This document shows positions 1-64,000 of a stretch of DNA of 64,000 bases, one piece after another (position 1 is the stretch's first letter; every line of letters starts with the position of its first letter). The translations under genes were made by a program, and so were the position numbers. The stretch covers positions 1 to 64,000 of the forward strand of contig JANVYR010000001.1 of NCBI GenBank assembly GCA_030059665.1, in the 5' to 3' direction. The DNA comes from Candidatus Calditenuis fumarioli. GTDB lineage: Archaea > Thermoproteota > Nitrososphaeria_A > Caldarchaeales > Calditenuaceae. The notes under the pieces were generated by a model. That model saw only the letters and a list, made by a program, of their open reading frames with translations, ran no database searches and had not been told where the DNA came from.

Positions 1-533
1 CTCTCATCTAGAAATATCCCCCTAGGATCAGCCATCTCGGAGTTAATGCCGTAAATTGCCCTGTCGGGGTGTGGACACGAATTCCCCGATGTCGATAATC
101 TTTCCCTGTCCAGGACTATGGCTCCGAACGTCTGCACCGATATCGCTATTTCGTTCTCACCTACGGAGATTCCCCAGGCCCTGTGAGGTACCATAATTTT
201 CCGTTTAGGTGCAGCGTTACCGTCGTCCTCGTAATCGAAGACGACCATGCTGTCCTCGATGTCGTTGTTCACAGCAAATATCTCCCCCGCTCGATGTCTA
301 AAGCTATGCCCGCAACGAAGCCCACCTCTGTTTCTGGTCCTATTATTTGACGAAATGGTTCTACGACAGGTCCATTGGATTTCGCATCGTCCATGGAGAA
401 GATGAGAATGCTTTTCCTGTTAGGGTCCGAGAGGACCAGTTTCCTAGTGAACGAGTCTAAAGTCGTCCCATGTATTATCTGGATAAGGATCTGCGATTGA
501 TCGGAATGGTTTGTAGTGAAGCTCGTCGGTCAT
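1..533 (-). pseudogene. Frameshifted NHL-repeat/beta-propeller-like gene, runs off the left window edge
   Basis: Manual translation from ATG at 533 gives MTDELHYKPFRSIADPYP. After skipping 1 nt at ~479 it reads IIHGTTLDSFTRKLVLSDPNRKSILIF...GFVAGIALDIERG. After adding 1 nt in the G5 run (284-288) it reads EIFAVNNDIEDSMVVFDY...HRAWGISV...MADPRGIFLD, open to base 1. The periodic 'GI.xD' blades are NHL/YVTN-like. A TATA-like TTTAAATA lies ~25 nt upstream. Confidence 0.55.
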
Positions 534-758
534 CAGGTTAAGTCTGCAGGCGCTTATATTTAAACATGGTTATCTATTTGTTTAGTCGTGATGCGACACT
601 AATATAGGCATAATTCTAAAGGCCGCTTAGTCATGCCATTGAGCGGTCTTATGTGGTTTGGTCGTTCATAAGTGCGCCCTGATTAAAGTAGCAGATATAG
701 AGACGTAGAAGAGGCAGAAGACTCGAGAGATTGAACGGTTGGCGTAAATCCTCATGTG

Positions 759-956
759 TTACGTCTCTCCGAGCGTCCTTTTGACCTCCTCTCTTAAGCC
801 TCTGACCAGCTGCATCCTAGCATCGAAGACTGAGTTGCACTCCGTACACCTGACGGCCATCGGTGCGTTGAGCTCCCAGACGAACTCCTTGCCGCAGTGC
901 TCACACGTCAGAATTATCCCCTTGAGGACCGCTCTATGCTCCTCCACTCGGTTCAC
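759..956 (-). CDS. Small Zn-ribbon/rubredoxin-like protein (CxxC-x16-CxxC), 65 aa
   Basis: CEHC...CTEC motif; GTGA 4-nt overlap with the stop of the upstream diiron-enzyme gene. Confidence 0.7.
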   Translation of the reverse strand: MNRVEEHRAVLKGIILTCEHCGKEFVWELNAPMAVRCTECNSVFDARMQLVRGLREEVKRTLGET

Positions 957-1861
957 CTCTTACTGGCCCTAAGCGTCTCGTAGAACTTCCTCCATCCCTC
1001 ATATTCCCTTATTATCGCCTCCTTGAAAGCCCTCTCTGCGATTTCCTGGAGTTCCTTCGTGACGCAGTACTTAGCGAGAATGTACTGCCCGAACCTCTCG
1101 TGGTAGATGTCTATGTAGCTGTGAACGTCGGGGTGTATCAGATGTCTCTCGGGAATCTTGTAGACCTTCCTCAGAGCAATAGCGACCTGTCTGGTTGGCT
1201 TAGGTATCCACCTCTCCCTAAGCATCTGGGCTGCAGCTATCTCTACGAAGTGGCCTTCCATGCACAGCTTGAGATAGTAGAGGTCCCTCTTGGTCAGGTG
1301 AAGGTCGCCTATGTCGTGGGCGGAGACCTCCCTTTCAGCCTCCTCCCTGCTCATCCCGAAGGCGCCAGTCAACAGGTCGAACAGCATCTCGTTGTGACCC
1401 GTCTCCTCGAAGAGGTGCCTAGCTATCATGTCCCTCACCTCCTTAAGTCCCGCGAGATGTGCCCTGAAGTGCGCTATGCCCTCGTACATGAATGAGGTGC
1501 CCGCATATCTGGCCAGATTTACGGCCCAACTCTTCAGCTCCTCCCATGTCAGCTCTCCCTTGACTATCAGCGGAGTCTGATTGGGGAAGAATGGCTCTCC
1601 CGAGTGATCCCTCATGAACCCGTTGTGCCACTCGATCAACCTCTCGACGAATTCCGCTGCCGGAAGCTCTTTCCATCCCTGCCAGCCCACGGAGAAGATT
1701 CCCTTGACAGGCGTGTAGGCACCGACGACGTGCAGCTCCCTTTCGCTGCCCTTGACGTGTTTCGCGTAGCTGAAGGGTTCGAGTCTGAACTGAACCTTTA
1801 GAGCCTCTACTATCTCCCTTTCATACGCTTCGTCATGAAAAAGTGATCCGGTTCCTGTCAC
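953..1861 (-). CDS. Heme-oxygenase-like diiron oxidase/oxygenase (HDO; TenA/PqqC/CADD superfamily)
   Basis: Ligand pattern EETGH ... E ... HxxxDxxH (VHSYIDIYH). The ORF is open to 1918, but GTG at 1861 is preferred because BRE+TATA lies ~23 nt upstream. Confidence 0.75.
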   Translation of the reverse strand: MTGTGSLFHDEAYEREIVEALKVQFRLEPFSYAKHVKGSERELHVVGAYTPVKGIFSVGWQGWKELPAAEFVERLIEWHNGFMRDHSGEPFFPNQTPLIVKGELTWEELKSWAVNLARYAGTSFMYEGIAHFRAHLAGLKEVRDMIARHLFEETGHNEMLFDLLTGAFGMSREEAEREVSAHDIGDLHLTKRDLYYLKLCMEGHFVEIAAAQMLRERWIPKPTRQVAIALRKVYKIPERHLIHPDVHSYIDIYHERFGQYILAKYCVTKELQEIAERAFKEAIIREYEGWRKFYETLRASKR

Positions 1862-1883
1862 GGGAGAGCTGTAGTATAGGGCG

Positions 1884-1898
1884 ATATAAATTTTTAGG
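1884..1898 (-). promoter_or_regulatory. Archaeal BRE/TATA promoter of the HDO gene
   Basis: Minus strand CCTAAAAA-TTTATAT, 23 nt from GTG 1861. Confidence 0.55.
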
Positions 1899-1955
1899 CT
1901 TAAGTTAAACCTTTTCAAAAAATATTTTTATATCAAACTAAAGATTGCGAAGGGC

Positions 1956-3101
1956 GTGAGAGACTCCACTTGTCGTAGAGGACCCGATTCAGATTATTCG
2001 ATTAGCAGGCGTAAGGCCATCTCTAAGGTTGCGGCGACCCTTGTCGCGACCGCCTTTGCGGCCGGTGTTGGAGGATACTATATCGGTGCATCTACAGGAT
2101 CGCAACGATTGCAAACGGAGGCTAGGACCGTTACCGTTCAGAAAATCTCCACTGTTACTATGACGCCTGCGCGACAACCAGTCACAATAAGTTTCACTAA
2201 TACTCAAGGGATGAGGGGGGCATCACTCCCCTCTCTCGTGATAGAGAACGTCAAGGAAATCCGTGAAATGTTGAAAGTCGATTTAAAATATAACATTGTC
2301 AGAGGCGCTGGTGAAGCATTAAAGGAACTCGCTGACGGTAGAGCAGACGTAGTTGCTGTCACACCAGCTCTCAATGCATTTCAAGCTTTTGAGACGAATC
2401 CAGAACTCAAGATTAAGATAGTTTACTTTGCAGACATAAGTGATACGAGCGGATTTATTGTTGGAGCTAATTCACCATTTAATTCGCTGGAGGACATAAA
2501 ACGTGATATTCAGCAGGGGAGGAAGATAAAAGTTGGGATTAGTAGACCGGGTTCGAAGGTACATCTGCTCTCCTATGTCTTGGCCCACGTGTTAGGCACC
2601 AAAATAGGGGAGGGGATCGAAGTCGTTGCTCTTGGAGAGGTAGATGCAATAGTAGCGGCCCTTACTAGGGGGGAGATAGATGGTTTTCCATGGTCTTTAG
2701 ACACCTTATGGCGATTGGAAGAGGAGAATAAAGGGAAGGTGATCTATTACTTCAGCGAATACTTTGGTCCTCAATGGCACGAGCGCACATTTGTTACGAC
2801 AGAAGAAGTAATTGCAAAGAATCCAGAAATAGTTGGTCGTTTCATCGAACTATGGCGTGAAGCCATTAGGTATTATCAGCTACATAGGGAAAAAGTAATA
2901 ACGCTGATGGCGTCACCGCCACCAGTTGGAATTGGAACTACTCCAACAATAGCGAAACGGTACACGGGAGTGTACCAGCCGAATTATGTTGGAGCACCCT
3001 TAATGGAAGCAATAGATAACGCAGTTAAGATAGGGTCAGCAATAGGATTATTAAAGAGGTCTCCACCGATAGACCAATTGTACACTACAAGATTTCTATG
3101 A
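1956..3101 (+). CDS. NMT1/SsuA/TauA-like ABC substrate-binding protein, paralog 1, twin-arginine N-terminal anchor
   Basis: SRRKA plus hydrophobic helix and Thr-rich linker; GISRPGS, DAIVAALTRGEIDGFPW, 'KNPEIVGRF' PBP2-type motifs. Confidence 0.8.
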   Translation: MRDSTCRRGPDSDYSISRRKAISKVAATLVATAFAAGVGGYYIGASTGSQRLQTEARTVTVQKISTVTMTPARQPVTISFTNTQGMRGASLPSLVIENVKEIREMLKVDLKYNIVRGAGEALKELADGRADVVAVTPALNAFQAFETNPELKIKIVYFADISDTSGFIVGANSPFNSLEDIKRDIQQGRKIKVGISRPGSKVHLLSYVLAHVLGTKIGEGIEVVALGEVDAIVAALTRGEIDGFPWSLDTLWRLEEENKGKVIYYFSEYFGPQWHERTFVTTEEVIAKNPEIVGRFIELWREAIRYYQLHREKVITLMASPPPVGIGTTPTIAKRYTGVYQPNYVGAPLMEAIDNAVKIGSAIGLLKRSPPIDQLYTTRFL

Positions 3102-3454
3102 TGTTTCTGAGGTATGATAGATAACCAACGTTGTGCAGGGCAATTTCTGCGCTTATCTTCTCATCATTCGAATATCTCCAGTGGACTAGTTGCGATGCCT
3201 TCCTAGTCTTGTTGCCTTCAGAATTGCTTTAGGCGACGTTTTTCGGTGCCCAAAGGCGCGGGTTTTCCTGATTGGATGAGCGGATGTGCACCTCGACATC
3301 GGAGAGTGAAGAAGGATGAAGGGTCTTCATAGGGCTAGACAGGAAGATGCTACAAGCGATCATGATTATGCATGACGAGGGTCGAGGATAATAGCAGAGT
3401 GTAGAACCAATCGGGTGGGCTATCGATCAAAAGAGGTAGGGTACTTCCTCTTAT

Positions 3455-3660
3455 ATGATGTTCATTTCGTATTCTTGGTATCCGTTCCTGTCCTTTCCGT
3501 CCTCCCCTACTCAGATGATCGCAGTAGACGGATTTGAGACCTCCCATGAACCTGACCTTCCTGAGGTAGTTCAGGCACCTCTCCCTATCAGGAAGGAAGG
3601 CAGGCCTCACCGCATCGGGGTCCACGAAGAACGCCTGCAAAGAAGGAATATTAATCCCTT
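3455..3660 (-). mobile_element. Degraded IS1595/IS1-like transposase N-terminal (Zn-ribbon) remnant
   Basis: FLPDRERCLNYLRKVRFMGGLKSVYC; a shifted frame then reads VGEDGKDRNGYQEY. Restoring two single-base deletions gives C-G-S-S-E-V-G-E-D-G-K-D-R-N-G-Y-Q, matching the CxxCGS..V.K.GK...G.QRY pattern. No DDE core is seen. Confidence 0.4.
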
Positions 3661-3683
3661 ATGAGAACGAGATGAGCACTCGG

Positions 3684-4011
3684 ATTAAACCACAAGGCAA
3701 GTGTCGAGGAGCATGTCTAAAAATTCTCCACACGCTTATTAACAATCGGCTTAATTCATCGTCCTATTTCCGCTCTCCAAGCCCTGGAGAGGCGATTTTC
3801 AGGGGCAGTTCTCCGGTTGAAGTAAGCTTTTACATGAACTTTTTGGGAAGGTTTAAGTAGTGATTTGTCATGCGATGCAGGTCGCCATACCAACTTTTAT
3901 ACTTTTCGACAAAGCTTATACGAAATTTGGAGAAAGCGCAAAGACACCACCAAGATTTCCGGGAATTGGGGCATTGGAGGCGAAAAGTTCAGAGAATTAA
4001 TCCACAAGGCA
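3684..4011. repeat. Imperfect 16-bp direct repeat ATTAA(A/T)CCACAAGGCA at 3684-3699 and 3996-4011
   Basis: 15/16 identity read directly from the sequence. Confidence 0.6.
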
Positions 4012-4056
4012 CAATCATAGAAAAATTAATAATTTAGTATCTTTAATGCGAACGGC

Positions 4057-5205
4057 GTGGACAACTCGCACAAACGAGTCTACACCAGAAGGGAGGCCAT
4101 TGCGAAATCGATAGCAGGGATCGCTGGGGCGGCTGTGGTGGCTGGAGTCGGTGGATATCTCCTCGGGTCATCAGCTGGAGCCGTCACTAAAACCGTTACC
4201 GCGCAACAGGGAATCCAGACGGTGATCAGGACTTTATTGACAACTGTTAGGGAGACCACAACCGTTACAGCGGAACCGAGATTGGAACCCATCAATATAA
4301 AGTTCACAAATACACAGGGAGGTAGAGGTACAGCTCCGAACACTCTCATCCACGAAAACCGGAAGGAACTGGCTGAAAAGTACAAGATCAACTTCAACTA
4401 TAACGTAGTTGAAGGGACGGGTGCTGCAGTCAAAGAGTTGGTTGAGGGAAGGGCTGATATTATAGGGCCCGCCACAGTAGCAGGATTAGCTGCAGCCATG
4501 GAACAGAATCCGCAGATCAAAATAGTGTATTTCGTGGATATTGGGGTATATACCACCTTCATGGTAGGTCCAAACTCACCATACAAGTCCCTGAGCGATC
4601 TAAGGGAAGCCATACGTCAAGGGAAGAAGATCCGCGTGGGTTACTCAAGGCCAGGTTCCCTGTCTTACACCTACACAGTGATACTGGCACACATCCTTGG
4701 AACTAAACTGGGAGAAGGGGTTGAAGGTGTGGCACTCGGCGCGATCGACGCCATAGTTGCTGCCACGGTGCGAGGGGAGGTAGACGGATTTCCGTGGACT
4801 CCGGACGTCCACTGGAGGCTTGAAGAGGAGGGGAAGGGGAGAGTCATTTACAGCTTCAGCGAATACTTCGGGTCGAAATGGCACGAACTCTGCTTCGCGA
4901 CGACAGAACAGATCATAAGGAACAATCCGGAAATGATCAGCAGGTTCGTGAACTACTGGCGCGATGTGACTCGCTATTATCTTCTGAACAGAGAGGAGGC
5001 GATTTCTCTGATGATGGCACAACCGCCGAAGGGGTTCGGAATGAGCAAGAACGTTGCCGAGAGATATTATTCAACGTACCTCGTGAATTACGTCGGTGCA
5101 CCTATCCGAGAAGCTCTTGCGAACGTCGACTTCTTCGCCAAGCTGACCGGTGTTGCCAAGAACCCACCACCAATAGACCAGTGGTATACAACTCAATTCC
5201 TTTAA
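4057..5205 (+). CDS. NMT1/SsuA-like substrate-binding protein, paralog 2
   Basis: TRREA signal; NTQGGRG, GYSRPGS, VDGFPW, WHE and C-terminal PPIDQWYTTQFL are shared with the paralogs. Confidence 0.8.
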   Translation: MDNSHKRVYTRREAIAKSIAGIAGAAVVAGVGGYLLGSSAGAVTKTVTAQQGIQTVIRTLLTTVRETTTVTAEPRLEPINIKFTNTQGGRGTAPNTLIHENRKELAEKYKINFNYNVVEGTGAAVKELVEGRADIIGPATVAGLAAAMEQNPQIKIVYFVDIGVYTTFMVGPNSPYKSLSDLREAIRQGKKIRVGYSRPGSLSYTYTVILAHILGTKLGEGVEGVALGAIDAIVAATVRGEVDGFPWTPDVHWRLEEEGKGRVIYSFSEYFGSKWHELCFATTEQIIRNNPEMISRFVNYWRDVTRYYLLNREEAISLMMAQPPKGFGMSKNVAERYYSTYLVNYVGAPIREALANVDFFAKLTGVAKNPPPIDQWYTTQFL

Positions 5206-5324
5206 GTACTGCGTTTTTTGAGAATTGAATATAAGCTTTACTAAAAGAAATAAAAATTGGTACGGGTAATCTTCCTATCATGAAAATTTGGATGAGATAT
5301 ATTTAAATAACAGAATTAATTAAA

Positions 5325-6503
5325 TTGACCGAGATGTCGGAATACAACTCGTCTTTTATTGTTTCTAGGAGAAGAGCTTTGGCGAGGATCGTGGGTGGCG
5401 TAATCGGTGCGGCGATAGCTGCAGGCGTGGGAGGGTATTTCGTTGGGTCGAGTATCGGAAGGGGGGAGAAAACTGTGACATTAACTCAACGCGGTTCAGA
5501 GGTCACTAGAACAGTCTTTTCCACCGTGAGAGAGGTTGTGACGACCACCGTCAGAGCTGAACCCGTGCCGCTATCAGTAAGAATAACCACCACACAAGGA
5601 GGGATTGGTCTCGCGCCCTATCACCTGATCATACAGAGGTATCTGGACGGAGGTCAGGAGATGGCAAAGAAGTTAGGACTCAGGGTGGACGCGTTCAATG
5701 TCGTCCGAGGAACTGGGGAGGCGATGAAGGAGTTGCTCGAGGGACGCGCAGATGTGATCACGGGTGTTAATGTGATAGAGGCCGCAAGACAGGTGGAAGA
5801 GACTAAAGGCGAGGTCAAGATATTCTACTTCTGCGAATATGGGAATTACGTTTCGCTGGTGGTGGCGCCCAATTCGCAGTATAAATCAATAGAAGACCTT
5901 CGACGGGTCGTCAGAGAGGGCAAAAGGTTGAAGGTAGGATTCTCTAGGCCAGGATCGCTTACCCACGCCTATGTCTACATACTGAGTACCATACTAGGAA
6001 CTGAGATCGGAAAAGGGATCGAAGCAGTGTCGTTGGGCGAGTTCGATGCGATAGTGGCGGCCCTCAACAGAGGTGAGATAGACTGCTTCCCATGGAGCGT
6101 GAGCAGGACGTTCTCTTTAGAAGAGACCGGTAAAGGAAAAATAATTTATTACTTCAACGAGTTCCTGGGGACGAAGTGGCATGATTTGTGTCACGTTTCT
6201 ACGACAAGCTACCTACAGAAGAACAAAGAGACAGTTAGGAGGTTCGTTTCATACTGGCGGGAAGCCGTGCGTGCTTGGATGCTCAACCCGGAGCTTTCCA
6301 TCTCGCTAATGAAGGCTGACCCTCCGAAGGGACTTGGCCTCACCGACTCTGCGGCTAAAAGGTGGTACAATACGCTCGTGCCTAACCCGCTTGGTGCGCC
6401 TAACACCGATGCTCTGAAGGAGATAGAGAAGTACGGTAAGCTCATAGGACTTTTAAAGAATCCCCCACCTGTTGAGCAATGGTACACAACAGAGTACCTG
6501 TGA
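5325..6503 (+). CDS. NMT1/SsuA-like substrate-binding protein, paralog 3
   Basis: SRRRA signal; GFSRPGS, IDCFPW, PPVEQWYTTEYL. The start may be ATG 5334. Confidence 0.8.
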   Translation: MTEMSEYNSSFIVSRRRALARIVGGVIGAAIAAGVGGYFVGSSIGRGEKTVTLTQRGSEVTRTVFSTVREVVTTTVRAEPVPLSVRITTTQGGIGLAPYHLIIQRYLDGGQEMAKKLGLRVDAFNVVRGTGEAMKELLEGRADVITGVNVIEAARQVEETKGEVKIFYFCEYGNYVSLVVAPNSQYKSIEDLRRVVREGKRLKVGFSRPGSLTHAYVYILSTILGTEIGKGIEAVSLGEFDAIVAALNRGEIDCFPWSVSRTFSLEETGKGKIIYYFNEFLGTKWHDLCHVSTTSYLQKNKETVRRFVSYWREAVRAWMLNPELSISLMKADPPKGLGLTDSAAKRWYNTLVPNPLGAPNTDALKEIEKYGKLIGLLKNPPPVEQWYTTEYL

Positions 6504-6596
6504 CCGCCGCTAACGGTATGAACGGAGGAGCGATAATGAAGCTCAAACATACAGTATATATTTCACGCTTGAAAGCAAAAGATACGTGAGCTGAAA

Positions 6597-8264
6597 ATGA
6601 TTGGGTCGCACGTTCTTTTAACGACGCTCCAAGAGTTGGGATTGACGACCGTATTCGGTAATCCGGGCTCGACGGAGGTTCCATGGTTAGACGAGTTGCC
6701 TAAGTTCGAGGGCATATGGTACGTCCTCGCCCTTCATGAGTCTATCGCCGTGAGCATGGCAGACGGGTATGCCCAGGCTAGAAGGGGACCTGCCGTCGCA
6801 TCCGTTCACGCGTCTCCGGGCTTCCTCCACTGCATGAGCGCCTTATATAATGCTAAGGTCGCAGGGACGCCGGTCATTGTACTAGCTGGTCAGATCGAAA
6901 GCGAGATCCTCATAAGGGATCCATTCTTGGCCTCGGATTTTGTGTCTGCTTCACGGGGATATGCAAAATGGGCATGGGAACTCAGGTCGGCAAACGAGAT
7001 AAGGTATGCTATTAGGAGGGCTGTAAAGGTAGCCACATCTCCTCCAACCGGACCTGTAGTTCTTTCAGTCCCCAGAGATTTCTTCGACGAGGAGATAGAA
7101 TGGGACATGCCGATGCCTACAGACTACAGGTCGGTACCTTGGGACTACGCACCGGAGGAAGACGTAATTGAGAGAGCCTCGGAACTCCTCCTCAATTCCG
7201 AGTCCCCTGCCATGATATGTGGGCCCGAGGTAAGATGGTTCAATGCGATCCCCGAGTGTGTTTCACTTGCAGACCTCCTGGGACTCAAGGTCTACGACGA
7301 CGTGCGATTTGGGATCTATTTTCCAGTTACCCACCGCTTCTATTTCGGAAGTTTCACCAAAGACGACCTCAAATCCCACGACCTCATTCTAGTTGTTGGT
7401 CAGAAATTATTTTATGAGAGGACCCGTGAACAAGTCCCCCTCGTGAGCAGGAATCAAAGGATTCTGCACATAACCACGGATCCCATTGAGCTCGGAAAGA
7501 ACTATGAAGCAACCCTCTGTATACTCGGAAATCCAAAGAATGTGGTAGCGAAGTTGGTGAAGAAGTGCTCCGAGAAACTATCATCGTGGTCTGAAAAGGT
7601 TGAGAGGCGTAAGAAGGAGTTGGAGAGGGAAAGATCCGCAAAGCTGGACGAAGACGAGCGTGAGCTGAAGGACTATTACGACAGGAAACCGGTTTCGCCC
7701 CACAGGCTTGTCAGAGAGGTCGATCGCGTCTTCGGAAACAATGGGAGATTGAACGTGGTTGTTGAGGCCGTGACCACGCAGCCCTACATACGTCGATACC
7801 TCAAGTCGCTTACCGGAGACAATTACTATTCGTCACCGGGAGCAGCGCTGGGATGGGGAGTTGCTGCAGCTGTGGGCGTTAAGCTCGCTAGAGGGGAAGA
7901 AGAGGTGGTTTGCTTCACAGGAGATGGTGCGTTCATGTACTATCCACAGTCCCTCTGGACTGCAGCTAGGATGGGACTTAAAATTGTGACCATAATTGCG
8001 AATAACAGAGCCTACATGAATGACAAGCTTCATCTCATGAGCAGAAGAGGCCATGCTTATAAGATGGGGTACTATCAACCAGTCGAAATAGACAACCCTC
8101 CTATCTCATTCGTGAGCATAGCAAAGGGGATAGGTTGCGACGGTTTGGAGGTCAAAGATCCCTCGGAGCTCCAGGACGCGCTGGAGAAGGCCTTATCGAG
8201 CGATCGGCCGTTCGTCATCGACGTCAGGGTAGACCCGGAGGTCTTCGACAGGTCAAGGGTGTGA
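6597..8264 (+). CDS. Thiamine diphosphate-dependent enzyme, benzoylformate decarboxylase (MdlC)-like
   Basis: VFGNPGSTE, LHE (catalytic Glu), GDGAFMY...NN ThDP motif. Confidence 0.85.
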   Translation: MIGSHVLLTTLQELGLTTVFGNPGSTEVPWLDELPKFEGIWYVLALHESIAVSMADGYAQARRGPAVASVHASPGFLHCMSALYNAKVAGTPVIVLAGQIESEILIRDPFLASDFVSASRGYAKWAWELRSANEIRYAIRRAVKVATSPPTGPVVLSVPRDFFDEEIEWDMPMPTDYRSVPWDYAPEEDVIERASELLLNSESPAMICGPEVRWFNAIPECVSLADLLGLKVYDDVRFGIYFPVTHRFYFGSFTKDDLKSHDLILVVGQKLFYERTREQVPLVSRNQRILHITTDPIELGKNYEATLCILGNPKNVVAKLVKKCSEKLSSWSEKVERRKKELERERSAKLDEDERELKDYYDRKPVSPHRLVREVDRVFGNNGRLNVVVEAVTTQPYIRRYLKSLTGDNYYSSPGAALGWGVAAAVGVKLARGEEEVVCFTGDGAFMYYPQSLWTAARMGLKIVTIIANNRAYMNDKLHLMSRRGHAYKMGYYQPVEIDNPPISFVSIAKGIGCDGLEVKDPSELQDALEKALSSDRPFVIDVRVDPEVFDRSRV

Positions 8265-8267
8265 GAG

Positions 8268-9278
8268 TTGATCATTGATGCGTACACCCACATAACACCC
8301 ATCAGATATCTAAAACAGCTGGGAATGAGAATAGGTGAACCTGCCAGAGCGGCGATCGAGCGACTCGAGCATGCTGGCGAGAAATACAGGCATTTCTGGG
8401 ACGTTGGGGAGAGGGTGAGAGTTCTGAAGGAATACGGGATAGACCATCAGGTGGTTGCAGTACACCACTTCATAGATCCCAATAATTGGGCCGAGGGAGA
8501 GTTACTGCTGGAGCTTTGCAGGGTCCTGAACGATGAGATGGCTGAGATATGCAAGAGGTCCGGTGAAGCGTTAATAGGTATTGGGGCTGCACCGCTGAAC
8601 GCACTCGATATCGGAGGAAGAGAGGAGATGAGGAGGGCAGTCAGGGAGCTGGGTCTCAGAGGCTTCATGGTCGAGACGAACGTCCGCGGTGTTCCAATAG
8701 ACAAATTCGAAGCTTTCTGGGAGGAAGCCAATGAGCTTTCATGTGCAGTTTACGTTCATCCCAACGATCCCCACGAAAAGTCCTGCAGATCATACGAAGA
8801 CGAATACGATATGATGCACGTCTTTGGGTGGCCCTTTGAGACGACCCTCATCCTGACTAGGCTCGTCTTCTCAGGTACGCTCCTCAGGAATCCCAACGTT
8901 AAGGTGGTTGCGCACCATGCGGGAGGAATGATCCCGTTCTTCGCAGGGAGGATTAACGAGTCTTACTCGAGACTCTCATTCCAGCTCCGTCCCGAGCAAA
9001 CCCTTGGGGTCCTATCATCAGGCGAGGTTATAGATCACTTCAAGACCGGTCAGATCTTATACGACACTGCAGTTGGAGGGAACCCGCATGCGATAATGTG
9101 CGCGATTTCCGTGTTCGGTCACGATAAGATGGTCTTCGCAACGGACTTTCCTTGGGGACCCAATGGAGGATTATCGAGGCTTGAGAGGTATCCAAAGATC
9201 GTAGAATCGTTGGGCTTAGATGCCGATCAACTAGAGGACGTCTTCTTCAGGAATGCCAGCAGACTGCTGCGAATCTAG
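8268..9278 (+). CDS. Amidohydrolase-2 family enzyme (ACMSD/LigW/LigJ-like decarboxylase or hydratase)
   Basis: IIDAYTH, YVHP, HHAGGMIPFFAGRI, YDTA, FATDFPW motifs. Confidence 0.85.
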   Translation: MIIDAYTHITPIRYLKQLGMRIGEPARAAIERLEHAGEKYRHFWDVGERVRVLKEYGIDHQVVAVHHFIDPNNWAEGELLLELCRVLNDEMAEICKRSGEALIGIGAAPLNALDIGGREEMRRAVRELGLRGFMVETNVRGVPIDKFEAFWEEANELSCAVYVHPNDPHEKSCRSYEDEYDMMHVFGWPFETTLILTRLVFSGTLLRNPNVKVVAHHAGGMIPFFAGRINESYSRLSFQLRPEQTLGVLSSGEVIDHFKTGQILYDTAVGGNPHAIMCAISVFGHDKMVFATDFPWGPNGGLSRLERYPKIVESLGLDADQLEDVFFRNASRLLRI

Positions 9279-9311
9279 TCACGAGGATCTAAAGCCCCAT
9301 TGAATGATAGA

Positions 9312-10154
9312 TCAAAAGTTCAGGAGTACAATGCCGCAGAAGACCAATATGGCAGCTGCGAAGTGTTTCAACTTAACGTCCTCCTTGTTCCTTAGGAAGA
9401 TCGAGGCGAGAACAGTTGCGAAGATCGGTGAGCTGCTTACCGCTGGAGCCACAACTATAGCATCTCCTAGGGAGAAGGCCAGTAGTTGGAGAAGCAATGC
9501 CAATGTGGTTATAATACCAACGACTACAGACAACCTGTCCGGTCGAGGAATCAGAAGATTGCGTCCACCTGAGCCCAATGACCTCAAAAGCAGCATGGCC
9601 ACAAGGCTGCCGAATGTAGTCGAGAAAGTTCCGAAGAATGGGTCGCGAAGGGTCATGGAGCCAGCTCTCCTCAGCACGTATGCTGTTCCGTACAGGAACG
9701 CAGCGCCGAATGCTGGCCCAGCCCTTTTCAAGGTCTCGATGGACAGGGGTTGAACTAAAGTCAGAAGGCCAGCAACCACCATGAGGTTCCCGGCGAACCT
9801 GAAGACCGTCAGCTCCTCGCCGAGTAAGAAGAACGCCATGGCGGTGCTGAAAATGGGCGCGGAGTTCGATATCGTCGATGCCGAGGATGCTCCAATCACC
9901 GGTATGCTCCTGTAGTTCAGCACCCTTGCTATCCCCGGTGCCAGCATACCTGATAGTGCGAGGACCCCGAAGCTCCAAAGGTTGTACGATCTGCTAAGCG
10001 CTGCATAAAGCACCGAAGAGGCCAGCAGATTGAACGCGATGCTGAAGTGTACCACATCGATTACGTGCGTTGGATTACCTCTCCTAATGACTACCGCAGA
10101 GAGGCCGTAAAAGAACGCCGACCCAAGACCGATACCTATTGCTAACGACTCCAA
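9312..10154 (-). CDS. EamA/DMT family transporter
   Basis: ~10 hydrophobic helices in a duplicated arrangement, with FLLGEELT and IFLRNKE motifs. Confidence 0.85.
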   Translation of the reverse strand: MESLAIGIGLGSAFFYGLSAVVIRRGNPTHVIDVVHFSIAFNLLASSVLYAALSRSYNLWSFGVLALSGMLAPGIARVLNYRSIPVIGASSASTISNSAPIFSTAMAFFLLGEELTVFRFAGNLMVVAGLLTLVQPLSIETLKRAGPAFGAAFLYGTAYVLRRAGSMTLRDPFFGTFSTTFGSLVAMLLLRSLGSGGRNLLIPRPDRLSVVVGIITTLALLLQLLAFSLGDAIVVAPAVSSSPIFATVLASIFLRNKEDVKLKHFAAAILVFCGIVLLNF

Positions 10155-10179
10155 GAGCGCTCGCCCTAACTGGTGCTCA

Positions 10180-10386
10180 TTAGCTTCTCACAGTTTTCCT
10201 CTCGACCTCGGGAGCTAACCCCTCTTCGGCAGCCAAGTGCCAGAGGGACCAATGCAACATCATATCGGCGTCCTCAAGCGCCTTCCTCAGACCCGGAGCG
10301 TCTGCCAGCTCAATTGCCTTCCAGACGAGCTCCCTTGCCTGCTTTACCAGCCTGACAACCTCTTCCGTGCTACCGCTCATGCTCAT
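10180..10386 (-). CDS. Small helical hypothetical protein (68 aa) coupled to the PaaK-like ligase
   Basis: TGATG 1-nt overlap with the ligase stop; amphipathic helices; DMMLHWSLWHL. Confidence 0.65.
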   Translation of the reverse strand: MSMSGSTEEVVRLVKQARELVWKAIELADAPGLRKALEDADMMLHWSLWHLAAEEGLAPEVERKTVRS

Positions 10387-11747
10387 CAGACCCCCGACGG
10401 GAGGCGCCGCTCCTTCGGCCTGTGATCGAACATCTTCTTCGCCTTCAGCTCGTACCGCGGAAGTGTCCCAGGAGGAACGACCTCGACGTCGAGCCTCACT
10501 CCGATCGCGGCCCTGAGCTCTTCAGCTATCCTCTCGGAGAGGTCCTTGTAGGAATCCCTCGGAACAGACGGATCGGCCTCGACCCTCACCAGCATGTCGT
10601 CCATCCCTCTCTCGTCGAGGCGTATGTGCATCTCCAGGTGCGGCGACGTCCCCGGAACGGACCTGACTATGTTCTCGACTGCCGTCTGGTAGACGTTGAT
10701 GCCCCGTATCTTTACGACGTAGTCCGTCCTTCCCAGGACCGAACCCTTGTAGAGCACCCAGGTGCGCCCGCACTCGCAGGGCTCCGAGTAATGCCACTCG
10801 ACCACGTCCTTAGTCCTGTACTTGATCACCGGTTGGGCCAGCTGTGCGAAGCTCGTGACCACGTTCTCCCCACGCTCCCCTTCGGAGACCAGTTCTCCCG
10901 TCTCGGGGTCGACGACCAGACAGTGGTAATTCGACTCGTTGAGGTGCACGCCGATCTGGGTGGGACACGCAGGCGCTATCGCGCCGACCTCGGCAACCCC
11001 GTAGAGCTCGTAGGCCTTGACGCCGAAGGAGGACTCCAGCTCCTCCCTGAGCTTCGGGAGTGCCGTAGGTCCTGGCTCTCCAGCGCCGTAGAAGTACTTC
11101 AACCCCAGCGACCTGGGGTCAACGCCCATTTTCCTGCAGGTCTCGGCTATGTAAAGGGCGTAAGTGGGGGTGGCGACGAGCACGGTGGGTTTCAGGGCTT
11201 GCATCTGCCTGATCCTGTCCTCCGTGCTTACCCCTCCACCCGAGATCACCTTTGCGCCCAACCTCCTCACCCCCCAGTAGCACGACCAGAAGCCGACATA
11301 CATGCCCCACCCGAAGGCGAAGTAGAACGAGTCCGAAGGTCTGATGCCCACAGCCCAGAAACCGTAAACCCAGTCCTCACCGTACTTGATCGTGTCGTAG
11401 TGCGTGAAGGGGATTCTGAGAGGGGCGCCGGTTGTTCCAGAGGTCTGGAAGACGTGGAGGACGTCGTCGTATTCGCAGGCGAGTGCACCCCCGAACGGCG
11501 GAGACTCGGCCTGGGCAGCCAAGATGTCGTCCTTCGTTACGAAGGGTACCTTCTTGACGAAGTCGTCCATAGTCCTGACGTCATCAGGCTTTACGCCAGC
11601 CTCATGGTATTTCTTATGGTAGAGCTTGGAGTTCTCGTAGGCGTACTTGATGAGCCACCTGATCCTCCTTAAATGCACTCTCTCGAGCTCCTTCCTCGGC
11701 ATGGTCTCCCAGTATTCGTTCCAGAACTGGGCCGTCAGAGATTTCAC
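10386..11747 (-). CDS. paaK: Phenylacetate-CoA ligase (PaaK/F390)-like AMP-forming CoA ligase
   Basis: TSGTTG, TPTYALY, GAGEP, YELYGVAE, KYRTKD, GRTD motifs. Confidence 0.85.
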   Translation of the reverse strand: MKSLTAQFWNEYWETMPRKELERVHLRRIRWLIKYAYENSKLYHKKYHEAGVKPDDVRTMDDFVKKVPFVTKDDILAAQAESPPFGGALACEYDDVLHVFQTSGTTGAPLRIPFTHYDTIKYGEDWVYGFWAVGIRPSDSFYFAFGWGMYVGFWSCYWGVRRLGAKVISGGGVSTEDRIRQMQALKPTVLVATPTYALYIAETCRKMGVDPRSLGLKYFYGAGEPGPTALPKLREELESSFGVKAYELYGVAEVGAIAPACPTQIGVHLNESNYHCLVVDPETGELVSEGERGENVVTSFAQLAQPVIKYRTKDVVEWHYSEPCECGRTWVLYKGSVLGRTDYVVKIRGINVYQTAVENIVRSVPGTSPHLEMHIRLDERGMDDMLVRVEADPSVPRDSYKDLSERIAEELRAAIGVRLDVEVVPPGTLPRYELKAKKMFDHRPKERRLPSGV

Positions 11748-11780
11748 GCCGTTTATTTCAAACGTGCTAAAATTTAGTCA

Positions 11781-11792
11781 TTGTTGCAACAA
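11781..11792. promoter_or_regulatory. Perfect 12-bp palindrome TTGTTGCAACAA in the divergent paaK/hpaB intergenic region (candidate operator)
   Basis: Self-complementary sequence next to the AT-rich promoter element at 11767-11777. Confidence 0.4.
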
Positions 11793-11937
11793 GTTTTGAT
11801 TAATCGTGCATCCCTCTCCTACGCGCGACTAATATGCCCTACAGGGCGTCCGGCGCAGACCAACACGTCCTGAGGACATAAGACCTATGCGTAATCACAC
11901 TTAAAAATTGCCAATAGGGGGGAACTACGCCGCGAAT

Positions 11938-13389
11938 ATGGTCCTGAGATCCGGAAAAGAGTACCTTGAGAGCCTCAAGGACGGCCGGGAGCTCTACATA
12001 GGAAACGAGCTCGTCAAGGACCCAGCCACCCATCCGAAGCTCAGGTACACCGCGCTGAGCGTTGCGAGGTGCTACGACATGCAGATAGCGAAGGCGGACG
12101 AGGTGACCTTCGTCGAGAACGGTGAGCGCTTCAGCAACATCTGGTTGCCCGTGAGGACGAAGGCCGACTTCGAGAGGGTGAGACGTGCAGTCACCCTCTG
12201 GCACGAATCGACGGCCGGAGTCTTCGGCAGGCTCCACGACTACCTCACCATCTGGGTCACCGCGCTCTACATGCTTCACGACGTGCTTGCCAAGCCAGAC
12301 CCGAAGTTCGGCCAGAACATGATCAATTACTACTATTACGCGAGGTCCAGGGATCTGGCCCTGACCCACGCGATCAGCATGCCCCAGATCGACAGGTCGC
12401 CCGGAGCCGGAAGGAAGCAGAACGAGGACCTCCACATCGTGGACGTGAACGACAGGGGCGTGGTGGTGGAGGGGTGCAGAACCGTCAGCACCTACGCTCC
12501 GTTCGCGAACGAGTTCATCACATTACCCCAGCTCCCAGCCAACCCGGACGAGGACCCCGACTACGTCATTGGGTTCGCCCTACCCATGAACACCAAGGGG
12601 CTCGTTTTCTTCTGCAGGGAGGCATACTCCACGCCGGAGGCTCCGTGGGACCACCCGCTGGCGACACTGTACGACGACCTCGACGCCCAGGTCGTCTTCG
12701 ACAGGGTCCTGATACCGTGGGATCGAGTCTTCATCTTCAGGGAACCTAGGGTGAACTTCGAGATATACGACCCGATAATGGCGTATGCGTGCTGGCAGGC
12801 GACCGTCAGGGCAATAGTCAAGTTGGAGTTCATAATTGGACTGGCCCTCAAGTGGGCGGAGATCTTCGGCACCGATTCCTATCCGAACGTGCAGGAGAGG
12901 ATCGGCTGGCTCATAGAGTGGAGGAACGTCCTTTCGGCGGCGATAGAGGGAGTCGAGCTGACGGCCAGGTCCCACAACGGCTTCCTGATCCCCGACGTCT
13001 GGAAGACGTGGCCGCTCGTGATGGTACACGGCACCTACATCTATCCGATGGCCGTCGAGACGCTGAGGGTCCTAACGGGGAGCGGCGTCATAATGAACCC
13101 GCCGTTATCGGTCTACAAGGACGAGAGGCTTAGGAGGTACGTCGAGAGGTACTTCAGGGCTAAGGGAGCTCCGGCACTCGACAGGCTCCTCCTCTCCAAG
13201 TTCATCCACGACATCACGGTAGGAGCTCTGGGAGGACGACTGCTGCAGTACGAGAGGTACTTCGCCGCGGACCCGTTCAGGGTCGCGATAGTCCACTACA
13301 GGTTCTCGGACAAGACGAGGTTCAAGGGCCTGGTCGACAATCAAATGCAGTTCATCAAATCGCTGATGAAAGAGGCCGGAATAGAATAG
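11938..13389 (+). CDS. hpaB: Two-component flavin-dependent aromatic monooxygenase, oxygenase component (HpaB family)
   Basis: LRSGKEYLESLKDGR, GRLHDY, HAISMPQIDRS, DDLDAQVVFDRVLIPWDRVF. ATG 11938 is preferred over TTG 11908. The cognate reductase is adjacent. Confidence 0.85.
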   Translation: MVLRSGKEYLESLKDGRELYIGNELVKDPATHPKLRYTALSVARCYDMQIAKADEVTFVENGERFSNIWLPVRTKADFERVRRAVTLWHESTAGVFGRLHDYLTIWVTALYMLHDVLAKPDPKFGQNMINYYYYARSRDLALTHAISMPQIDRSPGAGRKQNEDLHIVDVNDRGVVVEGCRTVSTYAPFANEFITLPQLPANPDEDPDYVIGFALPMNTKGLVFFCREAYSTPEAPWDHPLATLYDDLDAQVVFDRVLIPWDRVFIFREPRVNFEIYDPIMAYACWQATVRAIVKLEFIIGLALKWAEIFGTDSYPNVQERIGWLIEWRNVLSAAIEGVELTARSHNGFLIPDVWKTWPLVMVHGTYIYPMAVETLRVLTGSGVIMNPPLSVYKDERLRRYVERYFRAKGAPALDRLLLSKFIHDITVGALGGRLLQYERYFAADPFRVAIVHYRFSDKTRFKGLVDNQMQFIKSLMKEAGIE

Positions 13390-13399
13390 GTCGATCGGA

Positions 13400-13924
13400 A
13401 TGGTCCAGGTTCCAATTGCTGAGGTCATAAAGAGGTTCATGAGGGCATATCCTCAGGGGGTCAGCATCGCAACGACTACGTACGACAAGCGGCCCTGGGG
13501 TCTGACGGTCAGCTCATTCACCTCAATATCCCTGGAACCTCCTCTGATAATGGTCTCCATCGCAAAGGGCTCGAAGAGCCACGAAGCGTTCACATCATCA
13601 GACAACTTGGCGGTCAACATGCTGTCGGCGGGTCAGGAGTCGCTGGCTGAGACATTCGCCGGTAAGGTGCCGCAGGAGCAAAGGTTCGAGCAGGTGAAAT
13701 ACCGGTTTGGGAGATCTGGTGCACCCATCCTTTCTGACGCATGCGCATACCTGGACTGTAGGAGATGGAGGGTCTACGAGGCTGGCGATCACAGCATTAT
13801 CCTCGGCGAGGTCATCGACGGAGGAGTTTACGGATCGCCGTTCCCACTAATCTACCACAACAGGAAATACACAACTGTTGCGTCGGCATACGTCGAGTCA
13901 ATGTACGCTCCTGACTTCTGGTGA
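13400..13924 (+). CDS. hpaC: Flavin reductase (HpaC/DIM6/NTAB family)
   Basis: GLTVSSFTSISLEPPL, GDHSIILGEV motifs. Confidence 0.9.
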   Translation: MVQVPIAEVIKRFMRAYPQGVSIATTTYDKRPWGLTVSSFTSISLEPPLIMVSIAKGSKSHEAFTSSDNLAVNMLSAGQESLAETFAGKVPQEQRFEQVKYRFGRSGAPILSDACAYLDCRRWRVYEAGDHSIILGEVIDGGVYGSPFPLIYHNRKYTTVASAYVESMYAPDFW

Positions 13925-13973
13925 GTGCCGCAGAACCTCTAACTTAATAGCAGCCCGGAGCGGTCGGTCCACG

Positions 13974-16088
13974 ATGAGTCTGAGACCCTTCTTCGATCCG
14001 AAGGGGGTGGCCGTTGTCGGCGCTTCGAGGGAGCGCGGCAGGCCGGGATACACGTTGCTGAAGAACCTCATATCGATGGGGTATCGCGGTGCAATATATC
14101 CCGTCAACCCGAACGTCAACGAAATAGACGGTCTCCGATGTTACCCGAGCGTGTCCGAGATCGATGGGGACGTTGAGACGGTGGTGATACTGGTGTCCGC
14201 GGAGAGGGCTGTGAAGGTCGCGGAGGAGGTCGCGGAGCGCGCCAGGAAACGAGGCGACGTGAAGGCCGTCGTCTGCATATCTGGGGGATTCAGCGAGCTG
14301 AACACACCAGAGGGAAGGGAGCGGGAGAGGAGAATGGTCGAGGTCCTTAGGTCGGCAGGCGTCAGGCTCATGGGTCCGAACTGCGTCGGCGTCATCGACT
14401 GCTACAGCAGGTTCACGACGAACTTCGACGTCGACGATTACCCAGCAGGAGGTGTCTCACTGGTGTCCCAGAGCGGCGCGCTTGCAACCGCACTGATCTT
14501 CTGGGCGAGGCCCTTCCAAAAGATCGGCCTGAGCAAGCTCATCTCGATAGGGAACATGGCCGACGTCGATATGGTGGAGTGCCTCGAGTACCTGAAGGAC
14601 GACGAAACGACTAAGGTCATCGGGGTCTACTTGGAGGGCTACAGGGAGCCGAGGAGGTTGTTCGAGAAGATGAGGCAGGTCTCTCAGGTCAAACCCATAG
14701 TCCTGCTCAAGGCGGGACGGTCCGAGGTCGGAAGCAGGGCAGCGCTGAGCCACACGGCCTCGATGACGGGAACCGATGCCCTCTACGAGGCAGCCTCGAA
14801 GCAGTGTGGCGTCATAAGGGTGAGGGACGTCCTTGAGTGGTACGAGGTGATCCACGCGCTGGAGAAGCAGCCCATACCCAAAGGCGGAAGGGTCACCGTG
14901 TTGACGCACATCGGAGGCCCGGGAACGCTTACGGTGGACAGGATAGGCACGAGCAGGCTCCTGACGATGGCGACGATATCTGAGAGGGGCAAATCGACCA
15001 TCAGGTCGATGGTGGCTCCTACGGCAACCGTCTGCAACCCTGAAGGTTACATCGACCTCACTGCCTCCCACACCGAGGAGCTTCACTACAGGGTCCTGAA
15101 GGTGCTCTTCGAGGAGGAATCCGTCGACGCGGTCATACAGGTTCTCGGCCACAGCATGTTCCTCAACCAGAGGCTGATGGCGGAGAAGGTCCACGCCGCC
15201 TTCGAGGAGGCCGGGAAACCGTTGGGTAAGACCTTCCTGAACGTCGTGGCGTTCGATGAGTCCCTCCCCGAGTTCAAGCTCGAGATGGAGAGGAGGGGGC
15301 TGCCCACGTTTCCGACGCCGGAGATCGCGGTCGCGGTTCTGGAGTACATGCTCTGGTACGCCCGAAAGCGGAGAGCGTTAGCGGATGCCCCCCAGATATA
15401 CCCCATACCGGAGCGGTCTGAGGCGAAAGGGTTTGGATCGAAGGCCGTACTCATCGAGAACCAGGCATACCCGATCCTCGAGAGATACGGGATACCGGTC
15501 GCGGAGTACCGGGTGGTCGGCAGCGAGGATGAGGCAGTGGACGCCGCGGAGAAGGTGGGATATCCCGTTGTACTCAAGGCGCAGCATCCCAGGCTCGTCC
15601 ACAAGACCGAGGCAGGGGCCGTGGCCTTGAACCTCCGCGACCCGAGGCAGGTGAGGGAGGCCGCGGAATCGGTCAAGAGGAACGTGATCGCGAAGCTCGG
15701 GGAGGCCCCAACCGGATACCTCGTTCAGCGGATGATCGGGTCTGGAGTTGAGGTGATAGTGGGAGGTCTGAGGGACGAATCCTTCGGGCCGGTCGTGAGC
15801 TTCGGGAGCGGCGGAATTCTCGTCGAGCTGCTCAGGGACGTTACCTTCAGGCTCGCTCCACTCAGCAGGTCAGAGGCCAGGGAGATGGTGGAGGAGACGA
15901 TGGCCTCCAGGTTGCTGAGGGGGTTCAGGGGAGAGCCGGAGAAGGACATCGGCTCCCTCGTGGACCTGCTGATGAAGGTGAGCGATCTGATGGTGAATGA
16001 GAGCTGGATCCGAGAGCTGGACATGAACCCCGTGAAGGTCCTTGAGAAGGGATGCGTCGTGGTGGACGCGAGGATAGTCTCACGGTGA
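13974..16088 (+). CDS. ADP-forming acyl-CoA synthetase (fused alpha+beta, ACD)
   Basis: VAVVGAS CoA-binding fold, GPNCVG, SQSG, SHTASM phospho-His, C-terminal ATP-grasp (GYPVVLK, HKTEAG, LDMNP). The start is taken at ATG 13974. Confidence 0.9.
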   Translation: MSLRPFFDPKGVAVVGASRERGRPGYTLLKNLISMGYRGAIYPVNPNVNEIDGLRCYPSVSEIDGDVETVVILVSAERAVKVAEEVAERARKRGDVKAVVCISGGFSELNTPEGRERERRMVEVLRSAGVRLMGPNCVGVIDCYSRFTTNFDVDDYPAGGVSLVSQSGALATALIFWARPFQKIGLSKLISIGNMADVDMVECLEYLKDDETTKVIGVYLEGYREPRRLFEKMRQVSQVKPIVLLKAGRSEVGSRAALSHTASMTGTDALYEAASKQCGVIRVRDVLEWYEVIHALEKQPIPKGGRVTVLTHIGGPGTLTVDRIGTSRLLTMATISERGKSTIRSMVAPTATVCNPEGYIDLTASHTEELHYRVLKVLFEEESVDAVIQVLGHSMFLNQRLMAEKVHAAFEEAGKPLGKTFLNVVAFDESLPEFKLEMERRGLPTFPTPEIAVAVLEYMLWYARKRRALADAPQIYPIPERSEAKGFGSKAVLIENQAYPILERYGIPVAEYRVVGSEDEAVDAAEKVGYPVVLKAQHPRLVHKTEAGAVALNLRDPRQVREAAESVKRNVIAKLGEAPTGYLVQRMIGSGVEVIVGGLRDESFGPVVSFGSGGILVELLRDVTFRLAPLSRSEAREMVEETMASRLLRGFRGEPEKDIGSLVDLLMKVSDLMVNESWIRELDMNPVKVLEKGCVVVDARIVSR

Positions 16089-17693
16089 AACGACGTCGGG
16101 TCTTACCTCCCTGAGCTTGTACCTCTGGATCTTACCGGTCGCGGTCTTTGGCAACTCCGTGACGAACTCCACCCAGGCGGGAACCTTGAAGCCGACTCCC
16201 AGCTTCTGCTGGACGTGACGCTTTATCTCCTCGGCAAGAGCCTCCCCGGCCGAGTAACCGTCCTTCAGGACGACGTAGGCCTTAGGCCTCCCTATTCCCT
16301 CGGGCGTGTAGCCCTGTACTACAGCGCACTCCAGGACCGCCGGGTGAGAGAGAATGGCAGACTCCACCTCAACCGGTGACACCCATGCTCCGCCCGACTT
16401 GATCAGGTCGTCCGCCCTCCCCATGTGGGTCAGATAACCGTCCCTGTCAGCCACATACAGGTCCCCGGTGTAGAACCACTCGCCGAGGAAGTGCTCCTTC
16501 GTCTTCTCGTGGCGCCTCCAGTACATCGCTGCCATGCTCTTCCCCTTGACGAGCAACCTCCCTATCTCGCCGAAGTCCACCTCGCTCTTCATGTCCTCGC
16601 GAACGAGCTTCACCTCGTATCCCGGAACCACAAGGCCCGTCGAGCCGGGACGCACCTTCCCGGGTCTGTTGGAGATGAATATGTGGCACATCTCCGTGGT
16701 CCCTATTCCGTCTAAGATCTCCTTCCCGAAAACCTCCTTCCACTTCAGGTATATCGGTGCTGGGAGCGCCTCCCCCGCGTTGACGCAGTACCTGATGCTG
16801 CTGAGGTCGTAGGACTTGCCACCGCCGAGCGACGCGAGCATCCTGCTATAGAACACGGGCACGGAGAAAAAGAGCGTGACCTTGTAACGCTCTATTGCGC
16901 TGAAGACTGCCTCGGGGCTCGGTGGGCTGGACATGAGGACGGCGGACGCGCCGAAGTAAAGCGGTGCCCAAACGGTGTTCCCGAGTCCGTACGCGAAGAA
17001 GATCTTGCTCGTCGAGAAGAGGACGTCGCTCTCCGTGACCTGGAGGACGTGCTTGTAGTAGGTCTCACACGAGTAGAGGGGATCGTGCTGATAATGTATC
17101 ACCCCTTTGGGAGGACCCGTGGTGCCCGAGCTGTACTGCCAGTAGCAGAAGTCGTCCTTGTGGAGCTCCTCTGGCTGCAGCTCGCCACTCGCCCTCCTGA
17201 AGACCTCCTCATAGCCGACGAACCTGTCGTTTGCCTCAGGTTTGCCTCCCACCACCACGACCCTCTCGAGGTACCTCATCTTATCGAGGGAGCCCTGGAC
17301 CTTCCCGAGAAGCGACTGGTGAACCACGAGGAGCTTCGCGACGCAGTCGTTGACGACGAACTCGTAGAACTGGGGCTGCTCCAGGGTCGAGAGGAGCACC
17401 GGTTGCGCTCCTATCCTGATGGCCCCCAGCAGCAACTCGACGTACTCGATGGAGTCCGGAAGGAGCAGACAGACCCTGTCCTCTATCTCCACCCCCAGAT
17501 CGAGGAGGGCGTTTCCTGCCTTGCAGACCCTCCCTTTCAGCTCTGCGTACGTGATGGCCTTCCCGCTCTCGACGTGGTAATATGCCACCTTCGCGGCCCT
17601 GCCCTCCCTGAGGTGTCTGTCCACCAGAACGTCGCTAAGATTGAAATATTCCGGTGTTGAAAACTCCACGTCTTCACCCCTCAGGTGGACCAT
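16080..17693 (-). CDS. Benzoate-CoA ligase family AMP-forming ligase 1
   Basis: YSSGTTGPPKGVIH, FFAYGLGN, NAGEALP, DGIGTTE, TGDLY, KTATGKIQR. ATG 17693 is preceded by GGAGG; the ORF is open to 17720. Confidence 0.9.
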   Translation of the reverse strand: MVHLRGEDVEFSTPEYFNLSDVLVDRHLREGRAAKVAYYHVESGKAITYAELKGRVCKAGNALLDLGVEIEDRVCLLLPDSIEYVELLLGAIRIGAQPVLLSTLEQPQFYEFVVNDCVAKLLVVHQSLLGKVQGSLDKMRYLERVVVVGGKPEANDRFVGYEEVFRRASGELQPEELHKDDFCYWQYSSGTTGPPKGVIHYQHDPLYSCETYYKHVLQVTESDVLFSTSKIFFAYGLGNTVWAPLYFGASAVLMSSPPSPEAVFSAIERYKVTLFFSVPVFYSRMLASLGGGKSYDLSSIRYCVNAGEALPAPIYLKWKEVFGKEILDGIGTTEMCHIFISNRPGKVRPGSTGLVVPGYEVKLVREDMKSEVDFGEIGRLLVKGKSMAAMYWRRHEKTKEHFLGEWFYTGDLYVADRDGYLTHMGRADDLIKSGGAWVSPVEVESAILSHPAVLECAVVQGYTPEGIGRPKAYVVLKDGYSAGEALAEEIKRHVQQKLGVGFKVPAWVEFVTELPKTATGKIQRYKLREVRPDVVSP

Positions 17694-17809
17694 ATATCCG
17701 CCTCCGTCACCTGAGCGCATTTGGGTTCTGTTTAAGTTTTTTGCGACACAGTTGATGAGTGTGAAGAAAATATTTTAGGCAGAATGATAAAACCTTCGAA
17801 CGAGCGGAT

Positions 17810-18628
17810 ATGGCGAGAATAGTTGGAGCCTTTGCGACGTCCCACACGCCCCAGATCCTCGTCCAACCCAAGATCTCGGAGGAGTTCACGAGGCAGCTGC
17901 AGGAGGTCCACAAGGCGCTGATGGAGGTGGGGAGAAGAATCAGGGAGGCCAACGCCGACACGCTGATCGTCTTTGGCTCCGACCACATGGAGACCTTCTG
18001 GCTCAACAACTACCCGCAGCTTCTCCTATTCACCGGGACTGAGATCGGAGGGAAGTTCGCCGGCGTCGAACTGAAGTTGCCCGGAAACCCGGACTTGGCT
18101 AAGGAGCTGCTCTACGGGCTGATCGATTACGGCTTCGACGTCTCGTTCTCTCTGGAGCTGGAGCTGGACCACCCGTACATATCGCCGCTGTACTGGATAC
18201 TCAAGGGAGCACAACACGACTCGTATCAGCCCAAGGTAGTCCCCTTCCACATAAACAGCAACGTCGATCCGAGGATAAAGCCGAGGCGGGCCTACGAGCT
18301 CGGTGCGGCCATCAGGACCGTTCTGGAGAACTCCAAGCGGCCGAACAGGGTGGCGCTCATCGCGACGGGCGGACTATCCCACTACGTTGGAACGCCGTAC
18401 TACGGCAAGGTCGACGTCGAGGCGGACAACTTCCTGATTGAGAAGATGAAGGCGGGGAAGGGCTACGAGCTGGCGGACCTCACGACCGACTGGCTCGACG
18501 AGCACGGCGAGTTCGAGTTCAGGACCTGGCTTACCCTGCTGGGCGCGGTGAACAGCGCTCCGGCCGAGATCCTGACGTACCAGAGGGCCTGGCACGCCGG
18601 TTACTGCGTAGCGGCGTTCAAGGTCTGA
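17810..18628 (+). CDS. ligB: Class III extradiol ring-cleavage dioxygenase, catalytic (LigB-like) subunit
   Basis: TSHTP, SDH, LDH, GGLSH, GEFEFRTW reproduce the LigB His/His/Glu Fe ligands and catalytic His residues. Confidence 0.85.
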   Translation: MARIVGAFATSHTPQILVQPKISEEFTRQLQEVHKALMEVGRRIREANADTLIVFGSDHMETFWLNNYPQLLLFTGTEIGGKFAGVELKLPGNPDLAKELLYGLIDYGFDVSFSLELELDHPYISPLYWILKGAQHDSYQPKVVPFHINSNVDPRIKPRRAYELGAAIRTVLENSKRPNRVALIATGGLSHYVGTPYYGKVDVEADNFLIEKMKAGKGYELADLTTDWLDEHGEFEFRTWLTLLGAVNSAPAEILTYQRAWHAGYCVAAFKV

Positions 18629-18639
18629 GGTGAGCTGCA

Positions 18640-18939
18640 ATGGTGATCCTGTACGGCTACCCGGACCCGAAGTACCTGAAGCTGTACAAGCTGGGCAGGG
18701 CGATCCACCTGGACCCTCAGCTCAGGGAGAGGTTCAGGAAGGACCCTGAGAGCGTCATGAACGAGTTCGGGCTGTCGGAGGAGGAGAAGGAGCTCGTCAG
18801 GTCGGCGGACCCGGTCAAGATGTTCAAGGCAGGGATATCGCCGTACACGATCTTCTTCATCTGCTGGGAAGGCTACGGGCTGATGCACAAACCCGTCGAG
18901 GAGCAAATGCTTTACAAGAAGGTGGGCGAATCCCTCTGA
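18640..18939 (+). CDS. ligA: LigA-like small subunit of the extradiol dioxygenase
   Basis: RERFRKDPESVMNEFGLSEEEKELV...M...G..PY matches the LigA pattern; directly follows ligB. Confidence 0.75.
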   Translation: MVILYGYPDPKYLKLYKLGRAIHLDPQLRERFRKDPESVMNEFGLSEEEKELVRSADPVKMFKAGISPYTIFFICWEGYGLMHKPVEEQMLYKKVGESL

Positions 18940-18943
18940 ACTC

Positions 18944-19351
18944 ATGGTCCGATCGGTCACCCTGAAGTTCTACGTCGATTTTTTCGATGTCGACGCCAGC
19001 GGTTGGATCAACGGTGGCGTCTATTTCCAGTACAACAACCGACTCTTCGAGGAGCTGCTGAGGAGGAACGGGTACACCCTCAAGGGCCTCCTCGAGCAGG
19101 GGTACGGATTCCCACCCGTTCACTACAGCATCGACTACAGGTCCTCCTGCACCTACGGCGACGAGATCGTAGGAACCCAGAACGTCGTACGGGTCGGCCG
19201 CTCCTCCTTGGAGACGGAATTCTCATTCACAAGGGGTTCTGACGCTCTGCTCTGTCAGGGGAGGATAGTCCGCGTGATGACCGATATGCGCGAGAAACGC
19301 GCTGTCCCTATACCTGATGATCTGAAAGAGAGGCTGATGAAAGAGGAGTAA
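18944..19351 (+). CDS. Hot-dog fold acyl-CoA thioesterase (4HBT/YbgC family)
   Basis: DVDASGWINGGVYFQY, IDY...YGD, VGRSS motifs. Confidence 0.8.
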   Translation: MVRSVTLKFYVDFFDVDASGWINGGVYFQYNNRLFEELLRRNGYTLKGLLEQGYGFPPVHYSIDYRSSCTYGDEIVGTQNVVRVGRSSLETEFSFTRGSDALLCQGRIVRVMTDMREKRAVPIPDDLKERLMKEE

Positions 19352-19368
19352 AAAGAAGAGGGTTGGGG

Positions 19369-20595
19369 TCACTGTTCAGGTCTGTACGGCTCAACGGGCG
19401 ACGACTTGAAGACCACCTTAGGCACCCACTTGGCGCCGGGGTTGATCGCTCCGGGGTCACCCCGCTCGAACTTGTACAGTACTATCCGAGCTTCGGCGAA
19501 CTCGCCCCACTCGGTGTAGCGCAGCGGCCAGGCGAGGATCGGGTGCTCGAAACGGCTTGTCCTGATGTACTCGGCTATCTTCACCGGATCGACCGATCTG
19601 GTCTTCTCTATAGCGTTGGCGATCAGGTAGACGTTGAGGTAACCGGTGGCAGCGTGGATGTCGAACCACATCCCGGCCTCCTTGTAGAACTTCTCAGCGG
19701 TTTGCCTGTATTCTGGCGCGTCGAAGTTGATGCACGAGAACTCTAGTAGACCAGAGTTGATCAGGTTGTCCTCACCCAAGGCCGCAAGCCAGTTATCGAC
19801 CGGCGTGTACGACCCTATGAAGTACTTCGGCTTTATCCCCAGCTCGAGGGCCTGCTTGACGATCGCCGGCCCACCTGGTGGGTGTCCGAGCGTGATCACC
19901 ACGTCAGGCTTAATCGGTTCTATCTTCCTCAGATACGTCGTGAAATCCCTCTCCGTCTGGGGCGCCTCCTCGAGCTGATACGTGATGCCCTGGATGGTCT
20001 TGATCAGCCTCTCCGACGCGTCCCTCGTCGCAAAGCCCCACTCGTAAGAGGCCACTATGTTGGCTACGCTCTTCAGGCCCTGCTGTTGTATGAACTCGGC
20101 CACCGGAGCCACGTTCATGGGCGCAGCAGGGAGGCAGGTCCGGAAGACGTACCTGTTGCTGAGTGTCAATATCCTGTGGGAGCCTGCCATGTGGAGCAGC
20201 AGCGTTACCTGCGCCTTGTTGGCCTCTGGGGCAAGGGCTGCACCGATCCCGCTGGAGACGGGGCCCATAACGGCCACAACCTTATCGACCTCCACCATCC
20301 GCTGGAAAGCCGCAATCGCTTCCTTAGCGTCGTTCTTGTCGTCGTAGACGACCAGCTCCAGCTTTGCGCCTAAGATGCCCCCGCGTTCGTTGATCTCCTT
20401 AACAGCTAGCTGCGCACCAGCGAGGTGTTTCTTGCCCCACGTGGCGAAGGGGCCGGTAAGCGGTTCTAACGCGCCGATCTTGATCGTGGAGACGCCTAGG
20501 CTAGGCGCCGTCAGCATCGGCAGCACGACGGCCAGCGCTACGGCTACCGCCACTATCACAACAACAGCTATAACCAGCGCCTGTGTCCTCTTCAC
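19369..20595 (-). CDS. LivJ/LivK-type (PBP1) ABC substrate-binding protein, orphan
   Basis: N-terminal anchor; IKIGALEPLTG, EINERGGILG, YDDKND, YVFRT motifs. Confidence 0.85.
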   Translation of the reverse strand: MKRTQALVIAVVVIVAVAVALAVVLPMLTAPSLGVSTIKIGALEPLTGPFATWGKKHLAGAQLAVKEINERGGILGAKLELVVYDDKNDAKEAIAAFQRMVEVDKVVAVMGPVSSGIGAALAPEANKAQVTLLLHMAGSHRILTLSNRYVFRTCLPAAPMNVAPVAEFIQQQGLKSVANIVASYEWGFATRDASERLIKTIQGITYQLEEAPQTERDFTTYLRKIEPIKPDVVITLGHPPGGPAIVKQALELGIKPKYFIGSYTPVDNWLAALGEDNLINSGLLEFSCINFDAPEYRQTAEKFYKEAGMWFDIHAATGYLNVYLIANAIEKTRSVDPVKIAEYIRTSRFEHPILAWPLRYTEWGEFAEARIVLYKFERGDPGAINPGAKWVPKVVFKSSPVEPYRPEQ

Positions 20596-20677
20596 GGCGT
20601 AGTGGCTCTAGATAACCACAAGAAATACCTTTTCCTTGACCCTCTAAAATTATGCGACGTGATAAGCGGTCTCTCGG

Positions 20678-21388
20678 TCAGGTCTTGGCCCGCTGGAGCT
20701 GGAAGTAGCGGTAGCGTTGGCGCGCCTCCCGGAGAGTCAGACCAGACTTGACGGACTCGATGATCATCCGCTCCGCCTCCTCAACCTCCTTAGCGTCCTT
20801 TAGGACCTCCTGCGCCCTCTCCTTTGGAACCCTCAGCACGCCTGTGTCATCACCTATTATGAGGTCCCCAGGCCTCACCAAGATGCCGCCGACCTCCACG
20901 GGCACGTTGATGCCGTCTATCTGCAGCCTGTCCTTTCCCGTCCTGGGCAGGGTGCCCTTCGCGAAGATCGGGTATTTCATCTTCAGTATGTTGTCGTAGT
21001 CCCTGAAGACGCCGTCGATTACTGTCCCAGCTATCCCGAGCTTTATGGCCGTGAAGGTCAGGATGTCCCCCCAGCAGGTGTAAGTCGTCACGCCGCCGTT
21101 ATCGATTACGATGACGTCCCCTGGCTGAGCGATCTCGAAGAGGTAATCTCCTATGTCCTCCTTTGTGCCCTGCTCTGCCGGCGAAAGCGGAACGTACCTG
21201 ACCGTGATTGCTGGACCCACCATCTTCACTCCCTGAACCATCGCCTTTATTCCCTCCATAACCCCGTTGATCCTGTTGCGCTCCAGCGCGTCGGAGACGT
21301 TCGGTGTGGACAGATCCCTGAACGCCTCGACGACCTCCTTGGGAACCCGCTCTATCTGCCTGATAACCGTAGGGTTATAGTCGCCCAT
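20678..21388 (-). CDS. RraA/HMG-CHA aldolase (LigK/GalC-like), paralog 1
   Basis: STPNVSDAL, WGDIL, IDGVFRD, PGDLIIGDDTGV motifs. Confidence 0.85.
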   Translation of the reverse strand: MGDYNPTVIRQIERVPKEVVEAFRDLSTPNVSDALERNRINGVMEGIKAMVQGVKMVGPAITVRYVPLSPAEQGTKEDIGDYLFEIAQPGDVIVIDNGGVTTYTCWGDILTFTAIKLGIAGTVIDGVFRDYDNILKMKYPIFAKGTLPRTGKDRLQIDGINVPVEVGGILVRPGDLIIGDDTGVLRVPKERAQEVLKDAKEVEEAERMIIESVKSGLTLREARQRYRYFQLQRAKT

Positions 21389-21491
21389 GACCCTTCGAGC
21401 ATGACCCTTCGGGCGCCTTTTATTTTAACCGAACGGTTTCAATCCCCACATCCAGGGGATCAGATCCCATAATTTAAATAGTGGGGGATCT
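21386..21491. repeat. Cluster of direct and inverted repeats in the divergent aldolase promoter region
   Basis: CATGACCCTTCG x2 (21386-97, 21400-11); AACCG-AA-CGGTT (21427-38); ATCCCC-N7-GGGGAT (21442-60); AGATCCC-N16-GGGATCT (21462-91), which brackets TTTAAATA. Confidence 0.6.
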
Positions 21492-21502
21492 CGCATGACC
21501 AC

Positions 21503-22192
21503 GTGGTCAGCAGGAAGATAGTGGAGGAATTCGAGAAGATCCCGACCTCGAACGTCTCCGACGCGCTCGACAGGTTCAGGATCAAGGGCGGGTTGGAGGG
21601 GATCGTTCCGATAGTTGAGGGGTTGAGGATAGCTGGGACCGCGTTCACGGTGCGCTTCATTCCAGCAAGCCAGGTCGAACTCAAGCCATGGGTGACATAC
21701 ATCGACAAGGCCCAGCCAGGTGACGTGGTGGTCATCGACAACGGAGGCAGGACCTACTGCACCGTATGGGGAGGCCTTCTATCGGCGAGAGCGAGGGACA
21801 TGGGGCTGAAGGGAACGGTGATCGATGGCGTCTGTAGGGACGTCGACGTCATCAAGGCGCTGAGGTATCCCGTCTTTAGCAGGGGTAGGTTCATGATGAC
21901 CGGAAAGGACAGGGTGCAGCTCGCCGGTTTGAACGAACCCGTCACGATCGCCAACGTCCTCGTTAAACCGGGTGACATAATCGTGGCCGACGACAGCGGA
22001 GTAGTCGTGGTGCCCCAGGAGAAGGCGGAGGAGGTGCTGGAGGCCGCGCTGGAGATCTACGAGAAGGAGAGCAAGATCCTCGAGGAGGTGAAGAAAGGCG
22101 TGCCGCTGGCCGAGGCTAGGGCGAAGTACGGCTACGGAGAGCTCCAGAGGCCCAAGACGGCCGCGGGCCAGTCCCAGCAGGCCAAGACGTGA
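21503..22192 (+). CDS. RraA/HMG-CHA aldolase, paralog 2
   Basis: PTSNVSDAL, WGGLL, IDGVCRD, PGDIIVADDSGV motifs. Confidence 0.85.
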   Translation: MVSRKIVEEFEKIPTSNVSDALDRFRIKGGLEGIVPIVEGLRIAGTAFTVRFIPASQVELKPWVTYIDKAQPGDVVVIDNGGRTYCTVWGGLLSARARDMGLKGTVIDGVCRDVDVIKALRYPVFSRGRFMMTGKDRVQLAGLNEPVTIANVLVKPGDIIVADDSGVVVVPQEKAEEVLEAALEIYEKESKILEEVKKGVPLAEARAKYGYGELQRPKTAAGQSQQAKT

Positions 22193-22231
22193 TCGATCCC
22201 TGATCGAAATCGAACCCAAAGGTGAAGCATT

Positions 22232-24676
22232 TTGTCCTTTCTCCCTCCACTCAGGGTCCACGAGAGGGCCAGAGAGGTCGCCCTGAGATGGGTTGGTAGG
22301 CCCATCAAGAGGAAGGAAGACCTGAGGTTCTTAATGGGCAGGGGGCGGTTCGTCGACGACATCAAGTTCGATAACGCGCTCTACCTGGCCTTCGCGAGGA
22401 GCAAGGTAGCACACGCGAGGATCAGACAGGTCGACGTGAGCAAGGCCATGAGGCTGCCCGGCGTCAGGCTCGTCCTGACCGGAAAAGAAGTCGCCGAGCT
22501 GATCAAACCTTGGCCGCATCTCATTCCCACCCCACCATACTATGGAATTGCCGTTGACAAGATAAGATACCAGGGAGAGCCGGTGGCCATGGTCGTTGCG
22601 GAGAGCAAATACGTAGCTGCGGACGCAGCCGAGATGATCGAGGTCGATTACGAACCGTTGAAACCCGTTGTCACGATAGAGCAGGCGCTCGCACCGGACG
22701 CGCCTCAGATACACGACGGGTTCGAGCGAAACGTCGCTTGGAGCAAACGGTACGTGTACGGGGATGTGGAGAACGACTTCGCTAGGGCCGATCGCATAGC
22801 CAGGGGGAGGTACTACTTCCACAGGTTCATATCTTCACCCCTTGAGCCAACCGCGCTGGCAGCGTACTACGACAGGAGCACTGGGGTGCTCACGATTTAC
22901 GACCAGCACCAGCAGGCACCGATGTACCACGCCAGGTACTCGAGGGTGATAGGCATCCCTTCGAACAGGATCAGCATCAAGGTCCCGGATCTGGGAGGTG
23001 GCTTCGGGAACAAGCAGAGCGTGTACCCGTACACCGCACTTGTGGCACTTGCATCGATGCTCACCAACAGGCCTGTGAAGTACGTCGCGTCAAGGTCGGA
23101 GGACCTGATGGCGCTCATGCATTCCCCTGACAGGATCACGGAGGCCGAGTTCGCCTACAGATCTAACGGCGAGATCTTATCCGTCAGGATGAAGCTCTAC
23201 GACAACTTCGGCGCATACCTCAGGCACCCCGACCCTCAGAACGTCACGAGGGCCTTCCCCTCGATCACCGGACCATACAGAATCAAATCCATCGAGATAG
23301 ACGCCACGGGGGTCTTCACCAACACCTGTCCGACGGGACCCAACAGGGGGTTCGGGCAGCAGCACGCGAGCTTCACCTTTGAGAGGATGGTGGACAAGGT
23401 GGCTGAGGAACTGGGGATGGATCCCGCGGAGCTGAGGTTCCTCAACTTCATCAGGCCGGAGCAGATGCCGTACGAGACACCCATAGGCTCCGTTTACGAC
23501 GGCGGTGATTACCCGACCTTGCTTAGGAGGGCACTCGAGCTGGCAGGGTACGAGCAGCTGCGCCGCGAACAGGAGGTCATGCGGAGCAAGGGGGTGCTGA
23601 TGGGGATAGGGGTCGCGGCCATCGTAGAGGGTGGTGCGACGGCTTTCGGCTTCGCGCGTCTCTGGGGTGGGGATCCCAAGCTGGTATCTGGGTACGCCTC
23701 CATGGCAGAAGCGGCATCCCTGAGGGTCCTTCCCGATGGATCGGTTCTGGTAGCGATGGGGACCACTCCCCAGGGTCAGGGGCACGAGACGGTCGCGGCT
23801 CAGATCGTGGCCGATTTCCTGGGCGTGACGCCGGACGACGTCATAGTGATGCCAGGCTTCGACAGCGACGACCATCCCTACAGCGCCTCGGGTTCCGGCA
23901 CGTACGCTAGTAGGTTCTCGCAGATCGGCGTGGGTGCGCTCGTCGGCGCCGCTCTGAAGGTGAGGGAGAAGGTCCTTGCTATCGCGGCCCACAAGCTCGA
24001 GGCCAACCCGGCCGACCTCGTTCTCGAGGACGGAAGGATCTACGTGAAGGGTCATCCGGAGCGGAGCATCACGTTCAGGGAGGTGGCGAGGATAGCGCAC
24101 ACCCGCCTGGGAGAGCTTCCGCCAGACACGGAGGCGGGCCTCGAGGCATATTACACATACAACTTCCCATACAGCAAGCCCGTAGGCGACGACCTGAGGG
24201 GGAACCTCTGCAGCTCGTACAGCGCGCTCGCCGGTGTGGCCGCAGTGGTCGTCGACGCTGAGACAGGACAGATAGGTGTGAAGAAGCTGGTTGTGGTCCA
24301 CGACGCAGGGAGGGCCATAAACCCGCTGATACTCGAGGGTCAGGTGCACGGAGCCGTAGCGAACGGCCTAGGCGGTGCCCTCTTCGAGGGGTTCGAGTAC
24401 GACGAGGACGGGAACCTCCTGACGTCGACCTACATGGATTACCTTCCCATCTCAGCGACCGAGATGCCAGAGCTGATACTCGATCACATGGAGACGCCAT
24501 CTCCCTTCACCGTGCTCGGAGCAAAGGGGTCAGGTGAGGGAGGAACGATACTGCTGCCGGTGCTGATCGGTAACGCAGTCAACGACGCGCTCAGACCTCT
24601 CGGCGTCGAGGTCACCACATCCCGCCTCACACCCCACAACGTCTGGAGGATGATCAAGGAAAGGCGCAGCACCTGA
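22232..24676 (+). CDS. Xanthine dehydrogenase family molybdopterin-binding large subunit 1 (CoxL/HmfA-like; not form I CODH)
   Basis: RKEDLRFLMGRGRFVDD, GGGFGNK, GPNRGFG, QGQGHET, SGTYASR, KGSGE motifs. Confidence 0.9.
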   Translation: MSFLPPLRVHERAREVALRWVGRPIKRKEDLRFLMGRGRFVDDIKFDNALYLAFARSKVAHARIRQVDVSKAMRLPGVRLVLTGKEVAELIKPWPHLIPTPPYYGIAVDKIRYQGEPVAMVVAESKYVAADAAEMIEVDYEPLKPVVTIEQALAPDAPQIHDGFERNVAWSKRYVYGDVENDFARADRIARGRYYFHRFISSPLEPTALAAYYDRSTGVLTIYDQHQQAPMYHARYSRVIGIPSNRISIKVPDLGGGFGNKQSVYPYTALVALASMLTNRPVKYVASRSEDLMALMHSPDRITEAEFAYRSNGEILSVRMKLYDNFGAYLRHPDPQNVTRAFPSITGPYRIKSIEIDATGVFTNTCPTGPNRGFGQQHASFTFERMVDKVAEELGMDPAELRFLNFIRPEQMPYETPIGSVYDGGDYPTLLRRALELAGYEQLRREQEVMRSKGVLMGIGVAAIVEGGATAFGFARLWGGDPKLVSGYASMAEAASLRVLPDGSVLVAMGTTPQGQGHETVAAQIVADFLGVTPDDVIVMPGFDSDDHPYSASGSGTYASRFSQIGVGALVGAALKVREKVLAIAAHKLEANPADLVLEDGRIYVKGHPERSITFREVARIAHTRLGELPPDTEAGLEAYYTYNFPYSKPVGDDLRGNLCSSYSALAGVAAVVVDAETGQIGVKKLVVVHDAGRAINPLILEGQVHGAVANGLGGALFEGFEYDEDGNLLTSTYMDYLPISATEMPELILDHMETPSPFTVLGAKGSGEGGTILLPVLIGNAVNDALRPLGVEVTTSRLTPHNVWRMIKERRST

Positions 24677-24772
24677 CTTGTCCGCGTGACCCACGTTCCC
24701 GGAGAACCTCAATCCGAGTTTTTGGTTGGAGATCGAAGGTTTAATAACCAACATCGAACCCTCAAGGACGAC

Positions 24773-25681
24773 TTGTTCAGCCACCACCTGACCCTCAGCA
24801 GGGAGATCAAGGAGTACGCGGGCCTTCTCGAAGGGGTCGTAGACCTTCACGTCCACACGGCGCCGGACGTGCTGCAGAGAGCGGTGGACGACCTCGAGTA
24901 CCTGGAGGCCCTTCGGGAAGTCGGCTATGTAGCGTACCTCTCCAAGAACCACTTCACCGAGACTGCCAGCAGGGCGTACATTCTCAGCAGGCACAGCGGA
25001 AAGGTCAGGGTGCTCGGGGGCATAGTGCTTAACTCGCCCGTTGGAGGGCTGAACCCCTCGGCGGTCGACAAGGCGCTGGCAATGGGTGCGGCTGAGGTGT
25101 GGATGCCCACTCTTGACGCGGAGAACCACATCAGGACCTTCGGCTCGGCGACGCTTCCCACCACCAGCAGAGTCAGGTCCTTCAGGTCTTACAAATCAGC
25201 AGGCGGAATGATCAGGATCCTGGACGACTCCGGCGAGCTGAAGCCTGAGGTGCTGGAGATCCTGGAACTCGTGGCTGAGAGCGACGCCATATTGGGCACC
25301 GGTCACCTGTCGTTGCAGGAGGTTTACAAGTTGGTCGAGGCCGCAAGGAAGGTCGGCGTCAAGAAGATCCTCGTGACGCATCCGCACTTCAAGGCTACGA
25401 GGTTCAGCACGGAGGACCAGCAGCGACTTGCGGGGATGGGAGCTCTGATGGAGCACTGCGCGGTTGCGGGGTATGACCCTAAGGAGCTGGCTGAGGACAT
25501 CAGGCGCGTAGGTCCAGGAAACTGCATCATATCGAGCGACGCCGGCCAGCCGCACAAGGGTCACCCGGTAGACGTCCTGCTGAAGATGATCGCGGAGCTG
25601 AAGGAGCAGGGCATCTCGGACTCAGATATCGAGAGGATGACCAAGAGGAACCCGTCCAGGCTGGTGGAGCACCTGCTCTGA
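24773..25681 (+). CDS. DUF6282-like uncharacterised metal-dependent TIM-barrel protein
   Basis: DLHVHTAPD, KNH, WMPT, TGH, THP, EHC, SSDAGQ. The ORF is open to 24686; TTG 24773 is preferred because TTTAATA lies at ~24740. Confidence 0.7.
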   Translation: MFSHHLTLSREIKEYAGLLEGVVDLHVHTAPDVLQRAVDDLEYLEALREVGYVAYLSKNHFTETASRAYILSRHSGKVRVLGGIVLNSPVGGLNPSAVDKALAMGAAEVWMPTLDAENHIRTFGSATLPTTSRVRSFRSYKSAGGMIRILDDSGELKPEVLEILELVAESDAILGTGHLSLQEVYKLVEAARKVGVKKILVTHPHFKATRFSTEDQQRLAGMGALMEHCAVAGYDPKELAEDIRRVGPGNCIISSDAGQPHKGHPVDVLLKMIAELKEQGISDSDIERMTKRNPSRLVEHLL

Positions 25682-25683
25682 AA

Positions 25684-27279
25684 ATGCGCACCTCCGTGAT
25701 TCCCGAGGCGGTCCAAGAGCGCTTCAACGTAGTCGAGCTGCACCTCGACAGATGGATCAGGAACGGCCTCGCTGAGCGAGTTGCGCTGATAGATCTGGAA
25801 TCGGGCGAGGAGACGACGTACCGCGAGCTCCACAGACTCGCCTGCAGGTTCTCGAACGTGCTTGCTGAACACTCGCTCGAGCTGTTCGATAGGGTCATGA
25901 TAGCGATGAGGGACAGCAGGCTCTCGGTCGCCTCCTTCCTGGGCGCCATGAGGGCCGGAATGGTGCCCTTCTACGTCAACCCGAACTACGGCGTCGACGA
26001 ATTCAAGTTCTTCATCAGGGACAGCCGCTGCAGGGCGATCATCGCAGACCGCTCGACTGCTGAGAAGCTGGAGGTAGCCACAAGGGAAGTGGGCAAGCAC
26101 GTGAAGGCGATGGTGAACGTCGACCGCGATGGCTTCAGCGATCTCCTCGAGGATTTCAGGGACGAATACCCGCTTGCGGAGACGCATAAGGACGATCCCG
26201 CGTACATAGTGTACACATCAGGCACAACGGGCCGACCTAAAGGGGCGGTTCACCTACATCACGACCTGGTTTACGCCGTTGGCCCCTATGTCTCCAACGT
26301 GATAGACGTCAGGGAGGGCGACGTCTTCTATTCCGCGTCTAAACTGTATTTCTCTGCGGGAAGGATGTTCGGGCTCCACATACCGCTGATGTGCGGTGCG
26401 ACCAGCTTGATAGACCCGGAGAGGTCAACGCCAGAGCGCGTGCTGGCGGCGATTTCAGGACGCGACGTAACGCACCTGCTCTGCGTCCCCACCCTTTACC
26501 TCCGGATCCTCAACCACCTGGAACGACTGGGGGTCCGGACGCTGGAGCGGAGGGCCTTGAGGTACTGCGTCTCGGGCGGCGAGCCACTGCCTGCCTCGGT
26601 CTTCGAGAGGTGGAGAGAGGTCACGGGTCTTGAGATACTGAACGGTATAGGAAGCTCGGAGGCCGAGTGGATCTTCATCTCCTACAGGCAGGGAGAATGT
26701 AAGCCTGGCTCCTCGGGCAAGGTCATACCGGGATGGGAGGCCAAGTTGGTAGACGAATCCGGACAGGAGGTGACCGAGCCGTATAAAGTGGGCGTTCTTT
26801 ACATAAGCTCCGACAGCGTCGCCGCCTTCTACTGGAGGAGGAGCGAGGAGACCAGACGGACGTTCATCGGTAGGTGGTACAACACGATGGACATGCTGTA
26901 CTTCGACCAGGACGGGTACCTGCATTACGTGGGAAGGAGCGACGACCTGTTCAAGGTGCACGGGATGTGGGTCTCACCTGCGGAGGTGGAGGACGCCATC
27001 CTGGCAACGGGCCTGGTGCAGGAGTGCGCGGTGATCGGTCTACCCACGTCCGAGGGTCTGACGGAGGTCGTGGCGTTCGTTGTCCCTAAGGACCCATCAA
27101 ACCAGCGGCTCGAGGAGGAGCTGAAGGCAGCTCTAGCAGACCGAATACCGAGATACAAAATTCCCAGTAAGGTCCTAACGGTCGATGAGATACCGAAGAC
27201 CGCAACCGGAAAGGTCAGGCGGACCGCGCTGAGGGAGATGGCGATGAGCGGGCTCATCAAGCGGGCGGGTGAGCTGTGA
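25684..27279 (+). CDS. Benzoate-CoA ligase family AMP-forming ligase 2
   Basis: YTSGTTGRPKGAVH, SGGEPLP, NGIGSSE, GRSDD, KTATGKVRR motifs. Confidence 0.9.
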   Translation: MRTSVIPEAVQERFNVVELHLDRWIRNGLAERVALIDLESGEETTYRELHRLACRFSNVLAEHSLELFDRVMIAMRDSRLSVASFLGAMRAGMVPFYVNPNYGVDEFKFFIRDSRCRAIIADRSTAEKLEVATREVGKHVKAMVNVDRDGFSDLLEDFRDEYPLAETHKDDPAYIVYTSGTTGRPKGAVHLHHDLVYAVGPYVSNVIDVREGDVFYSASKLYFSAGRMFGLHIPLMCGATSLIDPERSTPERVLAAISGRDVTHLLCVPTLYLRILNHLERLGVRTLERRALRYCVSGGEPLPASVFERWREVTGLEILNGIGSSEAEWIFISYRQGECKPGSSGKVIPGWEAKLVDESGQEVTEPYKVGVLYISSDSVAAFYWRRSEETRRTFIGRWYNTMDMLYFDQDGYLHYVGRSDDLFKVHGMWVSPAEVEDAILATGLVQECAVIGLPTSEGLTEVVAFVVPKDPSNQRLEEELKAALADRIPRYKIPSKVLTVDEIPKTATGKVRRTALREMAMSGLIKRAGEL

Positions 27280-28163
27280 CCGCACCAGAGGACCTCTGGA
27301 TCAACGACGTCCACATTCACGTCAATCCGTTCTCGAAGTTGAAGAGGCCGGCGTTCGAGTTCTTCGCGACCAACCCGGACTTCCGGGAGAACTGGCAGAG
27401 GATCGAACGTGACCCGGAATACCTCATCCGGAGGATGGACGAGGACAGGGTGAAGAGGGCAGTCCTGATCAACTACGTCGCTGAGGAAGTCATGGGATAC
27501 GACGTCTCTACGAACCAATACGTATACGAGTACTGCAGGGATCACAGGGACAGGCTCCTGCCCTTTGCTGGCGTGGACGTTCGCATGGCCCCTCGGGAGT
27601 TCAGGGAGCAGCTCGAGACGGCGTACTCCAAGTACGAGGTCGAGGGCTTCAAGCTCCACCCTGTCCACCAGCTCGTCTACCCGAACCAGTACAGGGAGGA
27701 GTACGGCGAGCGGGCCGTGAGGAACCTCGAGACCTTCTACCAGTTCTGCAGCGACCACGGATTGCCCGTTACCGTCCACACTGGAACGTCCATGTTTCCG
27801 GGAGCCAGGCTGAAGTACGGTCAGCCTATACACCTCGACGACGTGCTGGTCGACTTCCCGAGGCTGAGGCTTCTGATGGCGCACGGCGGCCGTCCCTTCT
27901 GGATGGACGAGGCCTTCTTCCTCATGCGACGCCACAGGAACCTCTACCTAGACGTCTCTGGGATCCCACCGGGCAAGCTGCTCGAGTACTTCCCGAGGAT
28001 CGAGGAGGTCGTTGACAGGGTGTTATTTGGGAGCGACTGGCCGAGCCCCGGCGTGAAGGGGATGAGGGAGAACGCCCTCGGGATCTGGAAACTGAACGGG
28101 CTGTCGGAGGAGGCCAAGTTGCGGATACTGGTGAGGAACTTCGACGAGTTCTTCAAACGGTAG
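27276..28163 (+). CDS. Amidohydrolase-2 family protein
   Basis: DVHIH, GFKLHP, VHTG, AHGGRP, LYLDVSG, FGSDWP motifs; GTGA overlap with the ligase. Confidence 0.85.
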   Translation: MTAPEDLWINDVHIHVNPFSKLKRPAFEFFATNPDFRENWQRIERDPEYLIRRMDEDRVKRAVLINYVAEEVMGYDVSTNQYVYEYCRDHRDRLLPFAGVDVRMAPREFREQLETAYSKYEVEGFKLHPVHQLVYPNQYREEYGERAVRNLETFYQFCSDHGLPVTVHTGTSMFPGARLKYGQPIHLDDVLVDFPRLRLLMAHGGRPFWMDEAFFLMRRHRNLYLDVSGIPPGKLLEYFPRIEEVVDRVLFGSDWPSPGVKGMRENALGIWKLNGLSEEAKLRILVRNFDEFFKR

Positions 28164-28180
28164 ATCCGTAGGTGAGCTCT

Positions 28181-29407
28181 TCAGCCGGCTGAGCGGAGCC
28201 GCTGCACCAGCTCGACCACCTCCTCATCCGTCAGGTCCCTCTTCAGCAGCATGGCCCTCGACTTGATCGCCGTTAGTAGCCGATCGACTTCCTGCTCGCT
28301 GACCTCTATGCCCAGCTTCTGGAGCTTGTAGCGCAGTGAGTCTCGTCCGCTCTTCTTCCCGATTACCACCCGCACAGGAGGCTGACCGACCAGCTCGGGA
28401 AGGAACGGGAACACCTCGTTCGGATACTCGTGCTCGACGTTGACCCACCACCCGGCAACGATCCCGGACTCGATGTGGAATATCCTGTCACCTACGACCG
28501 GATGTTGGGGCTCGAGTTTCACCCTTGAGAGCTCCTCCACCAGCTTCGAGAGCTTCTTCAGCCTTTCCGTCCTGACGTTGACCTCGACTCCGTAAAGAAG
28601 CTTCAAGGCCATCACCGTCTGCTCGAGCGACGCGTTCCCGGACCTCTCACCTATCCCGTTGACGGAGACGTGAACCGTCTCCACGCCGTTAACCACGGCG
28701 AAGACGGTGTTGGCTACAGCGAGGCCGAAGTCGTTGTGAACGTGGATCTCCAGCGGTTTCCCCACACGGGACCTGAAGAGGCTGACGAAGCGTGCTATCG
28801 CGTGAGGGGAGCATGCCCCGAAGGTATCGACGAGGACGAGCGAGTCCATGTGACCTTCGGTTGCCACCGAGTTGATGAGCCGCCAGGCGGTCTGGAAAGG
28901 AGCCCTGGTCGAGTCTATCGTGAAGAAAGCCACATAGAGCCCGTGTTCGTGTGCGTACCTGGTGGCGTCGACTGCCAGCTGGATGGCCCTCTCCTCATCC
29001 CATCTGTAGGCCCTTCGCAAGAGGTGATCGCTGGACGGTATCTCGACCACCACTCCATCCACGTCGCACTTGAGAGCCAGGTCGATGTCGCTCCTCAAAC
29101 ACCTCGAGAACGCGAAGACCTTGGAGCTGAGACCGAGTTTTGCGATCTCCTTCACGGCCTCGAAGTCCTCCTGGGAGACCGCGGGCATACCCGCCTCGAT
29201 CCTGTCAACCCCGGCCTCATCCAGGGCCCTGGCGATCTCGAGCTTCTCGGCTTTCCTGAACGCTACACCAGCCTGCTGCTCACCGTCCCTCAGCGTCACG
29301 TCGTGAACGTACACCCGTTTCGGCATGTCACGCAGCTGCCGCAGAACCTCTTCATCGAAGTTGTAATGACTTACGAAATACCCTTCTCCGACATGCTTTT
29401 CGTTCAT
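28181..29407 (-). CDS. DRE-TIM metallolyase (homocitrate/isopropylmalate/citramalate synthase-like), no LeuA regulatory domain
   Basis: DVTLRDGEQ, IEAG, HVHND, GIGERSGN, GKKSG motifs. Confidence 0.8.
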   Translation of the reverse strand: MNEKHVGEGYFVSHYNFDEEVLRQLRDMPKRVYVHDVTLRDGEQQAGVAFRKAEKLEIARALDEAGVDRIEAGMPAVSQEDFEAVKEIAKLGLSSKVFAFSRCLRSDIDLALKCDVDGVVVEIPSSDHLLRRAYRWDEERAIQLAVDATRYAHEHGLYVAFFTIDSTRAPFQTAWRLINSVATEGHMDSLVLVDTFGACSPHAIARFVSLFRSRVGKPLEIHVHNDFGLAVANTVFAVVNGVETVHVSVNGIGERSGNASLEQTVMALKLLYGVEVNVRTERLKKLSKLVEELSRVKLEPQHPVVGDRIFHIESGIVAGWWVNVEHEYPNEVFPFLPELVGQPPVRVVIGKKSGRDSLRYKLQKLGIEVSEQEVDRLLTAIKSRAMLLKRDLTDEEVVELVQRLRSAG

Positions 29408-29768
29408 CTGTTTGCGTTCACCCTACCCATCTAATATCCTTTGTTAGCGAATTGCGTTGGACCGCAGATACCGGACTGAAACGTCGCCAGATGGTGCTGC
29501 GGAAAACGGTGCTCGGCGATCGGCATCACGACGTCAATGCGCACGGCGATGGGCGCGGTGAGCGATGAAAATGACCGTAGAATCGAGAGAATCGAGCGGG
29601 GCAAAGCACCGACGTCCCAACGCCATTCCGTCCTCAGCGGTTACGTCCAACCCTCACTCGGTTACAGACCGATCAGGGAGAATCGCCGGAAATTCCCGGG
29701 GGATTATGCCGAACGGCGCCCTGCGGGATAGAATTATAACGGGCTGGGTCAGGTGATGCAAAGGGCAT

Positions 29769-30422
29769 TTGACGGTGCGGATCTCGGGGACAGCGCTGGC
29801 CAAGGTGATCAGGCACGCCGTCTCGAGCCCGAGGAGGGAGGTGGCCGGGTTCCTCATCGGAAGGGAGAGGGGCGAGGAGCTGCTGGTGACCGACGCGGTG
29901 ACTGGCCACCAGACGGGCTCGCTCGGGCACGTAGCGCTGGACGAGATGGTGATGGCACGGCTCACCGAGCTCCTCCACTCCTCCAACACGGGGCTCTACA
30001 TCGTCGGCTGGTACCACTCGCACCCCGGGATAGGCGTGTTCATGTCGGCCATAGACTACGCCACGCAGCTGAACTACCAGCGCCTTTACCCCCGATCGGT
30101 GGCGCTCGTGGTGGACCCCGTCGAGGTCCTCAACTCGAGGGCCCTGACGCCGGCCTCGATGAGGTTCTTCAGGGTGGAGGAGGACGGCTCGGTCGTCGAG
30201 CTGAAGGCGGTGATCGAGGGCCCGGTCAGGATCCCGAGGCTGGCTGAGGAGTCCAGGCCGAGCGACTACGATGAGCCGGCGGAGATGTGGGGCTCCTACG
30301 TAGAGGGCCTGAGCGGTGGCGGACCCTCGTCATCCGTGGGCACTCCCAGGCTTTTCACCGTCAGGGTAGCATCGGTTATCAGCCAGCTCATAGCACGGCT
30401 CACGTGGTGGAGGACCAGATGA
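29769..30422 (+). CDS. Rpn11-like JAMM/MPN+ metalloprotease (deubiquitylase-type)
   Basis: REVAG Glu plus an intact GWYHSHPGIGVFMSAID (HxH-x7-S-x2-D) motif, followed by TQ..YQ and ALVVDP as in Rpn11/Csn5-type proteins. TATA-like TTATAA at ~29734. Confidence 0.9.
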   Translation: MTVRISGTALAKVIRHAVSSPRREVAGFLIGRERGEELLVTDAVTGHQTGSLGHVALDEMVMARLTELLHSSNTGLYIVGWYHSHPGIGVFMSAIDYATQLNYQRLYPRSVALVVDPVEVLNSRALTPASMRFFRVEEDGSVVELKAVIEGPVRIPRLAEESRPSDYDEPAEMWGSYVEGLSGGGPSSSVGTPRLFTVRVASVISQLIARLTWWRTR

Positions 30423-31243
30423 GCGGCGAGCGCAAACGGGTGATAATCAGGCGGAGGCCCGTCGAGGGCCAGGAGGAACAGGAGCCGTCTGCACCACTGG
30501 ACCCGTCCCAGCTGAGGGGCACTGTGCTAGAGCCGCAACCACAGGAGCAGCCGCAGACGGAGCAGACGACCGACGTGGAGCTGGAGGCGGCGCTGCGCAG
30601 GGCGAGGGAGGTCTACGACGAGGCGGTGCAGAGGTACAACGAATTCGTCTCGAGGCTAGAGAGGCTGAGGGAGAGGGACAGGAGCGTCCAGAGCGCCTAC
30701 ATGAAGAGCGAGGAGGTCTTCAGGCTGGCGGTCGTCAAGAGGAAGCTCGACGAGCTGAACGCTGAACGGAGCGCGCTCCTCACCGCAGCCGGGCCGGTCG
30801 AGCAGAGGCTAACGCAGGCGATCGCGGACCTCGAATCGGTCGTCTCAGATCTGGAGCAGATGCTCTTCGACAGGCTGGTGGACCTCGAGGAGCTGAACGC
30901 GATGAGGGGGTCAGGAGTTGCGGTCAACGACTCGGACGTCAGGATCGTCGAGGAGGAGTGCAACAGGATAAGGTCCGAGATAGCGAGGACCAGGTCCAGG
31001 ATCGACGAGCTGAGGAAGAAGGTGGAGGTCCTCAGGAGCCTGCCGAGGACGATTTACAAGATCACCACGCACTCGGAGCTCGCCGAGGAGTACTACCGGC
31101 AGCTCAAGTCGCAGCGGAACATCGACGAAGCCAAGCTGGAGGAGCACGTGAAGAAGATCATGCAGGAGGAGCAGGTGCCTTGGGAGTACGCGGTGCTCTA
31201 CCTCTACAAGCGGCTGATGAAGAGGGTGGAGCGGCCGCAGTGA
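30419..31243 (+). CDS. Hypothetical long coiled-coil protein (274 aa)
   Basis: ATGA overlap with the JAMM stop; E/R/K/L/Q-rich heptads after a P/E/Q-rich N-terminus. The ORF-track extension to 30287 is judged spurious. Confidence 0.75.
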   Translation: MSGERKRVIIRRRPVEGQEEQEPSAPLDPSQLRGTVLEPQPQEQPQTEQTTDVELEAALRRAREVYDEAVQRYNEFVSRLERLRERDRSVQSAYMKSEEVFRLAVVKRKLDELNAERSALLTAAGPVEQRLTQAIADLESVVSDLEQMLFDRLVDLEELNAMRGSGVAVNDSDVRIVEEECNRIRSEIARTRSRIDELRKKVEVLRSLPRTIYKITTHSELAEEYYRQLKSQRNIDEAKLEEHVKKIMQEEQVPWEYAVLYLYKRLMKRVERPQ

Positions 31244-32403
31244 AGCAGACGACGGAGGGTAACCAGGGCACCGAGTTCGAGTTCGAGCTGCGGTACGACC
31301 TCTGGAGGCTTGCGACGTTCGTACCCAACGAGCGCTACCCAGTACACCGGTGGTTCCACTTCAAGGAGGGCTTCTCGAGGGACCTAGTCGAGCTGCTGGC
31401 GAGGAGGTTCGGGCTGGAGGAGGGGGACGTGGTGCTGGACCCCTTCGTCGGGTCGGGAACGACGCCTCTCACGTGCATGGAGCTCGGCCTCGAGGGGATC
31501 GGGATCGACGCTTCACCACTCATGGTGATGATAAGCCTCGCCAAGACGAGGAGGTACGACCCGGAGGCGCTCGAGAGGCACGCGGTGCGGGTTGTGGAGC
31601 GCGCAAGGCCGGTCCACGAACTGGGCTCGCTGAACCCTCTGGTGAGGAAGGCGTTCAGGCCCGACGTCCTGAAGGAGGTGCTAGGGGTGAGGGAGGAGGT
31701 GATCTCGGTGGAGGACGAGGACGCGCGGCTCTTCCTGACGCTCGCGCTGATGAGGGCTGCCATGTCCTGCTCCTACGCGGTCAAGGACGGATCCGTGATC
31801 AGGATCGAGAGAAGGCCCATACCTCCTTTCCGGAAGGTCCTGAGGTCAACCATCAGGTCTATGATCGAGGACGTCAGGAGGATCTCGCTCAGGTCGGGCC
31901 CAGCGCAGATATTCCTCGGAGACGCTAGGGAGATGAGCCTGATAGGTGACGAAACTGTGGACGCGGTGATCACCTCGCCGCCGTACCTGAACAAGATCGA
32001 GTACACGCGGGTCTACGAGATCGAGCTCGAGCTCTTCGCCGGCGGCGCCAAGCCGGAGCTCCTCAGGTCCTACATCGGGCTCTCGCCGAGGATCAGGAAG
32101 GTCTCGCCCGAGGCGGAGGGGCTGCCGGACTCGGCCATCGCCTACTTCATCGACATGGAGCAGTCGCTCCGGGAGATCATGAGGGTCCTGAGGGCGGGGG
32201 GAAAGGCAGCCCTTGTGGTCTCGGGAGGGGTTTACCCCAACACGGTCGTGGAGGTCGACCTGATCCTGGCGAGGATGGCCCGCAGGCTCGGCTTCCATGT
32301 GGAGAGGATACTGGCCCTCGGAAAGCGGGTGGCCACCTACGGCCGCGTCCACAGGATAGGCGAGTCGAGGGAGAGCGCTGTCATGCTGCGGAAGGAGGGA
32401 TGA
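31240..32403 (+). CDS. N4-cytosine/N6-adenine DNA methyltransferase 1
   Basis: HRWFHFKEGFS, DPFVGSGTT (motif I) before TSPPY (motif IV); GTGA overlap with the coiled-coil gene. Confidence 0.8.
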   Translation: MKQTTEGNQGTEFEFELRYDLWRLATFVPNERYPVHRWFHFKEGFSRDLVELLARRFGLEEGDVVLDPFVGSGTTPLTCMELGLEGIGIDASPLMVMISLAKTRRYDPEALERHAVRVVERARPVHELGSLNPLVRKAFRPDVLKEVLGVREEVISVEDEDARLFLTLALMRAAMSCSYAVKDGSVIRIERRPIPPFRKVLRSTIRSMIEDVRRISLRSGPAQIFLGDAREMSLIGDETVDAVITSPPYLNKIEYTRVYEIELELFAGGAKPELLRSYIGLSPRIRKVSPEAEGLPDSAIAYFIDMEQSLREIMRVLRAGGKAALVVSGGVYPNTVVEVDLILARMARRLGFHVERILALGKRVATYGRVHRIGESRESAVMLRKEG

Positions 32404-32418
32404 CGGTGACCGGACGCC

Positions 32419-33156
32419 TCAGCCGCTGGCGCTGATCGCCGCAGCCCCCTCCTGATCGACGCGTTCCCGATCGACCCTCTCCTTGGGTATCGTGACGCGA
32501 ATCCTGACCTTGTCGCCGTCGCGGAGCCCGTACTTCCCCCGCAGGTAGACGGGCGAGATCACCTCGATCACGTCCTCTCCGTAGTGGGACCGCTCGATGA
32601 ACAGGATCGCGCAGAGCTCCGAGTCGTTGAACGTGCCCGTTATCGCCCTGAGGCCTCCGTAGGTCCTCGAGCCGTTCCGGAAGCCCTCTATCCTGATGTC
32701 CGCCAGGCGCTCGAGAACCCTCCGGTTGGCGATCGCGTCCACCGAGAGGAGCCGGACGTTCAGAGTGCCGGGATAGGGGTCGAAGCCGAGCTTCTCTCGG
32801 AACTGCTGCCGGTATCCGGGTAGCGACATGTAGTACGCGCCCTCCCCGAGACCGGAGAAGACCTTTCCCTCGATCACGTAGTCCAAGGGCCTCTCGAGCA
32901 CGAGCCTGAGGTCAGAATATAGGTCTACCAGCTGGCGGTAGCCCAGCTCGGTGATCCGGGCGTAACCCGTCCGGCCCACGTTCCTCCTCTCGATCAACCG
33001 CTCCTTCTCGAGCCTGATCAGGACCCTCGAGGCCGACTGCTGCGAGGTGCCGAGGACCCTCGCCAGGTGGGGAGTCGAGATCCTGACCATTCCGGTGATG
33101 CCGTTCTGTGACGCCAGGAAGATCAGCGCCTTCAGGGCGAGCAGGTTCAGAGCCAT
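32419..33156 (-). CDS. ribK: CTP-dependent riboflavin kinase with N-terminal HTH (RbkR-type)
   Basis: HTH (STPHLARVLGTSQQSASR) plus GKVFSGLGEGAYY, PYPGTLNV, EVISPVYLR, LRDGDKV. Confidence 0.92.
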   Translation of the reverse strand: MALNLLALKALIFLASQNGITGMVRISTPHLARVLGTSQQSASRVLIRLEKERLIERRNVGRTGYARITELGYRQLVDLYSDLRLVLERPLDYVIEGKVFSGLGEGAYYMSLPGYRQQFREKLGFDPYPGTLNVRLLSVDAIANRRVLERLADIRIEGFRNGSRTYGGLRAITGTFNDSELCAILFIERSHYGEDVIEVISPVYLRGKYGLRDGDKVRIRVTIPKERVDRERVDQEGAAAISASG

Positions 33157-33161
33157 TCGGT

Positions 33162-33174
33162 ATAACAGTGTTAT
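33162..33174. promoter_or_regulatory. Inverted repeat ATAACA-G-TGTTAT between the TATA box and the ribK start (candidate autoregulatory operator)
   Basis: Perfect 6-bp arms, lying between CTTATA (minus strand, 33181-33186) and ATG 33156. Confidence 0.4.
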
Positions 33175-33216
33175 GCCACGCTATAAGCGTATCAGGAGGA
33201 GGTGGCACATAGGAAA

Positions 33217-33843
33217 TCAGCTTACCGCTATCGTCTCGTCTCTGATGACGCCGTTCGGGCCGATCAGGAGGACGTCGATGCCGTTGCCGCTGCCGCTGTC
33301 GCGGGCCATCGAGGCCCTGAGCGCCTTAGTCGCGAGCTCGTAGATCTCGCTCGAGGACATCCCCTGCCTGTACTCGCCCTCGAGGACGCCCGCAGCGATC
33401 TCCGCACCTGTCCCGACCACGGCGAAGTCGTCCTCGATCATCGAGCCCATCGCATCCAGCACGATCACGTGGGGTCCGGTGTCGTCGAAGCCGCCGACGA
33501 TGGTCTCCGTGAGGTACGGGAAGTACCTGTTGCCGAAGAGGAGGTTCGAGACGACCTTCGCTATCACCCTGACGCTGGGCTGCCTCCTCTCCTCGATGGT
33601 GTAGAGGTTCACGAGGAACCGGACGTCCCTGATCAGGTTCTGCATGTCCGAGACGAAACCGGCACATGCGGCCCCGACCTTCGGCGTGATCTGGAAGACC
33701 TTCCTCACGTTCTTGGACATCACGAAGTAGCCGTACGTCAGCCTCTTCTCGGAGGCCAGGACGATCGCGTCCTTGCCCTTGATGCCGAGCGTCGTCGCTC
33801 CCGGGTACGGGTACTGGAACGCCATTCCGCTCACGTCGTCCAA
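33217..33843 (-). CDS. psmB: Proteasome beta subunit, Thr1->Ala (predicted non-catalytic)
   Basis: G|ATTLGIK, ASEKR, K33, AGFVSD, GTG, RDSGSG. An alternative start is ATG 33825. Confidence 0.92.
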   Translation of the reverse strand: MDDVSGMAFQYPYPGATTLGIKGKDAIVLASEKRLTYGYFVMSKNVRKVFQITPKVGAACAGFVSDMQNLIRDVRFLVNLYTIEERRQPSVRVIAKVVSNLLFGNRYFPYLTETIVGGFDDTGPHVIVLDAMGSMIEDDFAVVGTGAEIAAGVLEGEYRQGMSSSEIYELATKALRASMARDSGSGNGIDVLLIGPNGVIRDETIAVS

Positions 33844-33873
33844 TTCGGAGAATATGTGGATTTCCGGTCGGCC

Positions 33874-35076
33874 TCAGAGCAGAAGGAGCTCGGGCCTCTC
33901 GAGGTACCTGATCACAACCCGGAGGAACCTCGAGGCGGGCTCGCCGTCGACGATCCTGTGGTCGAAGGTCAGCGCGAGGGGCATCACGTACCTCGGTACC
34001 ACCTGATCGCCAACGACCCTCGGGGCCCTGACGATCCTGCCCGTGCCGAGGATGGCCGTCTCTGGGTAGTTCGGGATGGGGGTTCCGCTGAGGCCCTCGA
34101 CGGCTCCGTAGTTGGTGATGCCTATCGTCCCACCCCTGACCTCCTCCAGCGAGAGCTTCCTGCTCCTGGCCCGCTCGACCAGGTCCTCGAGGCGGCGGGC
34201 GACCTCGAAGAGCGAGAGACCGTCCGCGCCGTGCAGCACGGGAACCACCAGGCCCTCCTCCGTGTGGACCGCGACGCTGACGTTGACCCGCCTGTGGTAC
34301 CTGATCACCATCCGCTCCTCGTCGATGGTGGTGTTCATCACCGGGTATTCCTTAACGGCCTTAACGATCGCCCTGATCACGAAGGGCAGGTAGGTGAGCC
34401 TGAAGCCCATCCTCTCCGCCTCCTCCTTGAGCGTCTCCCTGACCTCGACGAGCCTGGTGACGTCAGCCTCGTCGAAGATCGTGACGTAGGCCGCGGACCT
34501 CACGGCCTTGGAGAGGTGGTCGGCGATGGCCCTCCTCACCCCCCTGATCGGCACCTCCTCGTACTCGACCTCTGTGACCGCCGTGGCCTGCGGTGCCTCC
34601 ACGAGCCTCTTAGCGGCCCTCGACTCGGCGTACCTCCTCACGTCCTCCTCGGTTATCCTGCCGCCGGGACCCGTGCCCTCGACCTCCTCGAGCGGGACGC
34701 CCAGCTCCCTCGCGAGCCTCCTGACCGCTGGCGAGGCGAGCACCTCCCTTTTCGGCCTCTCCGGCTTGACCTCGACCTCCTCGCGGCGTACCTCCTGGAC
34801 AGGGACCTCAGCCCTCTCAGTGACCCTCACCTCCGCAGGAGCTCCGACCTCCTCGATCACCGCGATCACCTGGCCCACCTTGACGACCTCGCCCTCCCTC
34901 GCGAGGATCTTGGCGATCCTTCCCTCCACAGGTGATGGCACCTCGATGTTCACCTTGACCGTCGTGACCTCGACTATAGGCTGGAACCTCCTCACGTGAT
35001 CGCCCTCCTTCACCAGCCACCTGACGACCTCGGCCTCCGTAACGCCCTCGCCGATCTCAGGAAGCCTGAACTCCAT
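33874..35076 (-). CDS. 2-oxoacid dehydrogenase E2 (dihydrolipoamide acyltransferase)
   Basis: Lipoyl domain (LPEIGEG...TVK), subunit-binding domain (ASPAVRRLARE, GTGPGGRI), catalytic DHRIVDG. Confidence 0.92.
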   Translation of the reverse strand: MEFRLPEIGEGVTEAEVVRWLVKEGDHVRRFQPIVEVTTVKVNIEVPSPVEGRIAKILAREGEVVKVGQVIAVIEEVGAPAEVRVTERAEVPVQEVRREEVEVKPERPKREVLASPAVRRLARELGVPLEEVEGTGPGGRITEEDVRRYAESRAAKRLVEAPQATAVTEVEYEEVPIRGVRRAIADHLSKAVRSAAYVTIFDEADVTRLVEVRETLKEEAERMGFRLTYLPFVIRAIVKAVKEYPVMNTTIDEERMVIRYHRRVNVSVAVHTEEGLVVPVLHGADGLSLFEVARRLEDLVERARSRKLSLEEVRGGTIGITNYGAVEGLSGTPIPNYPETAILGTGRIVRAPRVVGDQVVPRYVMPLALTFDHRIVDGEPASRFLRVVIRYLERPELLLL

Positions 35077-35087
35077 GCGACCCCACC

Positions 35088-36062
35088 TCAGAAGCTGTGG
35101 ATCTCGACGATTGCATCGAGTATCCTGTCCGAGCTGGGCAGATAAAGCGTTTCGTGGGCCAGCGGTATCGGGGACTCGAAGCCCGCGACCCGCTTCGGCG
35201 GCGCCTCGAGGTGGAGGAAGGCCTCCTCGACGACCTCAGCCACCACCTCCGCACCGTATCCGCCGAAGAAGGGCGCTTCGTGGGCCACGACCAGCCTCCC
35301 GGTCTTCCTCACGCTGCCGACGACGGTATCGAGGTCGAGGGGCTTCAGCGTCCTCAGGTCGATCACCTCGACGGATACCCCCCTCTCCTCGGCTTTCCGG
35401 GCCGCCTCGAGGGCCTCGTGGACGGTGGACCCGAAGGTGACCACCGTGACGTCCTCACCCTCCCTCACGACCCGGGCCCTTCCGATCTCGACGACGTAGT
35501 CGCCCTCGGGGACCTCGCCCTTGAGCGTCCAGTAGAGCCTCTTGGGCTCGAAGAAGATCACCGGGTCATCGGACCTGATGGCGGCCTTCAGGAGGCCCTT
35601 GGCGTCGTGGGGCGTCGAGGGACAGACGACGAAGAGCCCAGGTGTGTGGGCGAAGTACGCCTCCGGGCTCTGGGAGTGGTACATCCCTCCCCTGATCCAT
35701 CCGCCGACGGGGGCCCTGATGACCAGCGGGGCCGAGAAGTCTCCGCCTGACCTGTACCGCAGCGTTGCGAGGTTGCTGACGATCTGCTCGAAGGCGCCGT
35801 AGATGAAATCGGAGTACTGGATCTCAGCAACTGGCTTGAAGCCGTAGACCGCAAGCCCTATGGCAGCGCCCACGATGGCCGACTCCGAGAGGGGAGTGTC
35901 GACGACGCGCTCTGGCCCGAACTCCTCGAGGAGGCCCTGGGTGACGAGGTAGACGCCGCCCTTCCTCCCCACGTCCTGTCCGAGCACGATAACCCGCTCG
36001 TCGCGCCTCATCTCCTCCCTGAGGGCCTCGTTCAGCGCCTGGGCGAAGGTTACTGTCCTCAA
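35088..36062 (-). CDS. 2-oxoacid dehydrogenase E1 beta subunit
   Basis: GQDVG..GGV, DTPLSE, EIQYSDF, GMYHSQS, FFEPK, IDLRTLKPLD motifs. Confidence 0.92.
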   Translation of the reverse strand: MRTVTFAQALNEALREEMRRDERVIVLGQDVGRKGGVYLVTQGLLEEFGPERVVDTPLSESAIVGAAIGLAVYGFKPVAEIQYSDFIYGAFEQIVSNLATLRYRSGGDFSAPLVIRAPVGGWIRGGMYHSQSPEAYFAHTPGLFVVCPSTPHDAKGLLKAAIRSDDPVIFFEPKRLYWTLKGEVPEGDYVVEIGRARVVREGEDVTVVTFGSTVHEALEAARKAEERGVSVEVIDLRTLKPLDLDTVVGSVRKTGRLVVAHEAPFFGGYGAEVVAEVVEEAFLHLEAPPKRVAGFESPIPLAHETLYLPSSDRILDAIVEIHSF

Positions 36063-36138
36063 CCGCCCTCGGCCTCTGACATTTGATAACCGACGTAATT
36101 CGCTGTCGCTCCCGGAAGCGCCTCTCCGCCCATCGATC

Positions 36139-37329
36139 TCACTCCGTCCCGAGGATTAGGGCTGCCGCGTTCACGAAGTGGCCGTGGTACCCTATGCCGC
36201 CTATGGCCGTGACGAGGGCCCTTCTCGCTCCCTTCACCTGACGCTCGCCGCACTCGCCCCTGAGCTGCATGACCGCCTCGACCACGTGCAGGCAACCGCA
36301 GGCCATCCCCGCCTGTCCGGCGGAGAGGAGGCCGCCGCTCGTGTTGATCGGCAAATTCCCCTTGTAGGAGATGTCGTTATCGTCGAGGAACTTGGGCGCC
36401 TTTCCCTTCTCGGCGAAGCCAGCGTCCTCGATCTGCATCAGCACCGCGACCGTGAAGTCGTCGTAGGGGTGGAAGTTGTCGATCTCCCCCGGCGAAGTCC
36501 CCGACATCCTGTAGGCCTCGGCCGCAGCCACCTTCACCCCGGTCGTCGTTATGTCAGGCGCGAATGGCCTCCCCTCCCTGTAGTTATGGTATTCTCCGAA
36601 TCCCAGAATCTGCACCGGCTTGTCGGTCACCTGACGTGCAATGCGGGTCGACGAGAGAAGTATTGCGAAGCCTCCGTTGACGAAGGGCGTAACGTCGAAC
36701 ATCCTGAGCGGATCCGAGAGCACCCTCGAGTTGAGGTAGTCCTCCATGCTCATCGGCGACCTGAAGTAGGCCTTCGGGTTCAGAGAGGCGTTGAGGCGCT
36801 CGGTGACGGCCACCTTGCCGAAGTGCTCCGGCTTCGCGCCGGACTCGTGCATGTACCTTTTCATGAGCTGAGCGGCAACGCTCACGGGCCCCATGTAACC
36901 GAAGGGCCTCATGTGGTCCGTGTCGTACTCCCAGGTCGGCCCGGGCCCTCCTAGGAGCGGCGAGTCGGCACCCACGATCAGGAAGTGGTCGATGTAGCCC
37001 GAGTGTATCAGGAGAGCTCCCTGCACGATCAGGGCGGCCGCGTTCGTCCCTCCCTGATCGGCCCTCAGGAGCACCTTCGGCTCGAGGCCCAGGTCCTGCA
37101 CCAGCTCCGGCGACCAGATCTCCGAGTGGGGGTACTCGCTCCCCATCACCCCGACTCCCTGACCCCTGAGGTCCTTCAGGCCGACGTTGGCGGATCTGAG
37201 CAGCTCCTCCAGAGCCCAGGCGCAGTACTCCTTCGGCGTCAGCCTCGGCTCCCCCCTGTCGGCCCTTCCCCTGCTGAAGGGCGTCTGGGAGACCGCCGTG
37301 ATCGAGACGGAGCCCCTGAAGGACGTCAC
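36139..37329 (-). CDS. Thiolase-fold protein (SCP-x/Ltp2-like) lacking the canonical catalytic Cys
   Basis: GPVSVAA..MKRYM, NPKAYFR, PLRMFD, YDDF, NTSGGLLS, VEAVMQLRG. The nucleophile region reads DQGGTNA. Confidence 0.8.
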   Translation of the reverse strand: MTSFRGSVSITAVSQTPFSRGRADRGEPRLTPKEYCAWALEELLRSANVGLKDLRGQGVGVMGSEYPHSEIWSPELVQDLGLEPKVLLRADQGGTNAAALIVQGALLIHSGYIDHFLIVGADSPLLGGPGPTWEYDTDHMRPFGYMGPVSVAAQLMKRYMHESGAKPEHFGKVAVTERLNASLNPKAYFRSPMSMEDYLNSRVLSDPLRMFDVTPFVNGGFAILLSSTRIARQVTDKPVQILGFGEYHNYREGRPFAPDITTTGVKVAAAEAYRMSGTSPGEIDNFHPYDDFTVAVLMQIEDAGFAEKGKAPKFLDDNDISYKGNLPINTSGGLLSAGQAGMACGCLHVVEAVMQLRGECGERQVKGARRALVTAIGGIGYHGHFVNAAALILGTE

Positions 37330-39755
37330 GCCCCGCCACCCTCCCTTCCCCTGATCAACCTGAGCAGCTCCTCGGGCCTGACGTGCGAGGAGACCAACCA
37401 GACGTCTCCGTCGGCGATCGCGTCCTCGATCGCGTTGACCAGAGCGGGTATCGGCGTCCCGCAGCCCTCTCCAACCCCCCTCGAGCCGAGCGGCGAGGAG
37501 GTGGAGAGCGTCTCCATCGAGTAGGTCCTGAACTCCGGAGCCTCGAGGGCCGTCGGGCAGAGGTACTCGAGGAAGGAGGAGGTGAGGAGCTGACCGGACT
37601 CGTCGTACTCGATCGACTCGTAGAGCACCGCGGCCAGACCGTGAAGCGCCGCTCCGTGGAGCTGACCCTCCAGCACCAGCGGGTTGATCACCCTTCCGGC
37701 GTCGTCGACGATGACGTAGTCGAGCACCTTCACCACACCGGTCTCCCTGTCGACCTCGACCACAGCTCCGTGGACCTGATAGCTGTAGGTGAGCGCGAGG
37801 TTAGCCCTCTTCCTCTCGTCGGGCGAGCGCATCTCCGGCGCGTAGACGAACGTCTCCGAAAGCCCCAACCCGAGATCCCCGACCTCCTCGACGTTGGAGT
37901 AGGCGGTCCGCGCGATCCTCCTGAGGCTGACGTACCTCTCCGGCGATCCTGCGACGTACGCCTTCCCGTCCTCGAGCACCACGTCCTCCGGAGAGCACTC
38001 CAGAAGCCTCGCTGCCAGCTTGACGATCCTCTCTCTCACCTTCAGGGCCGCGCCGAGCACAGCGCCGACGCCGAAGCCCGCGAAGCGGCTGCCGTAGGTG
38101 CCAGAGTGGATGGTGTGGGGATGTGAGTGGGAGTCGAAGCCCCGGGCGACCGTGACGTCCTCGATCGGGACCCCGAGCACGTCCGCCACTATCTGCGCTG
38201 CAACGGTCTCATGCGACTGGCCCTGCGGGACGCTGCTGAGCTTGACGAGGACCTTACCGTCGAAGGTCACGGTCACCGTTGCGGCCTCGCTCCCTCCGAC
38301 GTTCGGTACCCGCGGGTTCATCATCTTGACCTGGCCCATGTTGGGAGATCCGGAGTCGAGCGTGCATGCGAACCCTATCCCTATCAGCCTCCCCTCCTTC
38401 CTCGCCCGCTCCTTCTCGGCCCTCCACCTCGCGTAACCGAGCGCCTCTGCGGCAGCGAGCAGGGCCCCGACGTAGTCGCCGCCGTCGTAGACGCACCCGT
38501 TCAGCGTCACGTAGGGCTGCTCATCCTTCGTGACGTAGTTCCGCTTCCGGATCTCGACCTGGTCGAGCCCGAGCTCCCTCGCGCCGGCGTTCAGGATCCG
38601 CTCGATCATGAACTGGTGCGGTGCCCTCGAGAAGCCCCTGTTGGGACCGGCGGGGCACTTGTTGGTGAAGACCGCGTACATCGTCATCGAGAGGTTCCTG
38701 AGCCTCGTGGCGCCGGGGGCGACCTGGGCCCAGACCGTCAGCCCCGCGGGTTCGTGCCTCGCGTAGGCTCCGATGTCGTCGACCGTGACCGCCTTGATCC
38801 CGAGCAGCTCACCACTCTTGCTGAAGGCTGCCTCGACCTTGAAGTGCCTGTCGGCTCCGTGGGAGCTGGCGAGCATGTGCTCCCTCCGCGTCTCGACCCA
38901 CTTCACGGGCCTTCCGGTGAGCTTGGAGAGGAGCGCCACGAGAACGAGGTACGTGTAGTTGATGATCTTGACGCCGAACCCACCACCTATGTCGGACGTT
39001 ACGATCCTGACCTTGTCGGCCGTGGTGTTGAGGGCCCTGAGGATAGCGGGCGAGAGGAAGACCGGCATCTGGTTGTTGCAGTAGATCAGGTACGAATCGG
39101 TCGATGCGTCGTAGGACGCCAGCACCGCGTTCGGCTCGAGGGGAGTGGAGCTGAAGCGGTGGAAGACCAGGTCCCTCCTGACGATCAGGTCGGCCCTCGC
39201 CTTGGCGGCCTCGTAATCCCCGTACTCGTAATCGACGCGGGCAGCTACGTTGGTGCCGATGTTCTCGTGGACCAGCACCTCCTTCTCCTCGAGCGCTTTC
39301 CACGGGTCAGTGACCGGTTTGAGGGGCTCGTACTCGACCTCGACCAGCTCCGCTGCGTCCTGCGCGGCCGACAGAGACTCGGCCACGACCGCCGCCACCG
39401 GCTCGCCCTGGTACCTCACCTTCCTGTACGCCATCGAGTAGTCGACCACGTCCGATGCTGGTGGAGGAACCAGTTGCGGGAACGGCTGCTGGACCCTCGC
39501 GATCTCCTCGCCGGTGAAGACGCCGACGACCCCCGGGACCCTCAGAGCCCCCTCAACGGAGATCGACTTGATCCGGGCGTGGGCCAGATCGCTCCTGACC
39601 AGAACTGCGTAAAGCTGTCCGGGCATCCTGAAGTCGTCCACGAACCTCCCGAGCCCACGGACGTGCCTCAGCCCCTCCCTCGTGGGAATTCGCTGACCGA
39701 CGTACTTCCACTTTAAACCGCGCGGAATCGGGGGAAATCTGTCAGACATCTGCAT
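37326..39755 (-). CDS. Xanthine dehydrogenase family molybdopterin-binding large subunit 2 (HmfA/CoxL-like)
   Basis: GLGRFVDD, GGGFGVK, GPNRGFS, QGQSHET, SGTYGSR, RGVGE motifs; GTGA overlap with the thiolase-like gene. Confidence 0.9.
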   Translation of the reverse strand: MQMSDRFPPIPRGLKWKYVGQRIPTREGLRHVRGLGRFVDDFRMPGQLYAVLVRSDLAHARIKSISVEGALRVPGVVGVFTGEEIARVQQPFPQLVPPPASDVVDYSMAYRKVRYQGEPVAAVVAESLSAAQDAAELVEVEYEPLKPVTDPWKALEEKEVLVHENIGTNVAARVDYEYGDYEAAKARADLIVRRDLVFHRFSSTPLEPNAVLASYDASTDSYLIYCNNQMPVFLSPAILRALNTTADKVRIVTSDIGGGFGVKIINYTYLVLVALLSKLTGRPVKWVETRREHMLASSHGADRHFKVEAAFSKSGELLGIKAVTVDDIGAYARHEPAGLTVWAQVAPGATRLRNLSMTMYAVFTNKCPAGPNRGFSRAPHQFMIERILNAGARELGLDQVEIRKRNYVTKDEQPYVTLNGCVYDGGDYVGALLAAAEALGYARWRAEKERARKEGRLIGIGFACTLDSGSPNMGQVKMMNPRVPNVGGSEAATVTVTFDGKVLVKLSSVPQGQSHETVAAQIVADVLGVPIEDVTVARGFDSHSHPHTIHSGTYGSRFAGFGVGAVLGAALKVRERIVKLAARLLECSPEDVVLEDGKAYVAGSPERYVSLRRIARTAYSNVEEVGDLGLGLSETFVYAPEMRSPDERKRANLALTYSYQVHGAVVEVDRETGVVKVLDYVIVDDAGRVINPLVLEGQLHGAALHGLAAVLYESIEYDESGQLLTSSFLEYLCPTALEAPEFRTYSMETLSTSSPLGSRGVGEGCGTPIPALVNAIEDAIADGDVWLVSSHVRPEELLRLIRGREGGGA

Positions 39756-39796
39756 TACTCGAGAGCCGGTAGCGCCTATTAGCTCTGATTTCGGGC

Positions 39797-40990
39797 TCAG
39801 AAGCTCCTTGGGAGGCCGAGCGCCCTCGTCGCGAGGAAGTTCAGCACCATCTCCTCCGGAACCGGGCCAGTCTTGAAGAGCCGGACGTCCCTGAAGAACC
39901 GCTCGACGTCGTTGTCCTCCGCGAAGCCCATGCCTCCGTAGGTCTGGACTGCCCGGTCGGCAGCGGCGAAAGATGCCCTCGCGGACAGCAGCGAAGCTGC
40001 GTTAGCCTCGACGGCGCAGTCCCTGCCGGAGTCGAAGAGACGGGCGGCGTGCTGGAGCAAGAGCTTCGCAGCGTAAAGCTCGGCGTAGACCTGTGCCAGC
40101 GGGAACTGGATCCCCTGGTTCGAGCCGATGGGCCTTCCGAAGACGACGCGTTCCCTTGCGTACCTCACCGCCGCGGAGAGCGCGTACTCACCGCACCCGA
40201 GGGCGATCGAGGAGGTCGAGAGCCTCTCGGCGTTGAAGACGTGCTTGAGCACATCCCATCCTTTATCGACCTCGCCGAGGACGTTCTCCTCCGGAACCCA
40301 CGCGTCCTCGATGTAGAACTGCGTGGAGGTGAGGGGCCTCATCGACATGCCCTTGATCGGGAAGGCCCTGACGTTGTTCCCCCTCGTCTCGAGAAGCATC
40401 ACCGTGAGCCCGTGCGCCTTCGGCTGAGCGGGGTCGGTCGGCGTGGTCCGGGCAATGAGCAGCACGAGGTCCGCCAAGTGGCCCAGCGTTATCCAGACCT
40501 TCTGGCCCCTGACGACGAAGCCACCGTCCTTTTTGACGGCCTTCGTCTCGATCGCGAAAGTGTTCACGCCGGCGTTCGGCTCGGTGTGGGCTATCGCCAT
40601 CAGAATCTTACCCTCCACGAGCGCCTGCAGGTACTTCTCCTTGGCCTCCTTTGTCCCGAACCTCGATATCGCGAGCCCGCCGAAGACGAGCTGCCTCATC
40701 AGGACGTCCCCCGCCGGGAGGCCGCCGCCCTGCCTCGAGACCTCGTTCATCGCCGCACAGGCCGCCTCCATCCCCATCCCAAGCCCTCCGTACTCCTCGG
40801 GGACCGTGATCCCGAAGAAGCCCTGCCTTGCGGCCGCCTCGAAGTACTCTTTTGGGAACTCCCGGTTCCTGTCCTTCTCCCTCCAGTAATCGACGGGGTA
40901 GGAGCGCATCAGCTCCTGTGCCTGGCGCCTCAAGAGCACGAGGTCCTCGCTCTCCGGGAGGTCTATCACGTAGATGAGCGTGTTGCGCAT
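39797..40990 (-). CDS. Acyl-CoA dehydrogenase 1
   Basis: TEPNAG, GQKVWIT, FNAER, QGIQFPLA, GGMGF, RDVRL motifs. The true start is ATG 40990; the ORF-track extension to 41323 is antisense to the next gene. Confidence 0.88.
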   Translation of the reverse strand: MRNTLIYVIDLPESEDLVLLRRQAQELMRSYPVDYWREKDRNREFPKEYFEAAARQGFFGITVPEEYGGLGMGMEAACAAMNEVSRQGGGLPAGDVLMRQLVFGGLAISRFGTKEAKEKYLQALVEGKILMAIAHTEPNAGVNTFAIETKAVKKDGGFVVRGQKVWITLGHLADLVLLIARTTPTDPAQPKAHGLTVMLLETRGNNVRAFPIKGMSMRPLTSTQFYIEDAWVPEENVLGEVDKGWDVLKHVFNAERLSTSSIALGCGEYALSAAVRYARERVVFGRPIGSNQGIQFPLAQVYAELYAAKLLLQHAARLFDSGRDCAVEANAASLLSARASFAAADRAVQTYGGMGFAEDNDVERFFRDVRLFKTGPVPEEMVLNFLATRALGLPRSF

Positions 40991-41050
40991 GTGAAAAACC
41001 AATGCCGCAAAGGAAGCAGATCTAATTCGCAGCCTATCGGGTGAGATGAC

Positions 41051-42022
41051 GTGGTCCTGGTACTGAGCGGGAAGGATGTGAGGTCCCTCATCGGGCCGAG
41101 GGAGGCGCTGTCGGTGGCCACGGAGTTCTTCAGGACCTTCGACGAGGGCGACTACCGGATCCCCGAGAGGACCGTTCTGGCCGATGAAGGTGAAGGGTAC
41201 GTCTGGCTCTTCATGCCCTCCTCCTCGAGGGCCCTTAACGCGCTGGCGCTGAAGGTGGTGAACGAGTACAGGCGGAACCCTGAGCTTGGCCTTCCACACG
41301 CGCAGGGCCTGACGCTGCTTCACGACCTCTCCAACGGAAGACTGCTCTGCCTGCTAGACAGCCACGCGCTGACGCAGGTGAGGACTGCAGCGATGACGTG
41401 CGTCGCCGCGGACCGGCTCTCAAGCGGAGGTGCGGAGGTCCTCGCGGTGATAGGCAGCGGGGATCAGGCGAGGGTCAACGCCGAGTACCTCAAGGAGGTG
41501 CTGAGGCCGTCGTCGATCAGGGTCTACAGCAGGAGCAGGGAGAGGAGGGAGGCCTTCGCGGCAGAGCTGGAGCGGTTGCTCGGGATCGAGGTGACCGTTT
41601 GCGGTTCGCCCTCGGAGGCCTTGAAGGGAGCTGATGCGGTGCTGACCGCGACCAACTCGGCGACCCCGGTCCTGAACGGCGATGACCTTGAGGAGGACGC
41701 CCTCGTGATGAGCCTCGGAGCACTGCCCACCAGGAGGGAGCTGGACCTGCGCACCTTCGAGAGGACCTCTTTCGTCTGCGCCGACAGGAGGGCGAGCGTC
41801 GTGAAGGAGGCGGGAGACGTGATCGAGGCTCTCCGTCGTGGAGTTCTGAGGGAGGATGAGATCGCGGAGCTCCCGGAGGTCGTCAGGGGATCCAAAGAGC
41901 CCGTGACGTCGGGGATCAGGGTCTACAAGTCCGTCGGTTTCGCGGCGATAGACCTGTTCTTCTCATTGAGGCTGTACGAGATGGCCCGCGACCGGAAGGT
42001 GGGACGCGAGGTCGAGCTCTAG
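41051..42022 (+). CDS. Ornithine cyclodeaminase/mu-crystallin family protein 1
   Basis: LKVVN, RTAA, IGSGDQA Rossmann motif, YKSVG. Confidence 0.85.
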   Translation: MVLVLSGKDVRSLIGPREALSVATEFFRTFDEGDYRIPERTVLADEGEGYVWLFMPSSSRALNALALKVVNEYRRNPELGLPHAQGLTLLHDLSNGRLLCLLDSHALTQVRTAAMTCVAADRLSSGGAEVLAVIGSGDQARVNAEYLKEVLRPSSIRVYSRSRERREAFAAELERLLGIEVTVCGSPSEALKGADAVLTATNSATPVLNGDDLEEDALVMSLGALPTRRELDLRTFERTSFVCADRRASVVKEAGDVIEALRRGVLREDEIAELPEVVRGSKEPVTSGIRVYKSVGFAAIDLFFSLRLYEMARDRKVGREVEL

Positions 42023-43146
42023 AGGGTGCTCGGCAGACCGAGGCCGCGGTGAGCGATGTAGGCCAGCGCGATTTCCTGCGTGACCGGCCCCGCCATCAGA
42101 ACCCAGACCTCCCTCACCAGCCTCTCGACGGTCGTCCCCTTTAGGAAGCCGTGACCGGCGAAGACCCTCATCGCGGTCGAGACCGATTCCATCGCGACCT
42201 CAGCGCCGAGGTACTTGGCAGCCATCGCGTCCACCTCGACCGATTCACCTCTATCGAACCTCTCCGCCACCTGGAGCACGTACGCCTTGAGGGCCGAGAG
42301 CTTAGCGCTGATCGCCGCGAGCGGTAGCTGTACCCCCTGGTTAGCGCCTATTGGTCTTCCGAAGGCCCTCCTCGAGGAAGCCCACCTGATGGCCCTCGAG
42401 AGCGCGAGCTCAGCAATGCCCGCACCGACAGCGCCGTACGCTATCCTGTCGGCCACGAGAGCCCTGGAGAGCGCGACCCAGCCCGCACCCGGCTCGCCGA
42501 TCACGTCCTCCTCTCCCACCGTGCAGCCCTTCAGCACCAGCTCTCCCACCGGAAGATGACCCATAGAGAGCGATGGCCTCACTGCGAACTCGACCCCGGG
42601 ACTCGACTTATCGAGGAGGAAGAGCGTCAACCCCTTCCACCACCTACCGCCCTCAGGCTCGGAGGTCCTGCAGAGGACGAGGTAGTGCGTGGCCCTGATG
42701 AGGTTAGCCACGAGGAACTTCCTGCCCTCGATGACGTACCCGGAACCGGACCTTCGAGCACGTGCCCCGATGCCCGACGGGTCAGATCCGGCCTGCTCCT
42801 CGGTCACCGCGAGCCCGCAGAGGTAACGCCCCTCCGCAAGGCCCCTCAGGAATTCCCTGTGCCTGTCTTTTCCGAAGGACTCTATCACCTTCCCCGCGAG
42901 GTTGTTGCTGATCAGGGGGTAGACGCCGATCCCCGCACCGGACGAGACGATGCCCATCACCGCCTCGCAGAGCTCCCTCAGGCCCATCCCGAGCCCCCCG
43001 CTCTCGCGGGACAGAATCAGTCCTGGCACCCTCCGCTCCGAGACGTGCCTCCAGAACTCCTCCGGGAACCTGCCCTGCGCCTCGCACCCGTTCCAGTAAT
43101 CGTCTCCGAAGGGGCTCAGGTCCAGACCATCGACTATTGACGACAT
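42019..43146 (-). CDS. Acyl-CoA dehydrogenase 2
   Basis: TEEQAGSD, GRKFLV, FGRPIGANQGVQLPLA, GHGF motifs; ATG 43146 follows a GGTGA SD. Confidence 0.85.
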   Translation of the reverse strand: MSSIVDGLDLSPFGDDYWNGCEAQGRFPEEFWRHVSERRVPGLILSRESGGLGMGLRELCEAVMGIVSSGAGIGVYPLISNNLAGKVIESFGKDRHREFLRGLAEGRYLCGLAVTEEQAGSDPSGIGARARRSGSGYVIEGRKFLVANLIRATHYLVLCRTSEPEGGRWWKGLTLFLLDKSSPGVEFAVRPSLSMGHLPVGELVLKGCTVGEEDVIGEPGAGWVALSRALVADRIAYGAVGAGIAELALSRAIRWASSRRAFGRPIGANQGVQLPLAAISAKLSALKAYVLQVAERFDRGESVEVDAMAAKYLGAEVAMESVSTAMRVFAGHGFLKGTTVERLVREVWVLMAGPVTQEIALAYIAHRGLGLPSTL

Positions 43147-43235
43147 TTCACCCGCCTTCTCGCTCGACCCGGGTAAAAAGTTGGTCGATCGCCACGTCAA
43201 GATATAATAGCTGGACAGTGGGGAATCTCAGTGCT

Positions 43236-44564
43236 ATGGCGACGGCCACTTCCTCAAAACCCTCGAGGAAGACGCTTTACATCGCGGTCGGAGTCGTGAT
43301 CGTGATCGCGCTGATAGCCGCTGCGGTCCTCGTGGTGATGAACCCGTTCCAGCAACAGCAGAAGGAGATCGTCATAGGGCTTTCACTTCCCCTGACGAAC
43401 CCTGTCGGCATCCACGCGCGTAAGGCGGCCGAGCTAGCGGTGGAGGAGATCAACGCCGCGGGTGGTGTCAGGCTCAAGGACGGAGTTTACAGGCTGAGGC
43501 TCGTTGCGGAGGACACGAACGAGATGGACCCGCTGATCCCGGTAGACCAGGGTGTTGCTGCCTTCAAGCGGCTGATCGAAGTCCACGGAGCTCAAGTGAT
43601 CGTCGGCGGCGTTAGGACGGACGTCGTCGTCGCACAGACGCAGCTCCTCTCCCAGTACAAGATCGTGTACCTCGACATTGAGTCGAACCAGGGCATCGTC
43701 GAGGGCAAGGTCAAGGACGATTACCAGAACTACAAGTACTACTTCCACTTCTTCGGAGGAGGCCCCAAGTCGTCTGCAGGGCCGCTGATCATCGGCTTCC
43801 TCCAGCGGCTTAAGGACATGTCCGCGAAGGACCCGAAGATGCCGGACGTCTCCAAGGTGGCCCTCCTGGCTGAGAACGCCCTCTGGACCGTCGGCCTTGC
43901 GGGGAGGCCAGCAGGTAACTCGACGTTCTTCAAGCGCCTCGCCGACCTCGGTTTCAAGCTGGTCTACGCCGAGCTCTACCCGACCACCGAGTCGGACTTC
44001 TCCAGCTACCTCGCCAAGATGAAGGCCCAGTGCCCTGGAGTGATCGTCTTCCTCTTCTCCGGCCCGCCGGGGATAATCTTCACCAAGCAGTGGCAGGACT
44101 ACGACTGGTCGCCGTGCAAGAAGCCGATAGTCTTCGGTCCAGGGCTGCTCGGAGGGTTCTCCTGGTTCTGGGACCAGACGCAGGGCAAGGCTCAGGGAAC
44201 CATCTGGTGGCCCTCCACCGTCAGGGTCCAGGTGACGCCTAAGACGGTCGAGTTCATCGACAAGTTCAAGCGGAGGTACGGAGAGACGCCGAACACCGCC
44301 GCGATCGACGCCTACGACGCCATCTACGTCCTGAAGGATGCCCTCGAGAGGGCCGGTACATGGCAGGCCGAGGAGCTGGTGAAGGCGCTGGAGCAGACCG
44401 ACTACGTCGGCGTCATGGGCCGGATCAAGTTCTCCAGGGAGAACCACGGCCTCGACTTCACGTACGAGAACATCTACAGGTACTTCGGACAGTGGCAGAA
44501 CGGAGAGCTGGTCCCCGTCTGGGAGAGCACCTGGCCCGAGATAAAGAACCTCCTGATCCCGTAA
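43236..44564 (+). CDS. Liv-type ABC substrate-binding protein
   Basis: N-terminal TM anchor; EIVIGLSLPLT, EEINAAGG, YDAIY motifs. ATG 43236 has GATATAA 29 nt upstream. Confidence 0.85.
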   Translation: MATATSSKPSRKTLYIAVGVVIVIALIAAAVLVVMNPFQQQQKEIVIGLSLPLTNPVGIHARKAAELAVEEINAAGGVRLKDGVYRLRLVAEDTNEMDPLIPVDQGVAAFKRLIEVHGAQVIVGGVRTDVVVAQTQLLSQYKIVYLDIESNQGIVEGKVKDDYQNYKYYFHFFGGGPKSSAGPLIIGFLQRLKDMSAKDPKMPDVSKVALLAENALWTVGLAGRPAGNSTFFKRLADLGFKLVYAELYPTTESDFSSYLAKMKAQCPGVIVFLFSGPPGIIFTKQWQDYDWSPCKKPIVFGPGLLGGFSWFWDQTQGKAQGTIWWPSTVRVQVTPKTVEFIDKFKRRYGETPNTAAIDAYDAIYVLKDALERAGTWQAEELVKALEQTDYVGVMGRIKFSRENHGLDFTYENIYRYFGQWQNGELVPVWESTWPEIKNLLIP

Positions 44565-44582
44565 GCCCTCAGTGACAGCATC

Positions 44583-45440
44583 ATGGCCGAACCGCTCGTC
44601 GTTTTCTTCTACGGTCTCGTCACGAGCCTGATCTTCGCCCTCTACTCCGTGGGCTTCTCGCTCGTCTTCGGCGTGGCGAGGGTGATCGACGCAGCATACG
44701 GGATCTGGTACACGACGGCCGCCTACCTGGTCTACGCCCTGGTGACGAGGTTGCTGCTCCCGCTTCCGGTGACGGTAGTAGTTGTGGTGGCCTCGATGGT
44801 CGCCCTCGGCATCAGCTATTACGCGGTCCTTGTGAGGGGCCTGCAGGAGAAGGTGGAAATGATAATGACCACGTTCCTCGTGGCGCTGATGGCACAGTAC
44901 CTGATAGTTGCGATCTTCACCAACTTCCCGTGGTCTATACCGGCCCTCTTCCCAGGGTCTACGCAGGTCCTCGGAGTCTCCCTCTTCAACCAGCAGGTCG
45001 CCGCGGCGATCACCGCGTTCCTCCTACTGCTCGTCCTCTGGTACCTGGTCTACCGGACGAAGATGGGGCTCGCGATAAGGGCGGTCGCCCAGGACAAGGA
45101 GGCGGCCCTCCTCATGGGCATCAACCCCGACAGGGTGATGGCCTTCACGCTGGCGCTCTCCTGCTCCCTCGCAGGGATAGCGGCTCTTCTTCAGGCTCCC
45201 AACTCGGTGATCTCACCGACGATGGGCTGGCCGATGCTGACCCTCGCCTTCGCGGTGGTGGTCCTCGGGGGAATGGGGGACTTCTTCGGAGCCATCATAG
45301 CTAGCTTCATCATAGGATTCTCCTACCAGCTGATAACTAACCTGGTCAACCCGCTCTACTCGATGGCCGCGGCGCTCGCCATGATCCTCCTCGTCCTCTG
45401 GCTGAGGCCCAGGGGCCTCTTCGGGAGGTCGCTGGAGTGA
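44583..45440 (+). CDS. livH: Branched-chain amino acid type ABC permease
   Basis: GFSLVFGV, GLAIRAVAQD..AA.LMGIN, VVLGGMG motifs. Confidence 0.88.
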   Translation: MAEPLVVFFYGLVTSLIFALYSVGFSLVFGVARVIDAAYGIWYTTAAYLVYALVTRLLLPLPVTVVVVVASMVALGISYYAVLVRGLQEKVEMIMTTFLVALMAQYLIVAIFTNFPWSIPALFPGSTQVLGVSLFNQQVAAAITAFLLLLVLWYLVYRTKMGLAIRAVAQDKEAALLMGINPDRVMAFTLALSCSLAGIAALLQAPNSVISPTMGWPMLTLAFAVVVLGGMGDFFGAIIASFIIGFSYQLITNLVNPLYSMAAALAMILLVLWLRPRGLFGRSLE

Positions 45441-46357
45441 TGTCAGCCGTCAGACCCTCGCACCTCGCGGGCATCGCGTTGCTGGTGGTGCTCGCCGTGC
45501 TACCAGCGCTGCCTGGGATGAGGGCGCTGCTCTTCCCGCTGACGCTCACCAACATAATGGCCACACTGGCGATAGCCTGGAACCTCCTCTTCGGCTACGC
45601 GGGCCTCCTCAGCCTGGGTCACTCGTTCTTCTTCGGTGCTGCGGGCTACGCCTCCGCGATCCTCTCGAAGAGCTACGGGATACCGGTACCGGTCGCGATG
45701 GTCATCGGCGCAGCGGTCTCCTCCGGCATCGCAGCCCTCGTCGGCCTCCCGAGCTTGAAGCTTAGGGGCCACTACTTCGTGCTGGTGACGCTCGTCCTCC
45801 CAGCGGTTGCTTACCAGCTGACGAACGCTCTGGACGTCCTCGGAGGCCACGACGGGATCTTCGGGGTACCGCCCCTTGTCAGGGACTCCTACGCGGTCTA
45901 CCTCGGCAGCCTTTTCCTCATGCTCGCATCGCTGGTCGCATCCGCGTTCGTGATCAGGTCCCGGTTGGGGGTGGAGATGATCTCGGTGAGGGAGGACGAG
46001 GAGGCAGCGAAGGCCCTTGGCGTCGACACGCCGAGGGTCAAGCTGTACGCGCTGATGATCAGCGCCTTCCTCTCCGGCCTCGCGGGAGCCTACTGGGCCC
46101 ACCTCAACGGCGTCATCAGCCCATCGGTCTACGAGCTGGAGAAGGCGAGCATGCCACTGCTGATGAGCGTTCTGGGAGGGAAGGGCACGCTCCTCGGACC
46201 GGTGATCGGAGCATACGTGATCCAGACGCTCTTCGAGTCGCTGAAGATCGAGGCTATAGCGACGGCCAGGCTCTTCGTCTTCGCCGCAGCCACCTTCGCG
46301 ATCTACAGGATCTTCCCGCAGGGCCTCATGGGCGTGCTGAGGCGGGTGATAGGTTGA
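45437..46357 (+). CDS. livM: Branched-chain amino acid type ABC permease
   Basis: GLLSLGHSFFFG, LRGHYF, REDEEAA..LGV, LGGKG motifs. Confidence 0.88.
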   Translation: MMSAVRPSHLAGIALLVVLAVLPALPGMRALLFPLTLTNIMATLAIAWNLLFGYAGLLSLGHSFFFGAAGYASAILSKSYGIPVPVAMVIGAAVSSGIAALVGLPSLKLRGHYFVLVTLVLPAVAYQLTNALDVLGGHDGIFGVPPLVRDSYAVYLGSLFLMLASLVASAFVIRSRLGVEMISVREDEEAAKALGVDTPRVKLYALMISAFLSGLAGAYWAHLNGVISPSVYELEKASMPLLMSVLGGKGTLLGPVIGAYVIQTLFESLKIEAIATARLFVFAAATFAIYRIFPQGLMGVLRRVIG

Positions 46358-47076
46358 GCGAGGTCCTGGTGACTCGGGACCTGAGGAAGTCCTTCGGCGG
46401 GATCGCTGCGGTCAACGGCGTCGACCTCACGGTCAGGGAGGGCGAGCTGACGGCGATCATAGGCCCGAACGGCGCGGGCAAGACCACGCTCTTCAACCTC
46501 ATCACGGGCTTCGAGCGGCCCGACTCGGGGAAGGTCTACTTCATGGGACGGGACGTGACCGGCGAGAAGCCGTATAATTTGGCGAGGATGGGGCTCATCA
46601 GGACCTTCCAGATCGTGAGGCCCCTCAGGAACCTGACCGTTCTCCAGAACGTTCTGATAGGGTGCAGGGTGCGGGGACTAGGTCCTGAAGCCGCAGAGGA
46701 GAGTCTCAGGGCCGTCGGGCTCTGGGAGAAGAGGGACGTCCTCGCGTCGCTACTGACGCACGGCGAGCTGAAGAAGCTCGAGCTGGCCAGGGCCCTCGCG
46801 ATGAGGCCGAAGCTGCTGCTCTTGGACGAGCCCCTGGGAGGCCTGACCTTCTCCGAGGCGGAGGAGGTGACCGGCGCTATCCGGGAGGCGAACGCTAACG
46901 GCACCACGGTCGTTCTGGTGGAGCACCGGCTGAGGGAGACCTTCAGGATCGTGAGGAGGGTCGTGGTGATGAACCAGGGGAGGATCATCTACGACGGCCT
47001 GCCCGAGAACGTGGCGAAGACCGAGGAGGTCGTGAAGGCGTACATGGGAGGGAGGGGGTGGGTCCTCGGGACCTGA
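46354..47076 (+). CDS. livG: Branched-chain amino acid type ABC ATPase
   Basis: Walker A GPNGAGKT, RTFQ, LLLDEP, VEH, AYMG motifs. Confidence 0.88.
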   Translation: MSEVLVTRDLRKSFGGIAAVNGVDLTVREGELTAIIGPNGAGKTTLFNLITGFERPDSGKVYFMGRDVTGEKPYNLARMGLIRTFQIVRPLRNLTVLQNVLIGCRVRGLGPEAAEESLRAVGLWEKRDVLASLLTHGELKKLELARALAMRPKLLLLDEPLGGLTFSEAEEVTGAIREANANGTTVVLVEHRLRETFRIVRRVVVMNQGRIIYDGLPENVAKTEEVVKAYMGGRGWVLGT

Positions 47077-47157
47077 CCTGGAACCGCACCGTCCGCTCAA
47101 CTCCAGCACGATCTAACGCCAATATCCCGGATTGGACTGTCAACTTCACGGACTTCC

Positions 47158-47730
47158 TTGATCGCGGAGGCGCTCTCTAGGGTGTTTGCCCGGATCTGGA
47201 GGATCGAGCCGTACAGGTTCTGGACTCACAAATGCGCGCTCGTCGGTGCGGTCTCGAGAGGCGCTGAGAGGGTCCTGGACGTCGGATGCGGGCCTCGCCT
47301 CTACAGGAACTGCTGCGAAGCGGTGGAGTACGTGGGCCTCGACCTCCATGGCAGACCGGAGGTCATCGGATCCGCATCAGCGCTCCCCTTCAGGGACGGA
47401 TCGTTCGACGCCGTGGTCGCGATGGACGTGCTGGAGCACGTGGAGGAGATCGACGCTGCAGCCTCCGAGTGCCACCGCGTTCTGAGGGAAGGCGGAAGAC
47501 TACTTCTGGTGACGCCCAATGCGCTCGGCTTCGGCACCTTCGACAGCCTCGCGGACCCGACGCACAGGCACCACCTGACCTGGAGGAGCGCGACCGAGCT
47601 CCTGACGAGGGCCGGTTTCAGAAGGCTCTCGAGCGTGACAACGCAGCTCCACGTCTTCCCGCCTCTCAACCGCCGGGTGAGAAGCCTCACCTTCTTGCAG
47701 CAGTCCGTCTGCCTGATCGCGACGAAATGA
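47158..47730 (+). CDS. Class I SAM-dependent methyltransferase
   Basis: VLDVGCG, LPFRDGSFDAV, VLEH, RVLREGG motifs. Confidence 0.8.
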   Translation: MIAEALSRVFARIWRIEPYRFWTHKCALVGAVSRGAERVLDVGCGPRLYRNCCEAVEYVGLDLHGRPEVIGSASALPFRDGSFDAVVAMDVLEHVEEIDAAASECHRVLREGGRLLLVTPNALGFGTFDSLADPTHRHHLTWRSATELLTRAGFRRLSSVTTQLHVFPPLNRRVRSLTFLQQSVCLIATK

Positions 47731-48734
47731 ACGTGATCGGCAGGTTCCTCCGGTCGCCGCTCGCGGGCCTACTCATCGCTGGCGTAGTGATCCCTTTGGT
47801 CCTGCTGAGGGCCGGGGGAATAGGGCTGGAGGACCTGATGGACGTGGGGCCGGATCTTCTGGCAACGTCGCTGGCGCTGAACGGGCTCAGGTTCCTCGCG
47901 CAGGGCATGAGGCTCCACGCGCTCCTCAACGCAGCGGGCGTCCGGCAAAAGCTAACCCGCTCCGTGCTTATACGTGGAGCGAGCGAGTTCTTCGCGCTGA
48001 CCGTCTTCCCCTTCGGCGCCGACGAGGCCTTCAGGACGGCCGTTCTCACGCGGCTCGGCCTCAGCGTCTGGACCTCCCTCAGGATCGCGTTCGCGGAGCT
48101 GATCTTCGACGTGATGGTCGTCGCGCCCTTCGCTTTGGTAGCAGGAACCATAGCCCTCTCGGCCGGTAACGCCCACCTCGCCGCCTTACTCATACCGGTC
48201 GCGTCTGTCCAGCTGACGTTCTCGCTCGCGATCTCCAGCGTGGTCCTGAAGGGCACCGTCCCGAGGTCGAGGGTGATCGGGTGGGTGAGCTCGGTGACGT
48301 CGAGGTTCAGGGTCGGTGGCCTCAACCGCCCGGTGAGTGAGGAAGGGTGGACCGATGACCGCTCGGACCTCCGGAAACCCCAGCTCGTCGCGTCGATGAC
48401 GCTCCTCTCGTTGGCCGTGATGCTCGCCCACGCGGTTCTTCTTCAGCTAGCGCTGAGCTCCTGGGGCATCGACCTCATCGTGGCCGTCATCGCCTTCTCC
48501 TCCGGCGGCGTTCTCGGATCGCTTCCCGTTACCGTGGGCGGAGCTGGCCTGACCGAGGCCGGGATACACCTCGCGCTCAGGTCCCTCTTCGGCGTCGACG
48601 ACCTGGAGGCCGTGCTGAAGTGGCGGCTGATGACCTACCACGTCTGCCTCGCCCTCTCGGCGCTCATTTTGCTCCTCTACGGCAGGAGAGTTAGGCAAGC
48701 TCCCGCGATCGGCGAGTCTCCCTCTGCCAGATGA
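47727..48734 (+). CDS. Lysylphosphatidylglycerol synthase TM/UPF0104 (AglD-like flippase) membrane protein
   Basis: Multi-TM; P..VGGAGLTE and WRLMTY motifs; ATGA overlap with the MTase. The ORF-track extension to 47286 is rejected. Confidence 0.75.
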   Translation: MNVIGRFLRSPLAGLLIAGVVIPLVLLRAGGIGLEDLMDVGPDLLATSLALNGLRFLAQGMRLHALLNAAGVRQKLTRSVLIRGASEFFALTVFPFGADEAFRTAVLTRLGLSVWTSLRIAFAELIFDVMVVAPFALVAGTIALSAGNAHLAALLIPVASVQLTFSLAISSVVLKGTVPRSRVIGWVSSVTSRFRVGGLNRPVSEEGWTDDRSDLRKPQLVASMTLLSLAVMLAHAVLLQLALSSWGIDLIVAVIAFSSGGVLGSLPVTVGGAGLTEAGIHLALRSLFGVDDLEAVLKWRLMTYHVCLALSALILLLYGRRVRQAPAIGESPSAR

Positions 48735-49858
48735 AACCCCTCAAGCTCCGTGATAGGTTTTTGTCAGCTGGCTCACATTACATTGACGTGGCAATCCGCA
48801 TCCCCCTCAGGATCGAGCGGAGGCTCGAGGTCCCCGCCTCGGTCTCGCTCGCTATGACGGTCGTCTTCCTGGCCCTCGCGCTCCTCTTCGCGGCGTTCCT
48901 GATGCAGGCGCTCGGCATCGACGCGATGAGCGTCCTCCACCAGATCGCCACCGTCTTCACCACGCGGGAGCTCCTCACCGCGGCGTTCCTCCGCTCAGTC
49001 CCGATCGGGCTGGCTGCCGTGGGCCTCACCGTCTCCTTCAGGGCCAACTTCTGGAACATAGGCGCCGAGGGGCAGATGTTCATGGGGATGTTCGCCTCCA
49101 CGGGAATCGTGCTGCTGCACGCCTACTACGGCCTCATCCCAGGCTGGGCCCTCCTGCCGGCGATGGCCGCTGCCTCCTTCGTCGCCGGGGGCCTCTACTG
49201 TGCGCTTAGTGGGGTGCTGAGGTCGAAGCTCGGCGTCAACGAGGTCCTGACGACCCTGATGATGAACTTCATCGCCATCCTCTTCGTCGACTACCTGGTG
49301 TACGGCCCCTGGAGGGACCCGAGGGGGTACGGCTTCCCGCTCTCGATACCGTTCCCTCCCGAGGCGAGGTTCGGTGGGCTGATGGGGGAGGCCTATGAGG
49401 GCCTGGCGCTGCTTGCGGTGCTCGCGGTTCTGACCCACCTGCTGATGACCCGCACCACCTTCGGCGTCGACGTCAAGGTCGTCGGCGAGAACCCCTACAT
49501 CGCTGGGATCGCTGGCGTCCGAATCCCGAGGACCTACTTCCTCGTGAACCTGATCAGCGGCGGCCTCGCGGGCCTAGCGGGCTTCTTCCTGCTCTCGGGC
49601 ATCATCGGACGTCTGAGGCCCCGCGCCTCACCAGGGTACGGATACACCGCCATCATCATAGCCTTCCTCGCAGGCCTTCACCCGATCCTCGCGATCCCTG
49701 CGGCGGTCTTCATGGGCGGACTGATAGTTGCGGGCGACGTCCTTCAGGCGACGTTGAACCTGCCCTTCGCGGCCGTTCAGCTGCTCCAGTCCACGATCTT
49801 CGTGATGATCGTCGTGGCCGAGTTCGTCAAGCGGTACCGGATCATCTGGAGGTGGTGA
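48731..49858 (+). CDS. Nucleoside/sugar-type ABC permease 1
   Basis: WNIGAEGQ, VNEVLTTLMMN, GYGYTAIIIAFL motifs. The real start may be ~57 nt downstream. Confidence 0.88.
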   Translation: MKPLKLRDRFLSAGSHYIDVAIRIPLRIERRLEVPASVSLAMTVVFLALALLFAAFLMQALGIDAMSVLHQIATVFTTRELLTAAFLRSVPIGLAAVGLTVSFRANFWNIGAEGQMFMGMFASTGIVLLHAYYGLIPGWALLPAMAAASFVAGGLYCALSGVLRSKLGVNEVLTTLMMNFIAILFVDYLVYGPWRDPRGYGFPLSIPFPPEARFGGLMGEAYEGLALLAVLAVLTHLLMTRTTFGVDVKVVGENPYIAGIAGVRIPRTYFLVNLISGGLAGLAGFFLLSGIIGRLRPRASPGYGYTAIIIAFLAGLHPILAIPAAVFMGGLIVAGDVLQATLNLPFAAVQLLQSTIFVMIVVAEFVKRYRIIWRW

Positions 49859-49861
49859 GGC

Positions 49862-50842
49862 GTGGTGGAGCTCTCCTGGATCGAGGGCGTACTGGCCCTG
49901 ACCGTCCAGTTCGGGACCGTTTACCTGCTCGCGTCGCTCGGCGAGATCTACGCCGAGAGGAGCGGTATCCTGAACCTGGGCATGGAGGGGATGATGATAG
50001 TGGGCGCGGCGATCGCCTTCGTCTTCACCAACGCGCTCGGCCACCTCCTGAGCCTCGTCTCGGTCGTCCTGATAGGCGCGCTGATGGGGCTGCTTCTGGC
50101 GTTCCTGGTGGTGACGCTCCGGCTCAACCAGGTCGTGGTCGGCCTGGCCCTTACGCTCTTCGGCTACGGTCTCAGCGGCCTGCTCACCCAGCCCGCGATA
50201 AGGGCGCGGATCATGAGGGCTCTTAACCCGGAGGTCCCGGAGGTGAGGATCGTCACGCAGCAGGCCGAGGCCCTCAGGGCCGTGAAGGTCCCCGTCCTCT
50301 CGGATATACCGGTTGTGGGGCCGGTCCTCTTCTCCCAGAACGCGCTGGTCTACTTCGCCCTAATCGCGGCCGTGGTCATGTGGTTCGTCCTCTTCAGGAC
50401 CTCGATCGGTCTGGCCATCAGGTCCGTAGGAGAGAACCCCTCGATGGCCGACTCGTTGGGGATCAACGTCTTCAGGATCAGGTACGTCACCTCGGTGATC
50501 GCCGGCGTCATGGGAGCTCTCGCGGGCGCATACCTCTTCATCGGCTACCAGCCCTTCTGGGTCGAGATGATGACCAACGGCAGGGGGTTCATCGCGCTGG
50601 CCCTGGTGATCCTGGCCTCCTGGAGCCCCATCAGGGCGGTCTTCGGGTCCCTCCTCTTCGGGGGTGTGGAGGTGATCCAGTTCAGGCTTCAGCTCTTCGG
50701 CTTCGCGGCCCAGACGCCGCAGTTCGTGCTGATGCTTCCGTACGTCGTCGCGATAGTGACCCTGACCGTCCTCTCCGTCGAGAGCGTGAGGAAAAGGCTG
50801 GGCGTCCCCGAGGCGCTCGGAAAGCCGTACTATCGCGAGTGA
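49862..50842 (+). CDS. Nucleoside/sugar-type ABC permease 2
   Basis: ERSGILNLGMEG, GENP..AD..GINV, GRGFIALA, PEALGKPY motifs. Confidence 0.88.
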   Translation: MVELSWIEGVLALTVQFGTVYLLASLGEIYAERSGILNLGMEGMMIVGAAIAFVFTNALGHLLSLVSVVLIGALMGLLLAFLVVTLRLNQVVVGLALTLFGYGLSGLLTQPAIRARIMRALNPEVPEVRIVTQQAEALRAVKVPVLSDIPVVGPVLFSQNALVYFALIAAVVMWFVLFRTSIGLAIRSVGENPSMADSLGINVFRIRYVTSVIAGVMGALAGAYLFIGYQPFWVEMMTNGRGFIALALVILASWSPIRAVFGSLLFGGVEVIQFRLQLFGFAAQTPQFVLMLPYVVAIVTLTVLSVESVRKRLGVPEALGKPYYRE

Positions 50843-50893
50843 CGTCGGGGGAAGAGCGGAAACGGAAAAATGGGCAACAACAGACCGGAAGCC

Positions 50894-52315
50894 TCACCCT
50901 CGAGGCAGCTCGCTCAGGATGTACTCAACGAACCAGTCCATCTCCCACAGCGCGTCCCTGTCCAGCCTGCCACCCTCCCTCCTCTCGCCGCTGCGCTTGC
51001 TGACGACGTAGGTCTTGCCGTCGACCATCACCTCTCCGGACTGGTCCCTTATCGGCTCCCCGAGGTTGCCCTCCGGTGAGAAGGGCTCGAAGATCAGCTC
51101 CTTCATCTGCTCGTACCTCCGCTTGATCTCGGCCTGCCACTCGCTCGGGATCGCCGGGTTAAGGGGAGCGAGGTAGACCGTTCCCTCGGGCTGGCCAGCG
51201 GTGCTCTTGTCGACCGGCCTCCTCCACCTGTAGGGCACGTAGTCGCCGATCCTCGTCCAGATGTCAACTGACTGCCAGGTGTTGGTGGCCACCATCCTGT
51301 AGAACTCGAGATAGAGTGGGCCCCAGTTGACCACCTGGCCTGTCAGGTGCGCGTTCGGGCCGTACTGCCTCATGTCGCTGTAGTGGCTGAAGCTCCAGAC
51401 CCTCTTCCCCTTCTGGGTCGTGTACTCCTCTGCGACCTGGAGGACCGTCGGGCTGTCCTCCGTGTAGGCTAGCACGTCAGCGTTCTTCTCCTCGATCAGC
51501 GATATTGCCCCGGTCCTAGCCTTCGCTGGATCGAACCACGAGAAGAGCCAGACGACGTACGCCTTGATGTTCTTCCCGGTCCTCTTCTTGTAAGCGTAGT
51601 TGGCCCCGAGGACGAAGGCGTTGATGTGCCTCACCACCTCTGGTATCGGGTGTGCTGCGACGTATCCCACCACACCTGTCTGGGTGACGGCTCCTGCGGC
51701 GAGGCCGTTGAGGTAGTAAAGCTGGTAGAACTCCGCGAAGGCCGAGCTCATGTTGTTCGGCGCGTTCCCCGCGGCACCGCTCCTGTAACCCGATATGTGG
51801 ACGAAGTAGCGATCTGGATACTTCGCCGCCATCTCGGCCGTCGGGTCCATGTAGCCGAAGCTGGTTGTGATGATCAGCTTCGCGTTCTCCTTGGTGATGA
51901 GCGACTCGATCGCGCTGGCCGCCTGAGGCTCGGGAACGCTCTCGATGTACGCGGACTTGGCTGCTGGGAACCTCTGGTCAGCCCACTTCCTGCCCTGATC
52001 GTGGGCGTGGCTCCAGCCGTAATCGCCGACGGGCCCCACGTAGATGTAGCCGACCTTCAGCTCCGTGACCTGCGGCGCCGTGACCGTTCTCTCGACAGTG
52101 GCGGTCCTCTGCACCGTTACGGTCCTCTCGGCCGCTGCCTGCGTAACCGTGGTTGTGACTGCCCTCGGAGGGGCTGCCGACTGGCCGGCGAGGTAGCCAG
52201 CTATGCCGCCTATGACTCCGGCGGCCACGATACCTCCGACCGCGGCACCCGTTGAGACGCCGAGGAACTCCCTCCTGGTGATCCTCCTCCGGTCCGTACC
52301 GGATTTTTCCGTCAT
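50894..52315 (-). CDS. BMP family ABC substrate-binding protein with Tat signal
   Basis: ITRREFLG, VGYIYVGPVGDYGWSHAHD, TSFGY, NAFVLGA, WFDP motifs. Confidence 0.88.
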   Translation of the reverse strand: MTEKSGTDRRRITRREFLGVSTGAAVGGIVAAGVIGGIAGYLAGQSAAPPRAVTTTVTQAAAERTVTVQRTATVERTVTAPQVTELKVGYIYVGPVGDYGWSHAHDQGRKWADQRFPAAKSAYIESVPEPQAASAIESLITKENAKLIITTSFGYMDPTAEMAAKYPDRYFVHISGYRSGAAGNAPNNMSSAFAEFYQLYYLNGLAAGAVTQTGVVGYVAAHPIPEVVRHINAFVLGANYAYKKRTGKNIKAYVVWLFSWFDPAKARTGAISLIEEKNADVLAYTEDSPTVLQVAEEYTTQKGKRVWSFSHYSDMRQYGPNAHLTGQVVNWGPLYLEFYRMVATNTWQSVDIWTRIGDYVPYRWRRPVDKSTAGQPEGTVYLAPLNPAIPSEWQAEIKRRYEQMKELIFEPFSPEGNLGEPIRDQSGEVMVDGKTYVVSKRSGERREGGRLDRDALWEMDWFVEYILSELPRG

Positions 52316-52436
52316 AGCGCAATTACACGTTCACCGCGGTGGATAAAGGTATTGGACACGTCATTACACAGGTTTATGCAAATGCGCTCCGTTCCTGTAA
52401 AAATTGGGGCGCGGAGCGCGGCGATGACCCGACCGG

Positions 52437-53864
52437 TCAGTAGGCTCTCCCGAAGTAGGCGGTGACCCTCGCCTCTCCGCCGCAGTAGATGCATTTCGAG
52501 AGGATCGGCTCCGGCTCGAAGGGTATGACCCTGACGGTGGCGCCCGTGAGCTCCTTGATCGCGGCCTCGCACTCCCTCGATCCGCAGTAGGACGCCTTGA
52601 TGAAGCCGCCCTTCTCCTCGAGGGCCCTTGAGAACTCCTCGAGCGACCTGACCTCGGTTATGTGCTCGAGCAGGAACTTCTTGGCAGCCTCGTAAAGGGA
52701 CCGCTGTATCTCGGCCAAGAGGCTCCGCACGGCGTCGACCAGCTCCCCATCGCCAACGGTCACCCGCGTCAGCGTGTCCCTTCTTGCCAGCGTCACCCTA
52801 CCGCCCTCGACCTCCTTGGGCCCGATCTCGGCCCTCAGCGGCACGCCCTTCAGCTCCCACTCGTTGAACTTCCACCCCGGAGTGTACTCGGTCCTGTCGT
52901 CGAGGTGGACCCTGATGCCTGCCTCCGAGAGCCGGCGCACGACCTCCCTGCACTTCTCGATCACCGCGGCCCTCTCCTCGTCCCGGTAATGTATCGGGAT
53001 CACCACGACCTGGATCGGAGCTATCTCCGGCGGCAGCCTGAGGCCCCGGTCGTCTCCGTGGACCATGATCACGGCCCCTATGACGCGCCAAGAGAGGCCC
53101 CACGAGGTGCTCCACGCGTAGTGCATCTGTCCGTCCGGCCCCAGGTACCTGACCTCGAAGGGGACGGTGAAGTTCTGGCCGAGGTTGTGGGACGTGGCCA
53201 TCTGGAGGACCTTGCCGTCGGGCATCACAGCCTCGAGCGTCGTCGTGTAAACCGCCCCCACGAACTTCTCCAGCTCCGACTTGTACCCCGCGAGGACCGG
53301 TATCGCCAGCTTCTCCTCCACGACCTCCCTGTAGACGTTCAGCATCCTCATCACCTCCTGCTCCGCCTCCTCCTTCGTCGCGTGGATCGTGTGACCCTCC
53401 TGCCAAAGGAACTCGGAGGTGCGGATGAAGGGCTTGGTGGACTTGATCTCGGCCCTGAGAGCGGAGTTCCAGAAGTTCACCAGTACCGGGAGCTCCCTCC
53501 AACTCTTTATCGAGGCTCCGAAGGTGGCGTAGAAGAGCGTCTCAGAAGTGGGCCTCACCGCAAGCCTCTCTCCCAGCGGGTCGTCGCCCGAATGGGTGAC
53601 CCAGAAGACCTCGGGCGTGAAGCCCTTGAAGTGCTCCGCCTCCTTCCTCAATAGCGATTCGGGTATCAGCACCGGCAGGAACGCGTTCCTGTGGCCCGTC
53701 TCCCTGAACCTCCTGTCCAGGTGGGACCTGATCAGCTCCCAGATCTCGTACCCGTAGGGGAGCAGGTATATCGTCCCCTTCACCGGCGCGTACCCCGCCA
53801 GCCCCGCCTCCTCGACCACCTCCAGGTACCACTCCGAGAAGTTCTCGGACTTCTTGTGCTTCAT
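52437..53864 (-). CDS. proS: Prolyl-tRNA synthetase, archaeal/eukaryotic type
   Basis: FSEWY, RPTSET, PFIRTSEFLWQEGHT, SWGLSWR, C-terminal Zn cysteines and FGRAY. Confidence 0.97.
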   Translation of the reverse strand: MKHKKSENFSEWYLEVVEEAGLAGYAPVKGTIYLLPYGYEIWELIRSHLDRRFRETGHRNAFLPVLIPESLLRKEAEHFKGFTPEVFWVTHSGDDPLGERLAVRPTSETLFYATFGASIKSWRELPVLVNFWNSALRAEIKSTKPFIRTSEFLWQEGHTIHATKEEAEQEVMRMLNVYREVVEEKLAIPVLAGYKSELEKFVGAVYTTTLEAVMPDGKVLQMATSHNLGQNFTVPFEVRYLGPDGQMHYAWSTSWGLSWRVIGAVIMVHGDDRGLRLPPEIAPIQVVVIPIHYRDEERAAVIEKCREVVRRLSEAGIRVHLDDRTEYTPGWKFNEWELKGVPLRAEIGPKEVEGGRVTLARRDTLTRVTVGDGELVDAVRSLLAEIQRSLYEAAKKFLLEHITEVRSLEEFSRALEEKGGFIKASYCGSRECEAAIKELTGATVRVIPFEPEPILSKCIYCGGEARVTAYFGRAY

Positions 53865-53977
53865 CGCGCCCTGCAGGTCTCCCCCAGCTCGTCTTATGAC
53901 CTTAGCGCGCTCCTTCCCGCAGGAGGACCGGAAGGGAACCGTATATCTCGTGGTTAGGCGATATCACGTCGGAAGCC

Positions 53978-54310
53978 ATGGGGAAGAGGAAGATCATCTC
54001 CGAGCCGAAGGAGCTGGAGCAGATGCCAGAGCTGGGACCGGGAGACGTCTACGGCGTGGTGGTGAAGCTCGTGGGATACGACAACGCGCTGGTCGAGTGC
54101 TCCGACGGGAAGCAGCGCCTCTGCCGGATCCGGGGCCAGCTGAAGCGGAAGATCTGGATAAAGGAGGGAGACCTGGTGGCGGTCAGCCCCTGGGACTTCC
54201 AGAGCGACAAGCGGGGCGACATATGGTGGAGGTTCACCAAAAACCAGGCGCTGGAGCTGGCACAGAAGGGAGTTCTGCCGGACTTCCTCAGGGCGAAGAT
54301 CGAGGGCTGA
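53978..54310 (+). CDS. eif1a: Translation initiation factor 1A (aIF-1A)
   Basis: RLCRIRG.LK.KIWIKEGDLV.VSPWDFQSD.RGDI motif. Confidence 0.95.
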   Translation: MGKRKIISEPKELEQMPELGPGDVYGVVVKLVGYDNALVECSDGKQRLCRIRGQLKRKIWIKEGDLVAVSPWDFQSDKRGDIWWRFTKNQALELAQKGVLPDFLRAKIEG

Positions 54311-54373
54311 GCTCACCTCACCGGAACCGATTTAACGGACAAGCCTATTATCGGGATTTGGGAACATCGCGGT

Positions 54374-54988
54374 ATGGGCAGGGAGGTCTCGCTCGGGAAG
54401 GAACGCTTCCTCCTCCTGGACTGGGACGACATCGTCTCGGGGGTCGAGGAGCTGGCCAGCAAGATCGCGTCATCGGGTTTCAGGCCCGAGGTGATCGTGG
54501 GGATCCTGAGGGGAGGGCTCTTCGTGGCCAACCTGCTGTCCGACGTGATGGACGTTGAGGACGTGATACCGCTGGGGATCCGGAGCTACGTCGGCGTCAA
54601 GTCCAGAGGCACGCCGGTTGTCTACCACAGGCCCTCCCTCGAGGAGCTCACCGGAAAGAGGGTGCTGCTGGTGGACGACGTCTCTGACGAGGGGAAGACT
54701 TTGATGACGGCCCACTCCCTCATCCGGAGTTCATCTGACCCGGCCGAGCTGAAGACCTCGGTCCTCCACATCAAGCCCTGGACGAAGTTCGTCCCCGACT
54801 ACTACGTCCTCATGACCTCCCACTGGATCCTCTATCCGTGGAGCAGGTACGAGAGCGCGAGGCTCCTCTGGCGTCAGATGTCCCCGCACGTCCCCGGCGA
54901 GGACCTCCTCCCTCAGCTCTCATCGCTGCTCGGGCTGGACGAGGAGAAGATACGGAGGGTGATTCTGGGGGCACAGCAGCCCGGCTGA
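54374..54988 (+). CDS. Purine-type phosphoribosyltransferase
   Basis: GILRGG, VLLVDDVSDEGKT PRPP loop, WILYPW. Confidence 0.88.
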   Translation: MGREVSLGKERFLLLDWDDIVSGVEELASKIASSGFRPEVIVGILRGGLFVANLLSDVMDVEDVIPLGIRSYVGVKSRGTPVVYHRPSLEELTGKRVLLVDDVSDEGKTLMTAHSLIRSSSDPAELKTSVLHIKPWTKFVPDYYVLMTSHWILYPWSRYESARLLWRQMSPHVPGEDLLPQLSSLLGLDEEKIRRVILGAQQPG

Positions 54989-55051
54989 CCTGCGTCACTT
55001 AGGAACAGATGGTTAAATGGCCCATTAGGTCTGACGGGTGACGGACAGGAA

Positions 55052-56377
55052 ATGCCGAAGGTCTACGTCGAGAGCTACGGATGCGCGGCGAACCTCCACG
55101 ACACCGAGATCATGAAGGCCCTCCTCGCGAGGGCCGGGTACGAGGAGGCGTCGTCGCCGGAGCAGGCAGACCTCCTCCTGATCAACACCTGCACGGTCAA
55201 GACGCCCACCGCCAACCGGATGGTCCACAGGATCGCGACGCTCTCCGGATACGGGAAGCCGCTGATCGTTGCGGGGTGCTTCGCCAAGGCGCAGCCGGAG
55301 CTTGTCGAGCGGATCAACCCGAGGGCGTCCCTGCTGGGTCCAGACGCGGTGGACGAGGTCGTCCGTGTGGCAGAAATCGCGCTCTCCGGCGGAAGGGCGT
55401 CCGTTCTCGACGGTAGGCGTGCCGAGAAGACCCTCCTGCCCAGCGTGAGGACGAACCCCGTGGTCGAGATCGTCGAGGTCTCAAGCGGCTGCCTCTCCTC
55501 CTGCACCTTCTGCCAGACGAAGCTCGCCCGCGGCACGCTCTTCAGCTACAGGCCTGCTACCATCCGGGAGAGGGTCAGGGCAGCGGTCGCGGAGGGGGTG
55601 AAGGAGATCTGGCTGACCTCACAGGACATGTCGGCCTACGGAAGGGACATCGGCACGAACCTCGCTGAGCTGCTGAGGAGCATCACGTGCAACGTCCAGG
55701 GCGACTACCGGATCAGGGTCGGGATGATGAACCCGCTACACTTCAGGAAGCTCGAGCTGCAGGAGCTGATCGAGGCGTACCTCGACGTCCACGTCTTCAA
55801 GTTCCTCCACCTCTGCGTCCAGTCTGGAAGCGACAAGGTCCTCAGGGACATGAGGAGGGGATACACCGTCGCGGACTTCGAGGAGTACGTCTCCGCTTTC
55901 AGGTCAGCCATCCCGGACATGACGTTGATGACCGACGTCATAGTGGGCTACCCGACAGAGGAAGAGGAGGACTTCGAGATGACGCTGAGGCTACTCGAGA
56001 GGACGAGGCCGGACTTCGTCAACATCTCCCGTTTCTTCCCCAGGCCCAAGACCGAGGCGGCCAAGCTCAGGCAGCTTCGGCCTGAGGTGGTCAACAGGAG
56101 GAGCAGAGAGATCACGGAGCTCTGCGAGGAGATCGCGCTCCGTAACATGTCCAAGTGGATCGGGTGGAGCGGGCCGGTTCTGATCGACGAGGTGGGCCAG
56201 AAGGGCGAGGTCATCGGAAGGACGGACCACTACAGGCCCGTCGTGATCAGGTCGCCCGACGCCAGATCTCTTTTCGGAAGGTGGGTGGAGGTGGTGGTGG
56301 AGGAGGCGAGGCCCTACTGCCTGATCGGCCGCCCGATATCCAGGGAAGTGGATCTGGCGCAGGCTCAGGCGACGTAG
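55052..56377 (+). CDS. tRNA methylthiotransferase, radical SAM (MtaB/CDKAL1-type) with TRAM domain
   Basis: YGCAAN, NTCTVK, AGC, GCLSSCTFC, RVGMMNP, VQSGSD motifs. Confidence 0.92.
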   Translation: MPKVYVESYGCAANLHDTEIMKALLARAGYEEASSPEQADLLLINTCTVKTPTANRMVHRIATLSGYGKPLIVAGCFAKAQPELVERINPRASLLGPDAVDEVVRVAEIALSGGRASVLDGRRAEKTLLPSVRTNPVVEIVEVSSGCLSSCTFCQTKLARGTLFSYRPATIRERVRAAVAEGVKEIWLTSQDMSAYGRDIGTNLAELLRSITCNVQGDYRIRVGMMNPLHFRKLELQELIEAYLDVHVFKFLHLCVQSGSDKVLRDMRRGYTVADFEEYVSAFRSAIPDMTLMTDVIVGYPTEEEEDFEMTLRLLERTRPDFVNISRFFPRPKTEAAKLRQLRPEVVNRRSREITELCEEIALRNMSKWIGWSGPVLIDEVGQKGEVIGRTDHYRPVVIRSPDARSLFGRWVEVVVEEARPYCLIGRPISREVDLAQAQAT

Positions 56378-56856
56378 GTCAGGTTCTCGTCGTCGAAGTC
56401 CCTCACCAGGACCGGCTCTCCTTCACCGATCTGGTGGGAAGCCTCCATCAGCCTCCTCACGGTCATCTCGTCGAGCGGCCTGAGAGCGGCCTCGTAGGCG
56501 GGATGGTCCTCCCCGAAGACCTCCCTGGTCAGCTCGGCCACAAGCCTCCTGACCTCCTGCTCGTCGAGGAACCCCAGCGAGTGCAGGTACTCGTGGAGTA
56601 GAACCGTAAAGAGGTACGAGTTCAGCCGGACCCTCGGGAGGCCGGAGGAGAGCAGCGCGCCCAGCACCCTCCTGTTGACGACGATGAAGTTGGTGCCGAC
56701 TCCGTGGAAGGCCAGGACGTAGGCCGGAGCGTCCGCGAGGACCAGCATCAGGCCAGCCCTCCTCAGGCCCAGCTTCTCCTCGACCACGCGCTTCACCAAC
56801 CTGAACACCTCCTTGAAGGAGCCTGCCGCCTCGAGCTCCTCCCGGACCTTCTCCAT
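56365..56856 (-). CDS. Small zincin-like HExxH protein (163 aa)
   Basis: LLHEYLHSLG motif; GAG-rich SD before ATG 56856. The ORF-track extension to 57540 is antisense to pdxT. Confidence 0.7.
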   Translation of the reverse strand: MEKVREELEAAGSFKEVFRLVKRVVEEKLGLRRAGLMLVLADAPAYVLAFHGVGTNFIVVNRRVLGALLSSGLPRVRLNSYLFTVLLHEYLHSLGFLDEQEVRRLVAELTREVFGEDHPAYEAALRPLDEMTVRRLMEASHQIGEGEPVLVRDFDDENLTYVA

Positions 56857-56964
56857 CCCTCCCTCCACCGACCGGCCGCCGAATAAGGGTGCCACCTCTA
56901 CGCGGTCGACGGGCCGCACGGATAAGCATAATACCGGAGGAGGTCCGGCCGTTACTGGAGCGGC

Positions 56965-57582
56965 ATGGTCCGGATCGGCGTCACGACCTTCCAGGGCGAC
57001 GTGGAGGAGCACCTGGCGGCCACGAGGGAGGCGCTTCGGAGGCTTGGGGTACCCGGAGAGGTGGTGACGGTCAAGCTGCCGGAGGAGGTGGAGGGCCTCG
57101 ACGCCCTGATCATACCCGGAGGCGAGAGCACCGTGATGGGGAGGCTCGCCCAGAGGACGGGTGCGCTGGACGCCATCAGGAGGAGGGTGCTGGAGGGGAT
57201 GCCTGTGCTGGGGACGTGCGCGGGGCTCATCTTCCTCGCCAAGCGCGTCTACGACCGCGTCGTCGGCGAGACGGGCCAACCTCTTCTTGGGGTTCTGGAC
57301 GTCCTCGTCGAGAGGAACGCCTACGGCAGGCAGCGCGAGTCCTTCGAGGTCGAGCTGGACATACCCGCTCTCGGAGCAAGGGGGTTCAGGGCCGTCTTCA
57401 TCAGGGCCCCGTCGATCCTCGAGGTGGGGGAGGGCGTCGAGGTCCTCGCCAGCTACGGCAATAGGCCGGTCGCGGTGCGGCAGGAGGCCGTCTACGGGAC
57501 CACCTTCCACCCCGAGCTCTCGGGGAGCACCGCCTTCCACGAGGCGCTGGTGAGGGAGGCGGTCAGGTTCTCGCGGCGCTGA
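56965..57582 (+). CDS. pdxT: PLP synthase glutaminase subunit
   Basis: PGGEST, GTCAG, RNAYGRQRESF, FIRAP, FHPEL motifs. Confidence 0.95.
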   Translation: MVRIGVTTFQGDVEEHLAATREALRRLGVPGEVVTVKLPEEVEGLDALIIPGGESTVMGRLAQRTGALDAIRRRVLEGMPVLGTCAGLIFLAKRVYDRVVGETGQPLLGVLDVLVERNAYGRQRESFEVELDIPALGARGFRAVFIRAPSILEVGEGVEVLASYGNRPVAVRQEAVYGTTFHPELSGSTAFHEALVREAVRFSRR

Positions 57583-57637
57583 AGGAGGCCTTTCGTCCCA
57601 TCAAAATGATATTAGCAGGACGGAGACCTCTGGAGCG

Positions 57638-58588
57638 ATGAGGTTCGTCAGGGACGACGAGGTGGCCTCGGCCATACCGATGAGGGAGGTGATCGATGCG
57701 GTGGAGAGGGGGTTCGCGCTCTACAGCCTCAGGCGCGTCAGGATGCCACAGCGCGTCAGGACCGACGTCCCCGAGCACAACGGCGCGATCCTGCTGATGC
57801 CGTGCCTCGTCCCTGAGCTGGAGGTCTACAGCGTCAAGTACGTCACCGTCTATCCCGATAACCCCTCGAGGGGCCTGCCCACGATCTTCGCGGCGCTTCT
57901 CATCTCCGATCCCAGGACCGGTGAGCCCAAGGTGCTCGCGGAGGCCAGGGCGGCCACGGGGCTCAGGACCGGTGCGGCGACTGCGGTCTCGATCAAGCAC
58001 CTCGCCAGGAGGGACGCGGAGAACCTCGGCATCATCGGTTGCGGGTACCAGGCCAGGTGGCAGCTGAGGGCTGCGGCGGAGGTGATGCGCTGCAGCGCGG
58101 TGAGGGCGTACGACGTCGTGAGGCAGAGGGCCGAGGAGCTGGCCTCCGAGGCCTCGAGGGAGCTGGGGCTCGAGGTCAGGGTTTCGGATACGGCGGAGGA
58201 GGTCGTCAGGAGAAGTGACGTGGTGATCACCGCGACCACCTCGAGGACGCCCTTCGTGAAGAAGCAGTGGGTCAGGCCTGGTACGCACTTCTCCGCGATA
58301 GGCGCCTTCACTCCGGACATGGCCGAGCTCGAGGCGGAGCTGGTCGCATCGTCGAAGGTCTACGTCGACTCGCTCGAGGCCGCTAAGGAGGAGGCGGGGG
58401 ACATCATCCAGGCGGTCGCCAAGGGGCTAATGCGGTGGGAGGACGTCAGGGCCGAGATAGGCGAGGTCGTCGCGGGCCTGAAGAAAGGGAGGGAGAACGA
58501 CGAGGAGGTGACGGTCTTCAAGAGCGTGGGGATCGCCGTGCAGGACGCCGCTGTGGCCGCGCTCATCCTCCGGCACCTAGGGGAGTGA
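57638..58588 (+). CDS. Ornithine cyclodeaminase/archaeal alanine dehydrogenase family protein 2
   Basis: VKYVTVYPDN, RTGAA, IGCGYQA, IGAF, FKSVG...QD motifs. Confidence 0.88.
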   Translation: MRFVRDDEVASAIPMREVIDAVERGFALYSLRRVRMPQRVRTDVPEHNGAILLMPCLVPELEVYSVKYVTVYPDNPSRGLPTIFAALLISDPRTGEPKVLAEARAATGLRTGAATAVSIKHLARRDAENLGIIGCGYQARWQLRAAAEVMRCSAVRAYDVVRQRAEELASEASRELGLEVRVSDTAEEVVRRSDVVITATTSRTPFVKKQWVRPGTHFSAIGAFTPDMAELEAELVASSKVYVDSLEAAKEEAGDIIQAVAKGLMRWEDVRAEIGEVVAGLKKGRENDEEVTVFKSVGIAVQDAAVAALILRHLGE

Positions 58589-58594
58589 CCCTTC

Positions 58595-61171
58595 TTGCGG
58601 GGATCATCAGGTCCCTCCGTCGCCTCGTTCGCGCTTCTGGTGTTCTCCCTTCTGCTGGCTCTCGGTTCGCTGGTCCTCCTCACCGAGCCCGCGTCCGCAC
58701 AGCCCAGGTGGAGCTTCCGCGCCAACGTAACCGGCACGCTCTACCCAGGAGAGGAAGGGACGATCCTCGTCTCGGTGATGAACACCGAGTGCGTGAACAG
58801 GGTCCGGATGGCCAAGCTCGACTACACCAGGCACGACTTCGTCAGGAACGTCGAGGAGCCCCAGATCGAGGCCATCAGGGCAAGGCTCGAGGAGCTGAAG
58901 GGGCTGAACCTCATCGGGAACTATCTGATCGCAGAGAATTCAAGCCAGCTCTTCGGGAGCGTCGTCCGGTTCAACCTAACGGTCTTCGTCTACGACTACT
59001 GCACGGGCCGTAACGCTCAGGTCCAGAAGGCCAGGGTCTGGTTCACATGGCCGGGTTACGGCAGGTCCTACAGCTCCGAGGTCGTCGTGGGGAGGACGCT
59101 ACCGCCGTTCGACGTGCTCGGGTACGTCGTCACCGGCTCCACCTCAGGCTTCAGGATCGACCTCTCGTTCGCATTCAAGGTGCCGAAGGACATCGACTCG
59201 GAGCTCCTGGTGCCCTCCACCCCGGTCGTCGAGCTGGACGCGGTCGTCACAAGGGATCAGTACACCTTCGGAGGGCCGTTCGGTCTGAGGGAGGTCGTGG
59301 TGACCGGATCGGTCAGGATAGAGCCGTTCAGGACCTTCGAGCTCCTGATCACCGACAGCTACGGCGAGAGGCCACTGCCTTCTGCGACTCTTCGGCTACA
59401 GGCCCACGTCTACCCCTTCTCGCTCGAGCTCCGAACGGGACCTGACGGTAGGCTATTGATCAGGAGGCTCCCCGACCAGTACAGCTACAGGGCCTACGTG
59501 CTCTTCCAGACACCGGTCGTAGAGGAGCCGATCACGGTAGCCGTGCTCGACGTCGAAGCGAGGGAACTTGCGGCTTCCGGAACCATCAGGACCGAACTGT
59601 ACACGGTGAGGGTCTCCGTGCGGGACTCGAAGGGCAAGCCTGTCCAGGGAGCTGACGTGACCCTTTCGCCGATCGAGGTGATCTACGCCAAGGAATGGAG
59701 GCCGGTTTCGGTGACCACGACCGGTGAAGGCAAGGCCGAGTTCCCGCTGATATCTCGAGGCAACTACTCGGTCTCCGTCAGAAGACTCGGGATCGAGGTC
59801 TTCAGCTCCTCGCTCTACGTGGGATATCACCCGACGTACGGCTTCAGGGAGCCAAACCTGGACGCGGTCGCGAGGCTCGACGACCTGAAGGTCTCGGTGG
59901 TGGACGGCAAGGGGAGGCCGGTGCCCGCGAACGTGGAGGTCATGATGTCCCCAAGCGGAGAGGTCCTCGCCTCGCTCACCGCACCCGATGGGAAGGTCCT
60001 TCTGGCCCAGATCCCCGTGATCGATTACCGCATCAGGGTCAGCGTCAAGTCGTCGCTGGGAACGGCGCTGGTCAGCGAGGCCACCGCGAGGCCTGGCGAT
60101 GGCGAGGGTGTTACGGTCCGGATGCCTTTGTTCAGGGTGAGGCTCGAGGCCCGAACCGCAGACGGCAGGCCCCTGCCGGAGGGAACGGTCAGGGTCGACG
60201 GCGCGAGCTTCGAGTTAGTGGGCGGCTCGATAGCTCTGGACCTGGTCCCTGAGGGACCACACCGGATCTCGGTCACGTTCAGGGGAGCGGAGGTCTTCAC
60301 GGGCGAGCTCGTGGTCGCTGACGACCAGGAACGGGTGCTCCCGGCATCGGTCTACAGGCTGGATCTGAGCTTCGTGGACGCCGAGGGGAACCCTGTCGAC
60401 GTCTCGTGGCGTGCATCGGGGGCCGGCCTCAGAAAGGAGGGCACAGGCCGCTCCGTTACGCTCGATCTAGTCCCGGACGTTCAGCTCGAGCTCTCCGTGA
60501 CCTACCGCTTCCTCAACACGAGCGCGGATCTGCTGCGGCTGACCGAAAGGGTCTCGTCCCTCGCGAAGGAGGACCGGCTGGTTCTGCCGCTGGCGAGGCT
60601 CAGGGTCTCGGTGGTCTGGGACTACGGCGCGCCCTTCTCAGGTTCCATCTCCCTGACATATGGGAACGCATCCGTGACAGGCCAGGTGAGGAACGGCGAG
60701 TTCTCCACAGGAGTTCCAGTCCCCTTCGGCAACTACTCCTTCAGGGTCGCTGACGGTTTCGGAAACGTCCTGAGCTCGGGCGTCGTCCATCACCGTGGCG
60801 AGACCATCAGGATCACCGTGAGGACCGTCCGGATCGCGGTGGACGTGATAGACCTGTTCGGCACGCCTGTTCCGGGAGCCAACGTCAGGGTCCTCCTCGG
60901 ACCATCTCCCTACCGCATGGGTATCACCGATCTGACCGGAAGGGTCGAGTTCACGGGCCTTCCCGAGCGCCTCTCCCCGTATGTGGTGGAGGTAACCGTC
61001 AGGGATTACGTGGAGCGCAAAATGGTGTCCGCGTCATCAACCTTCACCGTCCCCTACGTCCGCGTGCTGGACTCGCTGCTGTCGTTGCTCGAACTCGGAA
61101 TCGTTGCTGTTGCCGTCTTAGCCGCCAGTGCCGCACTGGCATTATACTCTATCCGGCGACCAAGGTCCTGA
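58595..61171 (+). CDS. Large membrane-anchored surface protein with repeated beta-sandwich (carboxypeptidase regulatory-like) domains
   Basis: N-terminal signal peptide, ~7 recurrences of 'V.D..G.PV..A.V.', and a C-terminal TM helix with a basic tail. Confidence 0.8.
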   Translation: MRGSSGPSVASFALLVFSLLLALGSLVLLTEPASAQPRWSFRANVTGTLYPGEEGTILVSVMNTECVNRVRMAKLDYTRHDFVRNVEEPQIEAIRARLEELKGLNLIGNYLIAENSSQLFGSVVRFNLTVFVYDYCTGRNAQVQKARVWFTWPGYGRSYSSEVVVGRTLPPFDVLGYVVTGSTSGFRIDLSFAFKVPKDIDSELLVPSTPVVELDAVVTRDQYTFGGPFGLREVVVTGSVRIEPFRTFELLITDSYGERPLPSATLRLQAHVYPFSLELRTGPDGRLLIRRLPDQYSYRAYVLFQTPVVEEPITVAVLDVEARELAASGTIRTELYTVRVSVRDSKGKPVQGADVTLSPIEVIYAKEWRPVSVTTTGEGKAEFPLISRGNYSVSVRRLGIEVFSSSLYVGYHPTYGFREPNLDAVARLDDLKVSVVDGKGRPVPANVEVMMSPSGEVLASLTAPDGKVLLAQIPVIDYRIRVSVKSSLGTALVSEATARPGDGEGVTVRMPLFRVRLEARTADGRPLPEGTVRVDGASFELVGGSIALDLVPEGPHRISVTFRGAEVFTGELVVADDQERVLPASVYRLDLSFVDAEGNPVDVSWRASGAGLRKEGTGRSVTLDLVPDVQLELSVTYRFLNTSADLLRLTERVSSLAKEDRLVLPLARLRVSVVWDYGAPFSGSISLTYGNASVTGQVRNGEFSTGVPVPFGNYSFRVADGFGNVLSSGVVHHRGETIRITVRTVRIAVDVIDLFGTPVPGANVRVLLGPSPYRMGITDLTGRVEFTGLPERLSPYVVEVTVRDYVERKMVSASSTFTVPYVRVLDSLLSLLELGIVAVAVLAASAALALYSIRRPRS

Positions 61172-61348
61172 ACTCCGACGGTCATATCCGGGAATTGGTT
61201 TCCTGAGGTCCTACGGAATTTTTGGGAAAGGTCATGTGATCCGCAGGGAATCCTCGTATATCATCCCGCATCTGACAATAATATGGTGCTGGTGGGCGAA
61301 ATCTATCACGGTTATAGTGGGTTTGTGGCCAATTGAGCCCGAAGACCG

Positions 61349-62470
61349 ATGCAGAGGTTCGTAGAGTACGTCTCGAGCTACGAACTCGAGGGCGGTTGGA
61401 AAACTGAGAAGAGGAAAAGCCACCCACTCCACTCCCTATGCTCACGGACCGGTTCCTTCCCACCGGCTTTGGCGAGGTGGTACATCGAGCGCTGCTCGGC
61501 ACCTGGAGGCGTTGTGTTGGACCCGTTCTCCGGGAAGGGGACGGCGCCCCTGGAGGCTTGCCTGGGAGGCAGAATAGGCATCGGCAACGACCTAGCGCCC
61601 GAGGCGTACATCCTGACCAGGGCTAAGGTGAGGCCGGTGACGTTCGGGGAGGTGAAGGGGTGGGTTGAGAGGAACAGGCGCTTCATCGAGGGCTACAGAT
61701 CCTCCGATGCTCCGGAGGAGGTGGAGGTCTTCTACAGCAGGAGGACGCTCAGGCAGATACTCGCCGTCAGGGAGCTGCTGAGGGAACCTGAGGAGGACGT
61801 GGACTGGTTCGTGAGCGCGGTGATGCTGGGAATCCTGCACGGCTCATCCAGCGACTCGCTATCGGTCAAGTGCTCCCACTCCTTCTCGATGTCGCCCGGA
61901 TACGTCAAGAGGTCGGTCAGGGAGCTGCGCCTTAGGAAGCCGGAGAGGAACGTTCCCGATTGCATCCTGATGAGGGCGAGGAGGGTGCTCTGCGAGGGGA
62001 TCCCGAGCGTGAGGGGTGATGCGTTCAACGTCGACGCCAGGTCGCTGCCTCTCGGAGACGAGTCGGTGGACCTGATCGTGACCTCGCCGCCCTACTTCAG
62101 CATGCAGACCTACGCGTGGGACAACTGGCTCAGGCTTTGGTTCCTCGGCCACGACTACCGTGAGGTAGCCAAGAGGCTCTTCCACACCAGCTCCGTCCCC
62201 AAGTTCCTCGAGTTCATGGAGGAGGTCCTCAGGGAGTCGCACAGGGTCCTGAAAAGGGGAGGAGCCTGTGTCCTGGTCCTCGGCGTGGTCAGGTTGAAGG
62301 GGGTGCTGATCAACATGGCGGAACTCCTCCTCCCCGTCGCGGAGAGGGTCGGGTTTGAACCGATCAGGATAGTGGCCGACGAGATACCGAAGGAGCGGAA
62401 GTACCTGATGTACCTGGACAGGTCGCAGGGCGTGGGGAGGGAGGTGGTCCTGGAGCTGAGGAAAAGGTGA
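61349..62470 (+). CDS. N4-cytosine/N6-adenine DNA methyltransferase 2
   Basis: HPLH...SFPP, DPFSGKGT (motif I) before TSPPY (motif IV). Confidence 0.82.
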   Translation: MQRFVEYVSSYELEGGWKTEKRKSHPLHSLCSRTGSFPPALARWYIERCSAPGGVVLDPFSGKGTAPLEACLGGRIGIGNDLAPEAYILTRAKVRPVTFGEVKGWVERNRRFIEGYRSSDAPEEVEVFYSRRTLRQILAVRELLREPEEDVDWFVSAVMLGILHGSSSDSLSVKCSHSFSMSPGYVKRSVRELRLRKPERNVPDCILMRARRVLCEGIPSVRGDAFNVDARSLPLGDESVDLIVTSPPYFSMQTYAWDNWLRLWFLGHDYREVAKRLFHTSSVPKFLEFMEEVLRESHRVLKRGGACVLVLGVVRLKGVLINMAELLLPVAERVGFEPIRIVADEIPKERKYLMYLDRSQGVGREVVLELRKR

Positions 62471-63597
62471 TGGACGTGATCGTGGAGACGCACGGAGAGG
62501 TCTGCCGCCTCGGATACCTCAGGGCCATCACGGCGATAGCCGCATCCCTCGGTGAGGGCACCACCCTGGAGTACATAGCGGCCATGCTCCACAGCCTCGT
62601 GCAGAGCACCCCGCTCGTCGACCAGTCCGAGGAGAAGTTGACCGGCTTCATCAGGAACCCGGTGACCGCGAGGAACTACGTCACCCTGGCGAGGGACCTG
62701 GGCTTCGTCGGCGGCGAGAGGACCGGCGGGCTCGGAACATGGGGTAGGATATACATGGCGATGAAGTCGTCGGCGAAGTTCTCGGCGTACGTCAGGGGAG
62801 ACGTGAAGCTGAGCCACAGGGACCTGATATCGCTCAACCCGGTCGAGAAGTTCCTGATGCTGTACGTCGTCCTCCAGCGAGACCACCTGATGACGAAGAG
62901 GCTCCTCGAGTTCGCGATCGAGAGGGGCGAGTTCACCAGGAACGAGGCGATGATCTTCCTGATGGAGGAGGTCTACCCGGAGGTTTTGAGGACGCTGATG
63001 AGCTCGGCCGGGAAGAGGAGGAGGGCGGAGCTGATGCAGAAGCTTGAGGAGGCCCAGCGCTTCAGGGAGCTCAGGGAGAGCTTCGGGAGGAAGTCCGAGT
63101 GGATCAGGTCCCCGCTATACGCGAAGTACCGGCACGTCGCACCTCCGAGGCTCGAGTGGCTGGTGGACCTCGACCTGCTATCGAAGGTGAGGCGCGGAAG
63201 GTATGCGGTCTCAGAGCTCCTCAGGAACAACTCCTCCATTTTCAGGAAGGTGCTGGGCTTCCCGCCCTCCTCGCTCCCTGACCAGCTCTTCGCCAACATC
63301 GCACCCGTTTACCTGAAGTACGTGAAGTCGCCTCCCAGGGGCATGTCGCTCCAGGCACTGCTGACAGCGTTCCGGCAGCTCTCGAGGGACGGGAGGGAGC
63401 CGGTGAACGTCAAGACGCTCGAGGTCGCAACCTCCTTCCTGCTGCTGGAGAACAACCTGCTGATGACGCCGAAGGAGGCGCACGAGTTCCTGAACGGCCT
63501 ATCGCTGATCCACTCGGACAAGATCTTCATGACGCCGATGGAGGACGGCCTTTACATCACCCGCATCGCGCTGAGGGAGACGGACCTCACCACCTAA
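62467..63597 (+). CDS. Unknown 376-aa protein with probable winged-helix repeats, coupled to MTase 2
   Basis: GTGA overlap with the MTase. ARNYVTLARDLGFV and PRLEWLVDLDLL resemble wHTH helix3/wing segments. Confidence 0.65.
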   Translation: MMDVIVETHGEVCRLGYLRAITAIAASLGEGTTLEYIAAMLHSLVQSTPLVDQSEEKLTGFIRNPVTARNYVTLARDLGFVGGERTGGLGTWGRIYMAMKSSAKFSAYVRGDVKLSHRDLISLNPVEKFLMLYVVLQRDHLMTKRLLEFAIERGEFTRNEAMIFLMEEVYPEVLRTLMSSAGKRRRAELMQKLEEAQRFRELRESFGRKSEWIRSPLYAKYRHVAPPRLEWLVDLDLLSKVRRGRYAVSELLRNNSSIFRKVLGFPPSSLPDQLFANIAPVYLKYVKSPPRGMSLQALLTAFRQLSRDGREPVNVKTLEVATSFLLLENNLLMTPKEAHEFLNGLSLIHSDKIFMTPMEDGLYITRIALRETDLTT

Positions 63598-64000
63598 GCG
63601 ATGGACCTGAGGTTCCTGATCAGCTCCCTGACCGCTTTGGCCCTGTGCGACCTGAGGTTCTTCTCCTCGGGAGTCATCTCCGCGAAGGTCCGCTCCGACC
63701 CTTCTGGAACGAAGACCGGATCGAACCCGAACCCGCCGGTGCCCCTCGGACTCTCCGCTATGAAGCCCCTCACCTCGCCGAGGAAGACGCTCACCTTGCC
63801 CTCCCGGTCGACGTGGGCGACGGCGGACCTGAAGACGGCCGACCTGTCCCGGGCACCTCGCATCAGCCGTAGCAACCCATCGATGCCGATGGTCCTGAAG
63901 ACGTACGAGGAATAGGGTCCAGGGAAGCCGTTCAGCGCCTCCACGAAGAGCCCAGCGTCCTCCACGACCACGTCTCCCCCGAACTTCGCGTAGGCGTCGA
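63594..64000 (-). CDS. rdgB: Non-canonical purine NTP pyrophosphatase (RdgB/HAM1), 5' part outside the window
   Basis: EDAG, GFPGPYS, GFGFDPVF, KNLRSHR motifs; the frame is open to base 64000. Confidence 0.93.
   Translation of the reverse strand, partial: DAYAKFGGDVVVEDAGLFVEALNGFPGPYSSYVFRTIGIDGLLRLMRGARDRSAVFRSAVAHVDREGKVSVFLGEVRGFIAESPRGTGGFGFDPVFVPEGSERTFAEMTPEEKNLRSHRAKAVRELIRNLRSIA

Follow-up and report, generated by a model that had tools for sequence, protein, structure and literature searches.

Gene content and composition of the region

Positions 759-29407 of contig JANVYR010000001.1, within a window of 64,000 nt, raise the question of whether their genes form one aromatic-acid degradation pathway, as a preliminary description proposed. 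Pfam and NCBIfam placed every gene class named there at its position and agreed with its list (HpaBC, LigB with LigA, a thioesterase, four CoA ligases, a Mo subunit, an HDO, a ThDP enzyme and five transport genes). We lean towards reading the region as a mosaic accessory island for the aerobic breakdown of phenolic/aromatic carboxylic acids and not as a single pathway. Its most likely work is the uptake and hydroxylation of phenolic acids and their O2-dependent ring opening by a very divergent LigAB. The archaeal origin given earlier is supported, and the contig belongs to a hot-spring archaeon of the Caldarchaeales and is not a bacterial contaminant: close homologues are labelled Caldarchaeum, Aigarchaeota or Thaumarchaeota, and independent assemblies repeat the gene order.

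Genes from 953 to 10154 have GC3 values of 0.41-0.70 against about 0.8 elsewhere, with a sharp break at ~10.2 kb; bases 1-10.2 kb form a separate low-GC module. The genes on this side are as follows.

759-1918, minus strand: HDO and a 65-aa four-Cys mini-protein
953-1918, minus: HDO-type diiron protein (PF14518, 36.9 bits against a cut-off of 28.9)
1956-9278, plus: low-GC module of three substrate-binding proteins (SBPs), a ThDP enzyme and an amidohydrolase (GC 46-52%, GC3 0.41-0.60)
1956-3101, 4057-5205 and 5325-6503, plus: three NMT1/SsuA-like SBPs (Pfam)
6597-8264, plus: benzoylformate-decarboxylase-like ThDP enzyme
8268-9278, plus: Amidohydro_2 protein of the ACMSD/LigW-like decarboxylase type (Amido1)
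9312-10154, minus: EamA-family permease (PF00892; GC 53%, GC3 0.62)

The EamA permease is compositionally part of the module. Among the loci compared, low-GC genes adjoin the core in this genome only. The same-genus genome G025 has the SBP-SBP-ThDP-amidohydrolase block at 61-72% conservation and equally low GC; there it lies <20 kb from a type-B LigBA, with ligase, Mo-subunit and Amidohydro_2 genes between, and no EamA permease was found beside it. No HDO orthologue was found at related Caldarchaeales loci. A distant locus, L036, carries a 35%-identical HDO 4 kb from a LigA-PIG-L-RraA-LigB operon. The mini-protein has a Zn-ribbon match under the cut-off, and the tie of both genes to the island is weak. 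The right end carries one further gene.

28181-29407, minus: isopropylmalate/homocitrate/citramalate-synthase-like (IPMS-like) gene with HMGL-like and HCS_D2 domains

Its NCBIfam LeuA-type matches fall under the cut-offs, the genome holds five paralogues, and no orthologue lies beside Amido2 in G023 or at other related loci. It is probably outside the island.

The preliminary description had joined the whole of 759-29407, including the HDO, the NMT1-type SBPs, the ThDP enzyme, both amidohydrolases and the HMGL-like gene, in one integrated hybrid funnel of the LigAB-LigJ-LigK type. The genes are indeed all adjacent, their families suit aromatic-acid chemistry, the G025 module lies near LigBA, and the L036 LigAB-RraA operon is adjoined by an HDO and an Amidohydro_2 gene. 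However, the composition changes at about 10.2 kb, the EamA-orf68-PaaK junction occurs in no other genome compared, the HDO and IPMS-like genes are not conserved neighbours, and neither amidohydrolase matches LigJ (for Amido1, no match to solved LigJ or LigI at E<0.01). Pfam detected no LigC-type gene among those of the island, and neither LigU nor GalB was found in the genome. One ~29-kb unit is contradicted by the GC3 shift, the adjacency unique to this genome and the end genes, and such a single funnel is distinctly improbable.

Conserved core and its relatives

Comparison with Caldarchaeales relatives delimits a conserved core at 10.2-28.2 kb of the window, in the order PaaK-like ligase with orf68 / HpaBC-ACD / ligase / LigBA-thioesterase / SBP-RraA / RraA-MoL-DUF6282-ligase-amidohydrolase. 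Its first part comprises the following genes.

10180-10386, minus: conserved 68-aa ORF (orf68), directly downstream of the PaaK-like ligase
10386-11747, minus: PaaK-like (AMP-binding_C_2 type) aryl/arylacetate-CoA ligase (Pfam)
11908-13389, plus: oxygenase component of an HpaB-family two-component flavin-dependent phenol hydroxylase (HpaB_N and HpaB domains)
13400-13924, plus: HpaC-like flavin reductase (PF01613, 145.6 bits), 10 nt past hpaB
13878-16088, plus: fused ADP-forming acyl-CoA synthetase (ACD) in the hpaBC operon (CoA_binding, Succ_CoA_lig and ATP-grasp_5 domains)
16080-17720, minus: benzoate-CoA ligase family enzyme (BCL1; TIGR02262), divergent from ligB
17810-18628, plus: catalytic subunit of a LigB-type class III extradiol dioxygenase (type A; PF02900, 119.9 bits)
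18640-18939, plus: LigA-type small subunit (PF07746, 40.7 bits against a cut-off of 25.3)
18944-19351, plus: hot-dog (4HBT/YbgC-like) acyl-CoA thioesterase (PF13279 and PF03061), 4 nt past ligA
19369-20595, minus: Liv-type (Peripla_BP_6) SBP (Pfam), without adjacent permease or ATPase
20678-21388, minus: RraA-like protein 1, candidate pyruvate aldolase/oxaloacetate decarboxylase (PF03737, 133 bits)

The island families recur, rearranged, in several independent Caldarchaeales assemblies. PaaK, HpaB-HpaC-ACD, BCL1 and LigBA are found at 64-87% identity in G006, G023, L028, L030 and L031, followed by SBP-RraA / RraA-MoL in G023, L030 and L031. The PaaK-like ligase is 74-81% identical to its counterparts in G006, G023 and L028, and in each related locus the PaaK-like gene is followed by a homologue (52-63% identity, 68/69-aa gene calls) of orf68, which has no NCBIfam family match. 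The HpaB-HpaC-ACD order is retained in four other assemblies. BCL1 orthologues adjoin the HpaBC-ACD operon and LigBA in G006, G023 and L028 (64-76%), and Amido2 with a thioesterase in L034 (62%). In relatives ligA is always immediately 3' of ligB. The thioesterase follows it in G023, L028 and L029 and is nearby in L034, and is not present in the G006 and L030 loci. Orthologues of RraA-like protein 1 are 80% identical in G023 and L030. The more distant L034 has the order MoL / LigAB / SBP+ABC / DUF6282 / SDR / Amido2-ligase / thioesterase / RraA. The Liv-type SBP orthologue leads a full ABC transporter in L028 and L034; in the present genome the transporter genes are in a second island on contig 3.

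This sister island contains LivSBP', LigB'-LigA'-HpaB', RraA' and MoL', together with an isochorismatase-family amidase-like gene. Apart from RraA' (40%), the copies are 52-59% identical to the window genes, each being the closest paralogue of its counterpart. The binding protein, HpaB, LigB, LigA, the Mo large subunit and RraA are thus present twice in the genome as diverged paralogues. G006 belongs to another family, yet it shares island genes at 76-88% identity, whereas four non-island genes reach only 39-63%. This difference indicates lateral movement, and, as judged from these identities, the island is shown to have moved between Caldarchaeales families.

Could these be functionally unrelated accessory genes gathered in a recombination-prone region? 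Island content differs between genomes, both edges finish in a repeated gene, and the 11 Mo-hydroxylase large subunits of the genome are scattered over many contexts (only four small subunits are present, none of them in the window). Against this, these families come together again, differently ordered, in separate lineages, a co-diverged second copy of the module is present, and genes within operons overlap or lie 2-39 nt apart, which makes an unrelated assemblage highly improbable. The evidence supports a functional link between the central genes and points to O2-dependent aromatic-acid catabolism with CoA thioesters and LigAB-type cleavage. As noted earlier, no regulator is encoded: Pfam found no DNA-binding domain in any plausible ORF of 759-29407, and no operator motif common to the three divergent promoters was found.

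Hydroxylase, ligases and ring-cleavage dioxygenase

Curated NCBIfam equivalog or subfamily cut-offs were reached only by the two benzoate-CoA-ligase-family genes (BCL1, 537 bits; BCL2, 404 bits; TIGR02262 cut-off 375), and homology thus assigns neither a substrate nor a step. The PaaK-like ligase scored 280/272 bits on PaaK models (cut-offs 700/646), and the best match of ACD was the Archaeoglobus acetate-CoA ligase at 546 bits (cut-off 1200). The ACD domains begin at residue 41, and translation probably starts slightly downstream of 13878. HpaB matched solved HpaB structures at 237 bits, with the R-x3-Y and TH motifs aligned, against only 63-87 bits for 4-hydroxybutyryl-CoA dehydratase-type proteins. 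The flavin reductase is single-copy in the genome.

LigB falls under every NCBIfam cut-off. In LigB (1B4U) and DesB (3WKU), the residues aligned with its His12, His59, GGLSH His and FEF Glu are the Fe ligands and the catalytic His, which confirms that the Fe ligands are intact. Matches to LigB occur in only 10 of the 76 genomes of the order. Where a source is named, homologues above 45% identity carry archaeal names only, nearly all Caldarchaeales. An exception to the Caldarchaeales names is a short Sulfolobus fragment; in Sulfolobus acidocaldarius, LigB and Mo-subunit fragments lie side by side.

These enzymes could also be read as an arylacetate route from tyrosine/phenylalanine, in which ACD would free 4-hydroxyphenylacetate from arylacetyl-CoA with ATP gain, HpaBC would convert it to homoprotocatechuate, LigBA would cleave the latter and the Mo enzyme would replace the semialdehyde dehydrogenase HpaE. 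Both by family and by structure, the oxygenase comes closest to 4-hydroxyphenylacetate 3-hydroxylases, hpaBC is always linked to a PaaK-like ligase and ACD, archaeal ACD isoenzymes accept arylacetyl-CoA, and Liv-type binding proteins classically bind amino acids. However, HpaB reaches 288 bits on TIGR02309 against an equivalog cut-off of 480, LigB reaches only 30 on the HpaD model, and HpaE/F/G/H/I are all missing from the island, with single FAH and HpcH/HpaI genes on another contig. The ligases over curated cut-offs are of the benzoate type and not of the phenylacetate type, and RraA-type aldolases are known from the protocatechuate 4,5/gallate lower pathway. We regard the arylacetate route as unlikely.

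The RraA-MoL-DUF6282-BCL2-Amido2 operon

A second RraA-like gene opens a five-gene operon.

21503-22192, plus: RraA-like protein 2 (PF03737, 142.7 bits)
22232-24676, plus: orphan Mo-binding large subunit (MoL) of a xanthine-oxidase-family hydroxylase/dehydrogenase, with three Mo-cofactor domains
24686-25681, plus: DUF6282, amidohydrolase-superfamily TIM-barrel metal hydrolase, candidate lactonase/hydrolase (PF19799, 236.7 bits)
25684-27279, plus: second benzoate-CoA ligase family enzyme (BCL2; TIGR02262)
27276-28163, plus: Amidohydro_2 metal-dependent hydrolase/hydratase (Amido2; PF04909, 131.7 bits), overlapping BCL2 by 4 nt

The two HMG-type aldolases reported earlier are RraA-family genes, but at 94 and 106 bits (proteins 1 and 2) they are far under the LigK equivalog cut-off of 304.5. 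For the RraA proteins an uncharacterised structure is a much nearer match than HMG/CHA aldolase: the best solved match of protein 2 is the uncharacterised 3K4I (181 bits, R-D motif kept), against 71 bits for the HMG/CHA aldolase 3NOJ. Both Amidohydro_2 genes described earlier are present, but DUF6282 is a third amidohydrolase-superfamily gene. The true start of DUF6282 is probably about 30-40 codons downstream. Its columns HxH, K, H, H and D are conserved, its profile weakly matches a phosphotriesterase-homology protein, and the top folds for its AF2 model (pLDDT 89.8) are PHP, putative PDC hydrolases and lactonases (TM 0.5-0.6). The DUF6282-ligase pair also occurs in L028. Amido2 has invariant D11, H13, H15, H168 and D254; among solved structures the uncharacterised 3IRS is its nearest relative, and no match to LigI or LigJ was obtained at E<0.01, even by profile. 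The island therefore resembles the bacterial LigAB-LigJ-LigK route at superfamily level only. Members of the Amido2 family are frequent in genomes of anaerobic Asgard, Bathyarchaeia and Thermoplasmata archaea; of their gene neighbourhoods, one in Freyarchaeia and one in Thermoplasmata were inspected, and neither is related to the island.

MoL is under all NCBIfam cut-offs. AYRCSFR and AYRGAGR are the signatures of CoxL forms I and II; the active-site loop of MoL is GPNRGFGQQ and contains neither, and its identification as CO dehydrogenase was rejected.

The tight operon, in which a Mo hydroxylase is joined by a CoA ligase and two hydrolases, also suggests a heteroaromatic/furoate-type acyl-CoA route. 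The ligase would form a (hetero)aryl-CoA, the Mo enzyme would hydroxylate the ring with water, like 2-furoyl-CoA dehydrogenase or nicotinate/picolinate dehydrogenases, DUF6282 would open a lactone/lactam and the thioesterase would free the product; LigBA/HpaB would serve a dihydroxylated heterocycle or aminophenol-type intermediate. The ligase/Mo subunit/Amidohydro_2 trio in G025, the closeness of MoL to quinoline 2-oxidoreductase (438 bits) and its relation to 4-hydroxybenzoyl-CoA reductase, the lactonase/phosphotriesterase-like fold of DUF6282 and the amidase-like gene of the sister island are consistent with it. Yet MoL matches CO-dehydrogenase-like and aldehyde-dehydrogenase-type proteins equally well and reaches no equivalog, and the route gives no defined role to LigBA, HpaB and RraA, the most constantly linked genes. 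G006 and L030 are without DUF6282, BCL2 and Amido2, yet their Mo subunit is still beside RraA and LigBA. The heteroaromatic route is quite unlikely. As the thioesterase is missing from G006 and L030 too, its step and those of DUF6282, BCL2 and Amido2 are dispensable or replaceable.

Proposed route

In the mosaic island that we prefer, an aromatic acid would enter via the binding protein, with the matching permease and ATPase genes in the sister island, and be turned into a CoA thioester by a benzoate-CoA-ligase-family enzyme. HpaBC would hydroxylate the free acid or the thioester (a role for the thioester here is pure inference) to a catechol-/gallate-type acid. CoA would be removed by the thioesterase or by the ATP-recovering ADP-forming synthetase, and LigBA would perform extradiol cleavage. 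A search of the genome, which is 91% complete, yielded no PaaA/BoxB-type epoxidase; without one, aryl-CoA cannot enter those routes.

The preliminary description called the system undescribed. The cluster has no characterised equivalent in the literature searched, but LigAB genes in an Aigarchaeota operon have been known since 2015 (Beam et al. 2015), apparently a different paralogous operon that is absent from this genome.

The cleavage product would be handled by enzymes non-orthologous to the bacterial ones. In place of LigC, the Mo enzyme may oxidise the semialdehyde/hemiacetal with FAD and FeS subunits encoded elsewhere, although a ring hydroxylase is an equally good reading of it; hydrolysis or hydration of the product may fall to DUF6282, the Amidohydro_2 protein or both, and an RraA-like aldolase would free pyruvate. 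The nearest outgroup LigB (38% identity) is that of the L036 operon. GalB is a member of the PIG-L family, and on this basis the operon would be a gallate-type dioxygenase/hydratase/aldolase trio, which favours the view that RraA next to LigB acts as an aldolase. The low-GC left module would be a separately acquired feeder or an unrelated unit.

Gene content of the region

Genes were called from an ORF listing together with Pfam and NCBIfam scans, and every gene class that the preliminary description had named was found at its place. The region of the window is made up as follows.

759-1918, minus strand: a 65-aa protein with four Cys residues and an HDO-type protein (Pfam, ORF listing)
1956-6503, plus strand: three NMT1/SsuA-like binding proteins (Pfam, NCBIfam)
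between the binding proteins and Amido1: ThDP enzyme, best NCBIfam match benzoylformate decarboxylase (329 bits against a cut-off of 493)
8268-9278: Amidohydro_2 protein, named Amido1 (Pfam)
after Amido1, minus strand: EamA permease
after the permease, minus strand: PaaK-like ligase
11908-16088, plus strand: HpaB, flavin reductase (HpaC) and a fused ADP-forming acyl-CoA synthetase
16080-17720, minus strand: benzoate-CoA-ligase-family gene, named BCL1 (TIGR02262)
17810-19351, plus strand: LigB, LigA and a hot-dog thioesterase (Pfam)
after the thioesterase, minus strand: Liv-type binding protein and RraA-like gene
21503-28163, plus strand: five-gene operon of a second RraA-like gene, the large subunit of a Mo-hydroxylase (22232-24676), DUF6282, a second benzoate-CoA-ligase-family gene (BCL2) and a second Amidohydro_2 gene (Amido2)
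last gene of the region, minus strand: isopropylmalate/homocitrate-synthase-like (LeuA-type) gene

Within the operons, genes in the ORF listing were spaced by 2-39 nt or overlapped. DUF6282 is the third amidohydrolase-superfamily gene of the region, and a conserved 68-aa ORF (orf68) follows the PaaK-like gene. A Pfam scan of the ORFs found no DNA-binding domain, in agreement with the earlier remark that the region has no recognisable regulator. A shared operator or palindrome was sought in the three divergent promoter regions, which showed only AT-rich TATA-like stretches and no common 9-mer of interest. The 956 bp between binding-protein genes 1 and 2 (3102-4056) contained no convincing ORF, the longest being 96 aa without a Pfam match. 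An Rfam scan of 1-32 kb, this gene-free gap included, matched no RNA family.

The genome comprises 1.57 Mb in three contigs, is 91% complete and has a GC content of 62.3%; the window is the opening 64 kb of contig 1. Close homologues of LigB and Amido2 are named Candidatus Caldarchaeum sp., Aigarchaeota archaeon and Ca. Caldiarchaeum subterraneum, an archaeal-type CTP-dependent riboflavin kinase lies just downstream of the region, and the same gene order was found in independent NCBI, JGI and ENA assemblies. A bacterial or chimeric origin is therefore unsupported, and the contig is archaeal.

A deep-branching LigB/LigA dioxygenase

LigB matched PF02900 at 119.9 bits and LigA matched PF07746 at 40.7 bits. 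The two-subunit enzyme keeps the His-His-Glu Fe site and the catalytic His. In an alignment with LigB (1B4U) and DesB (3WKU), His12, His59, the GGLSH His and the FEF Glu fall on the corresponding residues, and the iron ligands are thus intact, as had first been read from the sequence. Among solved structures, LigB matched DesB gallate dioxygenase best (69 bits), followed by LigB (1B4U_B, 56 bits) and MhpB (52 bits). It scored below every NCBIfam cut-off (NF009912, 66 bits against 837; NF009903, 77.6 against 317; the gallate dioxygenase model NF009904, 88 against 412; HpaD_Fe, 30 against 316), and the NCBIfam scores put it at nearly equal distance from the gallate, protocatechuate and MhpB types. 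Homologues of more than 45% identity bore archaeal names only, where the source was named, nearly all of them Caldarchaeales and one a Sulfolobus fragment; the others were at most 38% identical. By these comparisons LigB belongs to a deep clade, so far almost only archaeal, that is roughly equidistant from the characterised types.

The outgroup LigB nearest to it (38% identity) was found in an SRA assembly with a GC content of 43.5%, within a LigA-PIG-L-RraA-LigB operon (locus L036, 3842-10866). PIG-L is the family to which GalB belongs, and the operon looks like a gallate-type dioxygenase/hydratase/aldolase set. This arrangement supports RraA acting as an aldolase next to LigBs of this lineage. 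Near the operon lie an Amidohydro_2 gene and an HDO 35% identical to the window HDO; the latter is the only outside hint tying HDO to the aromatic theme.

LigAB genes of this archaeal order have been reported before. Beam et al. (2015, PMC4681859) described an operon of six genes in Ca. Calditenuis aerorheumensis that encodes homologues of LigA and LigB alongside a hypothetical protein and a Rieske-type 'ring-hydroxylating dioxygenase'; it was found to be transcribed in situ, and the aromatic substrate was not identified there. By its description, this operon fits a third paralogous arrangement (type C; the window copy is type A and the contig-3 paralogue type B), namely FAH-HAD-LigB-LigA-hypothetical (228 aa)-Rieske, which was found in the Caldarchaeales genomes G005, G006, G018 and G022 and at locus L035 (6195-10858; also L024-L027). 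The type C LigBs share 44-50% identity with those of types A and B; the operon is absent from the genome studied here. The literature searched held no description of islands linked to HpaBC, the Mo subunit and RraA. The island had been proposed as undescribed, and for this linkage that agrees with the literature searched; LigAB genes as such were already known in the order, apparently from a different operon.

Properties of the other enzymes

BCL1 (537.2 bits) and BCL2 (25684-27279; 403.7 bits) passed the TIGR02262 cut-off of 375.25, and these two AMP-forming ligases are the only enzymes of the region to pass any curated equivalog or subfamily cut-off. These scores are the firmest pointer to aromatic carboxylic acids as predicted substrates.

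HpaB reached 237 bits to solved 4-hydroxyphenylacetate 3-hydroxylases and about 170 bits to chlorophenol/nitrophenol monooxygenases, while remaining below the HpaB equivalog TIGR02309 (288 against 480). As 4-hydroxybutyryl-CoA dehydratase belongs to the same Pfam families, this identity was considered and rejected: dehydratase/isomerase structures matched at only 63-87 bits and the gene is coupled to a flavin reductase. On the difference between these scores, HpaB is predicted to be a phenol hydroxylase.

The two RraA-like proteins had been described as HMG-type aldolases. Their membership of the RraA family and their R-D motif were borne out, and the assignment to aldolases at equivalog level was not, the LigK models giving 94 and 106 bits against 304.5 (TIGR02798) and 100 and 114 against 179 (NF006731). 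They matched the uncharacterised 3K4I at 181 bits versus 71 bits for the HMG/CHA aldolase 3NOJ.

Amido1 resembles ACMSD, LigW and resorcylate decarboxylase, and for Amido2 the nearest solved structure is 3IRS, itself uncharacterised. Neither single-sequence nor profile searches supported LigJ or LigI for either protein; a 28-sequence Amido2 profile run against solved structures retrieved no LigI or LigJ at E<0.01. Anaerobic Asgard, Bathyarchaeia and Thermoplasmata genomes contain many members of the Amido2 family; the two contexts inspected there were unrelated. DUF6282 has conserved HxH, K, H, H and D columns and gave a confident model (pLDDT 89.8). Its match to solved structures by sequence was marginal only, and the modelled fold appears closest to a phosphotriesterase-homology protein, putative PDC hydrolases (2FFI, 4I6K) and lactonases, at a generic TM of 0.5-0.6. 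No sequence-level match to LigI was found for Amido1, Amido2 or DUF6282.

The Mo subunit resembles CoxL (518 bits) and quinoline oxidoreductase (438 bits). A CO dehydrogenase was rejected: the active-site loop reads GPNRGFGQQ and lacks both AYRCSFR and AYRGAGR, the signatures of form I and form II CoxL, respectively, TIGR02416 gave 548 against a cut-off of 991, and no small subunit is adjacent. The genome has 11 Mo large subunits versus only 4 small [2Fe-2S] subunits, none of the four in the window; CoxM/CoxS-type genes are present on contig 1 at 241.6-249 kb and at 749-750.5 kb. A heteroaromatic or furoate-like acyl-CoA route, with the Mo enzyme as ring hydroxylase, would agree with the quinoline oxidoreductase match; we regard such a route as quite unlikely. 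Another orphan Mo large subunit (37326-39755) lies on the minus strand of the window, between a thiolase-like gene and an acyl-CoA dehydrogenase (36139-41323).

Comparison with known pathways

The island shares with protocatechuate 4,5-cleavage (ligAB-ligC-ligI-ligU-ligJ-ligK of Sphingobium sp. SYK-6; pmd/fld clusters) a two-subunit LigB and LigA with the same Fe ligands and catalytic His, adjoined by proteins of the RraA family (LigK) and the amidohydrolase superfamily (LigI/LigJ). Unlike that system, its LigB lies below the equivalog cut-offs, no LigI or LigJ orthologue was detectable in it, and it links a Mo-hydroxylase subunit, HpaBC, four CoA ligases and a thioesterase instead. LigC (Gfo/Idh/MocA, PF01408) is in no island gene, the one clear genomic copy being at C1:564702 on contig 1, about 535 kb away, and LigU (PrpF, PF04303) was not found in the 91%-complete genome. 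The LigAB-LigJ-LigK reading suggested earlier extends no further than superfamily membership: Amido1 and Amido2 share nothing more with LigJ, and the RraA proteins fall short of the LigK models.

The gallate pathway (GalA/DesB, GalB PIG-L-type hydratase, GalC/LigK aldolase) comes near in that DesB is the best solved match of LigB. It needs no semialdehyde dehydrogenase, and the outgroup operon of L036 has its gene types. In contrast to it, LigA in the island is a separate gene and not fused, LigB is far below the gallate dioxygenase cut-off, and no PIG-L gene (GalB, PF02585) was found in the genome.

In the homoprotocatechuate pathway (hpaBC, hpaD/hpcB, hpaE-I; E. coli W/C, Thermus), as in the island, HpaB/HpaC adjoins a ring-cleavage enzyme of the LigB superfamily. 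The island differs in that HpaB and LigB both miss the equivalog cut-offs and the lower-pathway genes HpaE-I are not in it; a single FAH gene and a single HpcH/HpaI gene are on contig 2. Genes for the PaaA/BoxB-type diiron oxygenase (PF05138) of the Paa and Box aryl-CoA epoxidase routes were not found in the genome. An arylacetate route from aromatic amino acids would fit the 4-hydroxyphenylacetate hydroxylases as closest solved relatives of HpaB; given side by side with the low HpaD_Fe score and the HpaE-I genes absent from the island, we consider it unlikely.

CoA-dependent hydroxylation routes include the salicylyl-CoA 5-hydroxylase sdgABCD of Streptomyces sp. WA46 and the p-hydroxybenzoyl-CoA route phgABC. 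The island would be like them in logic, as an aromatic-acid CoA ligase, a hydroxylase, a thioesterase and a ring-cleavage dioxygenase are in one cluster. It is unlike them in having a hydroxylase of HpaB type, a LigAB dioxygenase rather than a cupin gentisate dioxygenase, and an additional ADP-forming synthetase.

Conserved core and sister island

The genes at 10.2-28.2 kb form a conserved core. The set PaaK-like and orf68 / HpaB-HpaC-ADP-forming synthetase / ligase recurs in G006 and G023 and at loci L028 and L030/L031 with 63-87% identity (HpaC alone 60-70%). Adjoining or near it are LigB-LigA (with or without the thioesterase), binding protein-RraA, and RraA-Mo subunit (with or without DUF6282, ligase and amidohydrolase). 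One Caldiarchaeum-like contig that is further removed (L034) carries these families in a different order: Mo subunit / LigA-LigB / binding protein and a full ABC transporter / DUF6282 / SDR / amidohydrolase-ligase / thioesterase / RraA. This re-association after rearrangement argues for functional coupling of the core genes.

A sister island lies on contig 3 at 104-134.5 kb (L020, L021). It contains a binding protein, an ABC ATPase, LigB'-LigA'-HpaB', an HTH_10 regulator, further ABC ATPases, an isochorismatase-family gene, two Mo subunits (Mo subunit' and Mo subunit''), one or more MFS genes and a luciferase-like (F420/LLM-class oxidoreductase) gene, as well as a complete Liv-type ABC transporter with RraA' between its two permease genes. 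It supplies the regulator and the transporter parts that are missing from the window island. Its type B LigBA genes occupy 118624-119750 of contig 3. HpaB, LigB, LigA, the binding protein and the Mo subunit of the window are each 52-59% identical to the contig-3 copy, which is in each case the closest paralogue; for RraA and RraA' the identity is 40%. As the closest paralogues lie together on contig 3, the comparison indicates that the module was duplicated, or acquired on two occasions, as one unit.

At L037, 8225-9489, Sulfolobus acidocaldarius was observed to carry a C-terminal piece of LigB (162 aa, 47% identity to the window LigB) directly beside fragments of a Mo large subunit. The pair resembles what is left of a degenerated LigB-Mo-subunit module, here in a cultured archaeon, and the adjacency is a third, weaker hint of coupling.

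Lateral movement and mosaic structure

LigB matches were found in 10 of the 76 genomes of the order, representing 3 of its 15 genera. No LigB was found with the window query in three genomes of the same genus, which are 84-90% complete. G006, of another family, has the island genes at identities of 76-88% for type A and 65-83% for type B, whereas four window genes outside the island showed 53, 63, 60 and 39% identity to G006. This gap, large though the comparator set is small (four genes), implies that the island moved laterally within the order.

The genes at 953-10154 have a GC content of 46-53% and GC3 of 0.41-0.70, versus 55-61% and 0.67-0.90 (mostly about 0.8) for those at 10386-29407. 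The low-GC block of binding protein/binding protein/ThDP enzyme/amidohydrolase is 61-72% conserved and equally low in GC in G025, of the same genus, about 15-20 kb from a paralogous LigBA; it does not continue there into the EamA and PaaK-like genes. The left module (the low-GC genes up to 10154) is therefore real as a unit and distinct in compositional origin; the low GC of 1-10154 is a biological feature, probably owed to an older acquisition from a lower-GC donor. A chimeric assembly behind the GC break was likewise unsupported, the orthologous G025 block having the same low GC, while the junction of left module and core was seen in this genome only. The HDO and LeuA-like genes had no orthologues at the related Caldarchaeales loci inspected. 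With this break, this junction and these two unmatched genes, the single 29-kb pathway of the preliminary description could not be maintained.

Proposed pathway

The genes for the binding protein, the aromatic-acid CoA ligase, the phenol hydroxylase, the LigAB dioxygenase, the Mo subunit and the RraA protein are inherited together, duplicated and shared laterally as a set. The island is a real variant, laterally mobile and so far seen almost exclusively in Caldarchaeales, of the LigAB type of aromatic catabolism; it is neither a single 29-kb pathway nor a copy of LigAB-LigJ-LigK. Most of its lower-pathway steps would be non-orthologous to the bacterial ones.

Our general reading, aerobic breakdown of phenolic or aromatic carboxylic acids by the island, is favoured by a little over even chances; our confidence in the individual step assignments is much lower. 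An aromatic acid would be taken up, turned into its CoA ester and hydroxylated, as free acid or as thioester, to an ortho-diol or triol acid. Either the thioesterase or the ADP-forming synthetase of the hpaBC operon, which is reversible, could release the acid from CoA, and LigBA would cleave its ring. The missing LigC step, oxidation of the semialdehyde or hemiacetal, might be taken by the Mo enzyme; hydrolysis or hydration of the product might fall to DUF6282 and/or Amido2, and RraA would split off pyruvate. A more elaborate scheme would have hydroxylation at the CoA thioester, release of the diol acid by the ADP-forming acyl-CoA synthetase with part of the activation ATP recovered, a Mo large subunit that borrows shared FAD/FeS subunits, replaces the NAD(P)-dependent LigC and passes electrons to the respiratory chain, and travel of the set as a mobile island among hot-spring Caldarchaeales; as a whole it is improbable.

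Aerobic cleavage of aromatic rings in archaea is known chiefly from haloarchaea and Sulfolobales, with other enzyme sets. Here, a deep-branching, almost only archaeal LigAB clade is repeatedly tied to a two-component phenol hydroxylase, aromatic-acid CoA ligases, an orphan Mo subunit and RraA-type proteins. If the proposed steps are true, non-orthologous enzymes would replace most of the bacterial protocatechuate/gallate lower pathway, and some of the 'CoxL-like' orphan subunits, numerous and unexplained in thermophilic archaea, would gain a role. The island also provides a plain example of genes shared across Caldarchaeales families and bears on the use of dissolved organic carbon by these hot-spring heterotrophs. 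Its enzymes are thermophile-derived candidates for aromatic-acid conversion.

Island edges and contig ends

The start of contig 1 and the end of contig 3 break inside paralogous, outward-reading genes (window 1-533, with a minus-strand ORF at 3-533; L021:10022-10552). The two are 60% identical overall, and their last 283 bp are 97% identical and inverted. The edge protein had no match in Pfam or NCBIfam; a homologue 75% identical adjoins a benzoate-CoA-ligase-like gene in G025. A join of the contig 3 end to the contig 1 start was rejected, as an inverted 283-bp match inside outward-reading paralogues is a repeat and not an overlap. The repeated edge gene, which abuts both aromatic islands, probably caused the assembly breaks. 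At their ends, contigs 1 and 2 have 77 bp in common, identical and inverted; neighbouring contigs typically show such a k-mer overlap, and these two are therefore probably adjacent in the genome.

Follow-up and report, generated by a model that had tools for sequence, protein, structure and literature searches.

The three co-oriented genes at positions 29,769 to 32,403 of the window (the whole 64,000-nucleotide stretch analysed, C1:1-64000) are read, with good confidence, as an ancestral operon of an Rpn11-like JAMM protease and its helical partner, which was detached from the ubiquitin (Ub)-E2-E1 operon in the ancestor of the genus and now stands, most likely co-transcribed, before a core methyltransferase (MTase) gene. 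In the proposed course of events, genes 1 and 2 would be the ancestral two-gene Rpn11 operon of Caldarchaeales; a rearrangement in the ancestor of the genus would have split this pair from the divergent Ub-E2-E1 operon, the pair would then have landed immediately 5' of an amino-methyltransferase gene of the housekeeping core, and the three genes would most likely form one transcript from a promoter just 5' of the JAMM gene. The link to DNA methylation looks incidental because the pair moved, in one genus, before an ordinary housekeeping methylase gene; it looks like a by-product of genome rearrangement and not like a new system.

Gene organization of the locus

The features of the locus are as follows:
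29732..29739, + strand: TATA-box-like AATTATAA, ~30-37 nt 5' of the JAMM start; candidate promoter
29769..30422, + strand: Rpn11-like JAMM metalloprotease, 217 aa (Pfam JAB, PDB 6fju, invariant motif columns)
30419..31243, + strand: all-helical Rpn11 partner, 274 aa (ATGA overlap, order-wide orthologs, AF2 model)
31240..32403, + strand: amino-methyltransferase, 387 aa (GTGA overlap, Pfam N6_N4_Mtase, PADLOC PDLC03224)
33217-33843, - strand: proteasome beta gene, 814 nt beyond the MTase, with an HTH-riboflavin kinase gene in between

Direct reading of the sequence gives the order JAMM, helical protein, amino-methyltransferase, and the ATGA and GTGA overlaps and intact JAMM motif described in the original prediction are indeed present. 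The JAMM gene starts with TTG at 29769 (alternative GTG at 29775); its stop is overlapped by the ATG of the helical-protein gene (30419), whose stop is in turn overlapped by the GTG of the MTase gene (31240), and the MTase open reading frame has no alternative in-frame start before residue 80. Four congeners carry A-T-rich TATA-like boxes (CATATATAT / CATAAATAC) at a similar distance 5' of the JAMM gene, and AATTATAA is the putative promoter of the three-gene unit. The spacing from the helical-partner gene to the MTase gene is 0-35 nt across all congeners, three of which have the MTase start 13-35 nt past the partner stop without overlap. The triad is intact in both subclades of the genus, although this genome and the other subclade have neither flank in common and JAMM identity between the two is only 53-59%. 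Co-transcription of the triad is likely; that two rather divergent subclades keep it between unlike flanks could be a sign that the linkage is under selection, beyond operon inertia.

The neighbours of the triad are homocitrate/isopropylmalate synthase-family, riboflavin kinase and proteasome beta genes, none of which had a counterpart beside the triad of relatives in the synteny comparison. The proteasome beta gene lies where it had been predicted, 0.8 kb past the MTase gene; a meaning for this proximity was considered and dropped, the beta-gene neighbour not being conserved even within the genus.

The Rpn11-like JAMM protease

The first protein matches Pfam JAB (1e-17), and its catalytic residues E24, H83, H85, S93 and D96 (JAMM E...HxH...S...D) are all present and invariant in 20 orthologs. 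Its closest solved relative is CsRpn11 of Candidatus Caldiarchaeum subterraneum (PDB 6fju/6fjv), with residues 2-149 aligned at 148 bits and E 2.6e-42, so the likeness named in the original prediction is real; the next PDB matches are yeast Rpn11 (74 bits), CSN5 (60 bits) and AMSH (34 bits), and the second JAMM protein of the genome, a paralog on contig C2, reaches only 69 bits against the same CsRpn11 structure. In the phylum sample, orthologs above 247 bits were found in all 59 other Caldarchaeales genomes, and the best match outside Caldarchaeales was 115 bits. By sequence criteria, the protein is an ortholog of CsRpn11. It has been reported that Rpn11 cleaves the Ub precursor and Ub conjugates, the biochemistry being for the C. 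subterraneum enzyme only (PMC5654768, PMC6043591); the product of gene 1 would be a Zn-dependent JAMM isopeptidase that takes archaeal ubiquitin off conjugates. The C-terminal tail of Rpn11 in this genus (g1) has diverged from a helix conserved elsewhere, which could be a sign of an altered interaction; in CsRpn11 the C-terminal helices span residues 149-202.

The helical partner protein

Four parts make up the second protein: a basic KRVIIRRR motif at the N-terminal end, a P/Q/E linker that is disordered, a set of three long helices, and a small helical C-terminal domain carrying LP..I..TT and QVPWEYA motifs; its AF2 model has a pLDDT of 84. The traits of its family, namely a length of 256-283 aa, a basic K/R-I/V-I/V-I/L-K/R motif at the N-terminal end, long helices, and motifs of the LP..I..TT and IPREYA types in the C-terminal part, are all seen in the window protein, which matches the family profile at 3.2e-92. 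Residues E146, L149, E178, R185, T216, Y257 and A258 are invariant in the alignment of 23 orthologs (A1). Orthologs occur in 71/76 genomes of the order, with none of the 43 high-quality genomes lacking one, and in 59/59 sampled genomes of the order, while 341 other genomes of the phylum yielded one marginal match (E 9e-6) and 1.84 billion representative proteins held only 14 clusters of the family. The helical gene lies directly 3' of Rpn11 on the same strand in 42/60 sampled genomes (15/15 in family f1, 17/17 in f2, 3/3 in f3 and 7/25 in f4, there in genus g14 only), and the start and stop codons of the pair overlap throughout family f1. Tight coupling of the two is not obligatory, since adjacency has been lost in much of family f4. 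Judged from this distribution, the helical protein is restricted to Caldarchaeales, is ancestral there, and is the usual partner of Rpn11.

Pfam has no family for the helical partner, and sequence searches of Pfam, NCBIfam, PADLOC and the PDB returned coiled-coil noise only, including CdvA at E 0.27. Foldseek with the full-length protein against the PDB gave nothing at E <= 0.001; the matches from VIA-align (wide) were all generic helical hairpins or bundles, among them Mrs2, CHMP4B, Snf7 and prefoldin, at Z 10-11.6, below the ~13 needed for helical proteins. For the C-terminal domain alone (residues 198-274, pLDDT 76), the best fold match was the RPA1 AROD helices at Z 5.8; the idea of a UBA-like ubiquitin-binding domain was unsupported, with no UBA or CUE match in the fold searches. 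Complex prediction of Rpn11 (alignment A2) with the partner (A1) scored 0.01, under the mark for a verdict either way. In the literature searched, no paper mentions the helical partner, and none was found for the C. subterraneum locus tag of the partner. The product of gene 2, a lineage-specific helical protein, would be made from the same message as Rpn11; it is probably a non-catalytic accessory or adaptor of Rpn11, and the two may associate physically. It can be speculated that its N-terminal basic beta-strand motif acts as a regulator by docking in the Rpn11 groove for the ubiquitin tail.

The amino-methyltransferase

In the third protein both the SAM-binding motif I (FxGxG) and the catalytic motif IV ((S/D/N)PPY) were found, in the order I then IV: VLDPFVGSGTT at residues 63-73 and SPPY (TSPPYL) at residues 247-250. 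It matches Pfam N6_N4_Mtase (PF01555) at 3.7e-14 (53.6 bits, cut-off 26.7) and the PADLOC Type II MTase model PDLC03224 at 1.1e-48, and matches to Trm-G10 are weak; RNA m2G enzymes share the amino-MTase motifs, and DNA is the presumed substrate, judging only by the model matches. Orthologs are single-copy in 74/76 genomes of the order, and the family is widespread in Nitrososphaerota; the MTase gene is a core housekeeping gene of the order. It adjoins the Rpn11-partner pair only in genus g1, in the six genomes with data; in all other genera the orthologs, 45-60% identical, are found at a distance of 50-215 kb or on contigs without the pair, and there the gene looks like a stand-alone one and the neighbours examined gave no functional hint. 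No nuclease lies next to the gene, which makes the enzyme an orphan. AGCT and GATC methylation has been reported for MAGs of thaumarchaea (PMC8919816), and these motifs are candidate targets of the MTase and of its paralog at 61424-62377.

Ubiquitin genes and their order

As had been predicted, no Ub, E2 or E1 gene was found within the window by Pfam search. In the whole genome, Ub, E2, E1 and RING genes were all found outside it: an intact Ub-E2-E1 operon lies at C1:98.5-100.5 kb (Pfam matches at C1:98.5-100.2 kb) on the same strand, 68 kb downstream of the triad, further copies lie on contig C2, and RING-type genes lie at C1:264.6 kb (small RING) and C1:818 kb (membrane RING). In two congeners (G024 and G027), Ub-E2-E1 lies 17 kb downstream, again on the same strand. 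Divergent placement of Rpn11 beside the Ub operon has been described (PMC3082918, PMC5654768), and in 8/11 loci from other genera, including a C. subterraneum-like genome, Rpn11 followed by its partner is read away from a Ub, E2 and E1 series; this juxtaposition is absent here and missing in G016 too. Of the two fates proposed earlier for the Ub operon, displacement is supported, the layout being divergent in most other genera and 68 kb apart here, and loss is wrong, the operon being intact. The proposal that Rpn11 had been coupled to the coiled-coil protein instead fails, as the partner is ancestral and coexists with an adjacent Ub operon elsewhere. An incidental linkage had been expected to go with a normal Ub operon elsewhere in the genome and with a triad found in no relative; the operon is there, but members of the genus do share the triad. 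Across Caldarchaeales, the Rpn11-partner pair is widespread and the MTase linkage is not.

In each of the four f1 genera checked, Ub ends in GG (followed by a single Arg in G036), and in families f2-f4 Ub has a C-terminal propeptide of 6-15 aa. As Ub ends in Gly-Gly in family f1, Rpn11 is presumably needed there for deconjugation only and not for precursor processing. The ready-mature Ub may have relaxed the need to hold Rpn11 beside the Ub gene.

Alternative explanations

A first alternative is that the three proteins work as one functional module, with control running from ubiquitin deconjugation to DNA (or RNA) methylation or the other way; the MTase might, for instance, be a ubiquitylation substrate kept active by Rpn11, with the helical protein as a bridge, or the set might serve in defence. 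This reading is very unlikely. The tight junctions (4-nt overlaps here, 0-35 nt across the genus), the persistence of the whole triad in both subclades with both flanks changed, and a match to a Type II DNA MTase model with no nuclease adjacent, so that the orphan could be regulatory, are what such a module would offer; against it, no other genus of the order has the core MTase gene linked to Rpn11, and Rpn11 and its partner work elsewhere without an MTase alongside. For defence, the JAMM protein scores 16.7 bits against CBASS Cap3 (NF050170; cut-off 200 bits), and the defence JAB models reach E 1e-6 or weaker (BilC E 0.0015), far from the value for CsRpn11; there is no adjacent nuclease, CD-NTase, E1-E2 fusion or other defence gene, and the triad has no mobile-element signature. 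The features of restriction-modification or JAB-defence systems (adjacent nuclease, effector, Cap2/CD-NTase/Bil partners, patchy mobile distribution) were not found, and each of the three genes belongs to the core set that the order inherits vertically. The JAB/coiled-coil/MTase module of the original prediction is thus not borne out. A related and highly improbable possibility is that the ubiquitin system has been rewired in genus g1, with Rpn11 and its partner acting with the orphan MTase, e.g., through reversible ubiquitylation controlling methylation; if true, archaea would provide a precedent for the coupling of ubiquitin and DNA methylation that is known from eukaryotes.

It is also unlikely that expression is not shared at all, the MTase gene having its own internal promoter and the overlaps being an accident of a compact genome. 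The MTase start 13-35 nt after the partner stop in three congeners and the stand-alone look of the gene in other genera are in line with this, but the present genome leaves no intergenic room for a promoter, and gene order and orientation are fixed genus-wide despite the turnover of the flanks. The displaced Rpn11-partner operon, with the MTase gene most likely on the same message and probably free of any functional tie to it, is preferred.

Comparison with known systems

The same Rpn11-type JAMM protein is found here as in the C. subterraneum cluster (rpn11l CSUB_C1473, ubl, e2l, e1l, srfp; PMC3082918, PMC5654768, PMC6043591), with identity to CsRpn11 at about half of the core positions (148 aligned) and every catalytic residue in place; this genome shares the Ub, E2 and E1 genes and also has RING proteins, and a C. 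subterraneum-like genome also has the helical gene 3' of Rpn11 (L038, 8460-9254). Unlike in C. subterraneum, the genes are dispersed on one contig (Rpn11 and partner at 30 kb, Ub-E2-E1 at 98.5 kb, RINGs at 265 and 818 kb), Ub has no C-terminal propeptide, the Rpn11 tail has diverged, and an MTase gene has been added to the Rpn11 operon.

Eukaryotic JAMM complexes assemble via helical bundles. In Rpn8/Rpn11, CSN6/CSN5 and Abraxas or KIAA0157/BRCC36 there is likewise a dedicated non-enzymatic JAMM partner, and by analogy the archaeal pair presumably acts together; however, the predicted archaeal partner lacks an MPN domain, and neither sequence similarity nor a specific fold match to these partners was detected. 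Orphan Type II amino-MTases (PF01555; CcrM, TTHA0409 / PDB 2zie) share motif I FxGxG and motif IV (S/D)PPY with the MTase, which, like housekeeping orphan MTases, is vertically inherited with no cognate nuclease alongside; in contrast to the PF01555 beta-class order, motif I here comes first, and a helical insert of ~170 residues separates it from motif IV. The bacterial antiviral JAB/JAMM proteins (CBASS Cap3, Bil BilC) share the JAMM fold and catalytic motif, but the matches are weak and no Cap2, CD-NTase or BilABD partners lie nearby.

Biological significance

The locus offers a naturally rearranged form of the archaeal ubiquitin system that has been studied best, and gives no evidence for a new defence or epigenetic module. 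It can be seen that the ubiquitin cluster can disperse without loss of any component; in family f1, where Ub is made mature, the role of Rpn11 would narrow to deconjugation. The Rpn11-helical pair holds together when the cluster breaks up, and therefore the case for the partner as an archaeal Rpn11 accessory becomes stronger.

Gene Organization of the Triad

As listed below, the JAMM (Rpn11-like) gene, its helical partner and an amino-methyltransferase (MTase) gene lie co-oriented on the plus strand and are joined by ATGA and GTGA overlaps, as the original prediction had correctly observed.

Genes and sites of the triad and its neighbours
29732–29739, TATA-like AATTATAA upstream of the JAMM gene, read from the sequence
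29769–30422, + strand, JAMM, 217 aa; start TTG, or GTG two codons on
30419–31243, + strand, helical partner, 274 aa; its ATG and the JAMM stop overlap in ATGA
31240–32403, + strand, methyltransferase, 387 aa; GTG overlaps the helical-partner stop as GTGA
32419–33156, − strand, HTH-riboflavin kinase, downstream of the triad, convergent
33217–33843, − strand, proteasome beta subunit, downstream of the triad, convergent
Upstream of the triad, − strand, homocitrate/isopropylmalate-synthase-family gene

The MTase frame as read has no other in-frame start ahead of residue 80, and TATA-like A–T-rich boxes are found 5′ of the JAMM gene at a comparable distance in four congeners. GC content rises stepwise along the window, from 0.46–0.52 (1–10000) to 0.58–0.61 (10000–30000) and 0.63–0.66 (30000–64000); the triad is placed at the second step, consistent with an earlier remark on an island junction.

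Identity of the JAMM Protein

The JAMM protein matches Pfam JAB at 1e-17, and its best solved relative is CsRpn11, the Rpn11-like JAMM of Candidatus Caldiarchaeum subterraneum (PDB 6fju/6fjv; 148 bits, E 2.6e-42, residues 2–149), which bears out a likeness put forward in the original prediction; yeast Rpn11 (74 bits), CSN5 (60 bits) and AMSH (34 bits) follow far behind. Residues E24, H83, H85, S93 and D96 do not vary among 20 aligned orthologs, and the C-terminal tail has diverged in the window's genus. Since a second JAMM of the genome, on contig C2 and 38% identical to the first, reaches just 69 bits against CsRpn11, the window gene is the CsRpn11 ortholog. Such an ortholog exceeds 247 bits in all 59 other Caldarchaeales genomes sampled, and matches outside the order in the phylum sample reach 115 bits at most. 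It has been established that CsRpn11 is a zinc isopeptidase that takes ubiquitin (Ub) off conjugates (PMC5654768, PMC6043591); by orthology, the window Rpn11 would likewise free Ub from conjugates as a zinc isopeptidase.

Ubiquitin Genes of the Genome

Whole-genome Pfam searches of the assembly (1.57 Mb, three contigs) found no Ub, E2, E1 or RING gene of the ubiquitin system inside the window, which spans C1:1–64000; Ub (78 aa), E2 and E1 form one operon at C1:98.5–100.5 kb, and two RING genes resemble the two C. subterraneum RING proteins.

Ubiquitin-system genes outside the window
C1:98523–98759 (6524–6760 of extracted locus L006), ubiquitin
C1:264554–264799, + strand, small RING-finger protein
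C1:817870–818805, − strand, membrane-anchored RING protein

Because all these genes are present and far apart, the ubiquitin system of this genome is complete but scattered. Both RING genes lie hundreds of kilobases from Ub-E2-E1, whereas in a C. subterraneum-like genome both stand within about 2 kb after E1 (L038 11944–12168 and 13356–14129). Uncharacterised coiled-coil genes lie directly 3′ of E1 in the window's genome (L006 8509–9072; C1:100.5–101.1 kb) and, in the C. subterraneum-like genome, directly 3′ of srfp (L038 12173–13387); apparently, several helical proteins that have yet to be studied are encoded in the archaeal Ub cluster. At C2:190.8–194.6 kb (L007 4881–8531), a second ubiquitin-like cluster, non-canonical in type, encodes a Prok-RING-like protein (99 aa), two helical/wHTH-like proteins (280 and 361 aa), a ubiquitin-like domain-E2 fusion (272 aa) and the JAMM paralog (156 aa), and adjoins a type IV pilus/archaellum-type ATPase and a membrane gene; in the sampled order, C2-type JAMMs were matched only in the window's genus (G000, the window's genome, and its congeners G024 and G027).

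The Helical Partner

The original prediction held that Rpn11 had been coupled to a coiled-coil protein instead of the Ub operon; this reading fails, as the helical protein is the ancestral partner of Rpn11. Its orthologs occur in 71 of the 76 genomes of the order, including 43/43 high-quality ones, and in the phylum-wide sample it is present in all 59 other genomes of the order, with one marginal match among 341 genomes outside; the distribution of Rpn11 is restricted in the same way. Searching 1.84 billion representative proteins with a profile gave just 14 partner clusters, all of 197–274 aa, separated by a gap from lower-ranking, non-specific matches to coiled coils. When coordinates were compared, the two genes stood side by side in the same orientation in 42 of 60 sampled genomes: 15/15 in family f1 (one across a contig break), 17/17 in f2, 3/3 in f3 and 7/25 in f4, there in genus g14 only, the genes of other f4 genera being about 10 kb apart or on separate contigs. 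The Rpn11 stop and partner start overlap throughout f1, the window's family.

The predicted structure (pLDDT 84, pTM 0.73) has a disordered N-terminus, long helices at 47–96, 103–164 and 171–206, and a small helical C-terminal domain; a basic, strand-like motif conserved near the N-terminus, together with motifs at the C-terminal end, hints at docking surfaces. The gene is unmentioned in the key papers on the C. subterraneum ubiquitin system, and a literature search for its C. subterraneum locus tag found no paper.

Ancestral Layout and Rearrangement

In 8 of 11 loci of other genera, partner and Rpn11 are divergent from Ub, E2 and E1 (partner<-Rpn11, Ub->E2->E1). Among these 8 is the single-contig C. 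subterraneum-like genome, where Rpn11 has 202 aa as in C. subterraneum, for which divergent placement of Rpn11 has been published (PMC3082918, PMC5654768). Within the window's genus, Ub-E2-E1 lies on the same strand downstream of the triad, at 17 kb in G024 and G027 and at 68 kb in G000. The changed relative orientation implies inversion or translocation, not simple insertion, as the event that parted Rpn11 and its partner from Ub-E2-E1. Of the proposal that the operon was displaced or lost, displacement thus stands, and loss is contradicted by the operon at 98.5–100.5 kb. In two genomes of other genera, Ub alone still stands beside Rpn11 and partner (G036; L040, G036:C3:374000–392000), or no Ub, E2 or E1 lies within 8 kb of the pair (G016; L045, G016:C16:120000–138000); since these are also dispersed, detachment of Rpn11 happened more than once, and cluster dispersal is recurrent in the order.

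The JAMM-partner-MTase order is kept in 6/6 genomes of the genus with data; a seventh, 66% complete, is without partner and MTase. In the subclade of the genus to which G000 does not belong, the triad has different flanks on both sides, and these map in G000 to C3:42–49 kb and C1:565 and 831 kb. As the triad is nevertheless intact in both, with a partner–MTase spacing of 0–35 nt in every congener, its genes act as a single unit in the genus and are most simply read as co-transcribed.

The Methyltransferase and the Defence Reading

In the MTase, motif I (VLDPFVGSGTT) precedes motif IV (SPPY) by about 170 residues; PF01555 matches around motif I only, and a PADLOC/REBASE-type Type II MTase model matches residues 21–266 at 1.1e-48. 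Orthologs (45–60% identity) are present as a single copy in 74 of the order's 76 genomes; in other genera they stand apart from Rpn11, at 50–215 kb or on a different contig, and the family extends across Nitrososphaerota at 43–50% identity. With no nuclease beside it, the gene fits a housekeeping orphan methyltransferase rather than a mobile defence gene. A paralog (31% identical; window 61424–62377) likewise belongs to the order's core genes. AGCT and GATC methylation has been reported in thaumarchaeal MAGs, for the MTase substrate only a lead (PMC8919816).

The alternative that the triad is a defence or DNA-modification module is unsupported. Against defence stand the weak scores of the JAMM with the JABs of Cap3 and Bil type, the absence of partner genes of such systems and the vertical inheritance of the three genes. 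The MTase linkage is a genus-level operon accretion, and shared function is unsupported. The original prediction was therefore half right: the Ub operon was displaced, but the coiled-coil partner is not new and a functional MTase link is unsupported.

Ubiquitin C-Terminus and the Role of Rpn11

It has been reported that in C. subterraneum Rpn11 also trims a nine-residue Ub propeptide. Among the Ub genes compared, from G000 and loci L038–L053, Ub carries 6–15 extra C-terminal residues in families f2–f4 and ends at Gly-Gly in 4/4 f1 genera checked, including that of the window (G036 with one extra Arg). Precursor processing by Rpn11 is apparently unnecessary in f1, where, given the Gly-Gly end, the enzyme is presumably a deconjugase only; with such a role, selection to hold Rpn11 beside the Ub gene may have relaxed. 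The ubiquitin system itself is already known; what the locus adds is that the Rpn11–partner pair is a conserved unit upon dispersal of the cluster.
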